Assembly (NCBI GenBank): GCA_030612025.1 | Contig: JAUWOR010000007.1 | Span: forward strand, 32,332-96,331 | DNA: 64,000 nt | Reading direction: 5' to 3' | Source of the DNA: Dehalococcoidia bacterium | GTDB lineage: Bacteria > Chloroflexota > Dehalococcoidia > GIF9 > AB-539-J10 | Part shown: one piece after another, positions 1 through 64,000 of the stretch | How the letters are laid out: every line of letters starts with the position of its first letter | How positions within the stretch are numbered: the stretch's first letter is position 1 | The notes under the pieces: model-generated | Databases searched by the model: none | Seen by the model: the letters and a program-made list of their open reading frames with translations, nothing else | What the model was told of the DNA's origin: nothing | Made by a program: the position numbers and the translations under genes

Positions 1-274
1 CCGTGGCTACACCAGCAATGTTACCATTCCCTACCGTACCGGTTATAGCTACTGTTAAGGATTGAAAAGGAGTAATATCTCCTTTGGTCGCTTCACCCTT
101 TTCTTTCCCTCTCCAACCACTGAAGAACATTTTTATTGAATAACCAAGCTTGCTAAACTGCCTTCCGGCAATTCTAGCCGTGATATACAAGCCTGTTCCC
201 ACCAACACGACCATCATTGGTGGCCCCCACACAATTCCATTAAACCAGCCTAATGCCGCCATTATGGCTTCCAT
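1..274 (-). CDS. Alanine/glycine:cation symporter (AGCS family), N-terminal part, runs off window
   Basis: Manual translation MEAIMAALGWFNGIVWGPPMMVVLVGTGLYIT...GDITPFQSLTVAITGTVGNGNIAGVAT; GTVGxGNIAGVA motif; GGAGG RBS upstream. Confidence 0.9.
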   Translation of the reverse strand, partial: MEAIMAALGWFNGIVWGPPMMVVLVGTGLYITARIAGRQFSKLGYSIKMFFSGWRGKEKGEATKGDITPFQSLTVAITGTVGNGNIAGVAT

Positions 275-479
275 ATAACACCTCCTTTTGTTTACTATGT
301 AATACTATAGTATCAACAAGGGGTAAATTTTGTCAATAGTTTTGTGGACTTTACCATAATTTTTTGCAGTTGCCCCATTTCACCTTTGGCTATATTGTTT
401 ATTTTGTCATCGCCCTTGACAGTTGAGATTGATTGAGCAATAATCCTTTAATTCATTTTGCGGTAAATAGGAGGTCCGG

Positions 480-890
480 ATGAAAAGTAAATTGAGCTGG
501 CAGCTATTTTTATTGCCAGGATTAATTCTTATACTAATGAGCTCGCTTGTGGCTTGTAGTGAGGCTATACGGGGACCTGTTATAGGCTTCGACCCATCAA
601 GCCTTAGCTTCGCTGCTGAAGAAGGAAGGCAAAATCCACCAAGCCAGACTTTAGAAATCAGGAACGCTGGCATAGGAGCTATGCCTTGGGCAGTAGCAGT
701 GAGTAGTGATGCCGCATGGCTCAGCCTTAGTCCACCTATTGGAACTTCGTCTAGCGAAATTGATAAGGTAACCGTAACAGTAGATATCTCAGGAATGAGC
801 ACTGGCGATTATTCCGCCACCATTACTATCACGGCTGAAAAGGCACCAAATACCCCTCAGACAGTGCCAGTAGACCTAAGCATTGGTTGA
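480..890 (+). CDS. Lipoprotein with BACON/Ig-like domain
   Basis: Lipobox LVAC; PSSLSF, WLSLSP, G-Y-ATITIT pattern. Confidence 0.8.
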   Translation: MKSKLSWQLFLLPGLILILMSSLVACSEAIRGPVIGFDPSSLSFAAEEGRQNPPSQTLEIRNAGIGAMPWAVAVSSDAAWLSLSPPIGTSSSEIDKVTVTVDISGMSTGDYSATITITAEKAPNTPQTVPVDLSIG

Positions 891-939
891 TTTCAGTGAT
901 GCGACCAGTAGCTGGGGTGCTTTGCTGACAAAAGCCCTT

Positions 940-1182
940 TTGTTTTCTATCGACGAGCCATCCCTTGGCTTAGCTCCAAACCTAGTTGTCTTTCTGTTTC
1001 ACACTATTAAGTCCTTAAATGACGAAGGCTTGACTATATTAATCGTCGAACAACATATTCCTCAAGTCTTACAAATAGCTGACAGGGCCTATATCTTGGA
1101 GAATGGCTCTATAGTATTAGAAGGGGCTGCTGAAGAAGTATTTAACAATGAGCGTATTAAAACGGCTTACCTGGGTTTATGA
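940..1182 (+). pseudogene. C-terminal fragment of branched-chain amino acid ABC ATPase (LivF-like)
   Basis: DEPSLGLAP, ILIVEQH, AYLG; Walker A half missing. Confidence 0.8.
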
Positions 1183-1220
1183 TAATATTAAGTCAAATTT
1201 ATTAAACAGGAGGTGATTTT

Positions 1221-1988
1221 ATGTCAGCTTTACTTTTGCAAGAGATGAAATGGCCAGAGGTAAAGGATTACCTAGCTAAGGATGACAGGGTAATTATACC
1301 TGTTGGCAGTACAGAGCAGCATGGTTGTTGGTTGCCTATGGGCACTGATACCTTTACTGCAATATCTTTGGCTGAGGATGCTAGTGAGAAAACAGGAGTC
1401 ATGGTTACTCCACCAAATTGGTTTGGATGGTCACCGCACCATATGGCATTACCGGGAACCATAAGCATAAGGCCTGAGATTCTTATAGAGCTTTTATATG
1501 ATGAAATAGAATCCTTAGCGAAACACGGGTTCAAGAACTTCCTCACTATAAATGGACATAGAATAGTCAACTTGATATGGATGCAAATTGCTGCTGAGAG
1601 AGCCCAAAGAAAGCTTGGTGTTAAAGTTGTTATTTTTGACCCTGCTTATATGCAAAAGGAGCTTGCCGATAAGTTAGGATTTGGGGCTATAGGACACGCT
1701 GAAGAATCAGAAGGTTCACAGATGATGTATAAATATTCAGACTTAGTTGATATAAGCAAAGCAAGGGATTATGTCCTAGGAGAGGCGAAGTTGTATCATA
1801 TAGACCCAAGGGACCGCAGAGATACTTTGTGCTATGTTCCTAGTACAGAGGAAGCCACGAGAAAAATTGCGGAAATCTCTGGTGGCCCCATCGGACATCC
1901 TTCACAAGCCTCTACAGAAAAAGGAAAGAAGCTTCATGAGCATTTAGTCTCAAGACTTGTTGAAGTGATAGAGCAATTGAAGAAATAA
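1221..1988 (+). CDS. Creatininase/creatinine amidohydrolase family protein
   Basis: PVGSTEQHG, GTD, SPHH..PGTIS, NGH, GHAEE motifs. Confidence 0.9.
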   Translation: MSALLLQEMKWPEVKDYLAKDDRVIIPVGSTEQHGCWLPMGTDTFTAISLAEDASEKTGVMVTPPNWFGWSPHHMALPGTISIRPEILIELLYDEIESLAKHGFKNFLTINGHRIVNLIWMQIAAERAQRKLGVKVVIFDPAYMQKELADKLGFGAIGHAEESEGSQMMYKYSDLVDISKARDYVLGEAKLYHIDPRDRRDTLCYVPSTEEATRKIAEISGGPIGHPSQASTEKGKKLHEHLVSRLVEVIEQLKK

Positions 1989-2027
1989 TCTCTTGAGTTA
2001 GAAGAGAAAGTTTAATTAAAGGTGCTC

Positions 2028-2105
2028 GTGAAAAGAATTTTAGTCACAGGAGCCTGTGGTCAGATTGGCTCGGAGCTCACATTGGCTTTGCGGGAAAGAA
2101 AATAA
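2028..2105 (+). pseudogene. N-terminal stub of NAD-dependent epimerase / L-threonine 3-dehydrogenase-like SDR
   Basis: MKRILVTGACGQIGSELTLALRERK* (Rossmann TGAxGQIG), truncated. Confidence 0.7.
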
Positions 2106-2203
2106 GGTTCCAGACTTGTGCTGAGCACACTAAATACGATGTAGATTATGTGCTTGAAGTTCTGGATGAGTATAAAGGGATACATTGATAATCCAGTATA
2201 TAT

Positions 2204-3361
2204 TTATAGTAACCTTTCCCCTAACATAGACTTGATTTTGTAAGGTTTCCCATCCTTAATAAAGAGTTTAGGGACGCGCCTTTTATCCACCATACACACA
2301 ACTTCATTAACAATAGTTTCAATTCTTTCGGCAGTCTCCTCTACACCTTGATTTCCGCACAAGGTCACTTCTTCTCCTATCGCAACGCCAGGGATATGGG
2401 TAACATCTATCATAGTTTGGTCCATGCAAACTCGTCCTATTACCGGAGCTTTGCTTCCTCTAATTAAAACTTCACTATTATTAGAGAGGAGGCGAGAGTA
2501 ACCATCAGCATAACCTACTGGTAAAGTAGCTACTAAAGTCTCAGAAGTGGTAGTATAGGTTCTGCCATAACCAACACTTTTGCCGGCTGGTAATTTTTTG
2601 AGATAAACAATTCTGGTCTTGAGTTTTAAAGCCGGTTTTAATTTTATTACCCTCTTAACTTCAGCAGAAGGATATAATCCGTAAATAATAATTCCCGGCC
2701 TTACCATATCTAAATTCATGTGAGGTAAGTCAAGGATAGCGGCGCTATTAGCGACATGTTTTAATGGTATTTTTATACCTTTCTTTTCTAAGGTGTTTAA
2801 TACGGTGGTAAATTTTTCAAACTGTTCTTCAGTATAGCTTTTATCCTTTTCATCTGCTACGGGAAAATGGGTGAATATACCCTCTATCTGGATATTTTTC
2901 ATAGCTTGTACTCTTTGGACAAAATTCAAAGCATCTTCAGGGAATACTCCTATCCTTCCCATTCCTGTATCCACTTTTATATGAACTTTAGCTACCTTAT
3001 TCATCTTAATTGCTAATTGAGAAAGGAACTCTACCATTTCAATGTCACAAACTGCTGGAGTAAGGTCATATAAAAGCAACGCCTCTGCCTGTTCTTTTGG
3101 AGTGAGACCAAGAATCAAAATAGGAGCTTTGATATTAGCCCGGCGCAACTCTACTCCTTCATCCAGCCGAGCCACAGCCAAGTAAGATGCACCATTCTTT
3201 AACAACACATGGGCCACTTCTGAAGCATCATGTCCATAAGCGTTAGCTTTTACCGTGGCCATAATTTTTACTTTTTCCCCAAGTAACCCCCTAATCGCTT
3301 TAATGTTGCTAACTATGGCATCCAGGTCAATTTCCGCCCAGATAGGTCCTAAATTCTGCAT
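2204..3361 (-). CDS. alr: Alanine racemase
   Basis: VKANAYGH PLP lysine, KVDTGMGRIG, GYADG, GRVCMDQ. Confidence 0.97.
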   Translation of the reverse strand: MQNLGPIWAEIDLDAIVSNIKAIRGLLGEKVKIMATVKANAYGHDASEVAHVLLKNGASYLAVARLDEGVELRRANIKAPILILGLTPKEQAEALLLYDLTPAVCDIEMVEFLSQLAIKMNKVAKVHIKVDTGMGRIGVFPEDALNFVQRVQAMKNIQIEGIFTHFPVADEKDKSYTEEQFEKFTTVLNTLEKKGIKIPLKHVANSAAILDLPHMNLDMVRPGIIIYGLYPSAEVKRVIKLKPALKLKTRIVYLKKLPAGKSVGYGRTYTTTSETLVATLPVGYADGYSRLLSNNSEVLIRGSKAPVIGRVCMDQTMIDVTHIPGVAIGEEVTLCGNQGVEETAERIETIVNEVVCMVDKRRVPKLFIKDGKPYKIKSMLGERLL

Positions 3362-3479
3362 AGCAAACCCCCTCTAATTAGTAACCTTTCGTGCTATAAT
3401 AATTTATATACTACTATAATTTACAGCAATTAAAAATTGCAATATGTGTCTTCGAAATAGAACTAACTAAAAAGAAAGG

Positions 3480-3611
3480 AGGGCGATTAAAAATGTAGTT
3501 GCCCAATTTATTGGGCGACTGTGCCTGATAAATCAGGCAACTACAAAAATTTGGCGGTGAGGCATCTCTAGAATGCTCAAAATTGAACGAGAAGGTGAAA
3601 TTAAACAGCCT
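3480..3611. repeat. MITE-like element, family A copy 1, with internal GTAG...CTAC REP-like double hairpin
   Basis: Ends agggcgattaa / ttaaacagcct; gtagttgcccaatttattgggc..gcctgataaatcaggcaactac; homologous to 10792-10979 and 19731-19860. Confidence 0.8.
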
Positions 3612-3637
3612 AAAGAAAGGAAGGAGGTAAGTTAAAG

Positions 3638-4876
3638 ATGGGGTACGAAAATTTGAAAAGAGGTGACAAGGTGGTTTATGCCACAATGCTGAAGGAGATA
3701 GAGAGAGTAAACACTGGTCTTGAATTGATACCTTCAGAGAATTTTCCTAGCGAAGCAACTCTTGAAGCGCTTGGCTCTGTTTTCAATGACAAGTATTCCG
3801 AGGGATATCCAGGTAAGAGATACTACGGGGGGAATAAGTTTATCGATGTTATCGAGAATCTAGCTATTGAAAGAGCAAAGAAGTTATTTGGAGCAGAGCA
3901 TGTAAATGTCCAGCCATACTCCGGCAGTCCAGCTAACATGGAAGTTTATCTTGCTTTGATGAATCCTGGAGATACCTTTATGGGAATGAAATTGGACCAG
4001 GGAGGACATTTAACTCATGGGCATAAGGTAAGTTTCACTGGTAAGCTATTCAATGCGGTTCAATATGGAGTAAATAAAGAGACGGAGCTATTAGATTATG
4101 ACGAAATCAGAAAAACTGCTCTAGAGGTAAGACCCAAAATGATTGTTTGCGGGGCCACTGCTTATCCGCGTGAGATTGATTTCAAGGCATTTCATGAGAT
4201 AGCAGCGGAAGTCGGAGCTATTTCCATGGCTGATATTGCTCATATTGCCGGGCTTATTGTTGGTGGTGTCCATCAATCACCCTTTCCTTACATAGACGTG
4301 GTAACAACAACGACACATAAAACTCTTAGAGGCCCAAGAGGAGCAATGATAATGTGCAAAGAGAGATTTGCTAAAGATATAGACGAAACAGTTTTCCCTG
4401 GGATGCAGGGAGGACCACATGACCATGTTACAGCAGCAATGGCTGTTGCTTTTGGCGAAGCTCTAAAGCCGGAGTTTAAAAATTATGCCAGACAGATTAT
4501 GAAAAATGCCAGAGCATTAGCGGAATCCTTAATGGAAAATGGTTTTAGGTTAGTAACTGGAGGGACTGATAACCATTTAATCCTTGTTGATTTGCGGAGT
4601 AAAGGTGTTACCGGGAAAGAGGCGGAGACAGCCTTAGATATTGCTGGTATAACCGTAAACAAAAATACGATTCCATTCGATCCAAGAAAACCTTTTGATC
4701 CCAGTGGCATAAGATTGGGAACACCGACGGTAACAACCAGAGGAATGAGGGAAGCAGAGATGAAACAGATTGGAAATTTTATAACCGCGGCAATAGACGC
4801 GAAAGACAATCGGGAAAAGTTAGAAAAAATCCAACAGGAGGTTAAAGCATTATGTCAGCCATTCCCTGTATATTGA
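3638..4876 (+). CDS. glyA: Serine hydroxymethyltransferase
   Basis: [33 protein letters not shown]. Confidence 0.98.
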
Positions 4877-4922
4877 TGCTGGCCCTAATCTATTTAAGCC
4901 TCAGAAATTATTAGGAGGTAAA

Positions 4923-5966
4923 GTGAAAGATTGGGAAATGCGAGGAAAAGTTGCTCAGCATGTGTTTGAAACAATAGGTTCTACACCATTGGTAAAACTC
5001 AATAAGGTAAGTCAAGGGATAAATGCTGATATTCTGGGGAAATTGGAGTGGTTTTCTCCCACTGGTTCGCTGAAGGATAGAATCTATTATCAGATGATTA
5101 CGCAAGCAATAAAAAATCAGGAACTAAAACCGGGTATGGAAATTTTAGAAACTTCTACTGGCAATGCTGGAATTGCTTGTGCCTTCGTAGGTGGTTTATT
5201 AGGTTATCCGGTAACGATTATTCTTCCTGATGGAATGAGTGCTGAGAGAGCAAAAATTATGCAAGCATATGGAGCAAAGGTTATCTATACTCCGGGCGCA
5301 GAATCAGACGTAGACCTCTGCCTAATAAAGCAGGAAGAAATTATAAGAGAAAACCCTGGGAAATATTGGGTGCCTAGTCAATACACTAACCAAAACAATG
5401 TTGTGGCCCATTACCTTACTACTGGCCCTGAAATTTGGGAACAAACGGAGGGTAAGGTGGATGCCTTTTTAGTTACTCAGGGAACAGGGGGGACAATTAG
5501 TGGGGTGGGAAGGTATTTGAGGGAGAGAAATCCTAAGATTTTGCTTTATGCTGGTGAGCCGTCTGAAGCACCAATGTTGGCCAGAAGAAAATGGGGCTCC
5601 CATCGGATCGAAGGTATCGGTGATGGGTTTGTTCCTCGAAATTTGGATGCGAGTTTACTCAATGGCGTCTTTCTAGTCACTTCGGAAGAAGCTATTGAAA
5701 TGGGGAAGAAACTAGCTCGGGAGGAAGGCTTATTTTGTGGGATTTCTTCTGGGGCAAATGTAGTCGGGGCCATTAAATTAGCTAAACGACATCCAGAACT
5801 TAAGGTAATCGTTACTCTGATTAACGATACAGGGCAGCGTTATTTCTCTACCCCATTATGTGGCGTTGAAAAGCACATTGAAATTCCAGAGAGGGAGCAC
5901 CCATTTGATGATTATACTATTGCAGAACTTGATAAATACCAATCAGGTTGGGAGATTATAGAGTGA
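4923..5966 (+). CDS. PLP-dependent cysteine synthase family protein
   Basis: IGSTPLV, SPTGSLKDR, TSTGNAG, GTGGT, IEGIG. Confidence 0.9.
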   Translation: MKDWEMRGKVAQHVFETIGSTPLVKLNKVSQGINADILGKLEWFSPTGSLKDRIYYQMITQAIKNQELKPGMEILETSTGNAGIACAFVGGLLGYPVTIILPDGMSAERAKIMQAYGAKVIYTPGAESDVDLCLIKQEEIIRENPGKYWVPSQYTNQNNVVAHYLTTGPEIWEQTEGKVDAFLVTQGTGGTISGVGRYLRERNPKILLYAGEPSEAPMLARRKWGSHRIEGIGDGFVPRNLDASLLNGVFLVTSEEAIEMGKKLAREEGLFCGISSGANVVGAIKLAKRHPELKVIVTLINDTGQRYFSTPLCGVEKHIEIPEREHPFDDYTIAELDKYQSGWEIIE

Positions 5967-6041
5967 GAAAAAGTTCTAACTTCTGTGGAAGACGTGCTAG
6001 GATAATAACTATTTAAAGTGTTTCAAAGTCAAGGAGGAGCA

Positions 6042-7310
6042 ATGGAACCGGGTATAGAAGGCGAGGTTCTCAAACTTATTGAAAAAAGGCGAGATGCAAT
6101 CGTTGAATTTCTGAGAGAATTAATATCTTTTCCTAGTGTGACAGGGGATGAGCTTGAAATTCAGAAGTTTACTGCTCGCAATCTTGAAAGTATGGGTCTT
6201 GTAGTTGACAAGTGGGAGCCTGATCATGAGAAGCTGAAGAAACATCCTGCCTATGTACCGGTTGAATATGGATACGCAAATCGCCCGAATGTGGTTGGAA
6301 CATATAAAGGGACAGAAGGTGGGAAGTCTTTGCTTCTCAACGGTCATGTTGATGTTGTCCCTCCAGGGCCTTTAGATGCTTGGGAGCACCAACCATGGTC
6401 GGGAGATGTTGTGGGGAATCGGTTATATGGAAGAGGGGCTTCAGATATGAAAAGTGGTCTGGCTGCAATGACAATGGCTCTTGATAGCTTAATACGTTTG
6501 GATATTAGCTTGAGAGGAGATGTAATTCTTGAATATGTGGTGGATGAAGAGCTGAGTGGGAATGGAACATTGGACTGTGTAATGAAAGGATATCATACTG
6601 ATGCCGGTATTTGTTGTGAGAGTAGCAGCCTTCATGTTCAGCCAGCTTGCCTAGGGAGGATCTGGTTTGAAATCTCTGTTCGGGGGAAACCAGCGGGGAT
6701 CCAGAGAAGATGGGAAGGGGTAAATGCGATAGAGAAGGGATACGCAATTGTGCAGGTTGTTTCAAACCTTGAAGATATTAGGATCAATGAAGTGAGCCAC
6801 CCTCTTTACCCTGAAAATCGAAGTGCGATCCCTTGCATGGTTGGTATGTTTCAATCTGGATCCTTTGCTAGTTCATTTCCTGATACTTGCTTGCTCAAAG
6901 GGAGTATCGCTTCTCTGCCTGGGGAAAACACAAATGAAGTAAAACAAAGTCTTGTTGAACAGATCTCGACTTTTTCAAAAACAGATCCTTGGCTCAAGGA
7001 CAACCCACCTGAAGTTAAATTTGTTGGCTATTGTGGTGAGCCTGCTGAAATACCTCCGGATCATCCTATTGTCCGTACCCTAGCTCGAAGATTTGCCTTT
7101 GTTACTGGTAAACAGCCTCAGATCACCGGAAGGCAAGGAGCGGCTGATACCAGATATCTCATAAAATACGGCAATACACCGACAGTAATTTTTGGACCAG
7201 GTTTGACAGAACAGATGCATGCTACTAATGAGTGGGTAGATATTGATTATCTGGTTACTGCTACCAAGGTCTTGGCCTTATCTATCATGGACTGGTGTGG
7301 CTATGAATAG
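6042..7310 (+). CDS. ArgE/DapE family M20 deacylase
   Basis: LLNGHVDVVP, GRGASDMK, DEE, HATNEW; ATG after GGAGG RBS. Confidence 0.92.
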   Translation: MEPGIEGEVLKLIEKRRDAIVEFLRELISFPSVTGDELEIQKFTARNLESMGLVVDKWEPDHEKLKKHPAYVPVEYGYANRPNVVGTYKGTEGGKSLLLNGHVDVVPPGPLDAWEHQPWSGDVVGNRLYGRGASDMKSGLAAMTMALDSLIRLDISLRGDVILEYVVDEELSGNGTLDCVMKGYHTDAGICCESSSLHVQPACLGRIWFEISVRGKPAGIQRRWEGVNAIEKGYAIVQVVSNLEDIRINEVSHPLYPENRSAIPCMVGMFQSGSFASSFPDTCLLKGSIASLPGENTNEVKQSLVEQISTFSKTDPWLKDNPPEVKFVGYCGEPAEIPPDHPIVRTLARRFAFVTGKQPQITGRQGAADTRYLIKYGNTPTVIFGPGLTEQMHATNEWVDIDYLVTATKVLALSIMDWCGYE

Positions 7311-7319
7311 AGATAGCCA

Positions 7320-7531
7320 TAGTAACTACTTCAAGCAAGGCAACTCCTAACCTAGCAGCACCATTTTTTAAAGCTACCCGGGATACTTCCACAGCATCAT
7401 GCCCATAGGCATTTGCCTTGACAATTGGCCATAATTTCGCAATTTTTGCCTACCACCTTCTTTATCATGCTAACATTATGGCCTACGGCATCAAGGTCAA
7501 TCTCTAGCCATGCCAACCCCTGGTTCTGCAT
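7320..7531 (-). pseudogene. alr: Second alanine racemase, N-terminal fragment with frameshift
   Basis: MQNQGLAWLEIDLDAVGHNV.. then out of frame VKANAYGHDAVEVSRVALKNGA; truncated; left boundary approximate. Confidence 0.85.
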
Positions 7532-7553
7532 TTATGCCCCTCCTCTTATTATC

Positions 7554-7765
7554 AGGGCTGTTTAATTTTGCCTCAGCTTCAAAATCTACCCCGTGTAGTA
7601 ATCTTCGCTACTACACAGGGCAGGTTCATCTTATCCAGTTTTAATAATCTTCACCCCAAAGATTCTCGTAGTGCGACCCTTTAGGGTCGTGCACGAGGCT
7701 ACCCCGTGTAGTAATCTTCGCTACTACACAGGGCCGAAGCCTCGCACTACATTTTTAAACACCCT
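7554..7765. repeat. MITE-like element, family B copy 1, containing two inserted 34-bp hairpins (7588-7621, 7701-7734)
   Basis: Ends agggctgtttaa / tttaaacaccct; reverse-complement homolog without the inserts at 59778-59917. Confidence 0.8.
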
Positions 7766-7769
7766 TTTA

Positions 7770-9164
7770 TTATCCTCTGTCAGACAAACCCTTGATAAGC
7801 CTATCAAGGGTTTCCTTGGCATCTCCCCACAGTAAAATAGCGTGTTTTTCTTTATAGAGAGGATTTTCTACTCCAGAGTAGCCAGGTCTTTCATCGAGAT
7901 TACAGACCAATATGTTTTCTGCCTCAAAAACTTTCAGTATAGGCATGCCAGAGATAGGAGTTCCGGCAACTCTAATAGCAGATGGATTTACTACATCACA
8001 GGCGCCTACTGTCACCGCCACGTCTGTATTCTTAAAATCCTCATTTATAGCATCCATTTCCAGGAGTTTATCATAAGGAACCCCAGCCTCGGCTAATAAA
8101 ACATTCATATGCCCTGGCATTCTTCCCGCTACAGGATGAATGGCAAACCTTACCCTAGCCCCCCTTGCTTCCAGGATTTCTGCCAGCTCCCACACCTTGA
8201 ATTGAGCTTGAGAAAGTGCCATTCCGTAACCAGGGGCAATAATGACTTCATCAGCCTCTTTTAGAATTTTCAAAGAAAAACTGAATTTGTCCTCTTCCGT
8301 CATTTCAGCTTCTTTTTTCAATTGCAAGGAATCCGGTTCCAGCCTCTTACCGCTCACTGGTGTGACTCCCAGCCCCAGAAAAACATTTGCTAAATTTCTG
8401 TTCATCGCCCGACACATTTTTTGGCTGAGTAAAATTCCCGAGGCTCCAACCATTGCCCCGCAAGCTACCAATAAAGGATTTTGCGTTACAAAACCACACA
8501 AAGAGGCAGCTAGCCCTGATAAAGCATTTAAAAAACAAATAACAACAGGCATATCCGCTCCACCTATCCGAATAGTAAAGATTACTCCTAGAGCAAGGGC
8601 GAAAGGTAACAAAATTATACCGTAGAGTAAGAAAGAGGTAAATCTTAGGTAGACGGCAAAAGCCCAATAGAGAATCAGGAGAAGAGCTATTCCTGAAGTT
8701 AGCCAGGAATGGTGAGGCAGGATTACTGGTTGTTGTTTCACTTTCCCACTTAGTTTACCGACAGCTATTAGGCTGCCGCTAAAGGTAAAAGAGCCCACAA
8801 TGACCGCCCAGCCGCATATATACATATTCGCAGTTGTTGCCGGGTTTGCTGTCTCGGCTAGAGAAACCAGGCAAGAGGCAGCCCCCCCACATCCGTTTAG
8901 AAAAGCAACTAACTGGGGCATTTGAATCATCTTTACCTGGATGGCAAGCGCAGCTCCTATTATGCTGCCAATGAGAAGAGCTACTGCCACAGAGCCAACG
9001 CCTAATAATTCCTGCTGAGCTAAAATTAATACAATCGCGGCTAACATAGCTATAGCAGCAATAATATTTCCCCAGCGCGCATATTCAGGGGAACTGAGAA
9101 GTCTTATCCCGGAGATTACTGCTACAGCAACAATTAGATAAAGATAAAAAATAGTAGAAGGCAA
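7770..9164 (-). CDS. pntB: NAD(P) transhydrogenase subunit beta
   Basis: IGGADMPVV, PGYGMA, IHPVAGRMPGHMNVLLAEA. Confidence 0.97.
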   Translation of the reverse strand: MPSTIFYLYLIVAVAVISGIRLLSSPEYARWGNIIAAIAMLAAIVLILAQQELLGVGSVAVALLIGSIIGAALAIQVKMIQMPQLVAFLNGCGGAASCLVSLAETANPATTANMYICGWAVIVGSFTFSGSLIAVGKLSGKVKQQPVILPHHSWLTSGIALLLILYWAFAVYLRFTSFLLYGIILLPFALALGVIFTIRIGGADMPVVICFLNALSGLAASLCGFVTQNPLLVACGAMVGASGILLSQKMCRAMNRNLANVFLGLGVTPVSGKRLEPDSLQLKKEAEMTEEDKFSFSLKILKEADEVIIAPGYGMALSQAQFKVWELAEILEARGARVRFAIHPVAGRMPGHMNVLLAEAGVPYDKLLEMDAINEDFKNTDVAVTVGACDVVNPSAIRVAGTPISGMPILKVFEAENILVCNLDERPGYSGVENPLYKEKHAILLWGDAKETLDRLIKGLSDRG

Positions 9165-9168
9165 CGCT

Positions 9169-9450
9169 TTATTCTTTCCCCTTGCTTTTTCCTTTTTTAA
9201 ACATAGCTAGCATTCTTCCAGTGACAAGAAAACCACCAACCACGTTTACCATTGCCAGAACTATGGCTACCATGGCTAAGGATTTGCTGGAGGTAGTGGC
9301 AGCAACAGCAACAGCTATGAGAGCACCTAAAACTGTGACTCCTGAAATAGCATTGGTTCCAGACATCAATGGAGTATGCAGCAGGGAAGGTACTTTGGTA
9401 ATAACCCAGTATCCTATAAGGCCCGAAAGAATAAAGACAAGAACAAGCAT
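9169..9450 (-). CDS. pntAB: NAD(P) transhydrogenase subunit alpha part 2
   Basis: LHTPLMSGTNAISG, NVVGGFLVT.RML. Confidence 0.95.
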   Translation of the reverse strand: MLVLVFILSGLIGYWVITKVPSLLHTPLMSGTNAISGVTVLGALIAVAVAATTSSKSLAMVAIVLAMVNVVGGFLVTGRMLAMFKKGKSKGKE

Positions 9451-9484
9451 AGATTTTAGCTTTAAATTATAGTTCTCTCAGGGT

Positions 9485-10663
9485 TTATTTAACTTCCTCC
9501 ATAGCCTTTAAAGTGCCCTGGTGAACTATTTTCCCATCAATGGTAACCAAAGCTTTTTTAACAATCTCATCTTCTTGGTCTATCTTGAGTTCCTTAGCTT
9601 TAATCAGCGAATCAAGAAAGTTAGAAATATTGGTAGCATAAAGCCTGGTAGAATCCCTAGGCATCCTACCAGGTATGTTTGCTATCCCACTTATGAGGAC
9701 ATCGTGTTCCCATATCTGCTTTCCGTGTTGAGTGAGACTACAATTCCCCCCTTGATCTATAGCCACATCACAGATGATGGAACCCTTTTTCATTCCTGTT
9801 ATCATTTCTCTAGTAATGAAAACTGGAGCTCTTTCACCAGGAATCAAGGCAGCGCTTATCACTATGTCAGACTCCTCAACCAGGGGTACTAGAGCCTCTT
9901 TCTCTTTTTCTAGCCACTCCTCAGGCAAAGCTTTAGCGTATCCTCCTTCCCCTATGGCTAAATCTGGAGGAACATCAAATCCGACAACTTTCGCCCCAAG
10001 ACTAGCTGCTTGCTCCCGGGCATCAGGTCGAATATCTACAGCAGAAACAACCCCTCCTAATCTTTTAGCCGTAGCTATAGCCTGAAGTCCTACTATACCC
10101 GTCCCGATTATCAAAAATTTGGCTGGTTCTATCATACCAATGGCAGTCATGGTCATAGGAATAAACTTAGGAAAACAATTAGCCGCCATTATAGCTGACT
10201 TATATCCGGCAACTGTGCTCATCGAGGTTAAAGCATCCATCTTCTGAGCTCGAGTTATTCTGGGAATGCTATCCATGGTGAAAGAAATTATTTTTCTATC
10301 CCTAATCTTTTTGACCATCTCGTGATTGGTAGGAGAAGCAGGATGGAGAAAAGAAATAAGGACGGTGTTTTCCTTCATCATATCAATTTCGTGCTTATTT
10401 TTTTCGTGATTATATAAGGGCTCTTTAACCTTTAAAATTACGTTGGCCCTATCATAAAGGGCTTCCACATCATCTATGATTTCAGCCCCGGCTATCCTGT
10501 ATTCCTCATTCCCAAAAAGGGCACCTTCTCCAGCCGATTTTTCTACCAGCACCTTGATTCCCATTTCTACATACTTCTTGCAAGTAGAAGGGATTGCTGA
10601 TACTCTTTTTTCACCCTCCATTATCTCTTTTGGTATTCCCAGCACAATCTCTTTTGAATACAC
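9485..10663 (-). CDS. pntAA: NAD(P) transhydrogenase subunit alpha part 1
   Basis: GIPKE, PRITRAQ, GGYAK, ALIPG.AP, GGNC. Confidence 0.95.
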   Translation of the reverse strand: MYSKEIVLGIPKEIMEGEKRVSAIPSTCKKYVEMGIKVLVEKSAGEGALFGNEEYRIAGAEIIDDVEALYDRANVILKVKEPLYNHEKNKHEIDMMKENTVLISFLHPASPTNHEMVKKIRDRKIISFTMDSIPRITRAQKMDALTSMSTVAGYKSAIMAANCFPKFIPMTMTAIGMIEPAKFLIIGTGIVGLQAIATAKRLGGVVSAVDIRPDAREQAASLGAKVVGFDVPPDLAIGEGGYAKALPEEWLEKEKEALVPLVEESDIVISAALIPGERAPVFITREMITGMKKGSIICDVAIDQGGNCSLTQHGKQIWEHDVLISGIANIPGRMPRDSTRLYATNISNFLDSLIKAKELKIDQEDEIVKKALVTIDGKIVHQGTLKAMEEVK

Positions 10664-10791
10664 CTTCTACCTCCTTTTGCGTCAATTTTTACAATTATAT
10701 ACCCCGATGGCAGTAAATTCTAGGCTCTATTGGCTCTATACTGAATTTTGTAGAAAATGGTAAGGTGGTAAGAACCACAGAGACAAAAAGG

Positions 10792-10979
10792 GGCTGTTTA
10801 AAAATGTAGTTGCCCTGTGTAGTAGCGAAGATTACTACACAGGGCGACTGTGCCTGATAAATCAAGCAACTTTGGCCCTCCATTCATTAAGGCCTGATAA
10901 ATCAGGCAACTACGAAAATTTGGGAGTGAAACACCTCCGAGATGGCTGAAATTGAACGGGGAATCAAAATTAAACAGCC
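10792..10979. repeat. MITE-like element, family A copy 2, with 34-bp hairpin at 10812-10845
   Basis: TIRs ggctgtttaa / ttaaacagcc; homologous to 3480-3611. Confidence 0.8.
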
Positions 10980-11173
10980 ACCGCGGGTGTGGAACTTGTG
11001 CCTCTCCACTCAAGATTGACTAAGCAGGCTGAGGCAGAAGCCCTAGGCCTTTATAAGGCAAGAAAAAAGAACGCCGGGGCTCCAATAAACCACTACCTTG
11101 GTAATGAACTCTTGGCACAAAAACTGCGGAATTTTGACTAAGGCCCGCCTAATTAGTTAAATTATAAGTATAA

Positions 11174-12004
11174 ATGGCAGATTTACTCTTTGGTCCGGCA
11201 GGAGTTTCACTAAGCGCTAAGGAACGCTCCACAGAAAGTGGCATCCAACGCGTTGCTGAGCTAGGTTTAGGATGTATGGAGCTGGAATTCGTCCGAGGGG
11301 TGAAGATGAGCGAAAGGAGTGCTCTAGCTATAGGGCAACTAGCCAGAGAAAAGGGAGTGGCACTCAGTGCCCACGCTCCTTACTTCATAAACCTTAATGC
11401 TCAAGAGTTAGAGAAGATAAGAGCTAGTCAAGAAAGGTTGCTTCACACTGCTCGAATTGCCTCCCTGTGTGGTGCTAGAAGTGTGGTTTTTCACGCCGCC
11501 TATTATCTAAGTGACCCACCAAATAAAGTTTATGACACGGTGAAGAGACAACTACAGGAGGTAACAAACAGACTAAGAATGGAAAGCAATAGAATTTGGA
11601 TTAGACCGGAGAACACCGGGAAAGTTAGCCAATTCGGCACCCTAGACGAGGTGATAAAGCTAAGCAAAGAAATTGAGGGAATAACCCCTTGCATCGATTT
11701 CGCTCATTGGCATGCTCGAACAGGGAATTTCAATTCCTACCCTGAATTTACTGCTACCTTGGAACAAATAGGAAACAAACTGGGAAGAGCAACCTTGGAT
11801 AATATGCACATACATGCCTCGGGAATAGCCTATGGGGAAAAAGGCGAAATTAAACACTTAAATATGAAAGAATCCGACTTCAATTATGTTGACCTAGTTA
11901 AAGCCTTGAAAGATTATAAGGTTAAAGGATTGGTTATCAGTGAAAGTCCCAACCTAGAAGAAGATGCCCTCCTTTTACAGGAGACTTACAATTCCTGTAT
12001 GTGA
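11174..12004 (+). CDS. nfo: Endonuclease IV family (AP endonuclease 2, archaeal-like)
   Basis: FGPAG, HAPYFINL, ENTGK.SQFG, CIDFAH, ISESP.LEEDA. Confidence 0.85.
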   Translation: MADLLFGPAGVSLSAKERSTESGIQRVAELGLGCMELEFVRGVKMSERSALAIGQLAREKGVALSAHAPYFINLNAQELEKIRASQERLLHTARIASLCGARSVVFHAAYYLSDPPNKVYDTVKRQLQEVTNRLRMESNRIWIRPENTGKVSQFGTLDEVIKLSKEIEGITPCIDFAHWHARTGNFNSYPEFTATLEQIGNKLGRATLDNMHIHASGIAYGEKGEIKHLNMKESDFNYVDLVKALKDYKVKGLVISESPNLEEDALLLQETYNSCM

Positions 12005-12071
12005 TGCTTCGCTACTTCCAGCAATTTTTTCCATTTATAGTGTTTGTGCTATAATAAACGTGAGTTAAACT

Positions 12072-13904
12072 ATGAAACCGAAATCGTGGCCCAATAGCCT
12101 TGTCTACTTACTACTTCTAGCAGTGATAGTAGCCACTGTATTTGTTTTTTTACCAAGCAGTGGTAAACCTCAAGAGGTAGGAATTACCGAATTCATCACC
12201 TACATTAAACAAGGGGAAATTGACCATATCGTGCAGAAGGAAAACACCCTTACTGGTTCGTATGGTGAAGAGGAAAGATATACTGCCGACTATTATGGCA
12301 CTACCAATGACCTGGTGGCTATCCTTAGCGATAACGGAGTTAACGTCGGCGAAGGTGGGATAAGCCTCGATGTTAAAGCTAGCGGCATTGATTGGGGAAT
12401 GATAGCCCTGCAAATCCTCTTACCAATTATGTTGATTGGGGCGTTATTCTATTTTTTATTCCGCTCAGCCCGTGGAGCCGGCACGCAAGCCTTCAATTTT
12501 GGTAAAAGCCGCGCCCGACTAAGTTCCGGCAATAAACCTACGGTAACTTTTGCCGATGTCGCTGGAACTGAGGAGGCCAAAGAAGAGGTTCAAGAGGTGG
12601 TGGATTTTCTCAAATCACCCCAGAAATTCCGCACATTGGGGGCTCGCATCCCTCGAGGTGTGCTCCTAGTAGGACCGCCAGGGACAGGCAAAACATTGCT
12701 GGCTAAAGCTATAGCTGGGGAGGCCAATGTGCCTTTTTACTCCATTAGCGGCAGTGAATTTGTGGAGATGTTTGTCGGCGTTGGCGCTGCTAGAGTCAGG
12801 GACCTTTTTGAGCAAGCCAAACGTAACTCACCATGCATAGTTTTTATGGATGAAATTGATGCCGTAGGCCGACACCGTGGCGCTGGCTTGGGTGGAGGAC
12901 ATGATGAAAGAGAGCAAACTCTAAATCAAATCCTATCTGAGATGGATGGCTTTGACACCAATACTAACATTATTGTCCTGGCTGCCACCAATCGTCCCGA
13001 TATTCTCGATCCAGCCTTACTACGCCCTGGCCGCTTTGATCGTCATATCGTCGTCGATTTACCTGATATCAATGGCCGCAAAGCTATTTTAGAAGTACAT
13101 GCCAAGGGCATGTCCCTGGCCAAAGAAGTCAACCTGGAAACAGTAGCTAAGGGAACACCTGGTTTTAGCGGCGCTGACCTAGCCAGCCTAATTAACGAAG
13201 CAGCTATTTTGGCTGCTAGACGCAACCGCAAAGATATTAGCTTAAAGGAGCTAGAGGATGCTGCCGATCGAGTTATCGCTGGGCCTGAGAAAAAAAGCCG
13301 GGTAATCATCCAGAAAGAAAAGGAAATAATCGCCTATCATGAAAGTGGACATGCTCTGACAGCCAGGATGTTGCCCAATGCTGACCCGGTGCACAAAGTT
13401 TCCATTATTGCTCGAGGAGTAATGGGAGGCTGGACGCGCTTCTTACCAACCGAGGACCGCTATTTATGGAGCCGCTCTCAATTTGATGACAGATTAGCAG
13501 TAAGCTTAGGTGGACGGGTTGCCGAGGAAATCAGCTTTGGAGAAATAACTACCGGGGCACAAAATGACTTAGCCGAGGCAACTAAATTAGCCCGGAGGAT
13601 GGTTACTGAATACGGGATGAGCGATAAATTGGGACCGCGAACTTTCGGGCAAAGACAGGAACTTGTTTTCTTAGGTCGCGAGATTAGCGAGCAAAGAGAT
13701 TACAGCGATAAGACAGCTCAAAAGATAGATGAAGAGGTACACGATATTATTCAGCGTGCCTATAATACTGCCAAGAAAATACTGACCAAAAACAAAGCCA
13801 AACTAAAGCAAATCGCTGAGGAACTCATCGCTCACGAAACTCTGGAGGAACCAGCGCTCAATAAGCTATTTGAAGGATTAACACCACAAACAGCCTCCAG
13901 CTAA
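12072..13904 (+). CDS. ftsH: ATP-dependent zinc metalloprotease FtsH
   Basis: Two TM segments, [20 protein letters not shown]. Confidence 0.98.
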
Positions 13905-13937
13905 AAGGTTTTGTTAACTTCTTCTGCCCTTACCTCA

Positions 13938-15608
13938 CTAATAAGCTACATGGCCAACTTGGCTGGCTTCTTGAGCAATAACACTATCATCCAGCTTAAC
14001 AAATAGTGGCTGGGGCTGGCGAAGTTTCTGCCCCGGCACTGGCGACTGAAGCTTCCAACCTGCCTCACTGACGCTCCCCACAAAGCCAAGAGAAGTGTGG
14101 AGCTTCTCAGAGCTAAAGGGAAGAAAGGGGTAGAAAGCAGTCTTTAAAACTGATAATACGGACAAGACAGTATAGGCAGACTTGGCCGAGGTTTCTGGGG
14201 ATTTTTTAATCGTTTTCCAGGGAGCCTGGTCATCAAGATACCGATTAGCTTCTTGAGCCAAGAACATAATCTGTCTAATCGCTTCTCTGAAACTACAGCG
14301 ATAAAGCGCTCTATCAACATCGCTTAGAGTAGTCTCAGCCTTATGAAGCAACCCCTGGCTTTGCTCATCAAGTTCGCCTGGCGCGGGCACCATTCCGTTG
14401 AAATTGCGATAAGCAAAAGTAAGGATACGATGCGCTAGGTTACCATAAGTAGCTACCAGCTCATCGTTATTGCGGCGAACAAATCTATCCCAAGAAAAAT
14501 CGCTATCCCTGGCCTCAGGCATATTTATGGATAAAATGTAGCGCAGAGGGTCCGGGTCATATCTCTCCAGATAATCAGGTAGCCAAACTGCCCAATTCCG
14601 GCTGGTGGAAAGCTTCTTGCCTTCAATAGTTAAAAATTCATTGGCGGGAACATCGTAGGGAACATTTAATCCGCCATAGCCTATCAGCATCGCTGGCCAG
14701 ATTAAGGTATGGAAAAAAATGTTGTCCTTGCCGATGAAATAAAAACTCTTGGACTCCCCTGTCCAAAAAGGTTGCCAAGCTGCGTCATCGCCATGCAGCT
14801 TTGCCCACTCTTTACTGGCTGACAAATAACCAATAACTGCCTCAAACCAGACGTAAATTCGCTTCTGCTCAAAGCCCGATTGCGGCACAGTCACTCCCCA
14901 ATCTATATCACGGGTTATAGCCCTATCCCTTAATCCTTCATGCAAAAATTTCCAAGTGGTGCTAAGTACATTATGCCGCCAGTGAGACTGCTCTTTTATC
15001 CATGCCGTCAATTTATCCTGAAAAGAAGTAAGGCGTAGGAAAAAGTGCTCCGAGGTCTCAAACCGCGCTGGGGCGCCACAAAGATAGCAGCGAATATTCT
15101 CAAGCTCTGAGGGATTTAAAGGTTTACCACATTCATCACATTGATCGCCTCGCGCTTTGGGAAAGCTGCAATAAGGACATGTACCCTCAAGATAACGGTC
15201 AGGAAGAAACCTCTGGCACTTAGGACAGTAAGCCTGAAGCATCTTATCCTTGTAAATATAGCCATTATTGAGCAAAGTAAGAAATATATCATGCGTAACC
15301 TGAGCATGATTTGCAGTGCCTGTAGTAGTAAATAAGTCAAAGGAGATGCCCAATTTTTGCCAGCAATCGATAAATTGCTGATGATATTTAGATGCTATTT
15401 CCTGTGGCGACTTGGATTCCTGCTCAGCTCGAATAGTAATGGGTGCTCCGTGCTGATCACTCCCTGAAACCATTAGCACATCGTCGCCTTTGAGGCGATG
15501 ATAACGAGCAAAAATATCTGCTGGCAAATAAGCCCCGGCAATATGTCCTAAATGTAAAGAACCATTGGCATAAGGCCAAGCAACACCTATAAAGATACGC
15601 TCACTCAA
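13938..15608 (-). CDS. metG: Methionine--tRNA ligase
   Basis: WPYANGSLHLGH, Zn knuckles, YVWFEAVIGY, KLSTS; TTG start after GGAGG. Confidence 0.97.
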   Translation of the reverse strand: MSERIFIGVAWPYANGSLHLGHIAGAYLPADIFARYHRLKGDDVLMVSGSDQHGAPITIRAEQESKSPQEIASKYHQQFIDCWQKLGISFDLFTTTGTANHAQVTHDIFLTLLNNGYIYKDKMLQAYCPKCQRFLPDRYLEGTCPYCSFPKARGDQCDECGKPLNPSELENIRCYLCGAPARFETSEHFFLRLTSFQDKLTAWIKEQSHWRHNVLSTTWKFLHEGLRDRAITRDIDWGVTVPQSGFEQKRIYVWFEAVIGYLSASKEWAKLHGDDAAWQPFWTGESKSFYFIGKDNIFFHTLIWPAMLIGYGGLNVPYDVPANEFLTIEGKKLSTSRNWAVWLPDYLERYDPDPLRYILSINMPEARDSDFSWDRFVRRNNDELVATYGNLAHRILTFAYRNFNGMVPAPGELDEQSQGLLHKAETTLSDVDRALYRCSFREAIRQIMFLAQEANRYLDDQAPWKTIKKSPETSAKSAYTVLSVLSVLKTAFYPFLPFSSEKLHTSLGFVGSVSEAGWKLQSPVPGQKLRQPQPLFVKLDDSVIAQEASQVGHVAY

Positions 15609-15624
15609 GAAAGCCTCCAAATTT

Positions 15625-15692
15625 AGCTTTCAGCTCTCAGTCTTCAGCTATCAACTGTCAAGTAACATCTGACCACTGAGTGCTGACCGCTT
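15625..15692. repeat. Degenerate heptamer repeat/hairpin (gctttca/gctatca ... ctgac)
   Basis: agctttcagctctcagtcttcagctatcaac followed by inverse ctgaccactgagtgctgaccgct. Confidence 0.55.
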
Positions 15693-15702
15693 CTTATCAT
15701 GC

Positions 15703-15906
15703 CTAGTCCTCAGGGAAAAAGGTGATTATTTTCTCTCCCTTTTCCGTCTTATAGGAAGCATAACCGCGGCTTAAGCAGCAATCAAGACAAAAACGTTGAC
15801 TCTGCTCCCCCACATCATCAGCCACTAAATAACGCTCACCATATTCCAGAAATCTATGACAGATGTCGCATTGCACTTTGCTTATAGCGATACAGCCACA
15901 ACGCAA
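15703..15906 (-). CDS. Small zinc-finger-like hypothetical protein
   Basis: CDIC..CLDC; AAGGAG RBS before TTG. Confidence 0.75.
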   Translation of the reverse strand: MRCGCIAISKVQCDICHRFLEYGERYLVADDVGEQSQRFCLDCCLSRGYASYKTEKGEKIITFFPED

Positions 15907-15986
15907 TTTAATCTCCTTCAGCAGGCTTTGTCCAGCCTGCTACAAACTTCGCTTCCCATTAAAGGTATAAGACGCCTAAGAAGGTA

Positions 15987-16037
15987 TCACCCTGTCGTCC
16001 ACCAATAGCAGCGGTGAAAATAGGCAAAAACAAACAT
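15987..16037 (-). promoter_or_regulatory. Candidate aromatic-rich leader peptide MFVFAYFHRCYWWTTG
   Basis: ATG 8 nt after a TATAAT (16046-16051, minus); 8-bp-stem hairpin at ~15921-15942 abuts the downstream RBS. Confidence 0.4.
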
Positions 16038-16141
16038 AGCCGATAATTATAGCCCTTAATTACAATTCCATCCACCCGTCTTGACTCCAAACTGTCACCC
16101 TTGTATAGTTTACAACAATTATCTCTCCGAAGAAGAAAAAA

Positions 16142-17287
16142 ATGCCTCAGCTTAAATTCAAAGAAATGGTGCCAACATATGGGTTTGACGACGTAGCCCT
16201 TGTCCCTGGCGATGTAACCATCAACCCTGACCAGACAAATATAGATTTTATTATTGGTAATTTTAAATTCTCCATCCCCATCCTAGCCTCAGCCATGGAT
16301 GCTGTTGTTGATCCCACCTTAGCCATCAAGTTTGGCAAACTGGGAGGCCTAGCTGTCCTCAACCTCGAGGGAGTACAGACAAGGTATGAAAATCCTGACG
16401 AAATTCTGGAGCAAATTGCTCAAGCTCTGGAAATCGAGGTTACTTCTCTGCTGCAAAAGATTTACTCCGCACCTATTAAGGAAAATCTTATCGCTGACTG
16501 CATCAGCAAGGTCAAACAAGGAGGCGTCACCTGTGCCGCCTCACTAACCCCAGCCAATACCAAACGACTAGCTCCAATAGCCAAGGAAGCCGGGATTGAC
16601 GTGCTAGTAGTGCAATCTACAATTACCACCGCCAAGCATATCTCCAAGAGCTACCGAGGGCTTATCTTGTCCGAATTATGCCAGATGCTGTCCTTGCCCA
16701 TCATAGTGGGCAACTGCTGCAGCTATAGCGCCGCATTAGAGTTGATGAGAACAGGGATTGATGCCATTTTAGTCGGCGTCGGTCCTGGAGCTGCCTGTAC
16801 CACCAGAGAAGTCATCGGCGTTGGCGTTCCCCAGATAACTGCCACCATGGATTGCGCTGCTGCTAGAGAGACTTATTTTAAAGAGGGTGGTAAATATGTA
16901 TCAGTCATAACTGATGGAGGCATTCGCATTGGCGGTGACTTGTGTAAAGCATTTGCCGCTGGCGCCGATGCTGTCATGGTTGGTTCACCACTAGCTCAGG
17001 CTACGGAGGCTCCGGGTAGAGGTTATCATTGGGGTATGTCTCAGCCTCACCCAGTATTGCCTAGAGGGACACGTATCAAAGTTGGCACCGCTGCTCCCTT
17101 AGAACAAATTCTCTTCGGACCCACTACTGTTACCGATGGGACGCAAAACCTGGTTGGTGCCTTGCACACCAGCATGGGAATCTGCGGTGCTCGAACCATT
17201 AAAGAAATGCATAAAGTTAAGATGATCATTGCTCCAGCTATAAAGACAGAAGGAAAATACTTCCAGGCAGCCCAAAGTATTCCTTGA
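16142..17287 (+). CDS. GuaB3 family IMP dehydrogenase-related protein
   Basis: [30 protein letters not shown]; no CBS domains. Confidence 0.92.
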
Positions 17288-17290
17288 TTT

Positions 17291-17905
17291 TTAAAGAAAC
17301 GCACTAATACAAAACCAGACTCCAAAGCCAACCAGTACAAAAGCACAAACACTAAACACAACTCTCTGCACCTTTCGTGTCCACCACTTCCTCGACTTAA
17401 ACGTACCCGCAGAGAGAACTTCATACCAGGTTAAATCGCAAAGCCAGTGCACCAAGGTGAAAAGAGCAATGCCAATAAGCCCAAACCTGGTAGCGCCAAC
17501 TATCAGGACTATGCCTATAGTCACCCACCATATATAAAAAGCGGGGTTGGCTCCCGTGATCACAATGCCAGTGACTAAAGAACTAGTTGGCAGCCCGCCT
17601 ATTTCTCCAACCGCATTGCCAGCAGTTCGAAACACCCGGAAACCCAGGTAAAATAACATCAGGCCGCCCACTATATATATAACCTTCACAACCTGCGGAG
17701 AGCCGATGAGATGCCCCAACCCCAAATAAATTGCTGCTATGAGCGGTATCTCGATGACAGCATGCCCTACGGCAATCAAGGCACCGGCATTTTTATCACC
17801 ATAACCTTTGGCTATTGTGGCGGCAGTAAGTGGCCCTGGCAGCATAACACCAGTAAGGGAAATACCAACTGCCGATAATAGAAATAAACCAAGGTTTGTC
17901 TCCAT
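17291..17905 (-). CDS. LysE family translocator
   Basis: GVMLPGPL, GHAVIE, NP.F..WW; hydrophobic. Confidence 0.9.
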   Translation of the reverse strand: METNLGLFLLSAVGISLTGVMLPGPLTAATIAKGYGDKNAGALIAVGHAVIEIPLIAAIYLGLGHLIGSPQVVKVIYIVGGLMLFYLGFRVFRTAGNAVGEIGGLPTSSLVTGIVITGANPAFYIWWVTIGIVLIVGATRFGLIGIALFTLVHWLCDLTWYEVLSAGTFKSRKWWTRKVQRVVFSVCAFVLVGFGVWFCISAFL

Positions 17906-17933
17906 AATTTATTGGGGCAAATGCAGATTTAGG

Positions 17934-18695
17934 CTAGATTTCCTCCTCTTCCTCCTCCTCAGCAGTTATGTCCCCTCCATAATGAGGAAGCACCACACCC
18001 ACCTTGCCTCGTCGGTGTTTAGCCCTTTTAGGCAGATTATCAATCATTTTCCTTAATTCTGTGAATGCTTCTACTGGCTGTGCTGGCGGAATAACTATGC
18101 CATCCATCCCAGCCTCCCATAAATTACCGAGCTCGGCACTGGTGATCAGTGAAGGTAAAGTTACCACAAGCGGCTTATCCAATAGCTCACTGAACCTTCG
18201 GCAAATGAGCAGATATTCCACAGTAATAAATGACTCCTCGCCTCTGTTAATAAACACACCGTCTATCTCAAGAGCATTAATAGCTCTAACCAAGCCCTGA
18301 TCCAACGAAGGTTCTATCACCAGAAATTTACCCGCCCCTTCTCCTCGCAGTGCTGCCACAGATGCCTTCATATCAAAAACTACAAAGTCGCAGCCTGAGT
18401 CAACAAGCTCAGCAGCCCTCTTTTTGCTCATCCCCTTTATAACCACTCCCAGAGGAATATCGCCCATAGCCTTGACCATTTCCTTCAGGCTTTCGACCTT
18501 GGAATTTTGCTTCAATATCAGCCCAGCATCCACATTGCTACCAGTTAAGGCATCAGCTTCCTTGACATCTACCCCAGCCAACCCGGCAACAAGCAACATC
18601 GGTGAGCTTTTCAGTTTGCTGGCAGCCGCATGGAAACCTATGGGTGATGCTGAAGACTTGGAAAGGTTATGCAATTTATCCACAAATTTGCTCAT
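17934..18695 (-). CDS. Hypothetical protein, probable TIM barrel (HpcH/HpaI-like) with acidic tail
   Basis: Start re-set to ATG downstream of the tRNA; GCDFVVF, GMDGIVI; EEEEEEI tail. Confidence 0.7.
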   Translation of the reverse strand: MSKFVDKLHNLSKSSASPIGFHAAASKLKSSPMLLVAGLAGVDVKEADALTGSNVDAGLILKQNSKVESLKEMVKAMGDIPLGVVIKGMSKKRAAELVDSGCDFVVFDMKASVAALRGEGAGKFLVIEPSLDQGLVRAINALEIDGVFINRGEESFITVEYLLICRRFSELLDKPLVVTLPSLITSAELGNLWEAGMDGIVIPPAQPVEAFTELRKMIDNLPKRAKHRRGKVGVVLPHYGGDITAEEEEEEEI

Positions 18696-18706
18696 CTTAC
18701 CCCCAA

Positions 18707-18778
18707 AGCCAGCGGTCGGATTCGAACCGACGACCGGCGGTTTACGAAACCGCTGCTCTACCCCTGAGCTACGCTGGC
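18707..18778 (-). tRNA. tRNA-Thr(CGT)
   Basis: GCCAGCGTAGCTCAGGGGTAGAGCAGCGGTTTCGTAAACCGCCGGTCGTCGGTTCGAATCCGACCGCTGGCT; cloverleaf, TTCGAA T-loop; upstream TTGTCA-17-TATACT promoter. Confidence 0.97.
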
Positions 18779-18981
18779 ACGAGATTAGTATAGCTGATGA
18801 GATAGGCTCTGACAAACGGTCTTACTAAAATCGCCAAAGCTACTCAGATAGGGGAGTTGAACAACGGTTTTCTCTAAAACAGACTTCAGAATGATGGGCA
18901 CACCAATCTATATATAGCGTCCTAAATAATTGCGCATAGACCCTTCAGGCTGAGCCCTCAGGACGAAGTCCTGTGCAGGGA

Positions 18982-19136
18982 TTAAATCCTAAGCAATATC
19001 TAAATTCAAAGATAAAAAATCAAAATTACAAATCAAAGCTCAAAATTAAAATTGCGGGCGCTCTTGACCATCTATTTTGAATTTTGCTCTGTCATTTTTC
19101 CTTTTGCATTTTGATACTTGAATTTATTTAGAATTT
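18982..19136. repeat. AT-rich imperfect inverted repeat of ~7-mer units
   Basis: aaattcaaagataaaaaatcaaaattacaaatcaaag... mirrored by ...ttttgcattttgatacttgaattt. Confidence 0.6.
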
Positions 19137-19144
19137 GCCCGTAT

Positions 19145-19705
19145 TCATTCCTCTATAGTTATTCGCATTATGGTGTCACCCTGTTCAATTTTTTCCAGGA
19201 TATCCCTTCCCTCTATTAGCTGACCAAAGACTGAGTGCTCACCATCAAGGTGATGCTGGGGTGTATAAGTAATGAAGAACTGGCAGCCATTGGTATTAGG
19301 TCCAGAATTAGCCATTGATAGGGCACCGGCAACATGGGTATGCTCGGTGAATTCATCAGCAAAGGAATAACCAGGAGTGCCAGTTCCAGTTCCCGTAGGG
19401 TCTCCCCCTTGAGCCATAAAGCCCGGTATTACACGATGGAATGTGGTACCGTCGTAAAACCCCTCGCGGGCAAGGAAGACAAAGTTGTTGACAGTTACTG
19501 GAACATCACTAGCGAACAGCTCCAGCACTATATTCCCCTTTTCTGTCTGAATGGTAGCAATGTATTGCTTACTGGAATCAATTGTCATCGGTGGTGAGGC
19601 TGAGTAAGTTTTAGGCTTTGGCTCTCCACCAGCACATGACGTCGAAAGAAGTGCTAGCAGAACCAAGATGATGCCAGCTATTCGGAACAGACCGCCAGTT
19701 GTCAT
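19145..19705 (-). CDS. Cyclophilin-type peptidyl-prolyl isomerase, lipoprotein
   Basis: [33 protein letters not shown]; signal/lipobox; start after GGAGG. Confidence 0.93.
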
Positions 19706-19730
19706 AAGCTTGCCTCCTTCTTTATTATAA

Positions 19731-19860
19731 AGCTGTTTAATTTTGATTCTCCGTTCAATTTCAGCCATCTCAGAGGTGTTTCATCCCCAAATTTTTGTAG
19801 TTGCCTGATTCATCAGGCACAGTCGCCCAATAAATTGGGCAACTACATTTTTAAACAGCC
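19731..19860. repeat. MITE-like element, family A copy 3 (inverted)
   Basis: agctgtttaa ... ttaaacagcc; reverse complement of the family A core. Confidence 0.8.
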
Positions 19861-19908
19861 TTTCTTATAAGGCTGTTTCGCAACACCTAACTGTCACTCT
19901 GAGTAAAG

Positions 19909-20259
19909 CTAAGAATCCCTCTTCTCACTTGCAAGGGACTTCTCCAGTTCAGCAATCAAATAAGGGAGATCTTCGATAATCGTTTGATAAAGGATGTCAA
20001 AGTCAATGTCGTCATAGCCGTGAATCAGACGGTTACGCATCCCGATGATTTGTAGCCAAGGAATGCCACCATACTTGGCCTGCCCTTCCGTGGAGACGCG
20101 GTTAGCTGCCTCTCCAACAACCTCGATCAATCTCACCAGCGAAAGGTTGAGCATTCGCTCGTTTTCAATGTTATGCCTCGTTTTCCCGGCTGCCAATTCC
20201 ACCGCCTCCTTTGCAGCGTCAAGCATATGTCGCAATCGGATCAAGTCATTCTTTGGCAT
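19909..20259 (-). CDS. HEPN/DUF86 ribonuclease toxin (HepT-like)
   Basis: IEVVGEAA, IPW..I.GMRNRLIHGY (RX4H). Confidence 0.9.
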   Translation of the reverse strand: MPKNDLIRLRHMLDAAKEAVELAAGKTRHNIENERMLNLSLVRLIEVVGEAANRVSTEGQAKYGGIPWLQIIGMRNRLIHGYDDIDFDILYQTIIEDLPYLIAELEKSLASEKRDS

Positions 20260-20560
20260 ATTGCACCTCTGCTATTCTAACCACCTCATCGCGGAAATAC
20301 CTGCTCAAACATTGCGCCGTGTTTATATCCACCTTACGCCCCCCAAATAATTTGGAAAGCTCCAATTCCATACTTGCCAGACGGATAAATCCGGGGACAT
20401 GCCCCGGCTCAAATTCCACCAGTACATCCACATCGCTCTCAGGGCGGAAGTCCTCACGCAGGGCCGAACCAAATAAAGAAAGTTTACGGATATGGTGTTC
20501 CTGGCAGAATTCAACTATGTTCTCTCGAAGAATGTCAATCTGTATCTCGTTGTTCATCAC
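20246..20560 (-). CDS. Minimal nucleotidyltransferase antitoxin (MntA-like)
   Basis: LFGSALR..F...SDVDVLV (GSX10DXD); overlaps HEPN gene. Confidence 0.9.
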   Translation of the reverse strand: MMNNEIQIDILRENIVEFCQEHHIRKLSLFGSALREDFRPESDVDVLVEFEPGHVPGFIRLASMELELSKLFGGRKVDINTAQCLSRYFRDEVVRIAEVQYAKE

Positions 20561-20658
20561 TGCATCTTAATCATTTCTCAGAGGCATATTCTGCCTGGAG
20601 AAACTCACGGCTATCGAATCTGCCACAACATTGAATTTTAGCACGAATTCTACTAGCT

Positions 20659-20931
20659 ACTCAAAAATTCGCCTGCTTGATGAAAACTAAAATCAATCAC
20701 AAAATTCCTTATAATCCTCCCTCCCCTAGCGGGAGGGAGGAAGAGGGAGGGGGAAATTCACCCTCACCTTACCTCTCTTGTAAGGAAGAAAAATTCATTA
20801 CATGAGAGGTATTTTTTCACGATACCATGCGGAAGACTATAAGAATTCATGTAACATGCACCTGGTTACATCACCAGGGCGAGTAAACCTAGCCCACCGC
20901 CTCTTCCTCAAGGAGAGACCGCTTCTTTTTC
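20659..20931 (+). repeat. ~270-bp direct repeat, copy 1
   Basis: Near-identical to 23171-23445. Confidence 0.9.
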
Positions 20932-21069
20932 CTAACGGAGTTTGTTAAACGTTCTGCTATTCCGAAAAGAAGCGCCAATCGAATTCTAGAGAAATTAAAT
21001 GAACAAAATACAATTAAACTTACGTGATTATCCCTTGACAACAAGTAATCCCTATATTATAATGGAAGC

Positions 21070-21918
21070 ATGAAGAAATACACAATAGTAGATTTCAACA
21101 AAGATTTCCCCGATGATGACGCTTGCCTACAATGGCTAAAGAACTATCTTTATCCTAATGGTATCTTCTGCAAACAATGTGGAATGGTCACAACACACCA
21201 CAAAGTAGGTAAACGGCCGTGCTATGCCTGTGCCCGATGTGGTAGTCATGTTTACCCGATGGTAGGGACTATCTTTGAGAAATCCGTTACACCGCTCAAG
21301 CTCTGGTTCTATGCTATCTTCCTTATAAGTTCTACTCGCTGCGGTATATCAGCCAAGCAACTTCAACGAGAGTTAGGAGTTACTTACAAAACAGCTTGGC
21401 GTATATTCCATGCAATTCGCTCCCTACTACGAGAGGACACCAAGCCTATGTCCGGAGAAGTTGAAATAGACGAAACTTACATCGGTGGGAAAGCTCATGG
21501 CAAGCGTGGCTGTGGTGCCGGGAATAAGACCCTTGTATTCGGCATGGCACAACGACAGGGCGACCTGAAGGCCTTTGCAACTAGCAACGTCAAACACTCA
21601 ACTATCTATCCTATTATGAAGCAGCATATCTTACCCCAAAGTATGATTTACACCGATGAATTTACGACGTACGATAACCTAAACCAACAAGGTTATCATC
21701 ACAAACAGGTGCATCATGCCTCAAAAGTCTACGTTTCTGGCAATGCACACACCAATACAGTCGAAGGCTTTTGGAGTGTATTAAAGTGTGGTATTGATGG
21801 CGTGTATCATGCCGTAAGTGAGAAGCACTTACAAGGTTATATCAACGAGTATAGTTTCAGGTATAATCACAGGCAAGATGATAAGCCTATGTTTAAGACG
21901 GGTTTGGAGAAGATTTAG
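21070..21918 (+). CDS. IS1595 family (ISXO2-like) DDE transposase
   Basis: Zn ribbon CxxC..CxxC, HTH ISAKQLQRELGVTYKTAW, EIDETY, YTDE, HTNTVEG, FRYN. Confidence 0.95.
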   Translation: MKKYTIVDFNKDFPDDDACLQWLKNYLYPNGIFCKQCGMVTTHHKVGKRPCYACARCGSHVYPMVGTIFEKSVTPLKLWFYAIFLISSTRCGISAKQLQRELGVTYKTAWRIFHAIRSLLREDTKPMSGEVEIDETYIGGKAHGKRGCGAGNKTLVFGMAQRQGDLKAFATSNVKHSTIYPIMKQHILPQSMIYTDEFTTYDNLNQQGYHHKQVHHASKVYVSGNAHTNTVEGFWSVLKCGIDGVYHAVSEKHLQGYINEYSFRYNHRQDDKPMFKTGLEKI

Positions 21919-22009
21919 GCTTTTCTATTCGGCGACAAGCCTTCTTTAGGGCGAAGCTAAAGCTCTTCTTTGTAGTAGAGATTTGCTTTATGTCTATCGG
22001 TTTTGTCAT
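21893..22009 (-). CDS. 38-aa antisense microprotein overlapping the transposase 3' end
   Basis: MTKPIDIKQISTTKKSFSFALKKACRRIEKPKSSPNPS; ATGA overlap with toxin stop; same-length homolog at 48534-48650. Confidence 0.6.
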   Translation of the reverse strand: MTKPIDIKQISTTKKSFSFALKKACRRIEKPKSSPNPS

Positions 22010-22383
22010 GGCTCTATAATACGCAACCTGTCATCGAGTCCTAGGCTTATTTGTAGAGCTTTATCGACTTCGTCCATTTTCTCTTTACTCAGTTCACCAC
22101 ACTTATCACCCAGTCGTGACTTTTCTATCGTCATTATTGTTGCCAAATTAATATTACAACCCTTCGGTAACCCACTCTCCTGAGCCGTTACAGGCACAAG
22201 GAAAGGAAATGGCTTCTCTGGGGCAGTACTACAACTAGCAACAATTGTTGTTGGGCTGACTTCATTTCCAATATCATTTTGAATTATTAAGGCTGGTCTT
22301 GTGCCTATTATTTCAGTACCCCTACCAGGACTCCAATCTACCCAATATAATTCCCCACGCCTACACTTAATCGCCATTGCCAC
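22006..22383 (-). CDS. mazF: PemK/MazF family toxin
   Basis: RGELYWVD..PGRG.E..G.RPALIIQND.GN, MDEVDKALQISLGL. Confidence 0.92.
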   Translation of the reverse strand: MAMAIKCRRGELYWVDWSPGRGTEIIGTRPALIIQNDIGNEVSPTTIVASCSTAPEKPFPFLVPVTAQESGLPKGCNINLATIMTIEKSRLGDKCGELSKEKMDEVDKALQISLGLDDRLRIIEP

Positions 22384-22384
22384 A

Positions 22385-22630
22385 TTATTTCCACTCAGGC
22401 AAGACCTCGTGTGCTATTTCCATAGCTTCTCTCGCAACTTGCAGGTTTCCCTCTGCCATGACTCTATAACCCTCTACCATCTCCTCACGTAAACGCTTAT
22501 CTGCAAACTCCTGCAAACACGTAGAAAACACTTTGCTACGACTTACATTCCACTCGTTTGCAATTTCATCGATCAATGCGATTAAGTCACGAGGCACACT
22601 AATAGTCAACTTCGCCACCTTCACAGTCAT
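22385..22630 (-). CDS. Ribbon-helix-helix antitoxin (MazE/NdoAI-like)
   Basis: KLTISVPRDL..LID......VSRS; EMVEGYRVMA. Confidence 0.88.
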   Translation of the reverse strand: MTVKVAKLTISVPRDLIALIDEIANEWNVSRSKVFSTCLQEFADKRLREEMVEGYRVMAEGNLQVAREAMEIAHEVLPEWK

Positions 22631-22807
22631 AACTTTCCTCCTTACATTATGTTATGATATATTTGGAGTAAAAATATAACTTAACAAAAATTATTTGTCA
22701 ACTTGCGTTGATGGGATAATCACGTAAAATTATTAAAGAGGGAAAGGGAACAAGACCGCCAGTTTTCATATTTTCAGAATTAATCGAAATCGTTGGGTAA
22801 AGAATTT

Positions 22808-23085
22808 GTGCGTGTCATAAATGGCGTGCAACCCCAATAGTGCGCCACAAAATAGAAATTATGGCGTGCAAGCAATTTAGTGGGACATAGATGGCTCGCA
22901 AATCGATTTTTTGTCCAATATCCCTAGAAAAATGACTTGTGGGCGATATTGTGCATCATAATCGGCAATTTTTGGCACACAAAAAGATTTGTGTGCCATT
23001 TTGGAATGCAAAGACGATTAGTGTGCCACAATTCTTGATTTATGGCACACAAGAAGGTTTGTGGGACATAAATGAGACACAAAAG
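22808..23085. repeat. Degenerate array of alternating TGTGCCA / TGGCACA-like motifs, 30/40-bp spacing
   Basis: About 8 forward and 8 reverse motifs; ~181-bp internal duplication. Confidence 0.7.
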
Positions 23086-23170
23086 GCAGTTTGAGACTGC
23101 AATGCAACGATATTCGGCAGAAATAAAGAGAGGGTAGTCAGGTCTGGCACTACCTCAGCTAAAGCGCTGC

Positions 23171-23445
23171 ACTCAGAAAATCGCCTGCTTGATGAAAACT
23201 ATAGTCAATCACAAAATTCCTTATAATCCTCCCTCCCCTAGCGGGAGGGAGTTAGAGGGAGGGGGAAATTCACCCTCACCTAACCTCTCTTGTAAGGAAG
23301 AAAAATTCATTACATGAGAGGTATTTTTTCACGATACTATGCGGAAGACTATAAGAATTTATGTAACATGCGCCCGGTTATATCACCAGGGCGAGTAACT
23401 TTGCTCCGACGGTCTCTTCCTCGTGAAGAGGCCGTTTTCTTTTTT
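23171..23445 (+). repeat. ~270-bp direct repeat, copy 2, ending in hairpin plus T-tract
   Basis: Near-identical to 20659-20931; cggtctcttc-ctcgt-gaagaggccg then ttttcttttt. Confidence 0.9.
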
Positions 23446-23551
23446 CTATGATTCTCAACGCATAAAGTATATCTTCAAATGGCGCTAAGGCATATTAGGC
23501 CGATGAAGTTTAAGGAGAGCCTAAAGATTTATCGAAGGCTCTGAGCTCTAC

Positions 23552-25003
23552 CTAAAACCTAGTTTTTCGCCGCACCTGAAACGTGAATGAAAGAAGTTTC
23601 TCGAGAAAGTCATTTACCGCCTTCGACTTGTCATTATAGGCTATCGTCTCTTTACCAATCATGAGGGTAGCATAAGCGAGTTTTGCCTCTTCTGACCCTG
23701 CCATTTCCCGCTTGTAGTCAGGGTTGACTTTATTAACTTGGACAACGCCGCTCAGGAAACGACTATGATGCGAAGGGCCATCCTCGAAAGGCACCTCCGC
23801 AAAAGCAATTCGCATACCACCCGGGCGTGAAGTGTCACCAGGCTTAGTTGACCGAGTTCCTGTCTCCCTTCCCTTGTGGGTTCCCGTATGTTGACTGATA
23901 GGTGCCTTTTGCCTTCGTAGTCCACCAAGAAGCTCTAAACCTTTGAAATCTCCTTGATTAAGGATTTCCCTCGCAAGCTCAATCGCCCTCCGTTGAATCT
24001 GTGTAAGCTTTTTCTCCTCCGCTTCCAGCCTTAATTCGTCTACCTCATCCTCAATCGAAGGGCGGAGCTTGTCAAGTTCTAACAAAAATTGGATCCAGTC
24101 CTGATTTTCTTCAAAACCAGTCCTTGCAGGAAGTGGCTTAAGAAAGTCAGCATCAATATAACCCTTGAGAAATCCGCTTGCATAAACGCTTTCCTCAAGA
24201 CCGTAGGCTTGAATCGCCTTCACATCATCAACTACAGGAATCCCAGTGTGCCGAATGGAAACTTTGCTTTTCCCGGAAGCATCAAACCAAAATTGACAAT
24301 TAAAAACCTTTTGCCAGTCGCTTGAAAAATGCACTTCTCTAAACGCTTCCCCAACACCGGGGAGACTTATTTCTAATGGTTCCACCTTATAAATCTTGCC
24401 AGCGCAAGTTATCGTGATTTTTAAATTCCCTTCCCTTAGGTAAGCATCAAACTTTTCAGCGAACACATGCTGTAGTCGTTCCGCTCCTAAGGGGCCACGC
24501 AACCTTGTAGGGTCATGCTGTAACCCAGCGATAACGATAGTCATCCCGGGTTCCTTGCGAGATTCTCTTTTAGTCGCTGTTTCTATCTCAGCATCGTCAG
24601 ACTGCTTTCTAAGAACAACCTTAATAGTGGGCATGCCTTTTGCTTTCTTGCTATAAAAAGTGCAACTTGTTCCAACCTGGTTGAAGGCAAAAATCCCAAT
24701 GCCTAATTCTCCAATTTGAGGTATAGTTAATCCCGGCTTTACTGAATCAGCAACTTTATCAAGTGCTGCCTCAAATTCCTTCTGGGCCATTCCCGGGGAA
24801 TTATAGTCAATAGTTATCTTTCCCTTCTCAAGAAGGTAACCTACCTCGCAGGGTCCTTCCATTTCTCCTTTATCTCTAGCCTTTCGCCATTCATCCACAG
24901 CATTGCTAATATATTCTTTGATAGCATCAGCAGGGTTACGATAAAGGCTTCCAATATAGGTGAGAAGGTTAGCCATGTTTCCTCGGATTTTCTTCTTTGC
25001 CAT
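23552..25003 (-). CDS. GHKL (Hsp90/MORC-like) ATPase
   Basis: LYRNPADAIKEYISNAVD, IGELGIG, GxIDADFL, coiled coil, VNKVNPDY. Confidence 0.8.
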   Translation of the reverse strand: MAKKKIRGNMANLLTYIGSLYRNPADAIKEYISNAVDEWRKARDKGEMEGPCEVGYLLEKGKITIDYNSPGMAQKEFEAALDKVADSVKPGLTIPQIGELGIGIFAFNQVGTSCTFYSKKAKGMPTIKVVLRKQSDDAEIETATKRESRKEPGMTIVIAGLQHDPTRLRGPLGAERLQHVFAEKFDAYLREGNLKITITCAGKIYKVEPLEISLPGVGEAFREVHFSSDWQKVFNCQFWFDASGKSKVSIRHTGIPVVDDVKAIQAYGLEESVYASGFLKGYIDADFLKPLPARTGFEENQDWIQFLLELDKLRPSIEDEVDELRLEAEEKKLTQIQRRAIELAREILNQGDFKGLELLGGLRRQKAPISQHTGTHKGRETGTRSTKPGDTSRPGGMRIAFAEVPFEDGPSHHSRFLSGVVQVNKVNPDYKREMAGSEEAKLAYATLMIGKETIAYNDKSKAVNDFLEKLLSFTFQVRRKTRF

Positions 25004-25009
25004 TTCTCT

Positions 25010-25462
25010 TTACCTCCCTTTGAAGGATTGAAATTGGATTGTGGTGAGGGCGAGCCACCTTATAAATTTATCCTCCTCACTCATCATAGCAAGGAGACTA
25101 GAAATATAGCCTATATCAGATGCATCAAGTTCTTTGCGAAATACCTCTCTTGCATCAGGGTTATTGTCTCGAAACCACCGTAGTTCGTCTTCAAGTAGAA
25201 GTAAAAGATATTTAATTTTTTCTGTTCTGTGCCTTGCCTCTTCAATCTGGCGATAAACCTCGGGCCTTTCTTTGCTTTCTAGGAAAGTTCTAATCTTAGT
25301 CAAATTAGCTTCAGAGGGTTTCCTGGCACCTTTACCATGTTGAAACCACTTCTTAATAGTGCTATAGGGAATCCCAAGCGTGTTAGCGAGCTCTTTTCTT
25401 GGAATACCAAGCCTCTTAGCATAAGTATCCAATCCCAAAAGCACTGTTTCTATTGTTTCCAT
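25010..25462 (-). CDS. Xre-type HTH protein with helical C-terminal domain
   Basis: RKELANTLGIPYSTIKKW...KPS; its 3' end holds the GGAGG RBS of the ATPase. Confidence 0.8.
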   Translation of the reverse strand: METIETVLLGLDTYAKRLGIPRKELANTLGIPYSTIKKWFQHGKGARKPSEANLTKIRTFLESKERPEVYRQIEEARHRTEKIKYLLLLLEDELRWFRDNNPDAREVFRKELDASDIGYISSLLAMMSEEDKFIRWLALTTIQFQSFKGR

Positions 25463-25518
25463 CGTTTATCCTTCGTAGTTCCTCATTCGCCCGCTCCAAA
25501 TCCGCTAGTTGGGCTATC

Positions 25519-25737
25519 TCATCCTTGCTTCTCAAGGCCCTTGGCTATCGCCTCATATTCAAAAGGAAATTTATTCCTGAACCATGCCCTATATACCCAT
25601 TTATGGCATTCACAAGCATTGATCTTGGCTATTCCATCAGATTTAAGTTCTGGATTACAAAATGGGCAAATCCTGTTATCTGTAATTTTCAGTTCGCTTC
25701 TATGTAATGCTTTTTTGATCCAACCAGCTTCTGACAT
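25519..25737 (-). CDS. Small Cys-containing hypothetical protein
   Basis: ORF track; CPFC..CECH. Confidence 0.4.
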   Translation of the reverse strand: MSEAGWIKKALHRSELKITDNRICPFCNPELKSDGIAKINACECHKWVYRAWFRNKFPFEYEAIAKGLEKQG

Positions 25738-25740
25738 TTT

Positions 25741-25936
25741 TAGCTTCCATCACAAGGTGCAGTTGTCCAAGTAATCGTAATTGTAACACTTGCAGAGGAA
25801 TTATTCGCTTCACTCAGATTGCTAGTTACTCATTATCAGGAATACTGGTATCAGTAGCAGAAGCACTGCTATCAGAGATACCTAAGCAAACTGCTATCAA
25901 CACCAGAGTAACTAAGACAATCAACTTTTCCATCAT
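25741..25936 (-). pseudogene. Small secreted-peptide gene, apparently disrupted
   Basis: MMEKLIVLVTLVLIAVCLGISDSSAS..* then NNSSASVTITITWTT; internally deleted second copy at ~27876-27920. Confidence 0.4.
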
Positions 25937-25969
25937 TCCTACTTAGTCTGGCTCCTGTTCACTCAATTT

Positions 25970-26332
25970 CTAGCTATCCTGCTGCCTAGTATTTAAGGTA
26001 TTGGCTTTAGCATTTTTGCCTGTGTGGGCTTTCTCTTTCCTGAGCTTCCGCCACGTTAGCGAACAATATACTACAAGGCTGAAGCCAAGTGCTATGAAAA
26101 AATATGCGTCGAACCATCGCCAATGAGGACTTGCTTGCATTGTAACGAGAATACTAATGCCCAGAAAGCAAATTGCACCCCCTACACCTAGACCACTCAT
26201 AATAGCGGTCTGCTTATGTTGTGTTTTAGCTTCCTCCCTCATAGATTGAATCTTATTTTGAATATCAGCTAATGTAACGTTATCATTATTTTGCTCCCCT
26301 GACATGTCTTTCTCCTTTGTCGTATCAATCAT
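25970..26332 (-). CDS. Hypothetical two-TM membrane protein
   Basis: Two hydrophobic segments; likely start MSGEQ after GGAG. Confidence 0.65.
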   Translation of the reverse strand: MIDTTKEKDMSGEQNNDNVTLADIQNKIQSMREEAKTQHKQTAIMSGLGVGGAICFLGISILVTMQASPHWRWFDAYFFIALGFSLVVYCSLTWRKLRKEKAHTGKNAKANTLNTRQQDS

Positions 26333-26529
26333 TTTAGCCGAATTATACCCTCAACAAACCTCAAATAGAAGAGCCGTTAAGTTTGGGGATAGATAGTTTG
26401 AGGCTTTACTGTGGGCTTAAGGTTTCACCTTCAAGGGATAGCCCATAATCCTAGAGTTTTCAACCATATCAGGAGGTCAAGATTAGTCTGAGGTCATTTC
26501 GTGGCATTTACCCTGTGCAGTAAGAAATG

Positions 26530-26979
26530 CTATGTTTCCCTATTCCTCTTTTTCGTCTCAACAGAGATGTCTACGGGTATATCAGAAACGCCTTCCCAGG
26601 CATTCTTTTCTTCATTCCAAATTTGGGTACGAAAGCTATACATCCCCGATTCACTAACCGGGAAGTTCGCCACATTCCTTTTTGTTCGTAATCGCTTATG
26701 TTTGGAAAGGTCGATAGGATATTCGTTCTCAACTACGACTTTCCCAGTAGGACTTAAGATGGTATCTTTACCACGACTATGGCCGGGGTACTCAATTGGT
26801 TCCCGTTGCCACGTGGTTACCCATGCGATCTTCACAGGAAACGGAATCATAGGCTCTTCTATGTTGCTTTCCGACGTCGTTATGCGCACTTCCTCAAGAA
26901 CGTCAAACAAACTTACGTTATTTGATTCTTTATCTATGACAGCACGTAAACATATGACTGTCCAAATATGCCGAATCAT
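26530..26979 (-). CDS. DUF6941-like all-beta protein, third gene of the TA operon
   Basis: W..IC..A.ID..SNNVSL..V, G.Y.F pattern; GGAGG RBS inside the antitoxin 3' end. Confidence 0.65.
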   Translation of the reverse strand: MIRHIWTVICLRAVIDKESNNVSLFDVLEEVRITTSESNIEEPMIPFPVKIAWVTTWQREPIEYPGHSRGKDTILSPTGKVVVENEYPIDLSKHKRLRTKRNVANFPVSESGMYSFRTQIWNEEKNAWEGVSDIPVDISVETKKRNRET

Positions 26980-26985
26980 TTATTA

Positions 26986-27408
26986 TCATGCCTCCACGGG
27001 AGTAAAATCCCGAACACTATTTTCTGAACTAGATACAACGACTTCGCTCTTTTCACCAGCCCATCTATAGTCCAGTATATCAGCCTCTTCTAATTTGCGA
27101 CTCTCTACACTAGGTTGGGGACTGGATATTAAGGGAACTGCCTTTGTTGAAAGACGTAGCCCTAGGATCGCTAAGATTTTCCCAATCCTTCCGATTGTAG
27201 GATTTGCGTCTCCTGCTTCTAGCTTGGCTATGTATGATTGGCTTGTCCCTAAAGAGCTTGCCAAGTCTGTCTGAGTACAACTGGCGATGCGACGTGCTCT
27301 AGCCAAAGTTAAAGCAAACTCACTTTTTGCGGCAGCAGCACCAAACTCTTGAGCGAATTCCAAATCTGCGAGTTCTCTCTCTAAATCTTCCTTGAATGTT
27401 CTGTTCAT
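26986..27408 (-). CDS. HigA-like Xre-HTH antitoxin with ~45-aa C-terminal extension
   Basis: TQTDLA..LGTSQSYIAKLEAGDANPTI. Confidence 0.88.
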   Translation of the reverse strand: MNRTFKEDLERELADLEFAQEFGAAAAKSEFALTLARARRIASCTQTDLASSLGTSQSYIAKLEAGDANPTIGRIGKILAILGLRLSTKAVPLISSPQPSVESRKLEEADILDYRWAGEKSEVVVSSSENSVRDFTPVEA

Positions 27409-27417
27409 AAGCCCTCC

Positions 27418-27756
27418 TTATTTGTTTGAGCGATATTCATTCAATAGGTCACGGGCTTCGTTAATCTGTCCAGCCTCGCGCCTCCTCTTTTTTAAGAAGC
27501 CATTCAACAAGACAAATTTATTGTCTTGTTTGTCGTAATACACAATAACCCTACATTGGCCCCCTACTAATTCATATAGGTGACCCTCCCCGATAACCGA
27601 CTTTAGCATGTTTGTACCAAGAAGCTCCAAACCATATTCTCCAAGCTTCTGTATCTTAGCCATAATGACAGCCCTTGACCTCTTCTCCAATTTATCAATC
27701 CAATCAACTATAGGTTTGTCACCATTAGGCCTTGTATAATAATCAACTTGGTACAC
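27418..27756 (-). CDS. RelE/HigB (Gp49-like) toxin
   Basis: YY...G..PI..WI, LYEL, R.IVY, LLNGFLKK; toxin-first order; upstream TTGACA-17-TATATT with an imperfect palindrome. Confidence 0.88.
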   Translation of the reverse strand: MYQVDYYTRPNGDKPIVDWIDKLEKRSRAVIMAKIQKLGEYGLELLGTNMLKSVIGEGHLYELVGGQCRVIVYYDKQDNKFVLLNGFLKKRRREAGQINEARDLLNEYRSNK

Positions 27757-28118
27757 GTCTAATATAACCCCTTAGGTGATATTTGTCAATACCAGCCTCC
27801 TTTCATGGCGGCCGTGGGTCCCACAGTCTTGGGACTCAATTAACTGAACTACTGCTCAGGCAAAGACAGAGTTCACCAAGTAATCGTAATTGTAGCACTT
27901 GCTGAGGAATCAGAGATACACTAGGTCGGTAAGGTTTGAGGATAAGTTAAGGCTTTGTCGTAGGCTTGAGGCTCTGTCTACAGATGGCGAAAAAGACTAA
28001 ATCAGATCTGAAGGGTGTTGGAGCATGGAGGAGTAACTTTTGAGAACGGATTTGGCTCTTGGTGGCAAACACAACAGTACGCTATATTGCGCAATTGAAA
28101 AGGATTAACAAACCCAAG

Positions 28119-29207
28119 TCAGTTACTTAAAGTACTATTACTAAGTTGTGCCAACTTGAGTTTATAGATAAAACCCACATATTTTCTTAGAATACTTACA
28201 TCGTTGTTGAGTAAATCCAAATTACTTTCTAAATCTGCAACTAAAGTGTCTATTCCCTCATCAAATTTTCGCAATGAATTCGAAACTTGCTGAGTATAAT
28301 GAATGAGCCCTACGCAAAAATCGTTGATTCCCTTCAACTTTTTTTCGTTGCTTCTTATCACTTCTGTGAATTTGTCGGTATAATCTAGCTGATGGAATAG
28401 GACAATTTTAGGGATGTCTTCTTTTCTAATTGCTTTGTTCTGGTTTTTGTCAAGATATTCAACAAACTTCTTGAATCGAAAAAGTTCTTTTTTGTAAGAA
28501 CAGAGTTGCTTTCTATAGGTAGTTAGTTTTTTAAGAAGCTTTTTCTTTAAATTAATATTTCTCTTCTGAATTCCACTTATTTTATTAGAAGCAAAGTAAA
28601 ATTGTTTATCTGATAAATACCCATAAGTTGTTGTGGATGTTTGTGTTAAGATAACATAGTTTTTTGTTTCCTCAACTTTGCGGCCAATCTCCATGACTTT
28701 CGAAAAGCCTAAAATCATAGCTGTAAGGTCAGTGTAGACCTCGTTATCCTTTTCTTTATGCCACAAGGAATGCAAAAGGATATGAGAAAGTTCGTGCGCC
28801 ATAATAGCCATAAATGTTTCAGGGTGTTCTAGGCAATTATCGCTGATCTTTACGGCTATCGGGAAATTTTTTAACTCTGATGTGCCATATAAGGGGAGAT
28901 AACTTGGAATAGAGACTTGAGCAGTAATGCTCTCTATCCCTCGGCCAGCATGGTCTGTCTTGGCTAAATCAGTACTCTCAAATCTATTACTGTAACTTCG
29001 TGGCTCATATTTTGCCGGCACATAGGAAAGATTGATTGCAATGGGTAAGCCCAAATAATTTGCGATGTTTCTTATACATCCCTTTATATTTCCTGCGCGG
29101 AAGGGTTTATGTAGTATCTCCCTGGGAATCTCTTCTTTGACTCCCAGTAGGTTAACTAACTCATCTATTGCATTATTAATGTATTTGTTGGCTATACTAT
29201 TACCCAT
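28119..29207 (-). CDS. HExxH metallopeptidase-like domain plus coiled coil
   Basis: MAHELSHILL..E...D..A...GF...YGYL; AT-rich. Confidence 0.7.
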   Translation of the reverse strand: MGNSIANKYINNAIDELVNLLGVKEEIPREILHKPFRAGNIKGCIRNIANYLGLPIAINLSYVPAKYEPRSYSNRFESTDLAKTDHAGRGIESITAQVSIPSYLPLYGTSELKNFPIAVKISDNCLEHPETFMAIMAHELSHILLHSLWHKEKDNEVYTDLTAMILGFSKVMEIGRKVEETKNYVILTQTSTTTYGYLSDKQFYFASNKISGIQKRNINLKKKLLKKLTTYRKQLCSYKKELFRFKKFVEYLDKNQNKAIRKEDIPKIVLFHQLDYTDKFTEVIRSNEKKLKGINDFCVGLIHYTQQVSNSLRKFDEGIDTLVADLESNLDLLNNDVSILRKYVGFIYKLKLAQLSNSTLSN

Positions 29208-29375
29208 AATTATTATCTTAGGTCAATTACTGTACTGAATTGGTATTATCTGATACATCTACACTGGTATTCACCTCATCATCGGCAATACTTGATAAGA
29301 GGAAGCCTGCTAACATTATTAAGCAACCAAATTAAGCGACCAAAACAATCAGGCTTTTCATTATCTCCGTCTACG

Positions 29376-30224
29376 TTATAGTTCGCCCCAGCCGTCAAGA
29401 GAAGAACTGGTATTAGTTAGCATATCAGAAACGAAGACTCCGATTAATTGCCCTACAGTTGTGGGTGTAGCGTGGTTTAGGCCCAGTTTCCATAGCTCTA
29501 TTATTTTCTTACCGACCTCACTATTGCAGAGCGCTTCGTAGTCAAAAGCGAAGCCGTTCTGAGCTGTAGTTGAGAGCACTTTTTTGAGGTCACGTGAAAT
29601 TAGGGGGTCATATGTAACGCACGATACCGATGCCAAGTGGAGAAAATCGAGGGTGGTCAGGGTAAGGTCCTGATAGAAATATAATCTCCTCTCTAACCAC
29701 TCTGACGCCCAAACATTTGAGATTTCCTTCGGCATGTTGGGTGGACAACCAACTGGTCGAAGAAACCACAGGTTTGCCAATAGACCCAACGCTTTCAGTT
29801 GCCTGAGATTTAACATTGGGACTGCGTCACAAGCTAACTTACTGCATAAAGCAAATAAGCTTTCTGGACTTTGTGTTAATCTATCCGAGACTAATCTTGC
29901 AAGCAGCTCATGCTTTTGCCTATCGCCTGTTTGCGCACTTGAAATCAGAGCTTTTTGCAAAAGGACAGAGAAATCAGGGTGATTTAGAGAATCGCCTATA
30001 ATCTTCTTGTATTGTTCTCCTTGCTGCTCCAGTGCTTTTACTCTCTTGGCCAACTGGTCTAGAAAGTCTAGCGAGTTCTGTTGAGCTTCTTCACTTGCTT
30101 TTGGTGCATGGTCTTTAAAATACGTTGAAAGCCACTTCTCACCTAAATCCCATGCTCTACCAACAAACTTCCCAGCTACTCCGCCAACGGCTGCGCTTAT
30201 GACAACGACTGATAACGGCTCCAT
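29376..30224 (-). CDS. LPO_1073/Vpar_1526-like (Abi-alpha-like) hypothetical protein
   Basis: PDF..LLQKALIS.A......ELLARLV..R and terminal T.VG..I pattern, recognised by eye. Confidence 0.55.
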   Translation of the reverse strand: MEPLSVVVISAAVGGVAGKFVGRAWDLGEKWLSTYFKDHAPKASEEAQQNSLDFLDQLAKRVKALEQQGEQYKKIIGDSLNHPDFSVLLQKALISSAQTGDRQKHELLARLVSDRLTQSPESLFALCSKLACDAVPMLNLRQLKALGLLANLWFLRPVGCPPNMPKEISNVWASEWLERRLYFYQDLTLTTLDFLHLASVSCVTYDPLISRDLKKVLSTTAQNGFAFDYEALCNSEVGKKIIELWKLGLNHATPTTVGQLIGVFVSDMLTNTSSSLDGWGEL

Positions 30225-30372
30225 ACGTCTCCCTCTTTACAATCAACCAGTCACACTGGCATAACGCCAATCGGCCTTTTCACCGCCACCGCCTCTTAAA
30301 TCAATTATACCCTCAACCAACCAAATAGAAAACCTGAACAAGCTCGACATTTGTTTAACCCAGAGGAATGCC

Positions 30373-30440
30373 AAACTGCTGCTCTGCCCCTGAGCTACGC
30401 TGGCAACGAAATTGGTATAGCTGATGGCAACGATTTTGAC
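30373..30440 (-). pseudogene. Displaced 5' half of tRNA-Thr with decayed promoter (att-like scar)
   Basis: GCCAGCGTAGCTCAGGGGCAGAGCAGCAGTTT matches 30 of the first 32 nt of the tRNA; shared upstream catcagctatac. Confidence 0.85.
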
Positions 30441-30484
30441 TAGCACCCTTGTGCATATGCTGAGGAGTGAGGAGAGAATATAGC

Positions 30485-31492
30485 TCAGACCTCCAGCTTC
30501 TCTGGCTGGAAGGGATGACTATCACGTTCGAAATGCGGCAGGTAGTTTTCTGCTGCGTCCATCTGTTGAATCCAGCCATTTTCTAATCCAAGCTTGTCAA
30601 CCAATTCAAGGACTTCGGAATACTCTGAGGCAGAGATTTTACGACACAGCTCGGCTATCTGGGTGGCCAGATGTGTGGGATAATATTGAGACATGATACT
30701 TACAGTAACGTTGGGCGAAATATCATGCACCAGCCAGGTAAGTGAATCGTAACTGCCTGCCAATCGATTGGGGAGAATGAGATGACGTATAATTAACCCT
30801 CTCTGAGCCAGCCCCCAGCCATCTAATACCAACTCATCCCCGACTTGCCGATGCATCTCCAGAATAGCCCGGCGAGCTCGCATCACATAATCACTGGTAT
30901 GAGAGAACTTTGCTGCCCAAGCATCAGAAGCATATCTCAAATCAGGCAGGTAGATATCCACAATCCCGTCCAGCGCCTGGAGGGATGCCACAGAATCATA
31001 GGCATTAGTGTTATAAATTATGGGCACTCTAAGTCCCATAGGCACTGCTTCTAAAACTGCTCGAACTAGCTGAGGCACAAAATGAGAGGGCGAAATAAAA
31101 CTGATGTTGTGACATCCTAACTCGTCTTGAAGATATATCATACGTTCAGCCAAAGTATGAAAATCCATCTCCCTAGAAGCTTGGTATTCTGGATCCTGGC
31201 TAATGTGATAGTTCTGACAATAAACGCACCTCATGTTGCAATTACCAAAGAAGATAGCTCCGGTCCCTCTAGTGCCTGAGATAGCTGGCTCCTCGCCATG
31301 ATGGTCACAGACCGCAGAGACGATGGGCAAATATCCAGAATGGCAAAACCCTTGCTCATTTTTTAGACGGTTGACATGGCACTTCCTAGGGCAAATATCA
31401 CACGATGCCAACTGCATTTCCAGCGCCTCCGCCCGGCGCTCAAGCTCACCGCTATGATATAAGCGAAGATATGAAGGTTCCACTCCAGGCAC
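30485..31492 (-). CDS. Radical SAM protein, PflX-like
   Basis: CPRKC.VNR, GEEP.ISG, CNMRCVYCQN, IRHLILP. Confidence 0.9.
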   Translation of the reverse strand: MPGVEPSYLRLYHSGELERRAEALEMQLASCDICPRKCHVNRLKNEQGFCHSGYLPIVSAVCDHHGEEPAISGTRGTGAIFFGNCNMRCVYCQNYHISQDPEYQASREMDFHTLAERMIYLQDELGCHNISFISPSHFVPQLVRAVLEAVPMGLRVPIIYNTNAYDSVASLQALDGIVDIYLPDLRYASDAWAAKFSHTSDYVMRARRAILEMHRQVGDELVLDGWGLAQRGLIIRHLILPNRLAGSYDSLTWLVHDISPNVTVSIMSQYYPTHLATQIAELCRKISASEYSEVLELVDKLGLENGWIQQMDAAENYLPHFERDSHPFQPEKLEV

Positions 31493-31562
31493 TCCTATAC
31501 TTTGGTTTTATCCCTCATTGAGGATTAGCTGCCTCCCAACCCTACTATTAGCAATTCCTACC

Positions 31563-31838
31563 TCATAAATCTTCCAAATCCTGGTAAAAACGAATCATAA
31601 GTTGAGTTAACTTATTCCCTTCGTTTAATCTAAAGATTTTAGTTTGCTTTCCCAGAGGCTCTTCCTCCACTATCCCAATTCTTACCAAGTCTTCAATCAC
31701 ACGAGAAACACTGGAATGAGATAGACCTGTTTCCACAGCAAGCCCTGATAGATATGTGATTTTACCTCGATTCTTTAATAGCGTCTCTAGAATAGTTATC
31801 CGCGCACTTCGTCCAAGAACTTCTTCTAATATTCCCAT
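31563..31838 (-). CDS. Small winged-helix regulator
   Basis: LSGLAVETGLSHSSVSRVIEDL..GIV. Confidence 0.8.
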   Translation of the reverse strand: MGILEEVLGRSARITILETLLKNRGKITYLSGLAVETGLSHSSVSRVIEDLVRIGIVEEEPLGKQTKIFRLNEGNKLTQLMIRFYQDLEDL

Positions 31839-32012
31839 AAAAGCCTCGTTGCGTAACATAAGTTTCTCATAAATTAGCAGGCTTGTCAATAATACTTCCA
31901 AGCTTGCTATTATTCGAAAAAATTGACAAAATAAAGAAAGGTCCGTATAATATTCGGAGTAACTATTTTGCCATAGGTCTGCCAATCAGTAGAGCAGGCC
32001 AAGGAGGATTTA

Positions 32013-32849
32013 ATGACAATTAGAATCGTTGCCGATAGTGCATCAGATATTCCAAGCGAGGTCGCACAGAAGCTAGGGATTAGCATTGTGCCCTTAACAG
32101 TCTCTTTTGGAAAGGAGGTTTATAGAGATGGCATTGACCTCAATGCCGCGGAATTCTACTCCAAATTAGTTCAAAGCAAGACACACCCCGTAACTTCCCA
32201 GCCATCGATAGGAAATTTCATCGATGCCTACAAGGCGCTTGCCCGGAAGGGCGATGAGATAATTTCCATTCACCTTTCCAGTAAACTGAGCGGCACTTAT
32301 AATGCCGCGTCACAAGCCAAGGAGGCTATGACGAAAGACTGCCGCATCGAAGTTGTGGATTCTGAATCAGTGTCCATGGGCACAGGACTCACAGTCATTG
32401 CCGCTGCCAAGGCAATTCGAGATGGAGCTAGTTTCCAGCAAGCTATAGATATAGTGCATCATAGCATCCCACGAATACATCTGGTGGCCTTTTTCCAGAC
32501 ACTGGAGTATTTAGAGAGAGGGGGACGGATAGGCAAAGGCAAAGCACTTCTCGGCACACTGCTGCATGTAAAGCCCATAATTATAGTCCGGGATGGTGAG
32601 GTTCAGCCATTCGGAAGGGCGCGCACCAGGATGGGTGCATTACGGCGTTTATATAATTTCGCCGAGTCCCTTCTACATATTAGAGAGCTATCCATTATGT
32701 ATACCACTATCTTTGAGGAGGTGAAAATACTCGCCGGCTTGTTAAACCCAATTTTTCCTCAAGCTCGTATCCAGACGGCACAGGTTGGTTCTACATTAGG
32801 CACACATACTGGGCCAGGTACCCTTGCTGTTGCCGCCCTAGTAGAATAA
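32013..32849 (+). CDS. DegV/FakB family fatty-acid-binding protein
   Basis: IVADSASDI, TSQPS, LSSKLSGTY, L.RGGRIG, HTGPG. Confidence 0.95.
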   Translation: MTIRIVADSASDIPSEVAQKLGISIVPLTVSFGKEVYRDGIDLNAAEFYSKLVQSKTHPVTSQPSIGNFIDAYKALARKGDEIISIHLSSKLSGTYNAASQAKEAMTKDCRIEVVDSESVSMGTGLTVIAAAKAIRDGASFQQAIDIVHHSIPRIHLVAFFQTLEYLERGGRIGKGKALLGTLLHVKPIIIVRDGEVQPFGRARTRMGALRRLYNFAESLLHIRELSIMYTTIFEEVKILAGLLNPIFPQARIQTAQVGSTLGTHTGPGTLAVAALVE

Positions 32850-32869
32850 CACGACCCCAGATTGTGTAT

Positions 32870-33715
32870 TTATATGAGGGCGATGACCAAAGTTCCGGGG
32901 CCTACATATGTAGATGTAACACAGCCAAGCCTCGTGATAAGAATACGCTCTCTGGGAAGTAATGGCCCCAGACGCTCAGCGAGCATCTCTGCCTCATCAA
33001 TTACTGTGGAATAGGCAATCGCTATCTCTTTTACACCTGGAAAGCTTTCTGCCCACCGCTTTAAGCGATTTAAGGCCATTGCCCGACCAATAAGCAACAT
33101 AGGAGAACGTATTTTACCACCATTGTAGACCTCGCCCAGCAGCTTAATACCTAGTGCCATGCTTATTTTCCCCAAGAGAATTAGCCCCCTCGTTAGCCGA
33201 AAGCGTTTTCCCTTAAAAAGATAAGCAAAGTTATCAACCTTCCCAAACATGCGACTCCGTGACACAGTTTGATGTATTATGTCAAGAATCTGGTCTAAAT
33301 TCTTCCCTTCTTGGACTGCCCTGGCAGCGGCTATGACTATCAGCCCCAAGCCTACAGAGACCGAGTTCGAATCTACTACTTCCACGCGGCACTTACCCCC
33401 TATGTAACTCTGGGCTAACTTTGCCACATCATGTGTGCCGCTATAGCCGGGGGAGAGATGGATAGAAATGATTTCATCAGTTTCAACGGCCAGATTGTTA
33501 TACACTGTGACAAAATCGCCTGGCGATGGCACAGAGGTTTTGGGGGATTCCCGCCCATGAACTAGCTCGTGGTAAACCCTGTCAGGTTTAAGGTCTACGC
33601 CATCGCGATAAGTCTCGGCACCTATTTGGATATACAGTGGCACTATAGTAATGGAGAGCTGGCGCGCTATCTCAAGAGGAATGTCGCAAGTACTATCAGT
33701 CACTACTTTAACCAT
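32870..33715 (-). CDS. DegV/FakB family protein (divergent)
   Basis: VVTDSTCDI, TSVPS, SGT, VGPG; start after GGAGG. Confidence 0.92.
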   Translation of the reverse strand: MVKVVTDSTCDIPLEIARQLSITIVPLYIQIGAETYRDGVDLKPDRVYHELVHGRESPKTSVPSPGDFVTVYNNLAVETDEIISIHLSPGYSGTHDVAKLAQSYIGGKCRVEVVDSNSVSVGLGLIVIAAARAVQEGKNLDQILDIIHQTVSRSRMFGKVDNFAYLFKGKRFRLTRGLILLGKISMALGIKLLGEVYNGGKIRSPMLLIGRAMALNRLKRWAESFPGVKEIAIAYSTVIDEAEMLAERLGPLLPRERILITRLGCVTSTYVGPGTLVIALI

Positions 33716-33917
33716 TATTGCTAATCCTCCTAGTTCAAAGTGAAAGCTACTGGCTTTCTCCGTTATTATATCATTGAGCAACTGCGATAACTCTTGAGTA
33801 ACCAGAAAAGGTAACAAGAAACTTGATAAACTATCATCGATGATGCCTCTCCAGATGGCTTAGAATGTGTTTCAATTCAGCCAATCATTAGCTAGGCATA
33901 CTCCTACAGGAACCAAT

Positions 33918-34670
33918 ATGGAAAGAGAAGCTGTTAGCAAAAGGAAGCTATACAACCTACTGGCTAAACTCAAAACCAGCCCTGGAGATTATATAACCCT
34001 GTATGTGAAACCTTCTTCCTTTCCAAATTTTATAAACGAACTATTGCTAGAACCTAAATATAGTATATGCGTTGATGAAATCAAAGAGTCGGTTAATACT
34101 AAAGCCGTTATCCAAGAAGCTGGGAGGTATAAAACGGGAGCAGCTATATTTTGGCATGAAATTGGAAACAGGTATATAGTGCTGCCTCCATTCCCTATCA
34201 GAGAAAATAAAGTTTTGCTTGGCGCGCTTGATACTTCGCTTCTACAGGAAACACTGGGGAGAAAATATACTATAGGAGTCGTATTAGTAACCTGGGGTTC
34301 ATACGCTCTAGGAATTTTCCACGGCGCTGACTTGATAGAATCAAAAGTGGGTACCGGGTACATCCATAAGGAACATAAGAAAGGCGGCAGAAGCCAAAAA
34401 AGATTTGCCCGGAGAACTGAAGAGCAGAAAAAGGACTTCCTGAGAAAAGTTAGTAATAGAATTAAGGAAAGATTTAAAAATCACGCCCTGGACTATATTT
34501 TCTTCGGGGGGAACAGATTAATTAGCAAGCCATTGTTGACAGAGTGCCGATATCTTGAATTAGAGAGTGACAAAATTTCGGCAAGAATTTTGAATGTAAG
34601 GTATGCAAACAAGGAAGCCTTAGACCACAGCCTGGATGAAATAACAAAATCGCTAGCCTTTACTTACTGA
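33918..34670 (+). CDS. acVLRF1 family (Vms1/eRF1-like) release-factor homolog
   Basis: HKKGGRSQKRFARR catalytic loop, IFFGG. Confidence 0.82.
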   Translation: MEREAVSKRKLYNLLAKLKTSPGDYITLYVKPSSFPNFINELLLEPKYSICVDEIKESVNTKAVIQEAGRYKTGAAIFWHEIGNRYIVLPPFPIRENKVLLGALDTSLLQETLGRKYTIGVVLVTWGSYALGIFHGADLIESKVGTGYIHKEHKKGGRSQKRFARRTEEQKKDFLRKVSNRIKERFKNHALDYIFFGGNRLISKPLLTECRYLELESDKISARILNVRYANKEALDHSLDEITKSLAFTY

Positions 34671-34820
34671 AGGCGTAAAAATATATGGCCTAACAAATAC
34701 CATACTTGCCGGAGACCAAATCACCAAGCTTCTTTCTAACCCCTGAATTTCGAGCGCCTAGAGGCAACCTAGATATCAAATCTAAGTTCCTCCAGACGCT
34801 CAGCAAATGGCTGCGAGTAT

Positions 34821-34964
34821 TTAGGCTTTACCTATTCTGAATACCTTCGTCCCACAGCTCGGGCAGACACCCTGCACTGCTGGTCTGCCGTTCTTAAGGG
34901 TAATCTGTCTGGGGTTTCTTATTTCGACTTTCCTCCTGCACTTCATGCAATACGCTGTTGCCAT
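34821..34964 (-). CDS. DUF5679-like small basic zinc-ribbon protein (47 aa)
   Basis: MATAYCMKCRRKVEIRNPRQITLKNGRPAVQGVCPSCGTKVFRIGKA; GGAGG RBS; absent from ORF track. Confidence 0.85.
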   Translation of the reverse strand: MATAYCMKCRRKVEIRNPRQITLKNGRPAVQGVCPSCGTKVFRIGKA

Positions 34965-35025
34965 GATGCCCTCCTTTTTCTAAAATTATTTCTACTAATA
35001 TAATTACTGCAAGATTGAACTCTTG

Positions 35026-35682
35026 TCAATACCCTAGGCCCTGTTTTTTAAACAAAATTACCCTGACCACTCCTAAAATGAATAAACCAAAAACCAGAAG
35101 AGCCTTTCTGCCCTCAGGCATAGGATTCCAGAAGCTTCGCCAAAAGGAATCCATTACCTCGCCCAGTTCAATGTCAGGAATCTGAAAGAACCTCTTACCT
35201 GTTTCGGGATCCCGTTGGTAAAACTTGACTTTAGGATTCTCAAGGGAGGTCTCCATTTTGCCCTCATAATCCACCCACATATGTATGGGAGAACAGTTAA
35301 AGTAGTAGGGAATGTTCTTCGCTTCAAAGATGGATGCTAGAACTAAAGCTTGGGCTTTGCAATCCCCCTTTTCTTTCTCCAATACCACTTTGGTGGCGGG
35401 GAAATACCACGGCATGCCATGAACTTCCCAGTCATAGTTATAAGTTATTCTCGCCTGAACTGTCTTTTCTATCGCTACAGGATCGGAGGGAAGGCCCGCC
35501 AGCATGGGTTCAACAGCACCAGGGTCAACATCTGGGCTAAAAATCCTGTGCACGCTAATAATCAAGTTTAAGGGATTGGGATATAACACAAACAATATCC
35601 AAAGTCCCAGTAATAAGGGAAAATACCGGTGAAAAACTTTTCCAGTAAAAATCCACCACTTCACTTTAATGCTATCTGGCAT
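35026..35682 (-). CDS. Membrane-anchored transglutaminase-like protein
   Basis: GDCKAQA, HMWV; TM at both ends. Confidence 0.75.
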   Translation of the reverse strand: MPDSIKVKWWIFTGKVFHRYFPLLLGLWILFVLYPNPLNLIISVHRIFSPDVDPGAVEPMLAGLPSDPVAIEKTVQARITYNYDWEVHGMPWYFPATKVVLEKEKGDCKAQALVLASIFEAKNIPYYFNCSPIHMWVDYEGKMETSLENPKVKFYQRDPETGKRFFQIPDIELGEVMDSFWRSFWNPMPEGRKALLVFGLFILGVVRVILFKKQGLGY

Positions 35683-35762
35683 TCCTTTTCGTCAATCTCG
35701 TCTCTCCCCTGAATGCCCTTTAATATGCACTTGCAGCACTGCTTTAAGCAGTTATGATAAAC

Positions 35763-36484
35763 TCAAAGCCAGTCGGCTAACTCATAATCAATAATCTCAT
35801 CAACCAAGAACCTTGTGACGAGAGCGATATTTCTAAAGGTATCAGTGTCAAGCAATGAAAACCTTTCATAAATTATCTTTACTGCTCATCCTGAATTAAA
35901 GGCACAGCACAGCTAACATCCCTGATAATTGAAGCTAGATAAAGGATCTTTTCCAATCTATTTCGTAGTGCTACCTCCCAAGCTAGAACCTCCTCAACAC
36001 TCGGGTCAAGGATATACTTAGCATAAGCCGCCTGATCCACAACAAAGTTCTTACCATATAATAACCTGGTAACTCTATATTCCTTGGCAGCCATTCCAAT
36101 ATTATAGAGAAGCGCATTTACGCAACCTTGGGAAAGATTGTATTGCTTCGCCACCCTTATCAAGTCTTTGGGAACCTTGATAAGGTAGTATTCTAAAGAG
36201 CCATGTAAAACGGAATGCGCCGCCTGGCGTCTAATCCCAGCTAAACCGACAAGCTGAGGTATTTCCAGAAACTTATCCACATAAACAGTGATTGTCGATT
36301 TTCCAGACAAAGCATCATGGGTAGCAAAAAAAGTTTCCCTGGCAGATTTTTCAACTATGTGGAGGTCAACTGAATCAGCCATCGGCTCGCCTATGATTTT
36401 ATAGCACCCATCTAAAGCGCTCACGATTTTATCCACAATAGATTGCGATACTTCTCCGCTCTTTGTTACCGAGAGCTTTGTCAT
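35763..36484 (-). pseudogene. Hypothetical protein, probably disrupted near the C-terminus
   Basis: ORF stops at 35879; plausible continuation IIYERFSLLDTDTFRNIALVTRFLVDEII.. in another frame. Confidence 0.5.
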
Positions 36485-36602
36485 CAGCGTTTTGTCACCT
36501 TAAATGCCAGCCAGCCACAAACGCCCCAAAACCAAAATTAGCCCGCTGCCAAATCCCCAGCGTGTATGAGTAACTAGCTTGCCAACAGAACAAAAATTTC
36601 AC

Positions 36603-37052
36603 CTAACACTTGCCTCTCCTAAGCTTCTCTCTTCTTATCCTCTGTAAAGTTCCCTCGCTAATGCCAAAGTGGTGGGCTATTTCGTGGCGCACTACTTCCT
36701 GTACTTTCATTTCAATTTCCTTATCAAAACGGCACAGCGCCTCTATAGGCTTCTGGAAGATGGTTATCTTGTCTGGCAAAACCATTCCATACCCTCTACC
36801 TCGTTTGGTTTGGGGTACACCTTGATAAAGGCCTAGCAGTTGGGTGGGGTGTTTAAGTTTAACCTGCCTTAGTTGCCTCGATGTCGGCCAGTCCTCTACA
36901 ACCACATCAACATTTTCCAGTTTGCTTTGAAACTCTGGAGGCAAATCCTCAATTGCCTTGGCCACAAGAGACTCAAATCTCTCCTCTGGCATATCTCTAA
37001 ATCCACTCACCGGCATTATTCTACCACGTATCTTGCTTTTTCCCTTTATCAA
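36603..37052 (-). CDS. Zincin-like metallopeptidase family protein
   Basis: LLGLYQGVP, PDKITIFQ.PI, HEIAHHFG. Confidence 0.9.
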   Translation of the reverse strand: MIKGKSKIRGRIMPVSGFRDMPEERFESLVAKAIEDLPPEFQSKLENVDVVVEDWPTSRQLRQVKLKHPTQLLGLYQGVPQTKRGRGYGMVLPDKITIFQKPIEALCRFDKEIEMKVQEVVRHEIAHHFGISEGTLQRIRREKLRRGKC

Positions 37053-37121
37053 CCAGCTTTTCTTGACGAGAGCTAATAAATAGGATAGGCTATTTGCTCA
37101 AAGCTAGGAGGAAAAACCAAA

Positions 37122-37505
37122 TTGTGGTGTCGCGGCATCAGAGGTGCTATTACAGTTACGGCAAATAATAAAGCGAGCATTATAGCTGCCAGCAAGGAGC
37201 TACTCGAGGAAATGGTACAGGCCAATGGAATTGAGATTGACGAGGTAGCTGCCATCTTTTTCACTACCACGTCAGACTTAAATGCTGAGTTCCCAGCAGC
37301 GGCAACACGGGAGCTAGGATGGCCACAGCACCTTGCCTTACTTTGCGGACACGAGATGAATGTTCCCCACAGTCTACCTCGCTGCTTGAGGGTTTTAATG
37401 CTAGTAAATACAGGAAAAGGAGCCGAAGAAATTAAGCATATTTACTTAAGGGAAGCAAGAAAGCTGAAAAGAGACGAAGCAATAATACCTGGAGGTAAAA
37501 CATGA
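37122..37505 (+). CDS. aroH: Chorismate mutase, AroH class
   Basis: RGIRGA, DLNAEFPA, LPRCLRVL, HIYL. Confidence 0.95.
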   Translation: MWCRGIRGAITVTANNKASIIAASKELLEEMVQANGIEIDEVAAIFFTTTSDLNAEFPAAATRELGWPQHLALLCGHEMNVPHSLPRCLRVLMLVNTGKGAEEIKHIYLREARKLKRDEAIIPGGKT

Positions 37506-38527
37506 TTGTAGTCATGAAAACTAGCTGCAGCCAAGGTGAAATTGATGGGGTTGTGGAGCGCATCCAACAACTAGGATTAAAGACGCATGTATCACAAGGT
37601 GTCGAGCGTACAATTATAGGGATATTAGGCCAAGTTCTTACCAATCTCCAAGATACATTGCTGCTATTGCCCGGGGTGGAAGAGATTATCCCCGTTAGTA
37701 AGCCTTATAAGCTTGCCAGTCGGGAGTTCCACCCTCAAAATACCATAGTCAAGATAAATGACATTGCCATTGGTGGTGATGAAATAGTTATTATGGCTGG
37801 ACCCTGCGCGGTAGAAAGCGAAGAGCAACTTCTAGCTACCGCTCGGGAAGTCAAAGCAAATGGCGCTAGTATCTTACGCGGTGGCGCCTTTAAACCAAGT
37901 ACCTCACCTTATCACTTTCGTGGATTAGGTGAGGTGGGGCTCAAAATGCTAGCAAAAGCCCGAGAGGAAACTGGGATGCCCATCATTACTGAAGTAATGG
38001 CACCAAATGACGTTGAGCTCGTAGCTAGCTATGCTGACATCCTCCAGATTGGGGCACGAAACATGCAGAATTTCATTCTGCTGGACGAAGTGGGGAAAAC
38101 GAGGAAACCGGTGATGCTCAAGCGAGGTTTATCAGCTACAATTCAAGAATGGCTATTAGCTGCTGAATATATTCTAGCCCAAGGTAATGAACAACTTATC
38201 CTCTGCGAACGTGGCATTAGAACCTTTGAAACTTCCACTCGTTATACTATGGATATCAGCGCTATCCCCTTAATTAAAAGAGTTAGCCATCTGCCCATCA
38301 TTGCTGACCCCAGTCATGCCACAGGCAAGTGGTATTTGGTAGCTCCACTGGCACTAGCAGCGATAGCCGCTGGGGCTGATGGATTGATGATAGAAGTCCA
38401 CCCTAACCCTGATCTGGCGCTTAAAGATGGTGCTCAATCGCTTACCTTTGAACATTTCCGACAATTTACGTCTCAATTAATACCTGTAGTCCAAGCTAGC
38501 GGGAGAAAATTGGCTACTTCTGAATAA
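37502..38527 (+). CDS. aroF: DAHP synthase (type Ib with N-terminal regulatory domain)
   Basis: [30 protein letters not shown]. Confidence 0.95.
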
Positions 38528-38548
38528 AGATTAAGTCCCAAGCTTCGA

Positions 38549-39475
38549 ATGAGGATTGAGCAAGAATTAATCGGCATAGTTCCCGAAAAGGAAACACTTA
38601 TCACCATCGGCGTCTTTGATGGCGTTCATGCAGGGCATCGCTACCTGATTAAAAGACTGAACCAGCGAGCCAGGGAGGAAAATTTGCTTAGCGGCGTAGT
38701 CACCTTCAACCCCCATCCACAATCTATGTTGCGCCCCCGTAATCAATTACTGTGGCTAAGCAGCCTAGAGGACCGAGGTAAGGAACTTCAAGAACTGGGT
38801 GTAGCTTTAATCGCAGTGCTATCTTTCACTTTAGAGCTAGCTCAACTCAGTGCCAGAGAGTTTGTCGCCTTGCTTAAGAAGTATCTCAAGATGCGTGGCC
38901 TTATAATCGGCCCTGACTTCGCTTTAGGCAGAGGACGCGAGGGCGATGCTAATTTACTGCGCACATTGGGACAAGAAATGACGTTTAGCGTGGAAGTCAT
39001 GCCTCCATTTACAATCAATGGTGAAATAGTGCGTAGCACTCTTATTCGTCGAGCGCTGGCTCAAGGTGATATGACGAAGGTAGAAAGTTTGATGGGGCGC
39101 TATTTCAAGCTTAGTGCCAAAGTTATCTCCGCAGACAAACGCGGCCAAAGGTTAGGATTTCCTACTGCTAACTTAGATATAAGGCCAGGACAAGCATTGC
39201 CCGGCAACGGTGTTTATGCCACTATTACTCAAGTAGAGGGAAAGCAATTTGCTTCAGCCACCAATATTGGCACACGCCCCACTTTTGAAAGTGGTAAAAA
39301 GACCGTGGAAACTCACCTCCTCGATTACGAAGGTAATTTATACGGCAAAGAACTCCAGGTTAAATTTATACACAAATTGAGAGATGAGCAACGCTTTGCT
39401 TCGTCTAAAGAACTAGAGGCTCAGATTAAAAAAGATGTCGAAAAGGTAAAAATAATAACTAGAGAATTAAAATGA
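38549..39475 (+). CDS. ribF: Bifunctional riboflavin kinase / FAD synthetase
   Basis: GVFDGVHAGH, GFPTAN, NIGTRPTF. Confidence 0.97.
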   Translation: MRIEQELIGIVPEKETLITIGVFDGVHAGHRYLIKRLNQRAREENLLSGVVTFNPHPQSMLRPRNQLLWLSSLEDRGKELQELGVALIAVLSFTLELAQLSAREFVALLKKYLKMRGLIIGPDFALGRGREGDANLLRTLGQEMTFSVEVMPPFTINGEIVRSTLIRRALAQGDMTKVESLMGRYFKLSAKVISADKRGQRLGFPTANLDIRPGQALPGNGVYATITQVEGKQFASATNIGTRPTFESGKKTVETHLLDYEGNLYGKELQVKFIHKLRDEQRFASSKELEAQIKKDVEKVKIITRELK

Positions 39476-40701
39476 CCGATCCTTCATTCTTCAGGACAGG
39501 CTTCAAATTTAGCTCCCTCCTAAAGCGAGGGGTAGCTGAAGTCATCGTCGAACAGGAGCTGATACAGCTACTAGAATCAGGAAAACGCCTAAGGTTAAAA
39601 CAAGGTTTTGACCCCAGCACCACAGATATCCACCTAGGACATGTAGCTGGTTTGAGGAAATTGCGCCAGTTTCAAGAGCTAGGACATAAAGTCATTCTCA
39701 TAGTTGGTGACTGGACAGCACGAATTGGAGACCCAAGCGGTCAATCAGCTACTCGCCCCATGCTTTCTCAAAAAGAAGTAGAGGCTAATGCCCAAACTTA
39801 TTTGAGACAATTCTTCAAAGTGGTAGATAAGGATAAAACGGAAGTAAGATGGCAAAGCGAGTGGTACGACAAATTCACTCTAAACGAGGTAATTAAACTC
39901 ACGAGCAGATTTACTATAGCGCAACTTTTAGCTAGGGAAGATTTCAATAAAAGATATAGCTCTGGCAATCCTATTTCTCTAACCGAGATGCTCTATCCCT
40001 TACTCCAGGGTTATGACTCAGTAGTTATCAAAGCTGATGTCGAATTTGGCGGTACTGACCAGAAATTTAATTGCCTCCTAGGTAGAGAACTACAGCAGTC
40101 CATGGGCCAGTCTCCTCAACAGGTTTTCCTCGTTCCCCTTCTCATTGGCACTGATGGCAGCCAGAAGATGAGCAAGAGCCTGGGTAACCATATAGGTATT
40201 GACGAACCACCCCGGGAAATGTATAGCAAGGTAATGTCTATTCCTGACCATCTTATCATCGATTATTTTGAATTAGTAACTGATGTCCCAGATGAAGAAA
40301 TCGCTGAATTTAAGAAGCAGTTGAATACCCACTCAGTTAACCCCATAAAGCTTAAAAAACGGTTGGCCTATGAAATTGCAACACAATTCCATGGTCATAA
40401 GGCAGCAAGCGAGGCAGAAGAGTACTTTACTAAAGTATTTCAGAAAAGAGAAATACCAGAGGAGATCCCCGAATATGTTTTTGCAGCTAGCTATACCAAG
40501 GACAGGCTATACCATATTGATATCGCTCCAACTCTACTTCAAGAGGGACTGGTTAAAAGCAATAGTGAATTGAAGCGCTTACTGACTCAAGGAGCAATTG
40601 AGCTAGACGGTGAAAAGATAAGCAGTAGTCTCATTGCTGCTCATAGTGGCAGCATCCTTAGAATAGGGAGGCGCCGTTTTGTCAAGATAGCCATCAAATA
40701 A
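39472..40701 (+). CDS. tyrS: Tyrosine--tRNA ligase
   Basis: GFDPS..IHLGH, GGTDQ, KMSKS, S4 domain. Confidence 0.97.
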   Translation: MTDPSFFRTGFKFSSLLKRGVAEVIVEQELIQLLESGKRLRLKQGFDPSTTDIHLGHVAGLRKLRQFQELGHKVILIVGDWTARIGDPSGQSATRPMLSQKEVEANAQTYLRQFFKVVDKDKTEVRWQSEWYDKFTLNEVIKLTSRFTIAQLLAREDFNKRYSSGNPISLTEMLYPLLQGYDSVVIKADVEFGGTDQKFNCLLGRELQQSMGQSPQQVFLVPLLIGTDGSQKMSKSLGNHIGIDEPPREMYSKVMSIPDHLIIDYFELVTDVPDEEIAEFKKQLNTHSVNPIKLKKRLAYEIATQFHGHKAASEAEEYFTKVFQKREIPEEIPEYVFAASYTKDRLYHIDIAPTLLQEGLVKSNSELKRLLTQGAIELDGEKISSSLIAAHSGSILRIGRRRFVKIAIK

Positions 40702-40713
40702 AATGCACTCTTA

Positions 40714-40811
40714 TGTCATCTTGAGCCCTTCACTTCCTGTCATTCTGAGGAAGCGAAGCGACCGAAGAATCTCGCTCAGGGTAAACTCCGCGAAGGGTCT
40801 AAGGAATGACA
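40714..40811. repeat. REP-like TGTCATTCTGAG...GAAGAATCT element
   Basis: Family members at 41913-41940, 46099-46249, 53361-53448. Confidence 0.75.
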
Positions 40812-40837
40812 AGGAGGCGAACTGGAGGTAAATATAA

Positions 40838-41926
40838 ATGCAGCTGCGTATACCAGGACCGACACCTTGCCCACCGCAAGCCCTTCAAGCTATGGGCAAA
40901 CAGATGATAAGTCACCGAGGTAAGGAATTTGGCAACATCCTTAACTCAATAACAGAAAAACTAAAACAAGTATTCCAAACCAAGGGAGATGTTCTTACCC
41001 TTACGTGTGCAGGTACCGGTGGCCTGGAAGCAGCTATTGTCAATACCTTGTCGCCAGGTGACAAGATTTTGGCAGTATCTTGTGGCGTCTTTGGTGACCG
41101 TTTCGCCGATATTGCCAAGCAATATGGGGCTAATGTGAAGTGCCTCAATTTTGAATGGGGAAAACCAGCCGACCCCGAAGCAATAGACAAAGCATTAAAA
41201 GCAGCTAATGGCATTAAGGCTGTGCTAGTAACTCATAATGAGACATCCACAGGAGTAACTAACGACCTTGCTAAAATAAGCTCTGTAGTCAAGGAATTTG
41301 ACAAGCTTCTTCTGGTGGATGCCGTCTCAAGCCTTGGCTGCATTGACTTACCTACAGATGACTGGCATTGCGATGTAGTTATCACCTGCTCTCAAAAGGG
41401 ATGGATGGCTCCTCCAGGGCTAGCCATGGTCAGTATGAGCAAAAAAGCCTGGCAAGCCTATGTCACCGCTAAAATGCCACGCTATTATTGGGATTTCGGC
41501 AAAGCTAAAGATTACTTACAAAAGGGGCAAACGCCATGGACTCCAGCCATTTCCATTTGTTATGCTCTAAACGCCAACCTAGATTTAATGCTAAGCGAGG
41601 GATTGCCTAACATATTCGCCCGGCATGCTAGAGTAGCCCAGCTGACCAGAAAGGGGGTAAGGTCATTGGGATTATCTCTTTTCTCACCAGACAGCCATGC
41701 CTCCAATACCGTGACAGCGGTGAGAGCCAGTGATAAGCTTGATGTGTCTAAATTAATTCAGGTTCTCAGAGACGAATATGATGTAGTTATTGCCGGAGGG
41801 CAAAAAAAACTATCAGGCAAAATCTTTCGCATTGGTCATCTTGGCTTGGTTGAAGAGAACGACATTAAAACAGTATTAGAAGCATTAGCCAAGGCTTTGC
41901 CCTCTGCTTACCGTCATTCTAAGTGA
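40838..41926 (+). CDS. Class V aminotransferase (alanine-glyoxylate / serine-pyruvate family)
   Basis: IPGPT, HNETSTG, VDAVSS, SQKG, FRIGH; adjacent to serA. Confidence 0.93.
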   Translation: MQLRIPGPTPCPPQALQAMGKQMISHRGKEFGNILNSITEKLKQVFQTKGDVLTLTCAGTGGLEAAIVNTLSPGDKILAVSCGVFGDRFADIAKQYGANVKCLNFEWGKPADPEAIDKALKAANGIKAVLVTHNETSTGVTNDLAKISSVVKEFDKLLLVDAVSSLGCIDLPTDDWHCDVVITCSQKGWMAPPGLAMVSMSKKAWQAYVTAKMPRYYWDFGKAKDYLQKGQTPWTPAISICYALNANLDLMLSEGLPNIFARHARVAQLTRKGVRSLGLSLFSPDSHASNTVTAVRASDKLDVSKLIQVLRDEYDVVIAGGQKKLSGKIFRIGHLGLVEENDIKTVLEALAKALPSAYRHSK

Positions 41927-41957
41927 AGCGAAGAATCTCGGGATTGAAGCTCAGAAG

Positions 41958-42944
41958 ATGCAAATTTTAGTTGCTGACCCAATCGCTGAAGAAGGACTAG
42001 AAATCCTTCGCCATTATGCTCAAGTTGACATCAAACCCAAATTGAAGCCTGAAGAGCTTAAAGCCATAATTGGCAATTACGATGCTCTAATTGTGCGCAG
42101 TCAAACTCAAGTTCCCGCCGAAATTATTGACGCTGGGGAGAAACTTAAGGTAATTGGCCGAGCGGGAGTGGGCCTAGATAATATTGACGTTGCTGCTGCT
42201 ACTAAAAAAGGTATAGTGGTAGTTAACGCTCCTACTGCTAACACTGTTTCCGCCGCTGAACATACTATTGCTCTTATGCTCGCCCTGTCACGTAATATAC
42301 CTAAAGCTAATAGTCAACTTAAATCAGGCAGATGGCAAAGAAAAGAACTAGTAGGCACTGAACTTAGAAATAAAACTTTGGGCATAATCGGTTTAGGTAA
42401 CGTAGGCTCAGAGGTAGCTAAACGGGCTCAAGCATTTGAAATGTGTGTTATCGCACACGATCCCTTTGTCTCTACAAATTATGCCCGCAAACTCAAAGTG
42501 GACTTAGTTCCCCTCGACCAACTTCTGGAACAATCTGATTTTATCACCCTTCATGTGCCACTAACAGCAACTACCAAGGGGTTAATAGGTGCTGAAGAGC
42601 TAGCGAAGGTAAAACCAACAGTTCGGATTATTAATTGCGCCCGAGGTGGGTTGGTTGACGAAGAGGCAGTAGTTAAAGCAATTGAAGATGGGAAAATAGC
42701 CGGTGCTGCTTTCGACGTTTTCAGCACCGAGCCAGTAACCGACAGCTCCCGGTTTAAGAGTGACAAAATAGTTGTTACTCCCCATCTTGGTGCCTCCACA
42801 ATCGAAGCTCAGGCTAATGTCGCCAAAGACATCGCTGAGCAAGTTTTGACAGTGCTTCAAGGAGAGCGCCCTCGCTATGCTGTCAATACCCCATATTTTG
42901 GCTTCAGCTCTGGGAAGAAAAACACTCATGATTTTATCCCCTAA
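41958..42944 (+). CDS. serA: D-3-phosphoglycerate dehydrogenase, short form lacking ASB/ACT
   Basis: GRAGVGLDNID, GLGNVG, INCARGG, TPHLGAST. Confidence 0.88.
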   Translation: MQILVADPIAEEGLEILRHYAQVDIKPKLKPEELKAIIGNYDALIVRSQTQVPAEIIDAGEKLKVIGRAGVGLDNIDVAAATKKGIVVVNAPTANTVSAAEHTIALMLALSRNIPKANSQLKSGRWQRKELVGTELRNKTLGIIGLGNVGSEVAKRAQAFEMCVIAHDPFVSTNYARKLKVDLVPLDQLLEQSDFITLHVPLTATTKGLIGAEELAKVKPTVRIINCARGGLVDEEAVVKAIEDGKIAGAAFDVFSTEPVTDSSRFKSDKIVVTPHLGASTIEAQANVAKDIAEQVLTVLQGERPRYAVNTPYFGFSSGKKNTHDFIP

Positions 42945-45178
42945 GGAGCCACATTTAATAACTGCTTTAATCCATTCCGCCATGCCTTTCCTATCTTAGC
43001 CAAAGGCAAATCGATATAACCTTTCACTGATAGGCGCTTACCGCCGACCATCCCCAGCAAAGTTAACGGCACATGCCACTTGGTAGCTATCCTATCTAAC
43101 TTTGCCACCGAACCAGGCGCTACCGATATCACAACACGCGATTGAAGCTCACCAAAGAAAACAGAATCCAGCCTTCCCATTACCTTCCAGCTTGTCCCCC
43201 TAAAGCCAATATCACCAGCAAGGCAACTTTCCGCAATAGCTACCGCCGCTCCACCCTCAGAGCAATCATGAGCTGACTTGACAACCCCATGCTCTACGGC
43301 TTCCAGACAACAACGCTGCACCCTCATTTCCAAATCTAAATCAATAGAAGGTTTCCCCTTCACCAAGCCATGCACCAGTTCCAGATATTCACTGCCCCCA
43401 AGACCATCTTCTACACCACCACCAAGCAGAAATACCAAATCACCCTCGTCTTTAAAAGACATAGTGCAATGTCTATTTATGTCGCTGAGCAACCCCACCA
43501 TACCCACTATCGGGGTAGGATAGATAGCTTGACCTTTAGTCTCGTTGTAAAGACTAACATTACCGCTAATAACTGGAATTCCTAGTTCTCGACATGCCCT
43601 CGCCATGCCCTTGATACAATTTTTCAGTTGATAATAGACATCACCCTTTTCTGGATCACCAAAATTAAGGCAATCGGTGATAGCTAAAGGTTCAGCACCA
43701 CTGCAAACTAAATTTCGAGCCGCCTCAGCTACAGCAATCACACCACCCAAGTAAGGGTCAAGATAGCAATACCGTCCATTACCATCGGTAGTCAAGGAAA
43801 TACCTTTCTTAGTGCCCTTGATGCGCAAAACAGCGGCATCGCTGCCGGGAGGAACCACAGTATTACCCATTGCTTGATGGTCATATTGGCGATAAACACA
43901 CTCCTTGCTGGCAATATTAGGCGAAGCCAGTAAACGAAGCAGGGTGGAATTGCATTGCTTCGGCTTAAGATCAGGGACAGTGCTCATGTCCAAAGATTGA
44001 AATCCAGCAAGCCAACTTGGCTTTTTGCTTCGCAGCCGATACAAAGGTGGAGATACCAACAAATTCACCGGGACTTTAGCGACGATCTCCTCTCCTTCTC
44101 TAATTACAACCAAATTGTTATCGGTAACCTGACCAATGATATTAGAGCGTAGTCCCCAGCGGTCGAACAAGACTTTTACCTTACCTTCACAACCCTTTCT
44201 GCTTATTAGCAACATTCTCTCTTGTGATTCTGAGAGCATTACTTCATAAGAGGTCATGTTCTCCTCGCGACGAGGCACTTTAAGCACATCTAATTCCACT
44301 CCGCCTCCACCTCTAGCCGCAGACTCTGCCGTAGCAGCAGCCAACCCAGCAGCCCCCAAGTCCTGCATGCCTACAATCCAATCAGTCTGCGCTAATTCAA
44401 GGCACGCTTCAATGAGCAGTTTCTCCAGAGAGGGATTGCCTACCGGAACCACTGACTTCGTCTCTGGCTCACCCTCAAAAGCACGCGATGCTAGACCGGA
44501 AGCACCATGAATCCCGTCACGACCAGTGTCAGCTCCTACTAGCATCAACAAGTTACCTTCACCACTAGCCTTGGCTTTGACTAGTCTATCTTTCTCACAA
44601 ATGCCCAAACATAAGCCATTAACTAACGGATTGCCAGTATACCCATCAGCAAAAAATACTTCACCGCCTACACTAGGTATTCCTAGACAATTACCATAGT
44701 CGGCAAGGCCACCGACAACTCCATTAAATAAGTAGCGATTACTGGATTCGGTTAAAGGACCAAAACGAAGCGAGTTAAGCAAAGCTATAGGGCGAGCGCC
44801 CATAGTAAAGATATCGCGTACAACTCCACCTATCGCTGTAGCTGCACCTTGATATGGGTCAATTGCAGAGGGGTGATTGTGGGACTCTATTTTCATTACC
44901 ACCACCTGCCCATCACCAATATCCACCGCCCCAGCATTTTCCTCACCTGGACCGATTAAGACATGCTTGCCCCGCGAAGGCAAAAGCTTAAGCAAAGGTT
45001 TAGAATGTTTATAACCACAATGCTCGCTCCATAAAGAGCCGAACATGCCCAACTCTACCTCATTTGGCTCTCGCCCCAATTGCTGCACAATAAGGTTATA
45101 TTCCTTTTCGCTTAAAGCAACTTTATCCAGAGCTTCTTTAGAGATAGTCAATAATCGACTCCCAAATGAGATTGCCAT
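42941..45178 (-). CDS. purL: Phosphoribosylformylglycinamidine synthase subunit PurL
   Basis: WSEHC, ESHNHPS, QDLGAAGL, SESQERM, SGNVSLYN. Confidence 0.97.
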   Translation of the reverse strand: MAISFGSRLLTISKEALDKVALSEKEYNLIVQQLGREPNEVELGMFGSLWSEHCGYKHSKPLLKLLPSRGKHVLIGPGEENAGAVDIGDGQVVVMKIESHNHPSAIDPYQGAATAIGGVVRDIFTMGARPIALLNSLRFGPLTESSNRYLFNGVVGGLADYGNCLGIPSVGGEVFFADGYTGNPLVNGLCLGICEKDRLVKAKASGEGNLLMLVGADTGRDGIHGASGLASRAFEGEPETKSVVPVGNPSLEKLLIEACLELAQTDWIVGMQDLGAAGLAAATAESAARGGGGVELDVLKVPRREENMTSYEVMLSESQERMLLISRKGCEGKVKVLFDRWGLRSNIIGQVTDNNLVVIREGEEIVAKVPVNLLVSPPLYRLRSKKPSWLAGFQSLDMSTVPDLKPKQCNSTLLRLLASPNIASKECVYRQYDHQAMGNTVVPPGSDAAVLRIKGTKKGISLTTDGNGRYCYLDPYLGGVIAVAEAARNLVCSGAEPLAITDCLNFGDPEKGDVYYQLKNCIKGMARACRELGIPVISGNVSLYNETKGQAIYPTPIVGMVGLLSDINRHCTMSFKDEGDLVFLLGGGVEDGLGGSEYLELVHGLVKGKPSIDLDLEMRVQRCCLEAVEHGVVKSAHDCSEGGAAVAIAESCLAGDIGFRGTSWKVMGRLDSVFFGELQSRVVISVAPGSVAKLDRIATKWHVPLTLLGMVGGKRLSVKGYIDLPLAKIGKAWRNGLKQLLNVAP

Positions 45179-45313
45179 CTATATTGCCAAGAAGCGGCTC
45201 GCAAGCTCGCTCAGGATAGGGCATCACGCCTAAAACATTGCCCTCTTTACTACAAATAAAAACAATGACGGCATTATTTTACCGCCACGCACCATTTAAT
45301 TGCTAGAGCCTTT

Positions 45314-45340
45314 ACCCCGTGGAATAAATGTTCCACGGGG
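45314..45340. repeat. Palindromic hairpin accccgtggaa..ttccacgggg
   Basis: Perfect 10-bp stem; same accccgtg end as the 34-bp hairpins at 7588 and 7701; could act as a terminator. Confidence 0.55.
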
Positions 45341-45364
45341 GGACCCCTAAATATTGCTATAAAT

Positions 45365-45814
45365 TCAGAGGTTAGCAAGCAACTCTGAAACTACATCGCT
45401 AACTTCTTTACCACCAGCTTTACCCTTAAGCTTTGGCATAAGCTGAGACATAACTTTACCCTTGTCACTTATCCCTTTAGCTCCAATTGCGCCAATTGCT
45501 TGCTGTGCCACAGTTACAACCTCCTCACGACTCATCTGCTTGGGAAGATATCCCATAAGGATGGACAATTCTGCTTCTTCCTGAGCTACAAGATCGCTGC
45601 GATTCCCTCGCTTGAAAGCTTCAATGCTCTCCCGATGTCGCTTTACTTCCTTACCAATAACATCAAGAATTTCATTATCATCAAGGGGGGTCCGTTGAGC
45701 AATTTCAGCCTTCTTTATTTCGGATAAAAGCAACCTCACTATAGAAACCCGGACTCCATCATGTTGCTTTAGCGCTTCTTTGAGGTCTTCCCTTATCTTT
45801 TTCTCGCACTTCAC
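45365..45814 (-). CDS. GatB/YqeY domain protein
   Basis: DLKEALK, R.ESIEAF..G.R.DL, YLPKQMS, GKVM. Confidence 0.92.
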   Translation of the reverse strand: MKCEKKIREDLKEALKQHDGVRVSIVRLLLSEIKKAEIAQRTPLDDNEILDVIGKEVKRHRESIEAFKRGNRSDLVAQEEAELSILMGYLPKQMSREEVVTVAQQAIGAIGAKGISDKGKVMSQLMPKLKGKAGGKEVSDVVSELLANL

Positions 45815-45819
45815 CTTGG

Positions 45820-45996
45820 CTACTTAGAACTTTTTTGCCTCTTTATCGCTTCTTTTTTCTTGCGCTCTTCGCTGGGTTTCTCATAAAACCTGCGACGGCG
45901 AAACTCAGCTAAAATATTGTCGTGCTGCACTTGCCTGTTAAACCTGCGCAGCAAACTTTCAAAACTCTCACCTGAACCAAGTCTTACATCAGCCAT
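45820..45996 (-). CDS. rpsU: 30S ribosomal protein S21
   Basis: MADVRLGSGESFESLLRRF...RRRRFYEKPSEERKKK; absent from ORF track. Confidence 0.95.
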   Translation of the reverse strand: MADVRLGSGESFESLLRRFNRQVQHDNILAEFRRRRFYEKPSEERKKKEAIKRQKSSK

Positions 45997-46098
45997 ATTA
46001 CAGCATATCTGTCTTCATACAAAACACTATATTTTATCCATCACAGCCTAACTATGTCAAGCATTCTTAGGCGAGATTGTTTTAGTAACCTCGTTTTT

Positions 46099-46249
46099 TG
46101 TCATTCTGAGCCCTATGGGCGAGGAATCTCTTAATAGACTCTTCGCGGAGCTTGTCCTGAGAAAGATTCTTCGGTCGCTGACCCTTTCGCTATACTCAGG
46201 GCTTCGGCTCTTCCCCAGAATGACAAGAGGCGAAGGACTCAGAATGACA
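46099..46249. repeat. REP-like GTCATTCTGAG composite inverted element
   Basis: tgtcattctgag ... ctcagaatgaca. Confidence 0.75.
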
Positions 46250-46383
46250 ATTTGCTGTTAATAAACACTCTCTTTAAGCGATATAACGATTTGCGAGGAG
46301 GGAGGCAGCAATGACAAGCAAGAGTGATGATATAATGATATCAGTTATAATGGATTTTGAATCAACCTGAAATGAGCTAACTA

Positions 46384-47679
46384 ATGAACCTTGCTTCACA
46401 AATTGAACACTATCTACCTCAACAACTCCTAGAGTTGGCTAGAAATATTAGCTTGGAGGCTGAGCGACTGGGGCAAAAGATATATCTTGTTGGCGGTGTG
46501 GTACGAGACTTGCTTCTAGGTTATCCTAATTTCGACCTAGATTTGGTAATCGAAGGTGATGCCGTAAAGTTAGCACGGCGGATAGCTAAAATTAGTGACA
46601 CAAAGTTGATTATACATCCTCGCTTTGGCACTGCTAAGCTTAGCTACAGCAATTTCACTTTAGACATGGCTACTGCGCGAGGTGAAACTTATGCCAGGCC
46701 AGGCGCATTACCAACAGTTACCCCAGGTTCCCTCAACGGCGATCTCTTTCGCCGGGATTTCTCCATCAATGCCATGGCTATATCCCTCAACCAAAACAAT
46801 TACGGAGAATTGATCGACCCCTATCAGGGTAAAAACGATCTAGAGCACCATCTTATCCGCATTCTGCACCCAAGGAGTTTCAGCGACGATGCCACTAGAA
46901 TTTTACGAGCTATCCGCTACGAGCAACGACTGGAATTTGAGCTCGAACCACAAACTGCACAGCTGCTTAAACGGGATATTCCTATGCTAAATGCCATAAG
47001 CGGTGACCGCATAAGACATGAACTGGAGCTAATACTCAGGGAGAGATATCCCGAATATGCCATTAAACGACTTGGCGAGCTAGGAGTGCTGCAGAGGATA
47101 AATCCGTCTCTCAACTATGATGGCTGGATTGCCAAGAAATTTGATAAAGCACGGTCACTTAATAAACCTAGCCAACTCCCCTCACTTTATCTATGTCTTC
47201 TTGTTTACCCTCTTGATGAAAGGGGAAATGAGCAGTTCATCCACCGTCTTAATATACCCAAAAAATTAGCCTGCGCATTGCGTGATACACTTCGCTTAAA
47301 GAGTCAACTTCACCTCCTAGACAAATCTTCCCTGAAATATAGTGAAATTTATTACTTACTTCATGAGTATGACCTATTAGCTATCCAGACCAACGCCATA
47401 GCCTCAGAATCTTCAGTTGTGTGTTCCAATCTCGAGCTGTTTTTAACTAAATTGAGGTACGTAAAGACCTCCCTCAACGGAGAGGAGCTAAAAAGGCTAG
47501 GTATTTCCGCCGGGCCAGAGTTAGGGAAAATCCTCCAAATACTACATAAGGCGAAATTGGATGGAGAGGTCAAGAATAAGGCAGAAGAAGAAAAACTAGC
47601 ACTATTACGGAAACCACAAGGGCAAGAGACGGAAGATTCTCTGACCAAAGTAACAAAACAAAACGTGATTATCCCTTGA
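46384..47679 (+). CDS. CCA tRNA nucleotidyltransferase / poly(A) polymerase family
   Basis: VGGVVRD, DLD, RRDFSINAMA, DDATRILRA; stop lies inside the IS left end. Confidence 0.93.
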   Translation: MNLASQIEHYLPQQLLELARNISLEAERLGQKIYLVGGVVRDLLLGYPNFDLDLVIEGDAVKLARRIAKISDTKLIIHPRFGTAKLSYSNFTLDMATARGETYARPGALPTVTPGSLNGDLFRRDFSINAMAISLNQNNYGELIDPYQGKNDLEHHLIRILHPRSFSDDATRILRAIRYEQRLEFELEPQTAQLLKRDIPMLNAISGDRIRHELELILRERYPEYAIKRLGELGVLQRINPSLNYDGWIAKKFDKARSLNKPSQLPSLYLCLLVYPLDERGNEQFIHRLNIPKKLACALRDTLRLKSQLHLLDKSSLKYSEIYYLLHEYDLLAIQTNAIASESSVVCSNLELFLTKLRYVKTSLNGEELKRLGISAGPELGKILQILHKAKLDGEVKNKAEEEKLALLRKPQGQETEDSLTKVTKQNVIIP

Positions 47680-47710
47680 CAACAAGTAAGCCCTATGCTA
47701 TAATAGAAAC

Positions 47711-48559
47711 ATGAAGAAATATACAATAGTAGATTTTAACATAGATTTCCCAGATGATGATGCTTGCTTAGAATGGTTAAAGAACTATCTTTATCCAAGT
47801 GGTATCTTCTGCAAGCAATGTGGAATGACCACAACACATCATAAAGTAGGCAAACGGCTGTGCTATGCTTGCAGTCGGTGCGGTAGCCATGTTTACCCAA
47901 TGGTAGGAACTATCTTTGAGAAATCCGTTACACCGCTCAAGCTCTGGTTCTATGCTATCTTCCTGATAAGCTCCACTCGCTGCGGTATATCAGCTAAGCA
48001 ACTTCAACGAGAGTTAGGAGTTACTTACAAAACAGCTTGGCGTATGTTCCATTCAATCCGCTCATTATTACAAGAAGAGATTAAACCTATGTCCGGCGAA
48101 GTTGAAATGGATGAAACCTATATCGGCGGGAAAGGACGTGGCAAGCGTGGGCGTGGTGCTGAGAACAAAACGCCGGTATTCGGTATGGTTCAACGTAAGG
48201 GTACAGTTAAAGCTTTGAAAACTAGAGACTTAAAGAGTGCTACAGTCTATCCGCTTGTTAGGGCTCATATTCTCCCGCAGAGTATGATTTACACAGATGA
48301 ATTTACTACATACGACAGCTTGAAGAAACAAGGTTATCATCATAAACGAGTGCAGCACGCCTCAAAAGTCTATGTCTCTGGCAATGCACATACCAACACA
48401 ATTGAAGGCTTTTGGAGCGTATTAAAACGTAGTATTGATGGCGTTTACCACGCCGTAAGTGAGAAGCATCTACAAAGTTATATCAACGAGTATAGCTTTA
48501 GATACAATCATCGTGGAGATGAGAAGCCTATGTTTAAGACGATTTTGGAGAAGGTTTAG
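47711..48559 (+). CDS. IS1595 family DDE transposase
   Basis: Same motifs as 21070-21918; ~84% aa identity by manual count. Confidence 0.95.
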   Translation: MKKYTIVDFNIDFPDDDACLEWLKNYLYPSGIFCKQCGMTTTHHKVGKRLCYACSRCGSHVYPMVGTIFEKSVTPLKLWFYAIFLISSTRCGISAKQLQRELGVTYKTAWRMFHSIRSLLQEEIKPMSGEVEMDETYIGGKGRGKRGRGAENKTPVFGMVQRKGTVKALKTRDLKSATVYPLVRAHILPQSMIYTDEFTTYDSLKKQGYHHKRVQHASKVYVSGNAHTNTIEGFWSVLKRSIDGVYHAVSEKHLQSYINEYSFRYNHRGDEKPMFKTILEKV

Positions 48560-48650
48560 GCTTCTTAATAGGCCGACAAGCCTTCTTTAAGGCAATCTCA
48601 AAATCCTGCCTTGGTAGAGATAGTTTCTTGACATCTATTTGTTTAACCAT
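48534..48650 (-). CDS. 38-aa antisense microprotein overlapping the transposase 3' end
   Basis: MVKQIDVKKLSLPRQDFEIALKKACRPIKKPKPSPKSS; 21/38 identical to copy 1. Confidence 0.6.
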   Translation of the reverse strand: MVKQIDVKKLSLPRQDFEIALKKACRPIKKPKPSPKSS

Positions 48651-48733
48651 TGCGGATTATCCAACTCTAGATTCAAGCACATCTCTTAGTATTGTTATCA
48701 GTAAGCCCATAGAAACAGTGACTTGGATTATAT

Positions 48734-48976
48734 TCACTCAGTATATACCTTGACCCCAAGGCCCTTCAGTATATTCTTTACAATTTCAATCGCTGGCAGG
48801 TCATTTAATTTGACTCCTTCACTTACTGCAAGTAGGTCTACCCCCACAGGTTTCCCAGGGTTTATAGAATAATCAACGAGACGATTATCATCAAGTTCCT
48901 TAGTATATCCAATAGGTTCACTATTCAACTGAATATAGACAGCATCTGCTACTGGGTCGCTTTCTACGTGTAACAT
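48734..48976 (-). CDS. DUF2283 domain protein (putative antitoxin)
   Basis: D..ADAVYI.L, T.ELD....VDY...GKPVGVDLL; GGAGG RBS. Confidence 0.85.
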   Translation of the reverse strand: MLHVESDPVADAVYIQLNSEPIGYTKELDDNRLVDYSINPGKPVGVDLLAVSEGVKLNDLPAIEIVKNILKGLGVKVYTE

Positions 48977-48996
48977 ATTATCCTCCTAATCCTATA

Positions 48997-49230
48997 TTAC
49001 ATATAAGTAAATACGTCCACCACAATAATAGGCTTAGCACAAACATTCCTCACCCTAACCTTCATATTCCGACCATCTGGGAGTTTGCATACCCAAACTG
49101 TATCTCCTCCAACCTTGTATGTCCTGGTTTGGTGAAACTTGCAAAACCAAACATGTGCTTCACTAAGGACACGAGCAGACATACGAGATAATGCATAACT
49201 CGTAAACTCCACAGATTTATCTTGTGCCAC
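48997..49230 (-). CDS. DUF4258-like putative toxin (usual His appears as Tyr)
   Basis: FTSYALSRM..R versus usual FxxHAxxRMxxR; IIVVDVF; upstream of DUF2283. Confidence 0.6.
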   Translation of the reverse strand: MAQDKSVEFTSYALSRMSARVLSEAHVWFCKFHQTRTYKVGGDTVWVCKLPDGRNMKVRVRNVCAKPIIVVDVFTYM

Positions 49231-49425
49231 AACGCTCGCAGATTATCTCCCATACCGATACTATCGGTATGCCTTAAATACTAGTGATATTGTTACTCTA
49301 TGAAACAATATATACATTGTGTTGCATTTGTCAAGTTTTTGTCCATGTTTTTCCATATTTTGTCGGTTACTACGCTTGACACCCCCCATTATAGTAGTAT
49401 AATCCCAATTAGAGGAGGTGATATT

Positions 49426-49737
49426 ATGGCGGATAAATGTACGTGGATGGGTGCATCTGGCAAGGAATACTTATACGACATCTATCCAATAAATACTGAT
49501 TGGAATGATGTGTCAGGAAACTATATCTTTGCGAAGGAGCCCTCACCCCATAAGTGGCAAGCCGTATACATAGGTGAAACGGAAAGCTTCAAGGACCGAC
49601 TACCCACCCATAATGAATTACCATGTATTAAGCGTAATGGGGGTACGCATGTACACACCCATACTAACAGCAATAGTCGTGCCAGATTAGACGAAGAGAA
49701 AGATTTGCTTGCCAACAATACGACCCCGTGTAACTAA
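49426..49737 (+). CDS. Stand-alone GIY-YIG nuclease-like protein
   Basis: GNYIF...VYIGET....RL..H...E..L.....P.N; own TTGACA/TATAAT promoter and GGAGG RBS. Confidence 0.8.
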   Translation: MADKCTWMGASGKEYLYDIYPINTDWNDVSGNYIFAKEPSPHKWQAVYIGETESFKDRLPTHNELPCIKRNGGTHVHTHTNSNSRARLDEEKDLLANNTTPCN

Positions 49738-49979
49738 TAATCTAGTAGACCTTTTTTGACCAGTTTCCCTATTTGTCGTGCGGCTTGTTTAGGGATATGC
49801 TTAACAGGCTGCCATTGCCCTGTTTCCGTAGGGGATAGCACCACAAAGCAATGGTCATCTATGGTAATACCACATTTGCAGTTATGTCCAACATCGACTA
49901 ACCATTCTGGTTGCCAATTAGGTTTAACATCTACTATGTCCTCTTGCGCTTGTATAACCATAATACCTCCATTTATCAT
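49734..49979 (-). CDS. Small hypothetical protein (CxC..HC)
   Basis: ORF track; GGAGG before MVIQAQ. Confidence 0.55.
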   Translation of the reverse strand: MINGGIMVIQAQEDIVDVKPNWQPEWLVDVGHNCKCGITIDDHCFVVLSPTETGQWQPVKHIPKQAARQIGKLVKKGLLDY

Positions 49980-50144
49980 TTACTTGTCTCTATGGTATAA
50001 TCACGAAACAAAATATACTTAGGGAATCTTCCCCCCAGCAAGGTAATAAGAACCTCCACAACGGTATTTTTGACGCTCCGGCGATTAATCCTGCGATGTC
50101 AAACGATAAAACAGGTTGAAGAGAATTGTAACTGAATTAGCTAC

Positions 50145-50996
50145 CTACCCACCTTTGGGGGAGGAAGATGCTACATAGCATTCTAGCCCTTGCCTTCTCA
50201 GGCGTAAACATAGCTCATTAGCTTTCCCTTCCTCAGAGACAAAAGTAAAAAGGCACGGCCCAGAGCCAGCTAGATAAACACTTGCGGCTCCAGCTTCCTC
50301 AAAGCTCTTCTTATATTTGGCTAAGTTGGGCAGAAAATCAAAAGCCACTTTTTCAAAAACATTGAACATAAGAATTGGGGCAAGCTTTTTCCCCTGCCTT
50401 AAAGATGGCAAAGCAGCCTGAACAAATTGCCCCTTAGTGAAGTGGCTAGCATCCAATCTACTATAGAGTTGCTTTGCTTTATCCTGAATTTTAGCTAATG
50501 GTGGCACTAGTAAAACAAAGCAAGTTGGAGGTAAGGATGGCAATGGGGTTACTTTTTCTCCCTTCCCTTCTACTAATGCTGTGCCGCCATAAATAAAGAA
50601 GGGAACATCTGAACCCAGCTTAGCGGCTAAATAAACTAACTCAGAAACTGGTAGCTTTAGCTCCCAAAGCTTATTGAGGGCCAAAAGGGTGCTAGCGGCA
50701 TCGCTGCTGCCCCCACCTAATCCCACTCCCCAGGGTATATTCTTGCCAAGCTCAATTCGCACCCCTTTATTATATCTTGTAGCTTTCTTAAGAAGCGTAG
50801 CAGCCTCCGTTACCAAATTATTGCGCTCCAAGCTTGGCTCACTGCACTTAAAAGAGATTTCCTCAGCTAGCTGAAATCTAAGGGTGTCACACAAATTTAT
50901 TGTCTGAAAAATACTGGAGATTTGGTGATAACCGTCATACTTTCCTAGCACTTCGAGAACAAGGTTTATTTTGGCTGGCGCATAAATAGTTAGCAT
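50145..50996 (-). CDS. ispE: 4-diphosphocytidyl-2-C-methyl-D-erythritol kinase
   Basis: APAKINL, GLGGGSSDAA, GSDVPFF, GSGP. Confidence 0.96.
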   Translation of the reverse strand: MLTIYAPAKINLVLEVLGKYDGYHQISSIFQTINLCDTLRFQLAEEISFKCSEPSLERNNLVTEAATLLKKATRYNKGVRIELGKNIPWGVGLGGGSSDAASTLLALNKLWELKLPVSELVYLAAKLGSDVPFFIYGGTALVEGKGEKVTPLPSLPPTCFVLLVPPLAKIQDKAKQLYSRLDASHFTKGQFVQAALPSLRQGKKLAPILMFNVFEKVAFDFLPNLAKYKKSFEEAGAASVYLAGSGPCLFTFVSEEGKANELCLRLRRQGLECYVASSSPKGG

Positions 50997-51001
50997 AGCG
51001 A

Positions 51002-51859
51002 TTATTTCCTAAAGGGGGCAAAAACCTCCCCTAGCTCTTTCCACTCTCCCAGATTAAGCGTTTCAGCCCGTCGTTTAGCTTCTATTCGAGCCTTTCCCAG
51101 CAACAAAGCGACCTGGCTGGGCGGCATTCCCAGAGCCTGAGCCAAGGAATTGCGGAGCTGTTTGCGTGGTGACCTAAAACCACAGCTAACTATATCAAAA
51201 AAACTGTCAACATCGCAGACCTCGATAGGCGGTTTGGAGTAAACATCAAGGCGTAAAATAAGAGAATCCACCTTCGGCGGTGGATAGAAACTTCCCGCTG
51301 GCACAAAGGCTATGATAGTCGGTTTACTATAAAATTGAGTGCGAACACTAAGCAGGCTCATCTTACCAGGATTAGCAGCTATAGCCTCACCAACTTCCTT
51401 CTGCACCATTACCACCATTAACGAAGGCTTAGCCCAAGCCTCTAAAAAATGACGCAGCATTGGTGAAGTAATATAATAAGGAAGATTAGCTACTACTTTA
51501 TAAGCTTGTGCCAACTCAGGAATAGTCAAATAATCTCCCAAAAGCTGCTGTGGAGCAATCTTGAGTATATCAGCGTGGATAATTTTGACATTGGAGAAAG
51601 AAGCTAAACTTTCCCTTAACATTCTAACTAATTTGAAATCGAGTTCCACAGCGATAACTTTACCTACCACCTCAGCTAGCCTTTTAGTCAGTATGCCTAA
51701 GCCTGGCCCTACCTCAACTATAATGTCTTTGCGACTAAGTTCAGCAGCAGATAGAATACACTCCAATATATCTCCATCAACAAGGAAATGCTGCCCCAAT
51801 CTTTTTTTGGCCTTAAGGCCAAACTGCTGAAGCAAGGCTTTAACTGGAGATGTTTCCAT
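51002..51859 (-). CDS. rsmA: 16S rRNA dimethyladenosine transferase
   Basis: KKRLGQHFL, EVGPGLG, ANLPYYITS, PPPKVDS. Confidence 0.97.
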   Translation of the reverse strand: METSPVKALLQQFGLKAKKRLGQHFLVDGDILECILSAAELSRKDIIVEVGPGLGILTKRLAEVVGKVIAVELDFKLVRMLRESLASFSNVKIIHADILKIAPQQLLGDYLTIPELAQAYKVVANLPYYITSPMLRHFLEAWAKPSLMVVMVQKEVGEAIAANPGKMSLLSVRTQFYSKPTIIAFVPAGSFYPPPKVDSLILRLDVYSKPPIEVCDVDSFFDIVSCGFRSPRKQLRNSLAQALGMPPSQVALLLGKARIEAKRRAETLNLGEWKELGEVFAPFRK

Positions 51860-51949
51860 AACCTAATTGGAAATATTAGCGGTAAAAACTAGCTATATCA
51901 ACTCTGAAGGCATATAATTAGCTGTTGGTAGATTGTCGAATGATGCTCA

Positions 51950-53347
51950 ATGGCTAAGAAATACGCTGTTGTCATAGTCGGTGGCGGTCCGGCAGGTATC
52001 TTTGCTAGTTTAGAGCTATCTGATGCCGGCATTGATGTTCTGCTTCTAGACAAAGGGAGAGAAATCGATGCTCGTAGTTGCCCAATTCAAAAGGGAAACG
52101 ACCACTGCATACTTTGCTCACCTTGCCATCTAGTAAGTGGTTTCGGAGGTGCTGGAGCTTTTAGCGATGGCAAGTTAACTTTGTCTACTGAGGTGGGCGG
52201 CCGACTCAAAGAGCTAATTGGCCCTGACCAAGCCAAAATGCTTGTTGATTACATTGATACCTTTTATCTCAAATTTGGCGCTCAGCAAAAAGTTTATGGA
52301 ATAGGAGAAAAGGTAGCTGAGCTAGAGCACCAAGCTACCTTAGCCGGGCTCAGACTAATCCCGGTCAAATTACGCCACCTGGGGACAGAGCGCTGCCGTC
52401 AGGTATTAAAGGCTATGCAGAGGCAACTATCATCTAAAATAGACATAAAGCTAAGAACAGAGGTTAAGAGCATCGTAGTTGAAAATGGCACAGTCAAAGC
52501 TATCGAACTAGCTAATGGTGAAAGATTGAGTTGCTCCTACCTAATATTGGCTCCGGGAAGAGAGGGATCAGAGTGGCTAACCAACGAAGCCAAAAGACTC
52601 AAACTCAGCCTCAACTCTAACCCCATTGATGTTGGTTGCAGAATCGAAGTACCATCAGCAATCATGGAAGAACTAACTTCAGTATTATATGAATCAAAAC
52701 TCGAGTTCTATTCTAAGACTTTCGATGACCGGGTCAGGACATTCTGTATGTGCCCAGGTGGTGAGGTAATCATGGAATCCACCGGAGGCTCTGACCCAGT
52801 AGTTACAGTTAACGGGGTTGGCTATGCCAAGCATAGAACGAAGAATACTAATTTTGCCATTTTAGTATCTACAGCTTTCACCGAGCCTTTCCATGAACCC
52901 ATCGCCTATGGTAAGTATCTAGCGCGGTTAACCAATCTCCTTAGCGGCGGTGTCTTAGTGCAACGGCTGGGGGATTTAATGGATGGCCGGCGTTCCACAG
53001 ATGCTCGCCTCAAACATAGCCTTGTAGAGCCAAGCTTAAAGGCGGCAACCCCAGGGGATTTAAGCTTCGCTCTCCCCTACCGTTATCTCAAAAGTATAAT
53101 CGAGATGCTCCAAGCTATGGATAAATTAGCTCCGGGAGTTGCTTCTCCTCACACTTTGCTTTACGGAACAGAGGTTAAGTTTTATTCCAGTCAACTGAAG
53201 TTGACCCCATGCTTGGAGACTGAGATTAGTAATATGTTCGCTGCTGGCGATGGTGCCGGTATAAGCCGAGGCTTAGTCCAAGCCTCAGCTTCGGGAGTAG
53301 TAGCAGCTAGAGAAATATTAAAGCGGCTGGGTAAAAAATTGTCCTGA
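51950..53347 (+). CDS. FAD-dependent oxidoreductase (uncharacterised conserved family)
   Basis: GGGPAG, GGAGAFSDGKL, RTFCMCP.G, GDGAG. Confidence 0.9.
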   Translation: MAKKYAVVIVGGGPAGIFASLELSDAGIDVLLLDKGREIDARSCPIQKGNDHCILCSPCHLVSGFGGAGAFSDGKLTLSTEVGGRLKELIGPDQAKMLVDYIDTFYLKFGAQQKVYGIGEKVAELEHQATLAGLRLIPVKLRHLGTERCRQVLKAMQRQLSSKIDIKLRTEVKSIVVENGTVKAIELANGERLSCSYLILAPGREGSEWLTNEAKRLKLSLNSNPIDVGCRIEVPSAIMEELTSVLYESKLEFYSKTFDDRVRTFCMCPGGEVIMESTGGSDPVVTVNGVGYAKHRTKNTNFAILVSTAFTEPFHEPIAYGKYLARLTNLLSGGVLVQRLGDLMDGRRSTDARLKHSLVEPSLKAATPGDLSFALPYRYLKSIIEMLQAMDKLAPGVASPHTLLYGTEVKFYSSQLKLTPCLETEISNMFAAGDGAGISRGLVQASASGVVAAREILKRLGKKLS

Positions 53348-53360
53348 ACCTTTCGCTTTC

Positions 53361-53448
53361 TGTCATTCTGAGGAGTGGAGCGATGAAGAATCTGGAACGA
53401 AGTGAAGGGGAAGAATCTCGCTCAGGGTAAACTCCATGAAGGGTCTCA
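53361..53448. repeat. REP-like GTCATTCTGAG element overlapping the DUF429 start
   Basis: gaagaatctcgctcagggtaaactccATGaagggtct versus ...actccGCGaagggtct at ~40765-40800. Confidence 0.75.
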
Positions 53449-54089
53449 CAGTCTTTGGCATCGATTTAACCTCAACTGAAAATAAACCTACTGCTTGCTT
53501 TGGTTTAGATGACAAGCTACAAGTCGTTTACCTCGGCTTACTAGCTAAGGATAGCGATATTATTGACATCATAAATCTCTATTCTCCGAAGATAACAGCC
53601 ATTGATGCTCCTTTGAGTCTGCCACTGGGGCTATGTTGCCTTGAAGAGAGCTGTAGTTGCCAACCACGGTCAAAGAGGAAAAACAGGCAGTGCGACCAAG
53701 AATTGAGGAAAGGGGGTATTTCCTGTTATCCCACGACAAAAAAGACTTTTATTAAACCTTTGATTTATCGCGGTATTGCGCTTAAAAATAAGCTCTGCCA
53801 AATGGGATTTAAAGTTATCGAAGTTTATCCCTATGCCAGCAAAGTTCGTTTGTTTGGCAAACCCATACCAAGAAAAAATACACCCCTAGGAATAGCCTTC
53901 CTCAAAGAACATCTAACAAACCTTTTACCGGCTCTTAAACCATATTTGGACATTTTCAACCATGACCTCTGCGATGCCGCTATAGCAGCTTACACCGCTT
54001 TCCTCTATTGCCAAAATATGGTGGATGCTGTAGGCAATGAGGAAGAAGGATTAATTTTTATCCCACTCGAGCAGCTGAGTCACCACTGA
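53436..54089 (+). CDS. DUF429 domain protein (RNase H-like fold)
   Basis: GIDL, AIDAPL, IEVYP, HDLCDA. Confidence 0.88.
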   Translation: MKGLTVFGIDLTSTENKPTACFGLDDKLQVVYLGLLAKDSDIIDIINLYSPKITAIDAPLSLPLGLCCLEESCSCQPRSKRKNRQCDQELRKGGISCYPTTKKTFIKPLIYRGIALKNKLCQMGFKVIEVYPYASKVRLFGKPIPRKNTPLGIAFLKEHLTNLLPALKPYLDIFNHDLCDAAIAAYTAFLYCQNMVDAVGNEEEGLIFIPLEQLSHH

Positions 54090-54145
54090 ACCTAAGCTAG
54101 AAGAATTACCTTGACCTCCAATCCTTCCCTTGCTAAACTGAGTAG

Positions 54146-54706
54146 GTGTTATCAGGCAATCTAACAGGCAGCTTTCAAGGGTCCCCTGACAGGGGTTTGG
54201 TGGAAGTTTTCACCGGTGATGGCAAAGGAAAAACATCAGCTGCTTTAGGAGTAGCGCTTAGGGCTTTAGGACATGACTTAAAAATCTTCATTGTGTTCTT
54301 CATGAAAGGCAGCTTCCCTTGCGGAGAACAAAAAACTTTATCCCAGCTGCCAAACGTCACTTTTGTCAGATTTGGACCGGAGACCTTTGTTGATCCCAAT
54401 AACATAACCAAGGCAGACAAAGAAGAAGCAAAAAAGGCTTTGAATGCAGCTAGGAAAGCAATTCTTAGCAATGATTATGACATAGTAATCCTCGACGAAA
54501 TCAATGTGGCTGCAGCCTGGAAGCTCATTGACGTTGATGAGGTAATAAAGCTAATACAGGAAAGACCGGGAAAGGTAGAACTTATCCTCACCGGACGCTA
54601 CGCCAATGACAGGCTCATTAGCTTAGCTGACTTGGTCACTAATATGACCAAAATAAAGCATCCCTATGACAAGGGAATATCAGCCCGTAAGGGCATTGAC
54701 TACTAA
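54146..54706 (+). CDS. cobO: Cob(I)alamin adenosyltransferase (CobA/CobO/BtuR)
   Basis: TGDGKGKTSAA, ILDE, LILTGR, KHP...G..A.KGIDY. Confidence 0.93.
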   Translation: MLSGNLTGSFQGSPDRGLVEVFTGDGKGKTSAALGVALRALGHDLKIFIVFFMKGSFPCGEQKTLSQLPNVTFVRFGPETFVDPNNITKADKEEAKKALNAARKAILSNDYDIVILDEINVAAAWKLIDVDEVIKLIQERPGKVELILTGRYANDRLISLADLVTNMTKIKHPYDKGISARKGIDY

Positions 54707-54718
54707 GCAAAGGAGGGC

Positions 54719-55816
54719 ATGATGGATATAACTTTAAGCGTTATTAAGGCAGATGTTGGTGGCTACGTAGGGCATTCCAGCTCCCACCCAGATGTAATAC
54801 AAAAGGCCAAGGAAAGCCTAGAACGTGCTAAAGAGCAAGGATTGCTCATTGACTATTATGTCACTGTCTGTGGCGATGACCTTCAATTAATAATGACTCA
54901 TCAGCAAGGTGAAGATAGTGAGCAAATCCACAAATTAGCCTGGGATACATTCGTGGGATGCACCGATGTAGCTAAAAGGCTAAAGCTTCATGGCGCTGGC
55001 CAAGACCTTTTATCTGATGCCTTTTCTGGCACTATTAAAGGACTAGGACCCGGTGTAGCTGAGATGCAGTTTACCGAGCGCACAGCTGAAACCATTGTCA
55101 TATTCATGGCAGACAAGACAGCCTCCGGCGCCTGGAATCTGCCACTATACAAGATCTTCGCTGATCCCTTTAATACCATCGGACTGGTGATTGCCTCCAA
55201 TATGCATTCTGGCTTTACCTTCGAAGTTCATGATGTTCTGAAATCCAAAAAAATCACCTTCAAGGCTCCCGAGGAAACCTATGACCTGCTCATCTTTCTG
55301 GGATCACCAAGTCGCTACGCTCTTAAGGCCGTATACCACAAAGAAACTGGCGAGATTGCTGCTTCTTCCTCCACCCAGAGGCTGGCTCTAATTGCTGGCA
55401 GATATGTAGGTAAGGATGACCCGGTGTGCATTGTCAGGGCTCAGGGTATGTTTCCTGCGGTAGGCGAGATACTTGAGCCTTTTGCCTCACCCAATATAGT
55501 GAAAGGTTGGATGAGGGGCTCTCACCATGGCCCCCTGGTACCGGTTTCCTTCCGTGAAGCTAGGGCTATTCGTTTCGATGGCCCACCAAGAGCGATAGCT
55601 GCTGGTTTTCAACTGGCAAATGGCAAGCTTATCGGAGCCGCCGATCTCTTCGATGACCCATCCTTTGATTTAGCTCGTCAGCAAGCATTTGCTATGGCTG
55701 ACTTCTTACGCCGTATGGGTCCGTTCGAGCCTCATCGCCTGCCACTAGAGGAAATGGAATACACCACCATGCCTGAAGTGAGTAAAAAATTAGCTTCCAG
55801 ATTCCAGAACATCTAA
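54719..55816 (+). CDS. fbp: Fructose-1,6-bisphosphate aldolase/phosphatase (class V)
   Basis: IKADVGG, GAGQDLL.DAFSG, YVGKDDP, GWMRGSH, GPFEPHRL. Confidence 0.96.
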   Translation: MMDITLSVIKADVGGYVGHSSSHPDVIQKAKESLERAKEQGLLIDYYVTVCGDDLQLIMTHQQGEDSEQIHKLAWDTFVGCTDVAKRLKLHGAGQDLLSDAFSGTIKGLGPGVAEMQFTERTAETIVIFMADKTASGAWNLPLYKIFADPFNTIGLVIASNMHSGFTFEVHDVLKSKKITFKAPEETYDLLIFLGSPSRYALKAVYHKETGEIAASSSTQRLALIAGRYVGKDDPVCIVRAQGMFPAVGEILEPFASPNIVKGWMRGSHHGPLVPVSFREARAIRFDGPPRAIAAGFQLANGKLIGAADLFDDPSFDLARQQAFAMADFLRRMGPFEPHRLPLEEMEYTTMPEVSKKLASRFQNI

Positions 55817-55826
55817 CCACAATAAA

Positions 55827-56432
55827 ATGCCTAAACTCCTTCTAGCTAGCACCAACCCGGGGAAAATCAAGGAATATCGCTTTCTCCTTGGTAACCTTGG
55901 CTATCAAATAACCACACTTGCTGAGCAAGGAATAAGTAAAATTGCCACTGAGTCGGGAAATAGCTATGAACAAAATGCTCAATTGAAAGCCGTCGCTTCT
56001 GCTAAATTAAACCAACTTATTACCCTTGCCGATGACTCAGGGCTTGAGGTGGATGCCTTGAGCGGCGAGCCAGGAATTCATTCAGCTCGCTTTGCCGGCA
56101 AGGATGCCTCAGATACAGATAAGGTAAAAACTCTCCTGGCTAGACTTGACGGCGTCCCTTGGGAAAAAAGAACTGCTCACTTCAAATGCGTTATCGTCAT
56201 AGCTACACCAAAAGGGCAACTATGGGTAATGCATGGCGAGTGTCATGGCATGATTGCCTTTGAGGCCAAAGGAAAAAATGGCTTCGGCTATGACCCCATT
56301 TTTTATCTCCCAGAGATGGGCAAAACCATGGCTGAACTCCCCCCGGAGACAAAAAACAAAATCAGCCACCGAGGTCAGGCTAGCCAGAAAGCAAGGCAAA
56401 TATTAATGCGCCTTCACGCCCAAACTATTTGA
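55827..56432 (+). CDS. rdgB: XTP/dITP diphosphatase (HAM1 family)
   Basis: N.GK..E, DDSGL, GFGYDP, KISHR. Confidence 0.95.
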   Translation: MPKLLLASTNPGKIKEYRFLLGNLGYQITTLAEQGISKIATESGNSYEQNAQLKAVASAKLNQLITLADDSGLEVDALSGEPGIHSARFAGKDASDTDKVKTLLARLDGVPWEKRTAHFKCVIVIATPKGQLWVMHGECHGMIAFEAKGKNGFGYDPIFYLPEMGKTMAELPPETKNKISHRGQASQKARQILMRLHAQTI

Positions 56433-56491
56433 CCATAAAAACCACTGATAGTATACTGTGAGCTACTTATAATTTTTTTCGGAGGTATTCT

Positions 56492-57625
56492 ATGAAATTA
56501 TCTTGTCTTCAAGAAAACCTAAGCCGGGGGCTAGGCATAGTCGGCAGAGCTGTAGCTACCAGATCCACTTTGCCTATCACTCAAAATATCCTTTTAGCTA
56601 CTGAGCAATCACGTCTTAAGCTAGCAGCCACCAACTTGGAAATGGCTACTACATGCTGGATTGGCGCTAAAGTAGAACAGGACGGGGCCATAACCATTCC
56701 GGCTCGACTGCTCATTGACTTCGTTAATTCCTTACCCAACGATTTAATTGAAATCACCCTGCCCACTAACAGCCACACTTTGGAGCTTAAAAGCGGTCGC
56801 TTTCAAGCCCATATCAATGGTATTGATGCCGAGGATTTCCCACCTATCCCAAAGATAAGCGATGGTATGACCACCAATATTGAAGCAGCCGCTCTGAGAG
56901 AAGGAATCACACAGGTTGTCTTTGCTGCCGCAACCGAAGAATCTCGCCCGGTGTTAACCGGGATTAACGCTGAATTTGAAGGTGAACAGCTTGATCTGGC
57001 AGCTGCTGATGGCTTCAGGTTAGCTGTCCACAAAATGACTCTTGTCTCACCAGTCGACCAGAAAACTACGGTAATCATTCCAGCAAGAAGCCTCAACGAA
57101 CTAAATCGTCTTCTTGGTGACCAAGAAGAACCAGTGGAAATCATCACAAATCAGCAAAAAAGCCAGATTCTCTTCCGCCTCAAAAACGCCGAATTAGTCT
57201 CCCAGCTTATTCAAGGTTCCTTCCCCGACTATTCACAGGTCATTCCTCAGAGCTATAGCACGAGGGCGGTAGTAGACATCAACGAATTTCTACGGGTTAT
57301 CAAAATGTCTTCCATATTCGCCCGCGATGCCAGCGGCATTGTCCGTTTGGTCATCACCCCGGGTGCTGAGCTCACCCCGGGTAAAATAACCGCCTCTGCT
57401 CAGGCTGAGGAAATCGGCGGCAACGTTGGTGAAATTGATGCCCTTGCCGATGGAGAAGAGGCTAAAATCGCCTTCAACGTTAAATATCTCTCCGATGTAC
57501 TAAGTGTTCTACATCAAGCTCAAGTTGCCCTGGAAGTCACCACCCCATCAAGCCCCGGGGTCATCCGCCCCATAGGTGTAGACAACTATGTTCACGTAAT
57601 CATGCCCATGTTTGTTCAGTGGTAG
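56492..57625 (+). CDS. dnaN: DNA polymerase III beta clamp
   Basis: ATNLE, SRPVLTG, AADGFRLA, FPDY, VIMPM. Confidence 0.97.
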   Translation: MKLSCLQENLSRGLGIVGRAVATRSTLPITQNILLATEQSRLKLAATNLEMATTCWIGAKVEQDGAITIPARLLIDFVNSLPNDLIEITLPTNSHTLELKSGRFQAHINGIDAEDFPPIPKISDGMTTNIEAAALREGITQVVFAAATEESRPVLTGINAEFEGEQLDLAAADGFRLAVHKMTLVSPVDQKTTVIIPARSLNELNRLLGDQEEPVEIITNQQKSQILFRLKNAELVSQLIQGSFPDYSQVIPQSYSTRAVVDINEFLRVIKMSSIFARDASGIVRLVITPGAELTPGKITASAQAEEIGGNVGEIDALADGEEAKIAFNVKYLSDVLSVLHQAQVALEVTTPSSPGVIRPIGVDNYVHVIMPMFVQW

Positions 57626-57924
57626 AGAAACTAATCCCAAAGAGGATAGAGGCCAAATCTGCCAAATTCCAGCCGCAGCTTGAAATAATGCCTCATCAGG
57701 ATTTGCTGCCCAAAATTCCCACAAAGTGACACCGTTTGTTTTGTCTCCCTGAGTCTTTAAACTCTCAAATGAAGTGAAGGGGGAGGAGTCTAGACCCCTC
57801 GCTTTGTCGGAAATGACAGGCAAGTGTTGCTCAACAATCGCCTAATTAAGACTTGACAGGAATATTTTATTTGGTATATACATCGGACTGCGATGCCCTT
57901 AGCAATAAGGCTAAGGAGGCCAAT

Positions 57925-58795
57925 ATGAGCAAAGTGGCTGTTATGACTGACACTATCGCTTCAGTTCCACACGAAATAGCTAAGGAGTATGGCATCAAAG
58001 TAATTCCATTTCATGTCGTCATGGATGGCAAAAGTTATCTTGAAACGAAGATAGACATGGATCAACTCTATGCTCGGCTTAAGGAAAGGGAAAACTTACC
58101 CACAACCTCAGCCCCTTCCGTAGGAGAATTCTTGGAAGCTTACCAAGAGTTAAGCCGAAGAGCAGAAGCCATTTTGCATATCTCTATGACCTCAAGTTTT
58201 ACCATGGCATATGGGGCAGCGATAGAGGCTAAGGAGCTGGCTTGGGAAAGGCTACCCAAAACAGCAATTGAAATCGTCAATTCCAAAACTGTTGAGAGCT
58301 CTGAGTTACTCATTGTCCTAGAAGCGGCAAGGGCAGCAAGACAGGGCAAGAGCCTCAATGAGGTAATCCAAATCGTTAACAATATGATACCCCGAATGAA
58401 TCAGCTTTCAACGCGAGACACTCTTTTCTATTTGGCCAGATTGGGTAGGATATTCGAGGCCAAATCCTCGGCAGAAGCGGAATCAAAAACCAGCTTTAGA
58501 GCTACTGTAGAAATTGATGCCTCCACAGGAGGTATAACAAAGCCTGTGGCTAGAGCTAAAACTAAAACTCAAATAATGCAAAGAATGGTTGACATAGCTA
58601 AAGAAAGAATAGGAAATAAGAAAGTTGCATGCCGCTATAGCTCACGCTAATGCCCCTAAGGAGGCAGAGCAACTAAGACAAATGGTTTTATCCCAACTCC
58701 AGTGTGATGAATTTTATGTTGTTGATGTCCCGCCAGTAGCAGCGGTTCATAATGGACAGGGCCTTATCGAGTTTGGATTCTATGTCAGTGATTAA
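57925..58795 (+). pseudogene. DegV family protein with +1 frameshift near 58620
   Basis: ggaaataagaaagttgcatgcc has one extra A versus GNKKLHA in the paralog; other frame continues LHAAIAHANAP..HNGQGLIEFGFY. Confidence 0.85.
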
Positions 58796-58842
58796 TTAGG
58801 TTAGATTCCCGACTAATACTATAATGCTATAAGGAGGTTAAC

Positions 58843-59715
58843 ATGAGCAAGGTAGCCGTAATGACTGATTCAGTTTCCCTTTTGACACAAGGAATAGCAG
58901 AAGCTTATGGTATTACAGTAGTATCAACCCATATTACGATGGATGGCAAAGATTATCTGGACACAGACATGAACCTAAGTGAGTTTTATGCTCAATTACC
59001 TCAATTAAGGGAGGCAGAAAAATTCCCCACAACCTCGTCTCCCTCTACATCAGATTATTTAGAGGCTTATCGAGCGCTAGGCAAGAAGGTAAAATCCATT
59101 TTGTGTGTAACTTATAGCCCAAGATTAGGCATGGCATATAATGCAGCAACGCAAGCTAAAGAGATGCTCAAAGGTGAGTTAGATAAAGTCACCATTGAAA
59201 TAATTAATAGTGGCACCTGCTGTGGAGCTCAAATGCTCATTGCTCTGGAAGCAGCAAAAGCCGCTGCCAAGGGAAAGAGACTTGCTGAAATAACCGAGAT
59301 AGCTAACAACATGGTAACGAAAGTAAGCCAGATTTACATAGTCGAAGACCTTTATTACCTGGCAAAGGGAGGCAGAATAGGCAAAGCTCGCCACTGGGCT
59401 AGCTCTACAATCTCTACGAAGTCGCTCTTAGGACTGGATGCCTCAACCGGAGGAGTGATAGTGCCGTTGACAAGAGCCAAAACTAAAAGCAAGCTGATGG
59501 AAAAGATGCTGGGGATAGTGAAGGAGAGAAGCGGAAATAAAAAGCTGCACGCTATAATAAATCACGCTAATGTACCCCATGAGGCAGAGGAACTAAAGAA
59601 AAGACTTTTATCCCGCTTCGATTGTGCCGAGCTTTACATCACTCCAGTCTTGCCACTGCTAGCAATTCACAACGGGCCGGGGTGTATCTGGCTCGCATGG
59701 TATGGTGAGGACTAA
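58843..59715 (+). CDS. DegV/FakB family protein
   Basis: VAVMTDS, TTSSPS, YLAKGGRIG, HNGPG. Confidence 0.93.
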   Translation: MSKVAVMTDSVSLLTQGIAEAYGITVVSTHITMDGKDYLDTDMNLSEFYAQLPQLREAEKFPTTSSPSTSDYLEAYRALGKKVKSILCVTYSPRLGMAYNAATQAKEMLKGELDKVTIEIINSGTCCGAQMLIALEAAKAAAKGKRLAEITEIANNMVTKVSQIYIVEDLYYLAKGGRIGKARHWASSTISTKSLLGLDASTGGVIVPLTRAKTKSKLMEKMLGIVKERSGNKKLHAIINHANVPHEAEELKKRLLSRFDCAELYITPVLPLLAIHNGPGCIWLAWYGED

Positions 59716-59777
59716 AGCATGAGACAACTAAGATTTCGCTAACATCGTAGATACCTTTACGGGAATAACAAGTACAG

Positions 59778-59917
59778 AGGGTGATTAAAAACGTAGTGCG
59801 AGGCTTTAGCCTCGTGCATGACCCTAAAGGGTCGCACTACAAAAATCTTGGGGGCGAAGATTGTTAAACTGGATGAGGTGAATTCAGTTTTGAAACTAAG
59901 GCAAAATTAAACAACCT
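59778..59917. repeat. MITE-like element, family B copy 2 (no hairpin inserts)
   Basis: agggtgattaa..gtagtgcgaggctttagcctcg..gaccctaaagggtcgcactac..ttaaacaacct. Confidence 0.8.
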
Positions 59918-59967
59918 CAAATACATAACAGGATGTTGGGCGATATGCGCTTGTTAGTGGCAGGTCA

Positions 59968-60309
59968 ATGTCCACTGAGTGGATACTGAATGCTGCTCAG
60001 GCATACTCCTCCCACCAATATAAGGGAAATCTCTGTGATGTTCTGCAAGTGATTAATACAGCGACCAAATACACCAATCCTTTATCGCCCATGACACGAA
60101 TCGTAGAAGTGGGGCCAAAACTGGCAAGGCACAAAGACCTGATACGTGCCGCCCAGGCTTCTGCCGCTCTGCCTCCGCACCTAAAGCTCTTGGAAAGTGA
60201 AAACTTCCGCTCCCTTCTGCAAGCCCAGCCACCCAAAACCTATATTGCTAACCAAGCCTTAGACGGATTTATTGAATCTTTTAGAGGTCTTATCCCAGCT
60301 TCAATGTGA
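59968..60309 (+). CDS. Hypothetical protein or fragment
   Basis: ORF track only. Confidence 0.35.
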   Translation: MSTEWILNAAQAYSSHQYKGNLCDVLQVINTATKYTNPLSPMTRIVEVGPKLARHKDLIRAAQASAALPPHLKLLESENFRSLLQAQPPKTYIANQALDGFIESFRGLIPASM

Positions 60310-60334
60310 TAAACTTTATGTTAATGAAGCCTCA

Positions 60335-60401
60335 GCAGCAACAGCAGTGCATAATGGAGAGGGGCTTATCGAGTTTGGATTCTACAGTAGTGATTAATTA
60401 A
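60335..60401 (+). pseudogene. 3'-terminal remnant of another DegV gene
   Basis: gtgcataatggagaggggcttatcgagtttggattctacagtagtgattaa matches 58745-58795. Confidence 0.8.
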
Positions 60402-60496
60402 GTCGCTGCCCCCACCCCATGGCACAAAACGCCCGCTCCTAAATAGAAAGGTGTAACACGAGGTTAACCCACTAATACAGAGCCAAAATTGGGGTG

Positions 60497-62002
60497 CTAC
60501 TGTATTTTCTTAGCCACCTTACGGAAGTGGAATCCATAGATGGCAAGAGTTATGAATAAAGGAAAAAACCGGGGTTTTCTGAGCAAGGTTGAACCAAAAA
60601 GCCTCCAGTAATATCTCCTTCCCTTTTCTTTGACACCCAAAAACCACATGGATTTAACAAGTGCTCTAATCTCGCAAAAGCGGAGTTTGCCCCTCCTTAC
60701 TCTTCGAGGTTTATATTCTCTTAGAAATGTTTTAATCCGCTCGTAATGCTGTCTGGATGAATAAATTGTCTTTACGATATTCTTATAGCCATTGATGAGG
60801 GTTTCACAGTTCATCTTGGGGATGAAGTTGATTGTACCATCTGTATTGTCACCAGAACCGCCCGGCAATAAACGCTTTTCCTTTTTCAGTCGTTGGTATA
60901 GTCTTGTGCCAGGCGGAGCATTTAGCAAACCAACCATTGCAGTAACGATTCCACTCCTCTGAATGAAATTGATTTGACTTTCAAAAATTGAAAGTGGGTC
61001 GCTGTCAAAGCCAACAATAAACCCCCCTTGTACCTGTAATCCATAGTTTTGCATCTTCTTAACTGAGGCTATCAAATCACGATTCATATTTTGAAACTTG
61101 CTACATTCAACTAGGCTCTCCTCATTTGGGGTTTCAATGCCAACAAATACTGTATCAAAGCCTGCTTTGGTCATCAATTGCATTAGCTCTTCATCATCAG
61201 CAAGATTTATAGATGCCTCGGTAAAAAATCCAAAGGGGTATTTTCTCTCCTGTGACCATTCAATTATCGCTGGTAGCGTTTCTGCCTTTAACTTCCTCTT
61301 ATTTCCGATAAAATTATCATCAACAATAAATACGCCATCCCGCCATCCTTGACAATATAATGCCTCAAATTCAGCTACTAGTTGGTGTTTATCCTTTGTC
61401 CGTGGCCTGTGCCCATCTAAGATGATAATATCACAGAATTCACAATTGAAAGGACAGCCTCGAGAATACTGGACACTCATTTCAGCATATTTTTTCATGT
61501 CAATAAGCTCCCAAAGTGGGATAGGTGTTTTTGTTATGTCAGGGTGCTCGTTAGAGGTGTAAATATGTTGAGCACGTCCTTTCTGTAAGTCTTCTAAGAA
61601 GAGTGGAAGTGTAGCTTCGGCCTCACCAAGTACAAAATGGTCTACATCACTAAGCTCAAACTGTTCATATAGCGCAAATTGTTTATATGCCGTGGTAAAA
61701 AGGGGACCACCGGCAACTATTTTAGTATTGAATTTCTTACATCTGGCAATAACTTCCTTCACCGATTCTTTTTGCACAATCATAGCACTGATAAATACAT
61801 AATCAGCCCATTTAATGTTTTCCTCGGTTAAGGTTGTTGTGTTCATATCTACAAGCTTTTTCTGCCACTCATTAGGAAGCATGGCAGCTACAGTTAGTAA
61901 TCCCAAAGGAGGGAAAGCCGCCTTTTTTGAAATGAATCTTAAAGCGTACTTAAAACTCCAGAAGGCATCTGGATATTGTGGATAAACAAGAAGTATTTTC
62001 AA
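60497..62002 (-). CDS. B12-binding radical SAM protein (DUF4070 C-terminus)
   Basis: PPLGLLTVAA, SRGCPFNCEFC, DDNFIG, FIVGFD. Confidence 0.93.
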   Translation of the reverse strand: MKILLVYPQYPDAFWSFKYALRFISKKAAFPPLGLLTVAAMLPNEWQKKLVDMNTTTLTEENIKWADYVFISAMIVQKESVKEVIARCKKFNTKIVAGGPLFTTAYKQFALYEQFELSDVDHFVLGEAEATLPLFLEDLQKGRAQHIYTSNEHPDITKTPIPLWELIDMKKYAEMSVQYSRGCPFNCEFCDIIILDGHRPRTKDKHQLVAEFEALYCQGWRDGVFIVDDNFIGNKRKLKAETLPAIIEWSQERKYPFGFFTEASINLADDEELMQLMTKAGFDTVFVGIETPNEESLVECSKFQNMNRDLIASVKKMQNYGLQVQGGFIVGFDSDPLSIFESQINFIQRSGIVTAMVGLLNAPPGTRLYQRLKKEKRLLPGGSGDNTDGTINFIPKMNCETLINGYKNIVKTIYSSRQHYERIKTFLREYKPRRVRRGKLRFCEIRALVKSMWFLGVKEKGRRYYWRLFGSTLLRKPRFFPLFITLAIYGFHFRKVAKKIQ

Positions 62003-62149
62003 ATCATGCTCTCTTCATGATTAAGGACTGGAGACATAAAGCTAAGCAAGCAACATTAGCAAATGGGTTCACCATTGTCAATATCTATCTCGAAGTCAAA
62101 TAACCAAAGTCAGACATTACTAGTCTCAACGCTCTAGTTCAAGCCAATT

Positions 62150-63643
62150 CTAGATTTGCAGCCCCCCTTTGAGCCGCTGTCTATCAATTTTTCCTGAGCC
62201 AGTCTTGGGTATGCTACCCACAAACTCAAACTTCTTGGGCAACTTAAAGTCAGCTAAGTTCTGACAACAAAAATTGGCTAATTCCTCTGCAGTAGCACCT
62301 TGCCTTTCCTTAAGTACTATAAATGCTATGGGAATCTGCCCACCCTGTGCATCTTTAACTCCTACATAGGCTGCTTCAGCCACACCGGGATGCCTCAAAA
62401 GCACCTCCTCAACCTCCCAGGGAGAAATTTTAAGTCCCGATGAGGTCACTATTATGAAAGATTTCTTTTCCACATACTCAAGGTAACCATCTTCATCCAT
62501 CCTGACCAAATCACCGGTGTGAAACCAGCCATCTTTAAGGACCTGCGCGGTGAGCTCAGGCGCCTTATAGTATTCTTTCATCACCCAGGGGACTTTGAAG
62601 ACAGCCTCCCCTATCTCGCCTTGCGTAACTTCCTTACCACCATCATCTATTACCTTGAGGTCACAAATAGGCTTGCCAACTGTCCCCAGTTTGTGGTTAG
62701 CAAGAGTGCTCATAGAAACAACTGAAAGCTCCGAAAGACCATATGTCTCACAGAGAGTTAAATTGAACTTATCCTCCAGCATCTTCATAAGGCGAGGAGA
62801 GGACTTCGCCCCAGCGGTAGAGGCCACCCTCAAGGAACTAAGGTCATAGCTCTTAATGACCTCATCCCGCAACATAGCCAAAGCATTATGCATTGCCGGA
62901 ACCCCAAAAAGTATGCTTCCTCTCTCCCTCTCTATAGCTTCTAAAACAGCTCTAGGGGTGAAATGAGGGATGATTACCACAGTGGATCCCTTTATAAGGG
63001 AACCAAAAAGAACCTCGCTCAATCCAAAAAGATAGAAGAAAGAAACCGTATCTATAACTACATCTTCTCTGCCTCGCCTTATACCGGCAGAAACTATGTC
63101 AGGAGTCCCCAAAAGGGAAGCATGGGTATACACCACACCCTTTTGTTTCCCTAACACGCCAGAGGTATATATGATAGTAGCCTCATCCTCATCATCTATA
63201 TCAACATCAGGCGATGCAGCAGAACTACCAGCTACCATTGTTTTATAAGAGTCTCCCTCAACTTCTAGAACCTGCCTTAGCAAGGGAATGCCAGGCAAAA
63301 CAGCAGAGAGCATCTGGGAGAATTTGTTCTCAGTTAGGAGGATTTTAGCATCGGAGTCACGCAATAAAGAGCTGATCTCAGGTGCTTTGAGCATAGAACT
63401 CAGAAGTACGGCTACGCCACCAGCCTTAATAACCCCGAAATAATTGATGACCCATTCAGGGCTATGAGACATTAAAATAGCCACATGGTCACCCTTCTCT
63501 ATCCCTAACCCTATAAGGGTGTTGGCTGTCTTGCTAGAAGCTTCCTCCAATTCTCCATAAGTAATCCTTTGAGAACCAAGGACAATAACTTCCTTTTGCG
63601 ACACTTCACTAGCAGTTTTCTCTAACATCTGTTTAATATTCAT
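62150..63643 (-). CDS. Long-chain fatty-acid--CoA ligase family AMP-binding protein
   Basis: YTSG..G..KG, YGLSE, HTGDL, PKTGSGKI. Confidence 0.92.
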   Translation of the reverse strand: MNIKQMLEKTASEVSQKEVIVLGSQRITYGELEEASSKTANTLIGLGIEKGDHVAILMSHSPEWVINYFGVIKAGGVAVLLSSMLKAPEISSLLRDSDAKILLTENKFSQMLSAVLPGIPLLRQVLEVEGDSYKTMVAGSSAASPDVDIDDEDEATIIYTSGVLGKQKGVVYTHASLLGTPDIVSAGIRRGREDVVIDTVSFFYLFGLSEVLFGSLIKGSTVVIIPHFTPRAVLEAIERERGSILFGVPAMHNALAMLRDEVIKSYDLSSLRVASTAGAKSSPRLMKMLEDKFNLTLCETYGLSELSVVSMSTLANHKLGTVGKPICDLKVIDDGGKEVTQGEIGEAVFKVPWVMKEYYKAPELTAQVLKDGWFHTGDLVRMDEDGYLEYVEKKSFIIVTSSGLKISPWEVEEVLLRHPGVAEAAYVGVKDAQGGQIPIAFIVLKERQGATAEELANFCCQNLADFKLPKKFEFVGSIPKTGSGKIDRQRLKGGLQI

Positions 63644-63734
63644 CCTTCTATTTGCACGAGAGTAGAGCCTCACGCTACCTCCAAGAGATATTTGCCAAAA
63701 GTATATCACTCGTGTCAATACTTGACAGGCAGTA

Positions 63735-64000
63735 TGTTGTTGTCCAGCGAAAATGTCACCTTAATTGTTCAGCGAATTTGTCACCCCCTATCGATATGGA
63801 TTCTAAAAGGCCTACGCCAGGGATGGTCTGGGCCAGGTTTAGTGTAGTGAGTAAGCTTCGGTTGCGGAGTTTTCTTCGCCTTGATGATGGGGACGGCAAG
63901 TTTATCAGAATTAGCCATGCCTGGCATAACACGAGCTGTACTCCTCGCCCTGAGCACTGGAGCCTCTGGCGGTGCTGGTTTGGCAGCCAGGCAGTGTCCT
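63735..64000 (-). mobile_element. End of an IS1202/ISNCY-like element; transposase C-terminus 63781-64000, partial
   Basis: Terminal TGT plus tandem sites tgtccagcgaaaatgtcacc / tgttcagcgaatttgtcacc; ORF ends KPGPDHPWRRPF. Confidence 0.8.

Follow-up and report, generated by a model that had tools for sequence, protein, structure and literature searches.

The window, which is the whole 64,000-nt stretch of Dehalococcoidia DNA analysed here, contains two elements, E1 (positions 21023-22724, 1702 bp) and E2 (47664-50005, 2342 bp), which are very probably two distinct transporter insertion sequences (tIS) belonging to the IS1595 family, both likely to be functional today. As such they illustrate an established type of element well and are not a new type. 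Each inserted as a single unit together with its cargo, and that cargo differs completely between them.

Both elements are bounded by inverted ends of ~24 nt and by 8-bp duplications of AT-rich target sites. The left end of E1 (21023..21046, plus strand) begins with CGTGATTATCCC and is the same as that of E2 (47664..47687, plus strand) over all 24 nt. The right ends are inverted copies that match the left ends at 19 of 24 positions in E1 (22701..22724, minus strand) and at 18 of 24 in E2 (49982..50005, minus strand). The two copies of the E1 target duplication, TAAACTTA (21015..21022) and TAAAATTA (22725..22732), agree in seven of eight bases, while E2 has a perfect AAACAAAA on both sides (47656..47663 and 50006..50013). 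When the whole 1.40-Mb genome was searched with up to six mismatches allowed in 24 nt, these four ends and one unrelated match came up, and no proximal right end close to a transposase stop. Each element is present in one copy. DNA homology between E1 and E2 extends over element positions 1-930 at 84% and beyond that is limited to the terminal ~14 nt. The ends, the duplications and the wholly different cargo between the conserved module and the right end are therefore as the preliminary description had given them.

The 282-aa transposases of E1 (21070..21918, plus strand) and E2 (47711..48559, plus strand) combine a zinc ribbon with a DDE_Tnp_IS1595 domain. Both match PF12762 (E = 7.7e-43 and 5.4e-45) and PF12760, and they score 208 and 227 bits against NCBIfam model NF033547 (cut-off 75), in keeping with the earlier assignment to the IS1595 family with passenger genes. 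Residues D134, D196, E232, K239, E260 and R264 are invariant across 12 transposases. It had been noted that the two proteins are about 84% identical, with about half of the differences in residues ~142-186, and we measured 236/282 identical residues, with 21 of the 46 differences in residues 142-186. The dN/dS of this segment is 0.20, compared to 0.07-0.08 elsewhere, so the cluster is simply a less constrained segment. Over the entire gene, dN/dS is 0.09-0.11 among E1, E2 and the related element L039. Calling E1 and E2 sisters, as was done at first, is misleading: because their transposase genes have a synonymous divergence (dS) of ~0.8 while host flanks in congeneric genomes are 98% identical, they are two old, distinct IS species and not recent sisters.

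Empty sites show that transposase module and cargo entered together. E2 is missing from four related genomes (G004, G003, G001 and G018), where a single 8-mer remains, and from metagenome runs X5 and X9, where position 47655 is joined to 50006 with an ambiguity of eight letters. In X5, this joint has a depth of 130, versus 4-16 inside the IS. The E1 empty site was found in genome G002, and its single 8-mer agrees with the right copy of the duplication in seven of eight bases. Neither transposase module nor cargo is present at the empty sites, and a lone 8-mer stands precisely where the ends were proposed, so each element was inserted as one unit. A ~1-kb IS lying beside ordinary chromosomal genes, with a distal right end that matches by chance, could account for the imperfect right ends and for the one mismatch in the E1 duplication. 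This reading is extremely improbable, since it is refuted by the congeneric and family genomes and the two metagenome runs that lack module and cargo alike, and it also conflicts with the missing proximal right end and with the same architecture in at least 65 independent elements. With one copy of each in the genome, we infer their recent activity from site polymorphism only.

Downstream of the transposase gene, both elements contain a conserved 38-aa ORF, which we call orfS (21893..22009 in E1 and 48534..48650 in E2, both minus strand). It is convergent with the transposase gene, overlaps its last ~8 codons in E1, and matched no known family in family searches. Promoter-like sites were located by consensus scan only, and all match in 11 or 12 of 12 positions. 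Those of the transposase genes (21035..21063 and 47676..47704, plus strand; both 12/12, TTGACA-17-TATAAT in E1) have their -35 hexamers within the left ends.

The cargo of E1 resembles MazEF in having a PemK/MazF domain with a ribbon-helix-helix (RHH) antitoxin upstream. The MazF/PemK-like toxin of 125 aa (22006..22383, minus strand; PF02452, E = 2.6e-27) follows an RHH antitoxin-like gene of 81 aa in the same operon (22385..22630, minus strand; PF01402, E = 1.7e-4, 21.9 bits against a cut-off of 20.5). The operon has its own promoter-like site just within the right end, facing inward (TTGACA-17-TATATT, 11/12; 22673..22701, minus strand).

E2 carries two cargo modules. The first, preceded by a promoter-like site (11/12; 49307..49334, minus strand), encodes a 77-aa putative toxin (48997..49230, minus strand) and an 80-aa DUF2283 protein as putative antitoxin or partner (48734..48976, minus strand; PF10049, 26.9 bits against a cut-off of 23). 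The 77-aa protein matched no Pfam or NCBIfam model, yet its fold and language-model features place it near the RelE/ParE (BECR) superfamily. Its structural model (pLDDT 88.5) is closest to BrnT (Z 8.5, rmsd 2.5 Å, 73 of 77 residues aligned), and nearly all of the top 50 structural matches are RelE/ParE-type toxins, with a weak Foldseek E-value of 0.07. By language-model features it comes closest to DUF4258 clusters (score 0.90, 192 shared features). It is predicted to bind its DUF2283 neighbor in a tight complex: the complex scored 0.84, with the best of three controls at 0.06, and the runs agreed in 100% of contacts with a partner pLDDT of at least 92. Of 157 solved complexes, 116 scored this high, as did 2 of 215 mismatched pairs; these counts hold only roughly here because we used our own alignments. 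DUF2283, for which we found 273 relatives at E ≤ 0.001, differs from known toxin-antitoxin (TA) partners in that it is not an established antitoxin. A passage in PMC4755241 describes DUF2283 proteins as transcriptional activators or antiactivators in the regulation of integrative and conjugative elements. The toxin precedes its partner in E2, whereas a table in PMC11980606 lists DUF4258 systems with the antitoxin first.

The second module has a divergent promoter-like site (12/12; 49376..49403, plus strand) and encodes a 103-aa GIY-YIG-fold protein (49426..49737, plus strand) with a convergent small ORF, p81 (49734..49979, minus strand). The latter is listed at 81 aa but probably starts at M7 (ATG at 49961), giving 75 aa. 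The nuclease-like protein is below threshold in Pfam (14.6 bits versus 22.6) but clearly supported by its fold: when its model (pLDDT 94.3) was compared to 48,161 chains, the top six places all went to GIY-YIG nucleases, ranging from UvrC (Z 9.8) to PD-T4-3 (Z 5.4), and the next chain scored 3.7; the Foldseek E-value is weak at 6.6e-3. Like the superfamily that includes the UvrC N-terminal domain, T4 EndoII, I-TevI, R.Eco29kI and PD-T4-3, it has the GIY...YIG...R...H...E pattern, as GNYIF...YIG...R58...H62...E90, which is invariant across 33 homologs. Unlike these proteins, it is only 103 aa long, has no DNA-binding extension and comes with a small, conserved ORF as its convergent partner. This suggests a nuclease-inhibitor pair rather than a homing or repair enzyme. 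The domain names first given to the cargo of both elements (RHH-MazF, DUF4258-like, DUF2283 and GIY-YIG) thus stand, but "Cys-rich" overstated the small ORF, which has three Cys and two His in one cluster.

We then compared the cargo slot across relatives. Among 78 related elements from ~8 phyla, 55 could be delimited, 44 at first and 11 more with family-type ends in a relaxed end search, as could 10 of the 14 copies that sister genomes hold and the further element L138. Cargo always occupies the stretch from the transposase module to the right inverted repeat, spans 683-3960 bp from the transposase stop to the right end, and is unrelated in content among copies; no cargo-less member was found among at least 65 delimited elements. 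A fixed slot with diverse content, proposed earlier for E1 and E2, is therefore found throughout, although as an idea it is not new, being the published definition of a tIS described for the IS1595 family. The annotated fraction consists mostly of TA, restriction-modification (R-M), nuclease or candidate defense genes, a bias that comes from the annotated minority, as no Pfam family could be assigned to 89 of the 115 cargo ORFs surveyed. The GIY-YIG module is found mostly outside IS elements: at 80 metagenome loci of its homologs, a p81 homolog adjoins in 19, and an IS1595 transposase or family end was present at only ~8.

These observations are consistent with the following mechanism. The transposase would bind both ends and move the whole segment, and the -35 hexamer inside the left end would allow autoregulation. 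The core functions would be confined to the first ~990 bp, the transposase gene and convergent orfS, while the segment between orfS and the right end would be carried passively. The cargo would be made up of self-contained modules, each under a consensus promoter of its own, namely the RHH-MazF type II TA pair of E1, and in E2 the BECR-fold toxin-like protein with DUF2283 and the putative GIY-YIG nuclease with its small partner. That GIY-YIG modules are found mostly outside IS elements argues that cargo may be drawn from accessory modules that occur independently of any IS. In the most likely reading, we infer, these are selfish or conflict modules that would use the IS as a vehicle, in turn penalize loss of the insertion, and outlast decay of the transposase, as in genome G003. 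An addiction or anti-phage function is plausible.

MazF and RelE-type TA systems act in abortive infection. The cargo might be mainly host-beneficial anti-phage defense that is spread by the IS and kept by host selection instead of addiction, a possibility that we regard as real but rather unlikely. A passage on HigB in PMC11980606 backs such a role for TA systems of this type. Relatives encode complete type II R-M systems (L117, L122), a PglX-like methylase (L049), a NERD-helicase related to DRT-associated, Nhi and AbiO models (L116), and candidate systems PDC-S22 (L130, E = 4e-109) and PDC-S45 (L055, L066). In addition, GIY-p81 modules elsewhere adjoin AbiTii-like, UvrD, Gp49/HTH and BsaWI genes, and the PDB entry of PD-T4-3, which the GIY-YIG model also matches, is titled a 5hmC-specific restriction endonuclease. 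Against this, none of the six cargo proteins in the window matched PADLOC and 83 of the 93 proteins scanned had no defense match. The TA pair that persists in genome G003 is free of synonymous changes and therefore offers no gauge of how long selection has acted.

That cargo diversity arose by modular recombination between related elements at short conserved linkers (orfS, the promoter region and the right end), and not by capturing neighboring DNA de novo time and again, is possible but doubtful. A 6369-nt contig from run X9 carries an E2-like element with ~94.5% nucleotide identity over the transposase gene, inserted at another TAAACTTA site. Its matches to E2 are confined to that gene, the right end, and positions 48581-48650 (orfS) and 49375-49415 (promoter); 802 letters are inserted after the transposase stop and 870 other letters replace 724, although at the 90% identity threshold used with these Logan contigs the unmatched stretches may be replaced or simply more than 10% diverged. 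Likewise, L138 shares with E2 the GIY-YIG gene by the right end and nothing else in the slot, and of 11 differing positions in the transposase remnant of G003, 6 carry the E2-type residue, a hint of gene conversion. However, 40-70 nt of shared linker is little for homologous recombination to act on, and some de novo capture is required because most GIY-YIG modules are not IS-linked. Still less probable is that TA modules are integral to transposition, for instance through toxin control coupled to transposase activity or retention, as parts of PMC7157771 argue for Tn3-family transposons. Cargo operons are mostly convergent with the transposase gene (73 ORFs on the minus versus 42 on the plus strand) and end at orfS, which overlaps the transposase stop, so that cargo transcription could run antisense into it. 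Most elements, however, have no recognizable TA genes, cargo is wholly different between elements with similar transposases, and G003 keeps its TA pair without a working transposase.

The transporter concept was reportedly defined for the IS1595 family by Siguier, Gagnevin and Chandler in 2009 (Res Microbiol 160:232). E1 and E2 resemble such elements in their transposase domains, 8-bp direct repeats and passengers inside the inverted repeats. They presumably belong to what ISfinder calls the ISNwi1 subgroup, which is described as having ends GGnnATTAT or CGTGATTAT, DDEK plus E-x3-R, and sizes of 1.6-4.9 kb; the 8-bp repeats, the end motif and the DDEK+ER4 signature found here would fit that description. 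The sources, as far as they cover it, restrict the concept to the IS1595 and IS66 families, and one passage names only transcription regulators (ISNha5) as IS1595 passengers. Our elements differ in the mostly conflict-related annotated cargo, the conserved convergent orfS and the lack of cargo-less members, none of which our literature search found described. According to parts of PMC7157771, Tn3-family transposons also carry type II TA pairs, proposed as functional parts rather than random cargo, but those elements are larger, replicative and resolvase-encoding with TA beside the res site, whereas here a ~1-kb single-transposase core carries TA as one of many payloads. Tn7-like transposons (PMC8649781) similarly have a defined region of very diverse defense and conflict genes, but use multi-protein machinery and specific attachment sites for tens of kb of cargo, compared to 0.7-4 kb inserted at AT-rich 8-mers.

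Finally, some relatives retain cargo with only one end, recalling mobile insertion cassettes or transposase-less IS derivatives (MIC231, as cited in a passage of PMC3129680). L155 and L157 have GIY-p81 followed by a family-type right end and no transposase within 4 kb. Since no second end was found at these loci or at the E1 copy in G003, all three look like decay products and not mobilizable cassettes. The copy in G003 has lost its left end together with the 5' portion of the transposase gene, while its MazF (98.4% amino acid identity) and RHH protein (97.5%) are intact, and this loss of transposase with retention of MazEF is, along with the cargo bias and orfS, a new detail for this kind of element.

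The genome that holds the window (1,400,681 bp in 19 contigs, estimated 95.6% complete) contains two IS1595-type transposase genes, both of them inside the window. One belongs to element E1 (21023-22724, 1702 bp) and the other to element E2 (47664-50005, 2342 bp). The right end of each element is an inverted copy of the left, with 19 of 24 positions matching in E1 and 18 of 24 in E2, and the first 24 nt are identical in the two. Both left ends begin CGTGATTAT, and relatives have GGTAATTAT, GGTAAGTAT, GGCAATTAT and similar left ends. E1 is flanked by TAAACTTA and TAAAATTA, and E2 by a perfect duplication of AAACAAAA; terminal inverted repeats with an 8-bp target duplication, as in the IS1595 family, are thus present in both elements. 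A genome-wide fuzzy search with the 24-mer, allowing up to six mismatches, returned only the four ends of E1 and E2 and one unrelated match. At the DNA level the two are homologous over element positions 1-930 (84%) and again only in the last ~14 nt. The transposases are identical at 236 of 282 residues, and 21 of the 46 differences fall in residues 142-186. Since the comparisons of ends, flanks, transposases and DNA agree, the preliminary description of the two elements was accurate in its inverted repeats, 8-bp repeats, transposase similarity and break at the cargo.

The proposal that both elements are cargo-bearing insertions was borne out at empty sites with a single copy of the 8-mer. With window positions 46384-50996 as the query, the E2 flanks were found to abut directly in three congeners (G004, G003 and G001) and in a member of the same family (G018). 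Each of these junctions has one copy of AAACAAAA, exact or with one base changed, and neither the IS nor the cargo. Logan contigs from other metagenome runs contain the same joint, from 47655 to 50006, with 2350 nt skipped and an ambiguity of exactly 8 letters. In one such run, X5, the flanks have a depth of ~130 compared with 4-16 within the element; in another, X9, the joint has a depth of 15 and a shorter side of 255 nt. The empty site of E1, with one 8-mer, is in G002. E1 and E2 are therefore insertions that took their cargo in with them.

Congeners with 98% identical flanks lack E2, which therefore inserted recently. Purifying selection acts on the transposases (dN/dS 0.09-0.11 and dS 0.8-1.1 among E1, E2 and the related element L039), but the elements themselves are old relatives. 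By the usual IS-naming thresholds, E1 and E2 are different IS. The idea of positive selection on transposase residues 142-186 was rejected at a dN/dS of 0.14-0.20. The 8-mer TAAA[A/C]TTA is the target at four independent insertions, namely E1, the related elements L049 and L138, and a contig from X9. Target duplications are 75% A+T overall, and the recurrence of this 8-mer suggests a preferred target beyond mere AT-richness.

The surroundings of both insertions have features of their own. A gene of the CCA-adding/poly(A)-polymerase family (46384-47679, plus strand) holds E2 in its 3' end, and the frame of this gene now stops 16 nt within the element; in the empty sites the native frame runs past the insertion point. 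The Pfam domains of the interrupted protein stop at residue 401 of 431. E1 is bracketed by 228-nt direct repeats (20659-20886 and 23171-23398), which could have formed a composite transposon. This idea was rejected because the repeats belong to a dispersed family (23 BLAST hits genome-wide), and because the G002 empty site lies between them. The repeats are 95% identical, contain a G/C-rich palindrome, lie outside the IS and constitute the second dispersed repeat family here. The other, a ~150-nt repeat at 19713-19869, has a hairpin-like core, many matches in related genomes and 75 BLAST hits in the 1.4-Mb genome, 40 of them of at least 100 nt; it resembles a MITE or REP. A 104-aa Polbeta/NTP_transf_2 nucleotidyltransferase is encoded on the minus strand at 20246-20560, about 460 bp from E1. 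It is MNT-like and possibly half of a HEPN-MNT pair.

We assigned E1 and E2 to a family by their transposases and ends. The transposases match the zinc ribbon PF12760 (28.3 and 27.2 bits, cut-off 25.4), the DDE domain PF12762 (146.6 and 153.6 bits, cut-off 27) and the NCBI IS1595 model NF033547 (208 and 227 bits, cut-off 75). All 12 transposases that we aligned share D134, D196, E232, K239, E260 and R264, to which catalytic roles are assigned by position. These residues fit the signature of the ISNwi1 subgroup, DDEK followed by E-x3-R, and the element ends fit ggnnatTAT, the end motif of the same subgroup. In both elements a promoter-like site matching the consensus at 12 of 12 positions lies upstream of the transposase gene, with its -35 hexamer within the left inverted repeat. 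TTGAC is found in the left end of 37 of the 44 delimited relatives and, facing inward, in the right end of 17 of the 44. Transporter IS (tIS) were reportedly defined in a paper of 2009. The passenger genes of E1 and E2 lie inside the ends and are gone from the empty sites, and the cargo is unrelated among E1, E2, L039 and L138. The best reading is that E1 and E2 are two tIS of the IS1595 family. As published, the tIS concept is restricted to the IS1595 and IS66 families.

Just beyond the transposase stop, and convergent with that gene, both elements have a 38-aa ORF on the minus strand, here called orfS (21893-22009 in E1, 48534-48650 in E2). Its final ~8 codons overlap the end of the transposase gene, and the two copies are equal in length. 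Over the 30 codons outside the transposase gene, pN is 0.26 compared with a pS of 0.71, and both alternative frames are interrupted by stops. A profile made with 17 of these ORFs matched 47 of 91 searchable loci, 30 of them beyond the training set; all matches were on the orfS strand and none on the control strand. The tail of orfS is basic and rich in Lys, Pro and Ser. No Pfam family was found for it (best E-value 0.054, in one of the 17 members), nor a meaningful match among solved structures in the PDB. With orfS, IS1595 biology would gain a new component.

The cargo of E1 consists of an 81-aa RHH protein (RHH_1, 21.9 bits, cut-off 20.5) and a 125-aa PemK/MazF putative toxin (PF02452, E-value 2.6e-27), encoded 1 nt apart on the minus strand. 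A promoter-like site (11 of 12) is located upstream of the pair, just within the right end. As judged from sequence, the pair has the gene layout of MazEF, in which a putative toxin of the PemK/MazF fold is preceded by a small, putative DNA-binding antitoxin in one operon. Two other MazF paralogs occur in the host genome, and both are distant. G003 holds E1 at the same locus, where a deletion took the left end, the promoter and approximately the first 65 transposase codons. Its MazF gene is intact (98.4% amino acid and 99.5% nucleotide identity to E1), as is its RHH gene (97.5% and 99.2%), and the transposase remnant is more diverged than either; the first 12 apparent differences in the transposase comparison are an alignment artefact beyond the breakpoint. 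A toxin-antitoxin (TA) payload can thus outlive its transposase, which is one route to orphan chromosomal TA pairs. At six of the 11 genuine differences from E1 (residues 148, 203, 205, 206, 213 and 231), this remnant (L032, G003:C17) has the E2 residue. The pattern hints at gene conversion between the E1 and E2 lineages.

The cargo of E2 falls into two modules. Between them lie two divergent promoter-like sites, one on the minus strand (49307-49334) and one on the plus strand (49376-49403). In module one, the gene for a 77-aa protein precedes that for an 80-aa DUF2283 protein. For the 77-aa product we found just six homologs and no match to PF14076 (E-value ≤1), to any Pfam family or to NCBIfam. 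BLASTP of both module-one proteins against the DUF4258-containing cargo of the related element L060 gave no alignment. A language-model search placed the 77-aa protein nearest to DUF4258 clusters (score 0.90, 192 shared features), and its ten best family-bearing matches agree without exception on DUF4258. The AlphaFold model (pLDDT 88.5) is most similar in structure to the ribonuclease toxin BrnT (Z 8.5, rmsd 2.5 Å, 73 of 77 residues aligned). It matches 67 chains at Z ≥5, and nearly all of the top 50 are RelE, ParE, YoeB, HigB, YafQ or MqsR toxins; the Foldseek E-value is weak (0.07). The predicted model has the two N-terminal helices packed on an antiparallel sheet that are typical of the BECR fold.

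The second protein of this module matches PF10049 with 26.9 bits (gathering score 23) and has 273 relatives at an E-value ≤0.001. The predicted complex of the two proteins scored 0.84 compared with 0.06 for the best of three controls. A score of 0.84 was attained by 116 of 157 solved complexes and two of 215 mismatched pairs, counts that apply only roughly here because the prediction was run on our own alignments. The runs agree in 100% of contacts, and the partner has a pLDDT of at least 92. The predicted interface covers residues Y12, R16, R20, D72, F74 and T75, which are invariant in the family of the 77-aa protein. We know of no solved DUF4258-DUF2283 complex.

Module two comprises a 103-aa protein and a convergent small ORF of 81 aa (p81, probably 75 aa). 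The 103-aa protein has at least 147 homologs with 50-82% identity. GNYIF, YIG, R58, H62 and E90/E91 are invariant in 33 sequences, as are Y33 and Y48, and we take the roles of the Tyr, Tyr, Arg, His and Glu residues from I-TevI and UvrC. The match to PF01541 is below the cut-off (14.6 compared with 22.6 bits, E-value 0.042), NCBIfam likewise yielded no match above threshold, and a profile search of the PDB found only UvrC, at an E-value of 0.68. The structural model is confident (pLDDT 94.3). When it was compared with 48,161 representative chains, GIY-YIG nucleases took all six top places: the UvrC N-domain (Z 9.8), a plant Grx N-domain (9.1), T4 EndoII (8.0), I-TevI (6.7), R.Eco29kI (6.4) and PD-T4-3 (5.4), with the seventh match at 3.7. 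The protein is thus predicted to have a GIY-YIG fold with the conserved Tyr, Tyr, Arg, His and Glu. For p81 we found only three homologs, an uninformative Atlas match (score 0.77) and nothing above threshold in Pfam, NCBIfam or PADLOC, and no family could be assigned. A p81 homolog lies beside the GIY-YIG gene in 19 of 80 metagenome loci, and we read the two genes as a nuclease-partner pair.

The GIY-YIG gene is rare in the host order, where it occurs in six of 151 genomes. One of these contains L138, an element of 2542 bp whose transposase shares 70% identity with those of E1 and E2 and whose duplication is TAAAATTA. Its GIY-YIG gene has the same place and orientation by the right end as in E2, and the remaining cargo is different. 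Only six of the 80 metagenome loci with a GIY-YIG homolog have an IS1595 transposase match, and two more, L155 and L157, have a family-type right end. At the remaining loci, the module lies between housekeeping genes or near AbiTii-like, UvrD, Gp49/HTH or BsaWI genes. Since it is found mostly at loci without IS1595, the module exists independently and was captured; at least one payload of these elements therefore came from a pool of free-standing accessory modules. In L155 (~4540-4565) and L157 (~4770-4800), the right end follows the GIY-YIG-p81 module and there is no transposase within 4 kb upstream; both are probably transposase-less remnants. L157 also has a DUF2283 gene between GroEL and the module.

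The claim that cargo differs among related elements held when we tabulated the delimited relatives. A transposase match was found in 13 of 41 genomes (40 related genomes and that of the window). Of the 14 copies examined, 10 could be delimited clearly by ends and 8-bp duplications (9-bp in one), and L053 was resolved later. L045 and L047 have candidate ends without matching duplications, and L046 is cut by a contig start. A wider survey covered the best 78 of 606 relatives, from a scan of one genome per species, and counted cargo ORFs of at least 55 aa. These 78 loci are from Chloroflexota, Acidobacteriota, Actinomycetota, Proteobacteria, Saccharibacteria, Nitrospirota, Verrucomicrobiota and others. 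Exact 8-bp duplications flank inverted ends (at least 13 of 20 matching) at 44 of them, where ~0.006 chance hits are expected per locus. Another 11 loci, which have the family end motif, came from a relaxed search; GC-rich end pairs without this motif were discarded, including L057, L074, L088 and L121, with apparent cargo of 218-295 bp. The delimited elements span 1.6-4.9 kb, with 683-3960 bp from the transposase stop to the right end in every one, and no cargo-less element was found among them. Some may be composites. The 4786-bp element delimited at L059:119-4904 includes a second IS1595 transposase gene and probably represents two nested or adjacent elements.

The 44 elements contain 115 cargo ORFs, of which 26 have a Pfam family (E-value ≤1e-4) and 89 are unannotated. 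The annotated cargo includes DUF4258, DUF433 with MerR, PIN, NYN, PIN_10 with HTH, SocA/Panacea, RHH, HicA with a NERD-helicase, CdiA_C, a methylase-HNH fusion, DUF3800, KilA-N, a complete restriction-modification (R-M) pair of the MvaI/BcnI type and an R-M remnant with Vsr. Cargo in sister genomes includes HicB with DUF6941 and a split PIN with a 949-aa methylase. Of 93 proteins scanned, 10 match PADLOC, all from related elements (a PglX-like protein, PDC-S45 twice, PDC-S22, NERD-helicase models and R-M components); none of the six window cargo proteins matches PADLOC-DB 2.0 (E-value ≤1e-5).

One X9 contig of 6369 nt contains an E2-like element at a different site, with TAAACTTA on both sides. 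Identity to E2 reaches 90% only in the transposase gene, in orfS, in the promoter region and at the right end. In this element 870 letters stand where E2 has 724, and 802 extra letters follow the transposase stop. This reflects either replacement of the payload at conserved linkers or divergence beyond the 90% threshold.

A broader reading, which we consider rather unlikely, is that the ISNwi1-like clade is an obligate cargo carrier rather than an IS with occasional passengers, in which the transposase, orfS and promoter-bearing ends form a minimal, phylum-spanning shuttle and expression cassette for conflict modules. These would be TA, R-M and nuclease-inhibitor pairs and candidate defence genes. 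Cargo transcription through orfS into the antisense of the transposase gene would couple payload expression to transposase control, and short conserved linkers would allow payload swaps between near-identical elements. If so, no smaller vehicles would be known for the seeding of defence and TA genes into streamlined genomes. We infer the functional roles of the cargo, orfS and the transposases. In the open literature searched, we found no paper that describes TA or defence genes as cargo of IS1595 tIS, a slot that is obligate in them, or a small ORF conserved among them. The TA pairs of Tn3-family transposons (PMC7157771) and the defence cargo of Tn7-like transposons (PMC8649781) are the closest analogies for the cargo. 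The value of E1 and E2 is documentation rather than a new concept: they are clean natural examples of tIS in an uncultured, Chloroflexota-like genome of 1.4 Mb, and the empty sites in relatives and other metagenomes confirm them as such. If the family-wide bias toward TA, R-M and candidate defence genes holds, the ~90 unannotated cargo ORFs would be a compact set in which to look for new conflict systems; many of them encode single proteins of 230-440 aa that have membrane helices at the N-terminus.

Seven elements of sister-order genomes (L042-L045 and L050-L052) each encode a single protein of 227-441 aa, unrelated from one element to the next, which has hydrophobic segments at its N-terminus and matches neither Pfam nor PADLOC; its gene is usually on the strand opposite to the transposase gene. 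The 2.5-kb element at L117:4920-7426 contains a complete type II R-M pair, an N6/N4 methylase and an MvaI/BcnI-type endonuclease, and the 2.8-kb element at L130:4899-7746 encodes a KilA-N protein that matches the candidate defence system PDC-S22 with an E-value of 4e-109.

What the first reader, a model, noticed from the sequence alone, without database searches (positions are those of the whole stretch)
21893..22009. Conserved unannotated 38-aa antisense microprotein as a core part of the IS1595 element
Seen: both elements encode a 38-codon ORF on the opposite strand overlapping the last 26 nt of the transposase (21893-22009; 48534-48650). The peptides are 21/38 identical, have no indels or stops, show conservative swaps (I/V, I/L, K/R) and share F..ALKKACR.I.KPK. 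Homology between the elements ends about at this ATG. In copy 1 it is coupled to the MazF stop by an ATGA overlap. Inference: a basic amphipathic peptide, or its antisense transcript, links cargo expression to control of transposition.
Basis: partly seen in the sequence, partly recalled or inferred. Interest (0 to 1): 0.8.

Follow-up and report, generated by a model that had tools for sequence, protein, structure and literature searches.

The report
Conserved microprotein partner of IS1595 transposase
A tiny unannotated gene lying tail-to-tail with the transposase of a group of cargo-carrying jumping genes is a real, strongly conserved protein that probably clamps onto the transposase, so this supposedly one-gene transposon family has a second core part.

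Summary

**The ORFs.** Both 38-codon minus-strand ORFs exist (21893-22009; 48534-48650). Each overlaps the last 26 nt of an IS1595-type transposase gene. The two copies alone prove little.

**Conservation.** A profile of the peptide core (T..F..aLKKAa.P) was run on 160 fetched relatives plus the two window copies.
- It hits 74 loci. Every hit is on the strand opposite the transposase and 3' of it.
- By transposase identity to copy 1, the hits are 32 of 33 loci at >=60% and 0 of 51 loci at <43%.
- In 17 loci, cargo genes separate the small ORF from the transposase.
- In the non-overlapping core, dN/dS is 0.11-0.16 with 0 stops in 1020 codons. This equals the transposase value (0.10-0.11).
- No Pfam, NCBIfam or PHROGs family matches.

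**The elements.** Both window elements are complete transposons with 8-bp target duplications and toxin-antitoxin-type cargo. The small ORF usually ends a cargo operon that reads towards the transposase.

**Predicted binding.** A complex prediction places the peptide's helix (F17, L21) on the transposase N-terminal zinc-ribbon/HTH region. The score is 0.79 against 0.01 for the best control.

**Reading.** It is most likely a small transposase-binding subunit. Whether it activates or inhibits is not settled, and neither translation nor binding has been shown experimentally.

**Earlier notes.** This scan had noted cargo-carrying IS1595 elements on other DNA, but not this gene.

The parts
21893..22009 (-). 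Small ORF, copy 1 (38 aa). Core motif residues 9-31; predicted helix 14-24.
   Evidence: ORF listed. Profile hit E 2e-10. AF2 model with alignment A5: helix 14-24, mean pLDDT 76.8. Predicted interface residues 5-28.
48534..48650 (-). Small ORF, copy 2 (38 aa).
   Evidence: ORF listed. Profile hit E 1e-11. 21 of 38 residues identical to copy 1.
21070..21918 (+). IS1595-family transposase, copy 1 (282 aa). N-terminal helices, zinc ribbon and HTH (about residues 1-120), then the DDE domain.
   Evidence: Pfam DDE_Tnp_IS1595 and Zn_ribbon_IS1595. AF2 model pLDDT 85.6 with helices 6-12, 16-27, 76-88, 95-102 and 106-119. D134 and D196 are invariant, E232 nearly invariant (at least 90%) and K239 invariant in A4.
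47711..48559 (+). IS1595-family transposase, copy 2 (282 aa).
   Evidence: ORF listed. 84% identical to copy 1. DNA 82% identical over 982 nt.
21023..22724 (.). Whole element 1 (1702 bp). Imperfect terminal inverted repeats 21023-21046 and 22701-22724.
   Evidence: Inverted repeat found. ACGTGATTATCCC lies at 21022-21034 (+) and 22713-22725 (-).
21015..21022 (.). Left target-site duplication of element 1 (TAAACTTA).
   Evidence: Read. Matches 22725-22732 (TAAAATTA) at 7 of 8 positions.
22725..22732 (.). Right target-site duplication of element 1 (TAAAATTA).
   Evidence: Read.
22006..22383 (-). Cargo of element 1: PemK/MazF-type toxin gene. Its stop overlaps the small ORF's ATG.
   Evidence: Pfam PemK_toxin E 2.6e-27. 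Overlap read.
22385..22630 (-). Cargo of element 1: ribbon-helix-helix antitoxin-type gene.
   Evidence: Pfam RHH_1 E 1.7e-4.
22673..22701 (-). Promoter-like site just inside the right end. It faces inwards towards RHH, MazF and the small ORF.
   Evidence: 11 of 12 consensus positions. This is a consensus match only.
21035..21063 (+). Promoter-like site in the left inverted repeat, upstream of the transposase.
   Evidence: 12 of 12 consensus positions. This is a consensus match only.
47664..50005 (.). Whole element 2 (2342 bp). Inverted repeats 47664-47689 and 49980-50005 (20 of 26 match), flanked by a perfect 8-bp duplication AAACAAAA (47656-47663 and 50006-50013).
   Evidence: Read. Right-end motif with 2 mismatches found.
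48734..48976 (-). Cargo of element 2: DUF2283 gene, co-oriented with the small ORF. It ends 83 nt upstream of the small ORF's ATG.
   Evidence: Pfam DUF2283 E 5.5e-6. Spacing.
48997..49230 (-). Cargo of element 2: 77-aa ORF with no family match.

Best explanation
The 38-codon ORF is a genuine protein gene. It is the second conserved gene of one clade of IS1595-family transposons that always carry cargo.

Shown:
- The ORF is conserved under purifying selection as strong as that on the transposase.
- It always lies on the opposite strand, 3' of the transposase.
- It usually sits at the end of a variable cargo operon that reads inwards from the element's right end.

Inferred:
- The cargo operon's transcript is translated into a peptide of about 40-60 aa.
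- The peptide's short strand plus one amphipathic helix carries the two nearly invariant residues F17 and L21. It docks into a groove formed by the transposase's N-terminal helices and the first helix of its HTH.
- It therefore acts as a small transposase subunit.

Most likely role: it is needed to form or stabilise the N-terminal DNA-binding module. The transposase would then be competent only when the right-end (cargo) operon is expressed. Given binding, I put a positive or structural role at about 55% and an inhibitory role at about 35%.

Convergent transcription into the transposase gene may add a second, negative layer. That layer is inferred only.
For: 1. Strand and position.
- A profile of the core was run against all six-frame segments (30,745) of 162 loci.
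- It gave 74 hits in 74 loci. All lie on the strand opposite the transposase and 3' of it.

2. Tracks the transposase.
- Among loci with >=150 nt of 3' room, hits by transposase identity to copy 1 are: 32 of 33 at >=60%, 30 of 44 at 50-60%, 11 of 30 at 43-50%, and 0 of 51 below 43%.
- Core identity correlates with transposase identity: Spearman 0.30, with 0 of 500 label permutations reaching it.
- In a reverse search of 401 genomes of the phylum, 8 genomes matched, the window's own among them. Of the 8 places outside the window's own genome, 6 lie convergent to a transposase gene or its 3' remnant.

3. Coding.
- In non-overlapping core codons, dN/dS is 0.155 (bootstrap 0.11-0.21) over 27 independent pairs.
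- There are 0 stops in 1020 codons.
- Differences at codon positions 1/2/3 are 109/81/222.
- The other five frames give dN/dS 0.37-1.64 with 22-104 stops.
- In the >=60% band the value is 0.110, against 0.111 for the transposase of the same pairs.

4. Not dependent on the overlap.
- In 17 loci the ORF lies more than 60 nt beyond the transposase stop; in the cases shown the distance is about 300-1130 nt.
- A partly overlapping set was also tested: the 19 loci whose aligned core lies wholly outside the transposase ORF. Seven independent pairs from that set give dN/dS 0.19.

5. Operon coupling: 38 of 74 loci, 9 with a 4-nt overlap. Shine-Dalgarno-like sequences lie before several starts.

6. Binding.
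- Complex prediction gave ipSAE 0.79 (runs 0.82, 0.78, 0.79) against a best control of 0.01.
- Partner pLDDT is >=63 and the runs share >=61% of contacts.
- In the tool's calibration, this mark was reached by 58 of 80 solved complexes and 2 of 110 mismatched pairs. The counts hold only roughly because my own alignments were used.
- The interface covers peptide residues 5-28 and transposase residues 1-9, 22-27, 66-69, 80-89, 93, 97, 101 and 116-122.
- No solved relative of either chain exists by sequence, so the pass is not a recalled complex.
- The two nearly invariant peptide columns, F17 and L21, are the central contacts.

7. Five loci (L112, L122, L123, L169, L170) carry the motif as the C-terminal tail of a long ORF. 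In the four complete ones it is a 342-375 aa trypsin-like protease ORF, and two of these reach a Pfam Trypsin_2 hit. In L112 the ORF is cut by the contig end. A docking peptide would tolerate this.
Against: - No evidence of transcription or translation: no RNA run holds the stretch.
- Binding is a model only. The controls were unrelated proteins without alignments, so they are easier to beat.
- Mutual-information covariation between peptide and transposase columns shows no enrichment at the predicted contacts. Mann-Whitney p is 0.20 for 25 contact pairs and 0.10 per interface residue, with 61 sequences, which is underpowered.
- The loci for the dN/dS test were chosen by a profile in this frame, which biases towards conservation. 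The bias is small in the >=60% band, where 32 of 33 loci were included.
- The two window copies alone show no wobble bias (12/7/13).
- 14 of 44 loci at 50-60% and 19 of 30 at 43-50% have no profile hit. Some carry divergent look-alikes (L015, L017, L018, L023, L028, seen). The transposase can evidently do without this exact protein.
- Activator versus inhibitor rests on argument, not on data.
Confidence: 0.5

Rival explanations
1. The peptide binds the transposase but as an inhibitor, giving copy-number or cargo-dependent repression. It would occupy the N-terminal domain, block end binding or synapsis, or, where fused to a protease, target the transposase for cleavage.
For: - The same predicted interface applies.
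- The gene is convergent and is expressed from the opposite end. No terminator-like site lies between it and the transposase (0 found).
- It is fused to trypsin-like proteases in L122, L123, L169 and L170 (in L112 the ORF is cut by the contig end), and it sits directly after a proteasome-like gene in L090.
- IS-encoded inhibitors are common in established knowledge (IS1 InsA, Tn5 Inh; recalled).
Against: - A diffusible inhibitor is not expected to be kept as tightly as the transposase itself by element-level selection. Observed values are dN/dS 0.11 against 0.11, and 32 of 33 retention.
- The contacts are buried hydrophobic residues packed against a very hydrophobic helix (residues 76-88). This looks like completion of a fold rather than blocking of a surface.
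Confidence: 0.27
2. It is a real protein, but the transposase is not its target. It could bind the element's ends or other DNA, or serve the cargo operon, for example as a shared regulator or adaptor of cargo proteins.
For: - It is the last gene of cargo operons.
- The window copies are very basic.
- On its own it is predicted to be mostly disordered: the Atlas model has pLDDT 0.39.
- Three of the eight reverse-search places keep it next to only a 35-55 aa transposase remnant.
Against: - The cargo is unrelated from locus to locus: MazEF, HicAB-like by eye, Panacea, GHKL ATPase, DUF2299, proteases and membrane proteins. The peptide stays the same.
- It co-diverges with the transposase.
- The complex prediction passes strongly.
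Confidence: 0.13
3. The working agent is the convergent antisense transcript over the transposase 3' end. The peptide is incidental.
For: - There is a 26-nt overlap in the window copies, and up to about 110-140 nt in relatives.
- No terminator-like site lies in element 1.
Against: - Selection is on amino acids in the part that does not overlap.
- 17 loci have no overlap at all.
- The conserved motif always lies outside the transposase ORF in adjacent copies.
Confidence: 0.06
4. It is not a gene. It would be a chance open antisense frame over a DNA-level conserved block, such as a transposase binding site, a recombination junction, or a read-through extension of the transposase.
For: - The two window copies alone are not decisive.
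- The transposase frame happens to stay open for 33 codons past its TAG in copy 1 (read).
Against: - There are 0 stops in 1020 codons, and dN/dS is 0.11-0.16 only in this frame.
- The five other frames, the transposase's own read-through frame among them, carry 22-104 stops in 966-1020 codons, with dN/dS of 1.2-1.6 in four and 0.37 in the one that shares wobble positions.
- 209 clusters of such small proteins exist in public predictions.
Confidence: 0.02

Closest known systems
IS1595-family insertion sequences with passenger genes (transporter IS). By my recollection of ISfinder, the ISNwi1-type subgroup.
   Same: - DDE_Tnp_IS1595 plus Zn-ribbon transposase.
- 8-bp target duplications.
- Imperfect terminal inverted repeats of the type ..GTGATTATCCC.. 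/ ..GGTAAGTATCCC...
- Element sizes of 1.55-3.4 kb with unrelated passenger genes.
- The conserved D134, D196, E232, K239 pattern.
   Different: - The family is described as having a single transposase gene (PMC8101967, passages seen).
- Here a second gene is as conserved as the transposase.
- The subgroup names and their end consensus are recalled, not checked. The defining paper (Siguier, Gagnevin and Chandler 2009) is not in the searched library.
IS911 OrfA and IS1 InsA: small IS-encoded proteins that modulate their transposase (recalled).
   Same: A small protein encoded by the element. It is predicted here to act on the N-terminal, DNA-binding part of the transposase.
   Different: - OrfA and InsA are the N-terminal part of the transposase frame itself. 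They are made without frameshifting and carry the HTH or zinc finger.
- This peptide is a separate gene on the opposite strand with no detectable domain.
IS10/Tn10 RNA-OUT antisense control (recalled).
   Same: A product read from the strand opposite the transposase, inside the element.
   Different: - RNA-OUT is untranslated and pairs with the 5' end of the transposase mRNA.
- Here the overlap is at the 3' end and is absent in 17 loci. Selection is on the amino acids.
Tail-to-tail overlapping gene pairs of prokaryotes.
   Same: The two stops overlap. The acidic 'DDGCSE..' tails of many relatives are the antisense image of the transposase FRYNHR region.
   Different: The functional core lies outside the overlap and is selected in its own right.

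Membership tests
IS1595 family (ISfinder) | Transposase with the DDE_Tnp_IS1595 catalytic domain. | tested here: met
   PF12762 E 7.7e-43, residues 127-266.
IS1595 family (ISfinder) | N-terminal zinc-finger/ribbon domain (all groups except IS1016). | tested here: met
   PF12760 E 1.7e-6, residues 14-59. C19, C34, C54 and C57 are invariant and C37 nearly invariant (at least 90%) in A4.
IS1595 family (ISfinder) | 8-bp target-site duplications and terminal inverted repeats. | tested here: met
   Element 2 has a perfect AAACAAAA duplication. Element 1 matches at 7 of 8 positions. Inverted repeats.
IS1595 family (ISfinder) | A single transposase gene, as stated in PMC8101967 (passages). | tested here: not met
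   A second conserved gene is present in 32 of 33 close relatives, plus passenger genes. The element is still a member by its transposase and ends. It departs from the family description on this point.
ISNwi1-type subgroup with passenger genes (definition recalled) | Ends of the type ggnnatTAT, a DDEK catalytic pattern, and 1.7-4.7 kb forms with passenger genes. | tested here: inconclusive
   The ends CGTGATTATCCC and GGTAAGTATCCC, the D134/D196/E232/K239 pattern and the sizes all fit. The definition comes from memory, and no ISfinder comparison was possible.
IS-encoded N-terminal regulators (IS1 InsA, IS911 OrfA type) | The product shares the transposase's own N-terminal DNA-binding domain and reading frame. 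| tested here: not met
   The gene is on the opposite strand, with no HTH or zinc finger and no family hit.
cis-antisense RNA regulators of transposases (RNA-OUT type) | Non-coding RNA whose action depends on overlap with the transposase mRNA. | tested here: not met
   Protein-level selection. 17 loci have no overlap.
Any curated protein family (Pfam, NCBIfam, PHROGs) | A profile match above threshold. | tested here: not met
   0 of 22 members matched a shared family. Only single chance-level hits appeared. PADLOC was not searched.

The most novel reading that the evidence does not exclude
The motif is a universal docking tag through which the element's cargo talks to its transposase. In most elements it is released as a microprotein, translationally coupled to the last cargo gene. 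In others it is the C-terminal tail of a cargo protease. Whatever the cargo operon does (toxin-antitoxin state, protease activity) would then be converted physically into transposase activity or destruction. That would be a cargo-sensing transposition switch, with the peptide as an interchangeable adaptor.
Probability: 0.18. Interest if true: 0.85.

Novelty: new variant of a known kind. Interest (0 to 1): 0.7.

Why it matters
- IS1595 elements, and their eukaryotic Merlin relatives, are treated as one-gene transposons. A second gene kept as tightly as the transposase changes how these elements should be annotated, how their activity should be reconstituted in vitro, and how their regulation is understood.
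- This adds a widespread microprotein family that standard annotation mostly misses. At least 209 clusters at 50% identity exist in public predictions, and none carries a curated family or name.
- It offers a compact, testable case of a peptide of about 25 residues recognising a transposase DNA-binding module.
- The elements carry toxin-antitoxin and other defence-like cargo. The peptide may be the link between cargo expression and mobility.

Tried and rejected
- **Two-copy statistics.** Not decisive on their own.
- **Read-through extension of the transposase past its TAG.** Rejected. None of the three transposase-strand frames behaves as coding: 22-104 stops in 966-1020 codons, with dN/dS 1.26 and 1.64 in two and 0.37 in the third, which shares wobble positions with the small-ORF frame.
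- **Intrinsic terminator or hairpin after the transposase stop.** The scan found 0 terminator-like sites in 20950-22800.
- **Known families.** Pfam, NCBIfam and PHROGs on 22 members gave nothing shared. The PDB by sequence gave nothing for either chain beyond E 0.69. The ESM Atlas gave only 'hypothetical protein' clusters below 0.9.
- **The search for homologous proteins.** It was repeated with a 63-aa relative first and returned 17 proteins; the two rows that carry a source name say 'hypothetical protein'.
- **RNA evidence.** No RNA holder is listed among 24 runs.
- **Covariation between peptide and transposase columns.** No enrichment at predicted contacts (p 0.20 and 0.10). The test is underpowered and settles nothing.
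- **Profile broadened with public proteins.** At the tighter E limit of 0.001 it gave 67 locus ORFs, all on the opposite strand. This is fewer than the 74 at E <=0.01, and it added L119. I report the 74.
- **A minimal element with no cargo.** None was seen among loci with convincing inverted repeats. The shortest is about 1.55-1.6 kb.
- **Fold search of the transposase model.** It returned only generic retroviral-integrase and ISCth4 DDE folds (TM 0.3-0.4). This says nothing about the peptide site.
- **Literature.** Four searches were run:
  - 'IS1595' + 'passenger genes';
  - 'IS1595 family' / 'ISPna2' / 'ISNwi1';
  - 'IS1595' + 'toxin-antitoxin';
  - 'IS1595' with second/small/two/overlapping ORF terms.
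  No listed title or abstract start mentions a second conserved IS1595 gene. Apart from PMC8101967 (passages), only listings were seen. A mention there cannot be excluded.
Full report
**What is in the window.**
- Two 38-codon ORFs on the minus strand, 21893-22009 and 48534-48650, each overlap the last 26 nt of a 282-aa gene on the plus strand (21070-21918; 47711-48559).
- Those genes carry the Pfam domains DDE_Tnp_IS1595 and Zn_ribbon_IS1595.
- The two peptides are 21 of 38 identical with no indel. At the nucleotide level they are 82 of 117 identical.
- The two elements align well up to the ORF's ATG and not beyond it.
- In copy 1 the ATG overlaps the stop of a PemK/MazF-type gene as ATGA.
- Taken alone, the two copies are weak evidence. 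Differences fall 12/7/13 on codon positions 1/2/3 of the 30 non-overlapping codons. 272 of 5000 column shuffles reach 21 identities, and 6 of 5000 do so with both frames open.
- The window's genome (1.4 Mb, 19 contigs) holds only these two copies, 82% identical over 982 nt.

**Both copies are complete transposons with cargo.**
- Element 1 runs from 21023 to 22724 (1702 bp). It has imperfect inverted repeats, and its 8-bp flanks TAAACTTA and TAAAATTA match at 7 of 8 positions.
- Element 1 carries an RHH gene and the MazF-type gene upstream of the small ORF, on the same strand.
- Element 2 runs from 47664 to 50005 (2342 bp), with a perfect 8-bp duplication AAACAAAA.
- Element 2 carries a DUF2283 gene and further small ORFs.
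- In element 1, promoter-like sites face inwards from both ends. One matches 12 of 12 consensus positions in the left repeat, before the transposase. The other matches 11 of 12 just inside the right repeat, before RHH, MazF and the small ORF. No terminator-like site was found. These are consensus matches only.

**Relatives.**
- I fetched 80 loci from species-representative genomes (best 80 of 186 relatives).
- I fetched 80 more from metagenome contigs (best 80 of 400).
- By eye, the antisense frame at the transposase 3' end carried a shared motif in many of them.
- I built a profile from ten such segments, iterated it, and searched all stop-to-stop segments of >=15 aa in all six frames of the 160 loci plus the two window copies (30,745 segments).
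- This gave 74 hits at E <=0.01, one per locus. All lie on the strand opposite the transposase and 3' of it.
- Among loci with at least 150 nt of sequence 3' of the transposase, the hits are:

| Transposase identity to copy 1 | Loci with a hit |
|---|---|
| >=60% | 32 of 33 |
| 50-60% | 30 of 44 |
| 43-50% | 11 of 30 |
| <43% | 0 of 51 |

- The single miss in the top band, L141, keeps only the overlapping tail of the ORF.
- Some misses at 43-60% carry look-alikes that the profile does not reach (L015, L017, L018, L023, L028). The lower-band counts are therefore minimum figures.
- 56 hits are adjacent to or overlap the transposase stop. 17 lie more than 60 nt beyond it, with other genes between; in the cases shown the distance is about 300-1130 nt. 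One further hit lies in a locus with less than 150 nt of 3' sequence.
- 67 of the 74 have an ATG upstream of the motif within the open segment. The other 7 have a GTG or TTG start, are cut by a contig end, or in one case (L145) are truncated.

**It is coding.**
- I threaded codons onto the profile alignment and kept only codons that lie wholly outside the transposase ORF.
- I then took 27 phylogenetically independent pairs.
- In the small-ORF frame, dN/dS is 0.155 (bootstrap 0.11-0.21), with 0 stops in 1020 codons. Differences are 109/81/222 at codon positions 1/2/3 over 510 codon pairs.
- The other five frames give dN/dS of 0.37-1.64 with 22-104 stops. The 0.37 frame shares wobble positions with the ORF and has 22 stops.
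- Restricted to the >=60% band, where almost every locus was included, the value is 0.110, against 0.111 for the transposase of the same pairs.
- For pairs of 70-98.5% nucleotide identity it is 0.111, against 0.099 for the transposase.
- For copies whose core lies entirely outside the transposase ORF it is 0.19, against 0.094.
- The alignment was selected with a protein profile in this frame, which favours the result. The top-band figure is the least affected.
- Several relatives have Shine-Dalgarno-like sequences before the start.

**It belongs to the element, not to the cargo.**
- Convincing inverted repeats (..GTGATTATCCCTTGAC.. and variants) bound elements of about 1.55-3.4 kb. No cargo-free element was seen.
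- The cargo differs from locus to locus: MazEF-type, a SocA/Panacea antitoxin, a GHKL ATPase, DUF2299, a proteasome-like protein, trypsin-like proteases and membrane proteins.
- The peptide core's identity correlates with transposase identity (Spearman 0.30; 0 of 500 permutations reach it).
- In the reverse direction, the peptide alignment found matches in 8 of 401 genomes of the phylum, the window's own among them.
- Of the 8 places outside the window's genome, 3 lie convergent to a whole or long partial transposase gene. Three lie next to only its last 35-55 codons. Two have none within 1.5 kb.
- In 38 of 74 loci a co-oriented ORF of >=50 aa ends within 30 nt of the small ORF's ATG or overlaps it. 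Nine have a 4-nt overlap and two a 1-nt overlap. Several of these loci are near-identical to each other.

**How widespread and how well known it is.**
- A profile search of 1.84 billion cluster representatives found 209 proteins at E <=0.001 and 7 at <=1e-10. Most are 50-70 aa with the consensus PLTKK.FE.LL.KAAQP.
- A few are longer proteins with the motif at the C-terminus. One hit (P0021, 1373 aa) is an unrelated repeat protein.
- The acidic 'DDGCSE..HSD..ED' tail of many members is the antisense image of the transposase's FRYNHR region, so it is not independent conservation.
- The 17 proteins found in the 90% clusters have no Pfam domain, and the two that carry a source name are called 'hypothetical protein'.
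- Pfam, NCBIfam and PHROGs give no shared family for 22 members.
- In a PGAP-annotated alphaproteobacterial plasmid whose transposase is 44.5% identical, a 68-aa antisense ORF of a divergent variant is not annotated.
- A paper on Merlin and IS1595 states that members of the family 'have a single transposase gene' (PMC8101967, passages seen).
- My four literature searches found no description of a second conserved gene. The family-defining paper and ISfinder were out of reach.

**What it may do.**
- With an alignment of 54 relatives, AlphaFold2 models the 38-aa peptide as one helix (residues 14-24, mean pLDDT 76.8) with extended ends. The Atlas's alignment-free model of a relative is disordered.
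- The transposase model has pLDDT 85.6. It shows two N-terminal helices (6-12, 16-27), a zinc ribbon (32-54), a three-helix HTH (76-88, 95-102, 106-119), the DDE domain, and a last helix (274-281).
- Complex prediction was run with my alignments of both chains. It scored 0.79 (runs 0.82, 0.78, 0.79) against 0.01 for the best of three controls.
- Partner pLDDT was >=63 and >=61% of contacts were shared between runs.
- In the tool's calibration, this mark was reached by 58 of 80 solved complexes and 2 of 110 mismatched pairs. These figures hold only roughly, because my own alignments were used.
- The peptide's residues 5-28 touch transposase residues 1-9, 22-27, 66-69, 80-89, 93, 97, 101 and 116-122. 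The two nearly invariant residues F17 and L21 sit at the centre.
- Neither chain has a solved relative by sequence, so the pass is not a recalled complex.
- A mutual-information test on 61 paired sequences showed no enrichment at the predicted contacts (p 0.20 and 0.10). That test is underpowered and leaves the model unconfirmed.

**Reading.**
- Shown: it is a real, selected protein gene that is part of this IS clade and is usually the last cistron of the cargo operon.
- Inferred: it binds the transposase N-terminal DNA-binding module.
- I lean to a positive, structural role for three reasons:
  - It is kept as tightly as the transposase.
  - Its buried hydrophobic contacts pack on a very hydrophobic helix.
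  - Transposases of lineages without it carry extra C-terminal tails, which might do the same job in cis (untested).
- An inhibitory role is the main rival. It would fit the convergent layout and the five loci (L112, L122, L123, L169, L170) where the motif is the C-terminal tail of a long ORF. In four of them the ORF is complete and is a 342-375 aa trypsin-like protease ORF; Pfam Trypsin_2 was hit at E 5.9e-7 for L169 and E 3.2e-4 for L122, and not for L170. L123 and L112 were not scanned, and the L112 ORF is cut by the contig end.
- A purely RNA-level role does not fit the 17 non-overlapping loci or the amino-acid selection. A chance ORF is excluded.

**Standing.**
- The element itself is an ordinary cargo-carrying IS1595-family transposon. 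By my recollection of ISfinder it is ISNwi1-like in its ends and its DDEK pattern; I did not check this.
- What is new is the second core gene and its predicted contact with the transposase.
- Earlier notes of this scan described cargo-carrying IS1595 elements in other genomes, one of them with protease cargo. They did not mention this gene.
- No RNA data exist for the stretch. Translation and binding remain to be shown.

Noticed in passing
window 20659-20886 and 23171-23398: Two direct copies of a 228-nt repeat, 95% identical, flank element 1 about 140 nt to the left and 440 nt to the right. Each copy overlaps small ORFs that begin MMKT..INHKIPYNPPSPSGRE. Its relation to the MITE-like family noted earlier in this genome was not checked.
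   Followed up: partly
L030-L082 (transposases <43% identical); also L019, L105, L010/L011, L149/L150, L018: Transposases without the small ORF are 10-30 aa longer at the C-terminus. The distant group ends in a conserved '..RLTYKELI..' tail. Some closer ones end in 'RVRxGxHGxYxPIG' or '..FRLLLxRAxxxRP'. These tails might replace the peptide in cis. This was not tested.
   Followed up: no
L122:3818-4846(-), L123, L112 (cut), L169:499-1626(+), L170:511-1599(+): Four of these loci hold a complete trypsin-like protease ORF of 342-375 aa with the small-protein motif as its C-terminal tail. In L112 the ORF with the tail is cut by the contig end. Pfam Trypsin_2 was hit by L169 and L122 only; L170 gave no hit, and L123 and L112 were not scanned. 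L169 has no Met near the motif, so there it is a true fusion.
   Followed up: partly
L090:4030-4728(-); L093, L094, L095: A proteasome-subunit-like gene (Pfam Proteasome, E 4e-10 in L090) lies directly upstream of, and overlaps, a long-N-terminus version of the small ORF. The 276-278 aa genes in L093-L095 look similar by eye but gave no Pfam hit.
   Followed up: partly
L166, L171, L173 (genomes G078, G363, G141): Here the small ORF is kept next to only the last 35-55 codons of a transposase gene. These look like decayed elements that retained the peptide and presumably the cargo.
   Followed up: no
L163:3800-4006(-) (plasmid CP122394.1); L024, L027, L028: A divergent antisense small ORF has an extra N-terminal 'L.L.EA...G.L..FI.EH' motif. 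It sits at the same place beside transposases of 43-45% identity from Alphaproteobacteria and Verrucomicrobia, and it is unannotated in the plasmid record. Homology to the window peptide was not established.
   Followed up: partly
window 46384-47679: The ORF upstream of element 2 is a 431-aa ORF that looked to me like a CCA-adding/poly(A) polymerase type; I did not scan it. It runs into the element's left end and stops inside the inverted repeat. The insertion has therefore replaced its last codons.
   Followed up: no
L108:1212-1807(-) compared with window 22006-22630(-): A MazEF-type cargo occurs on either side of the small ORF in different elements. In L108 it lies between the transposase and the small ORF. 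In the window it lies upstream of the small ORF. The cargo slot is therefore not fixed.
   Followed up: no
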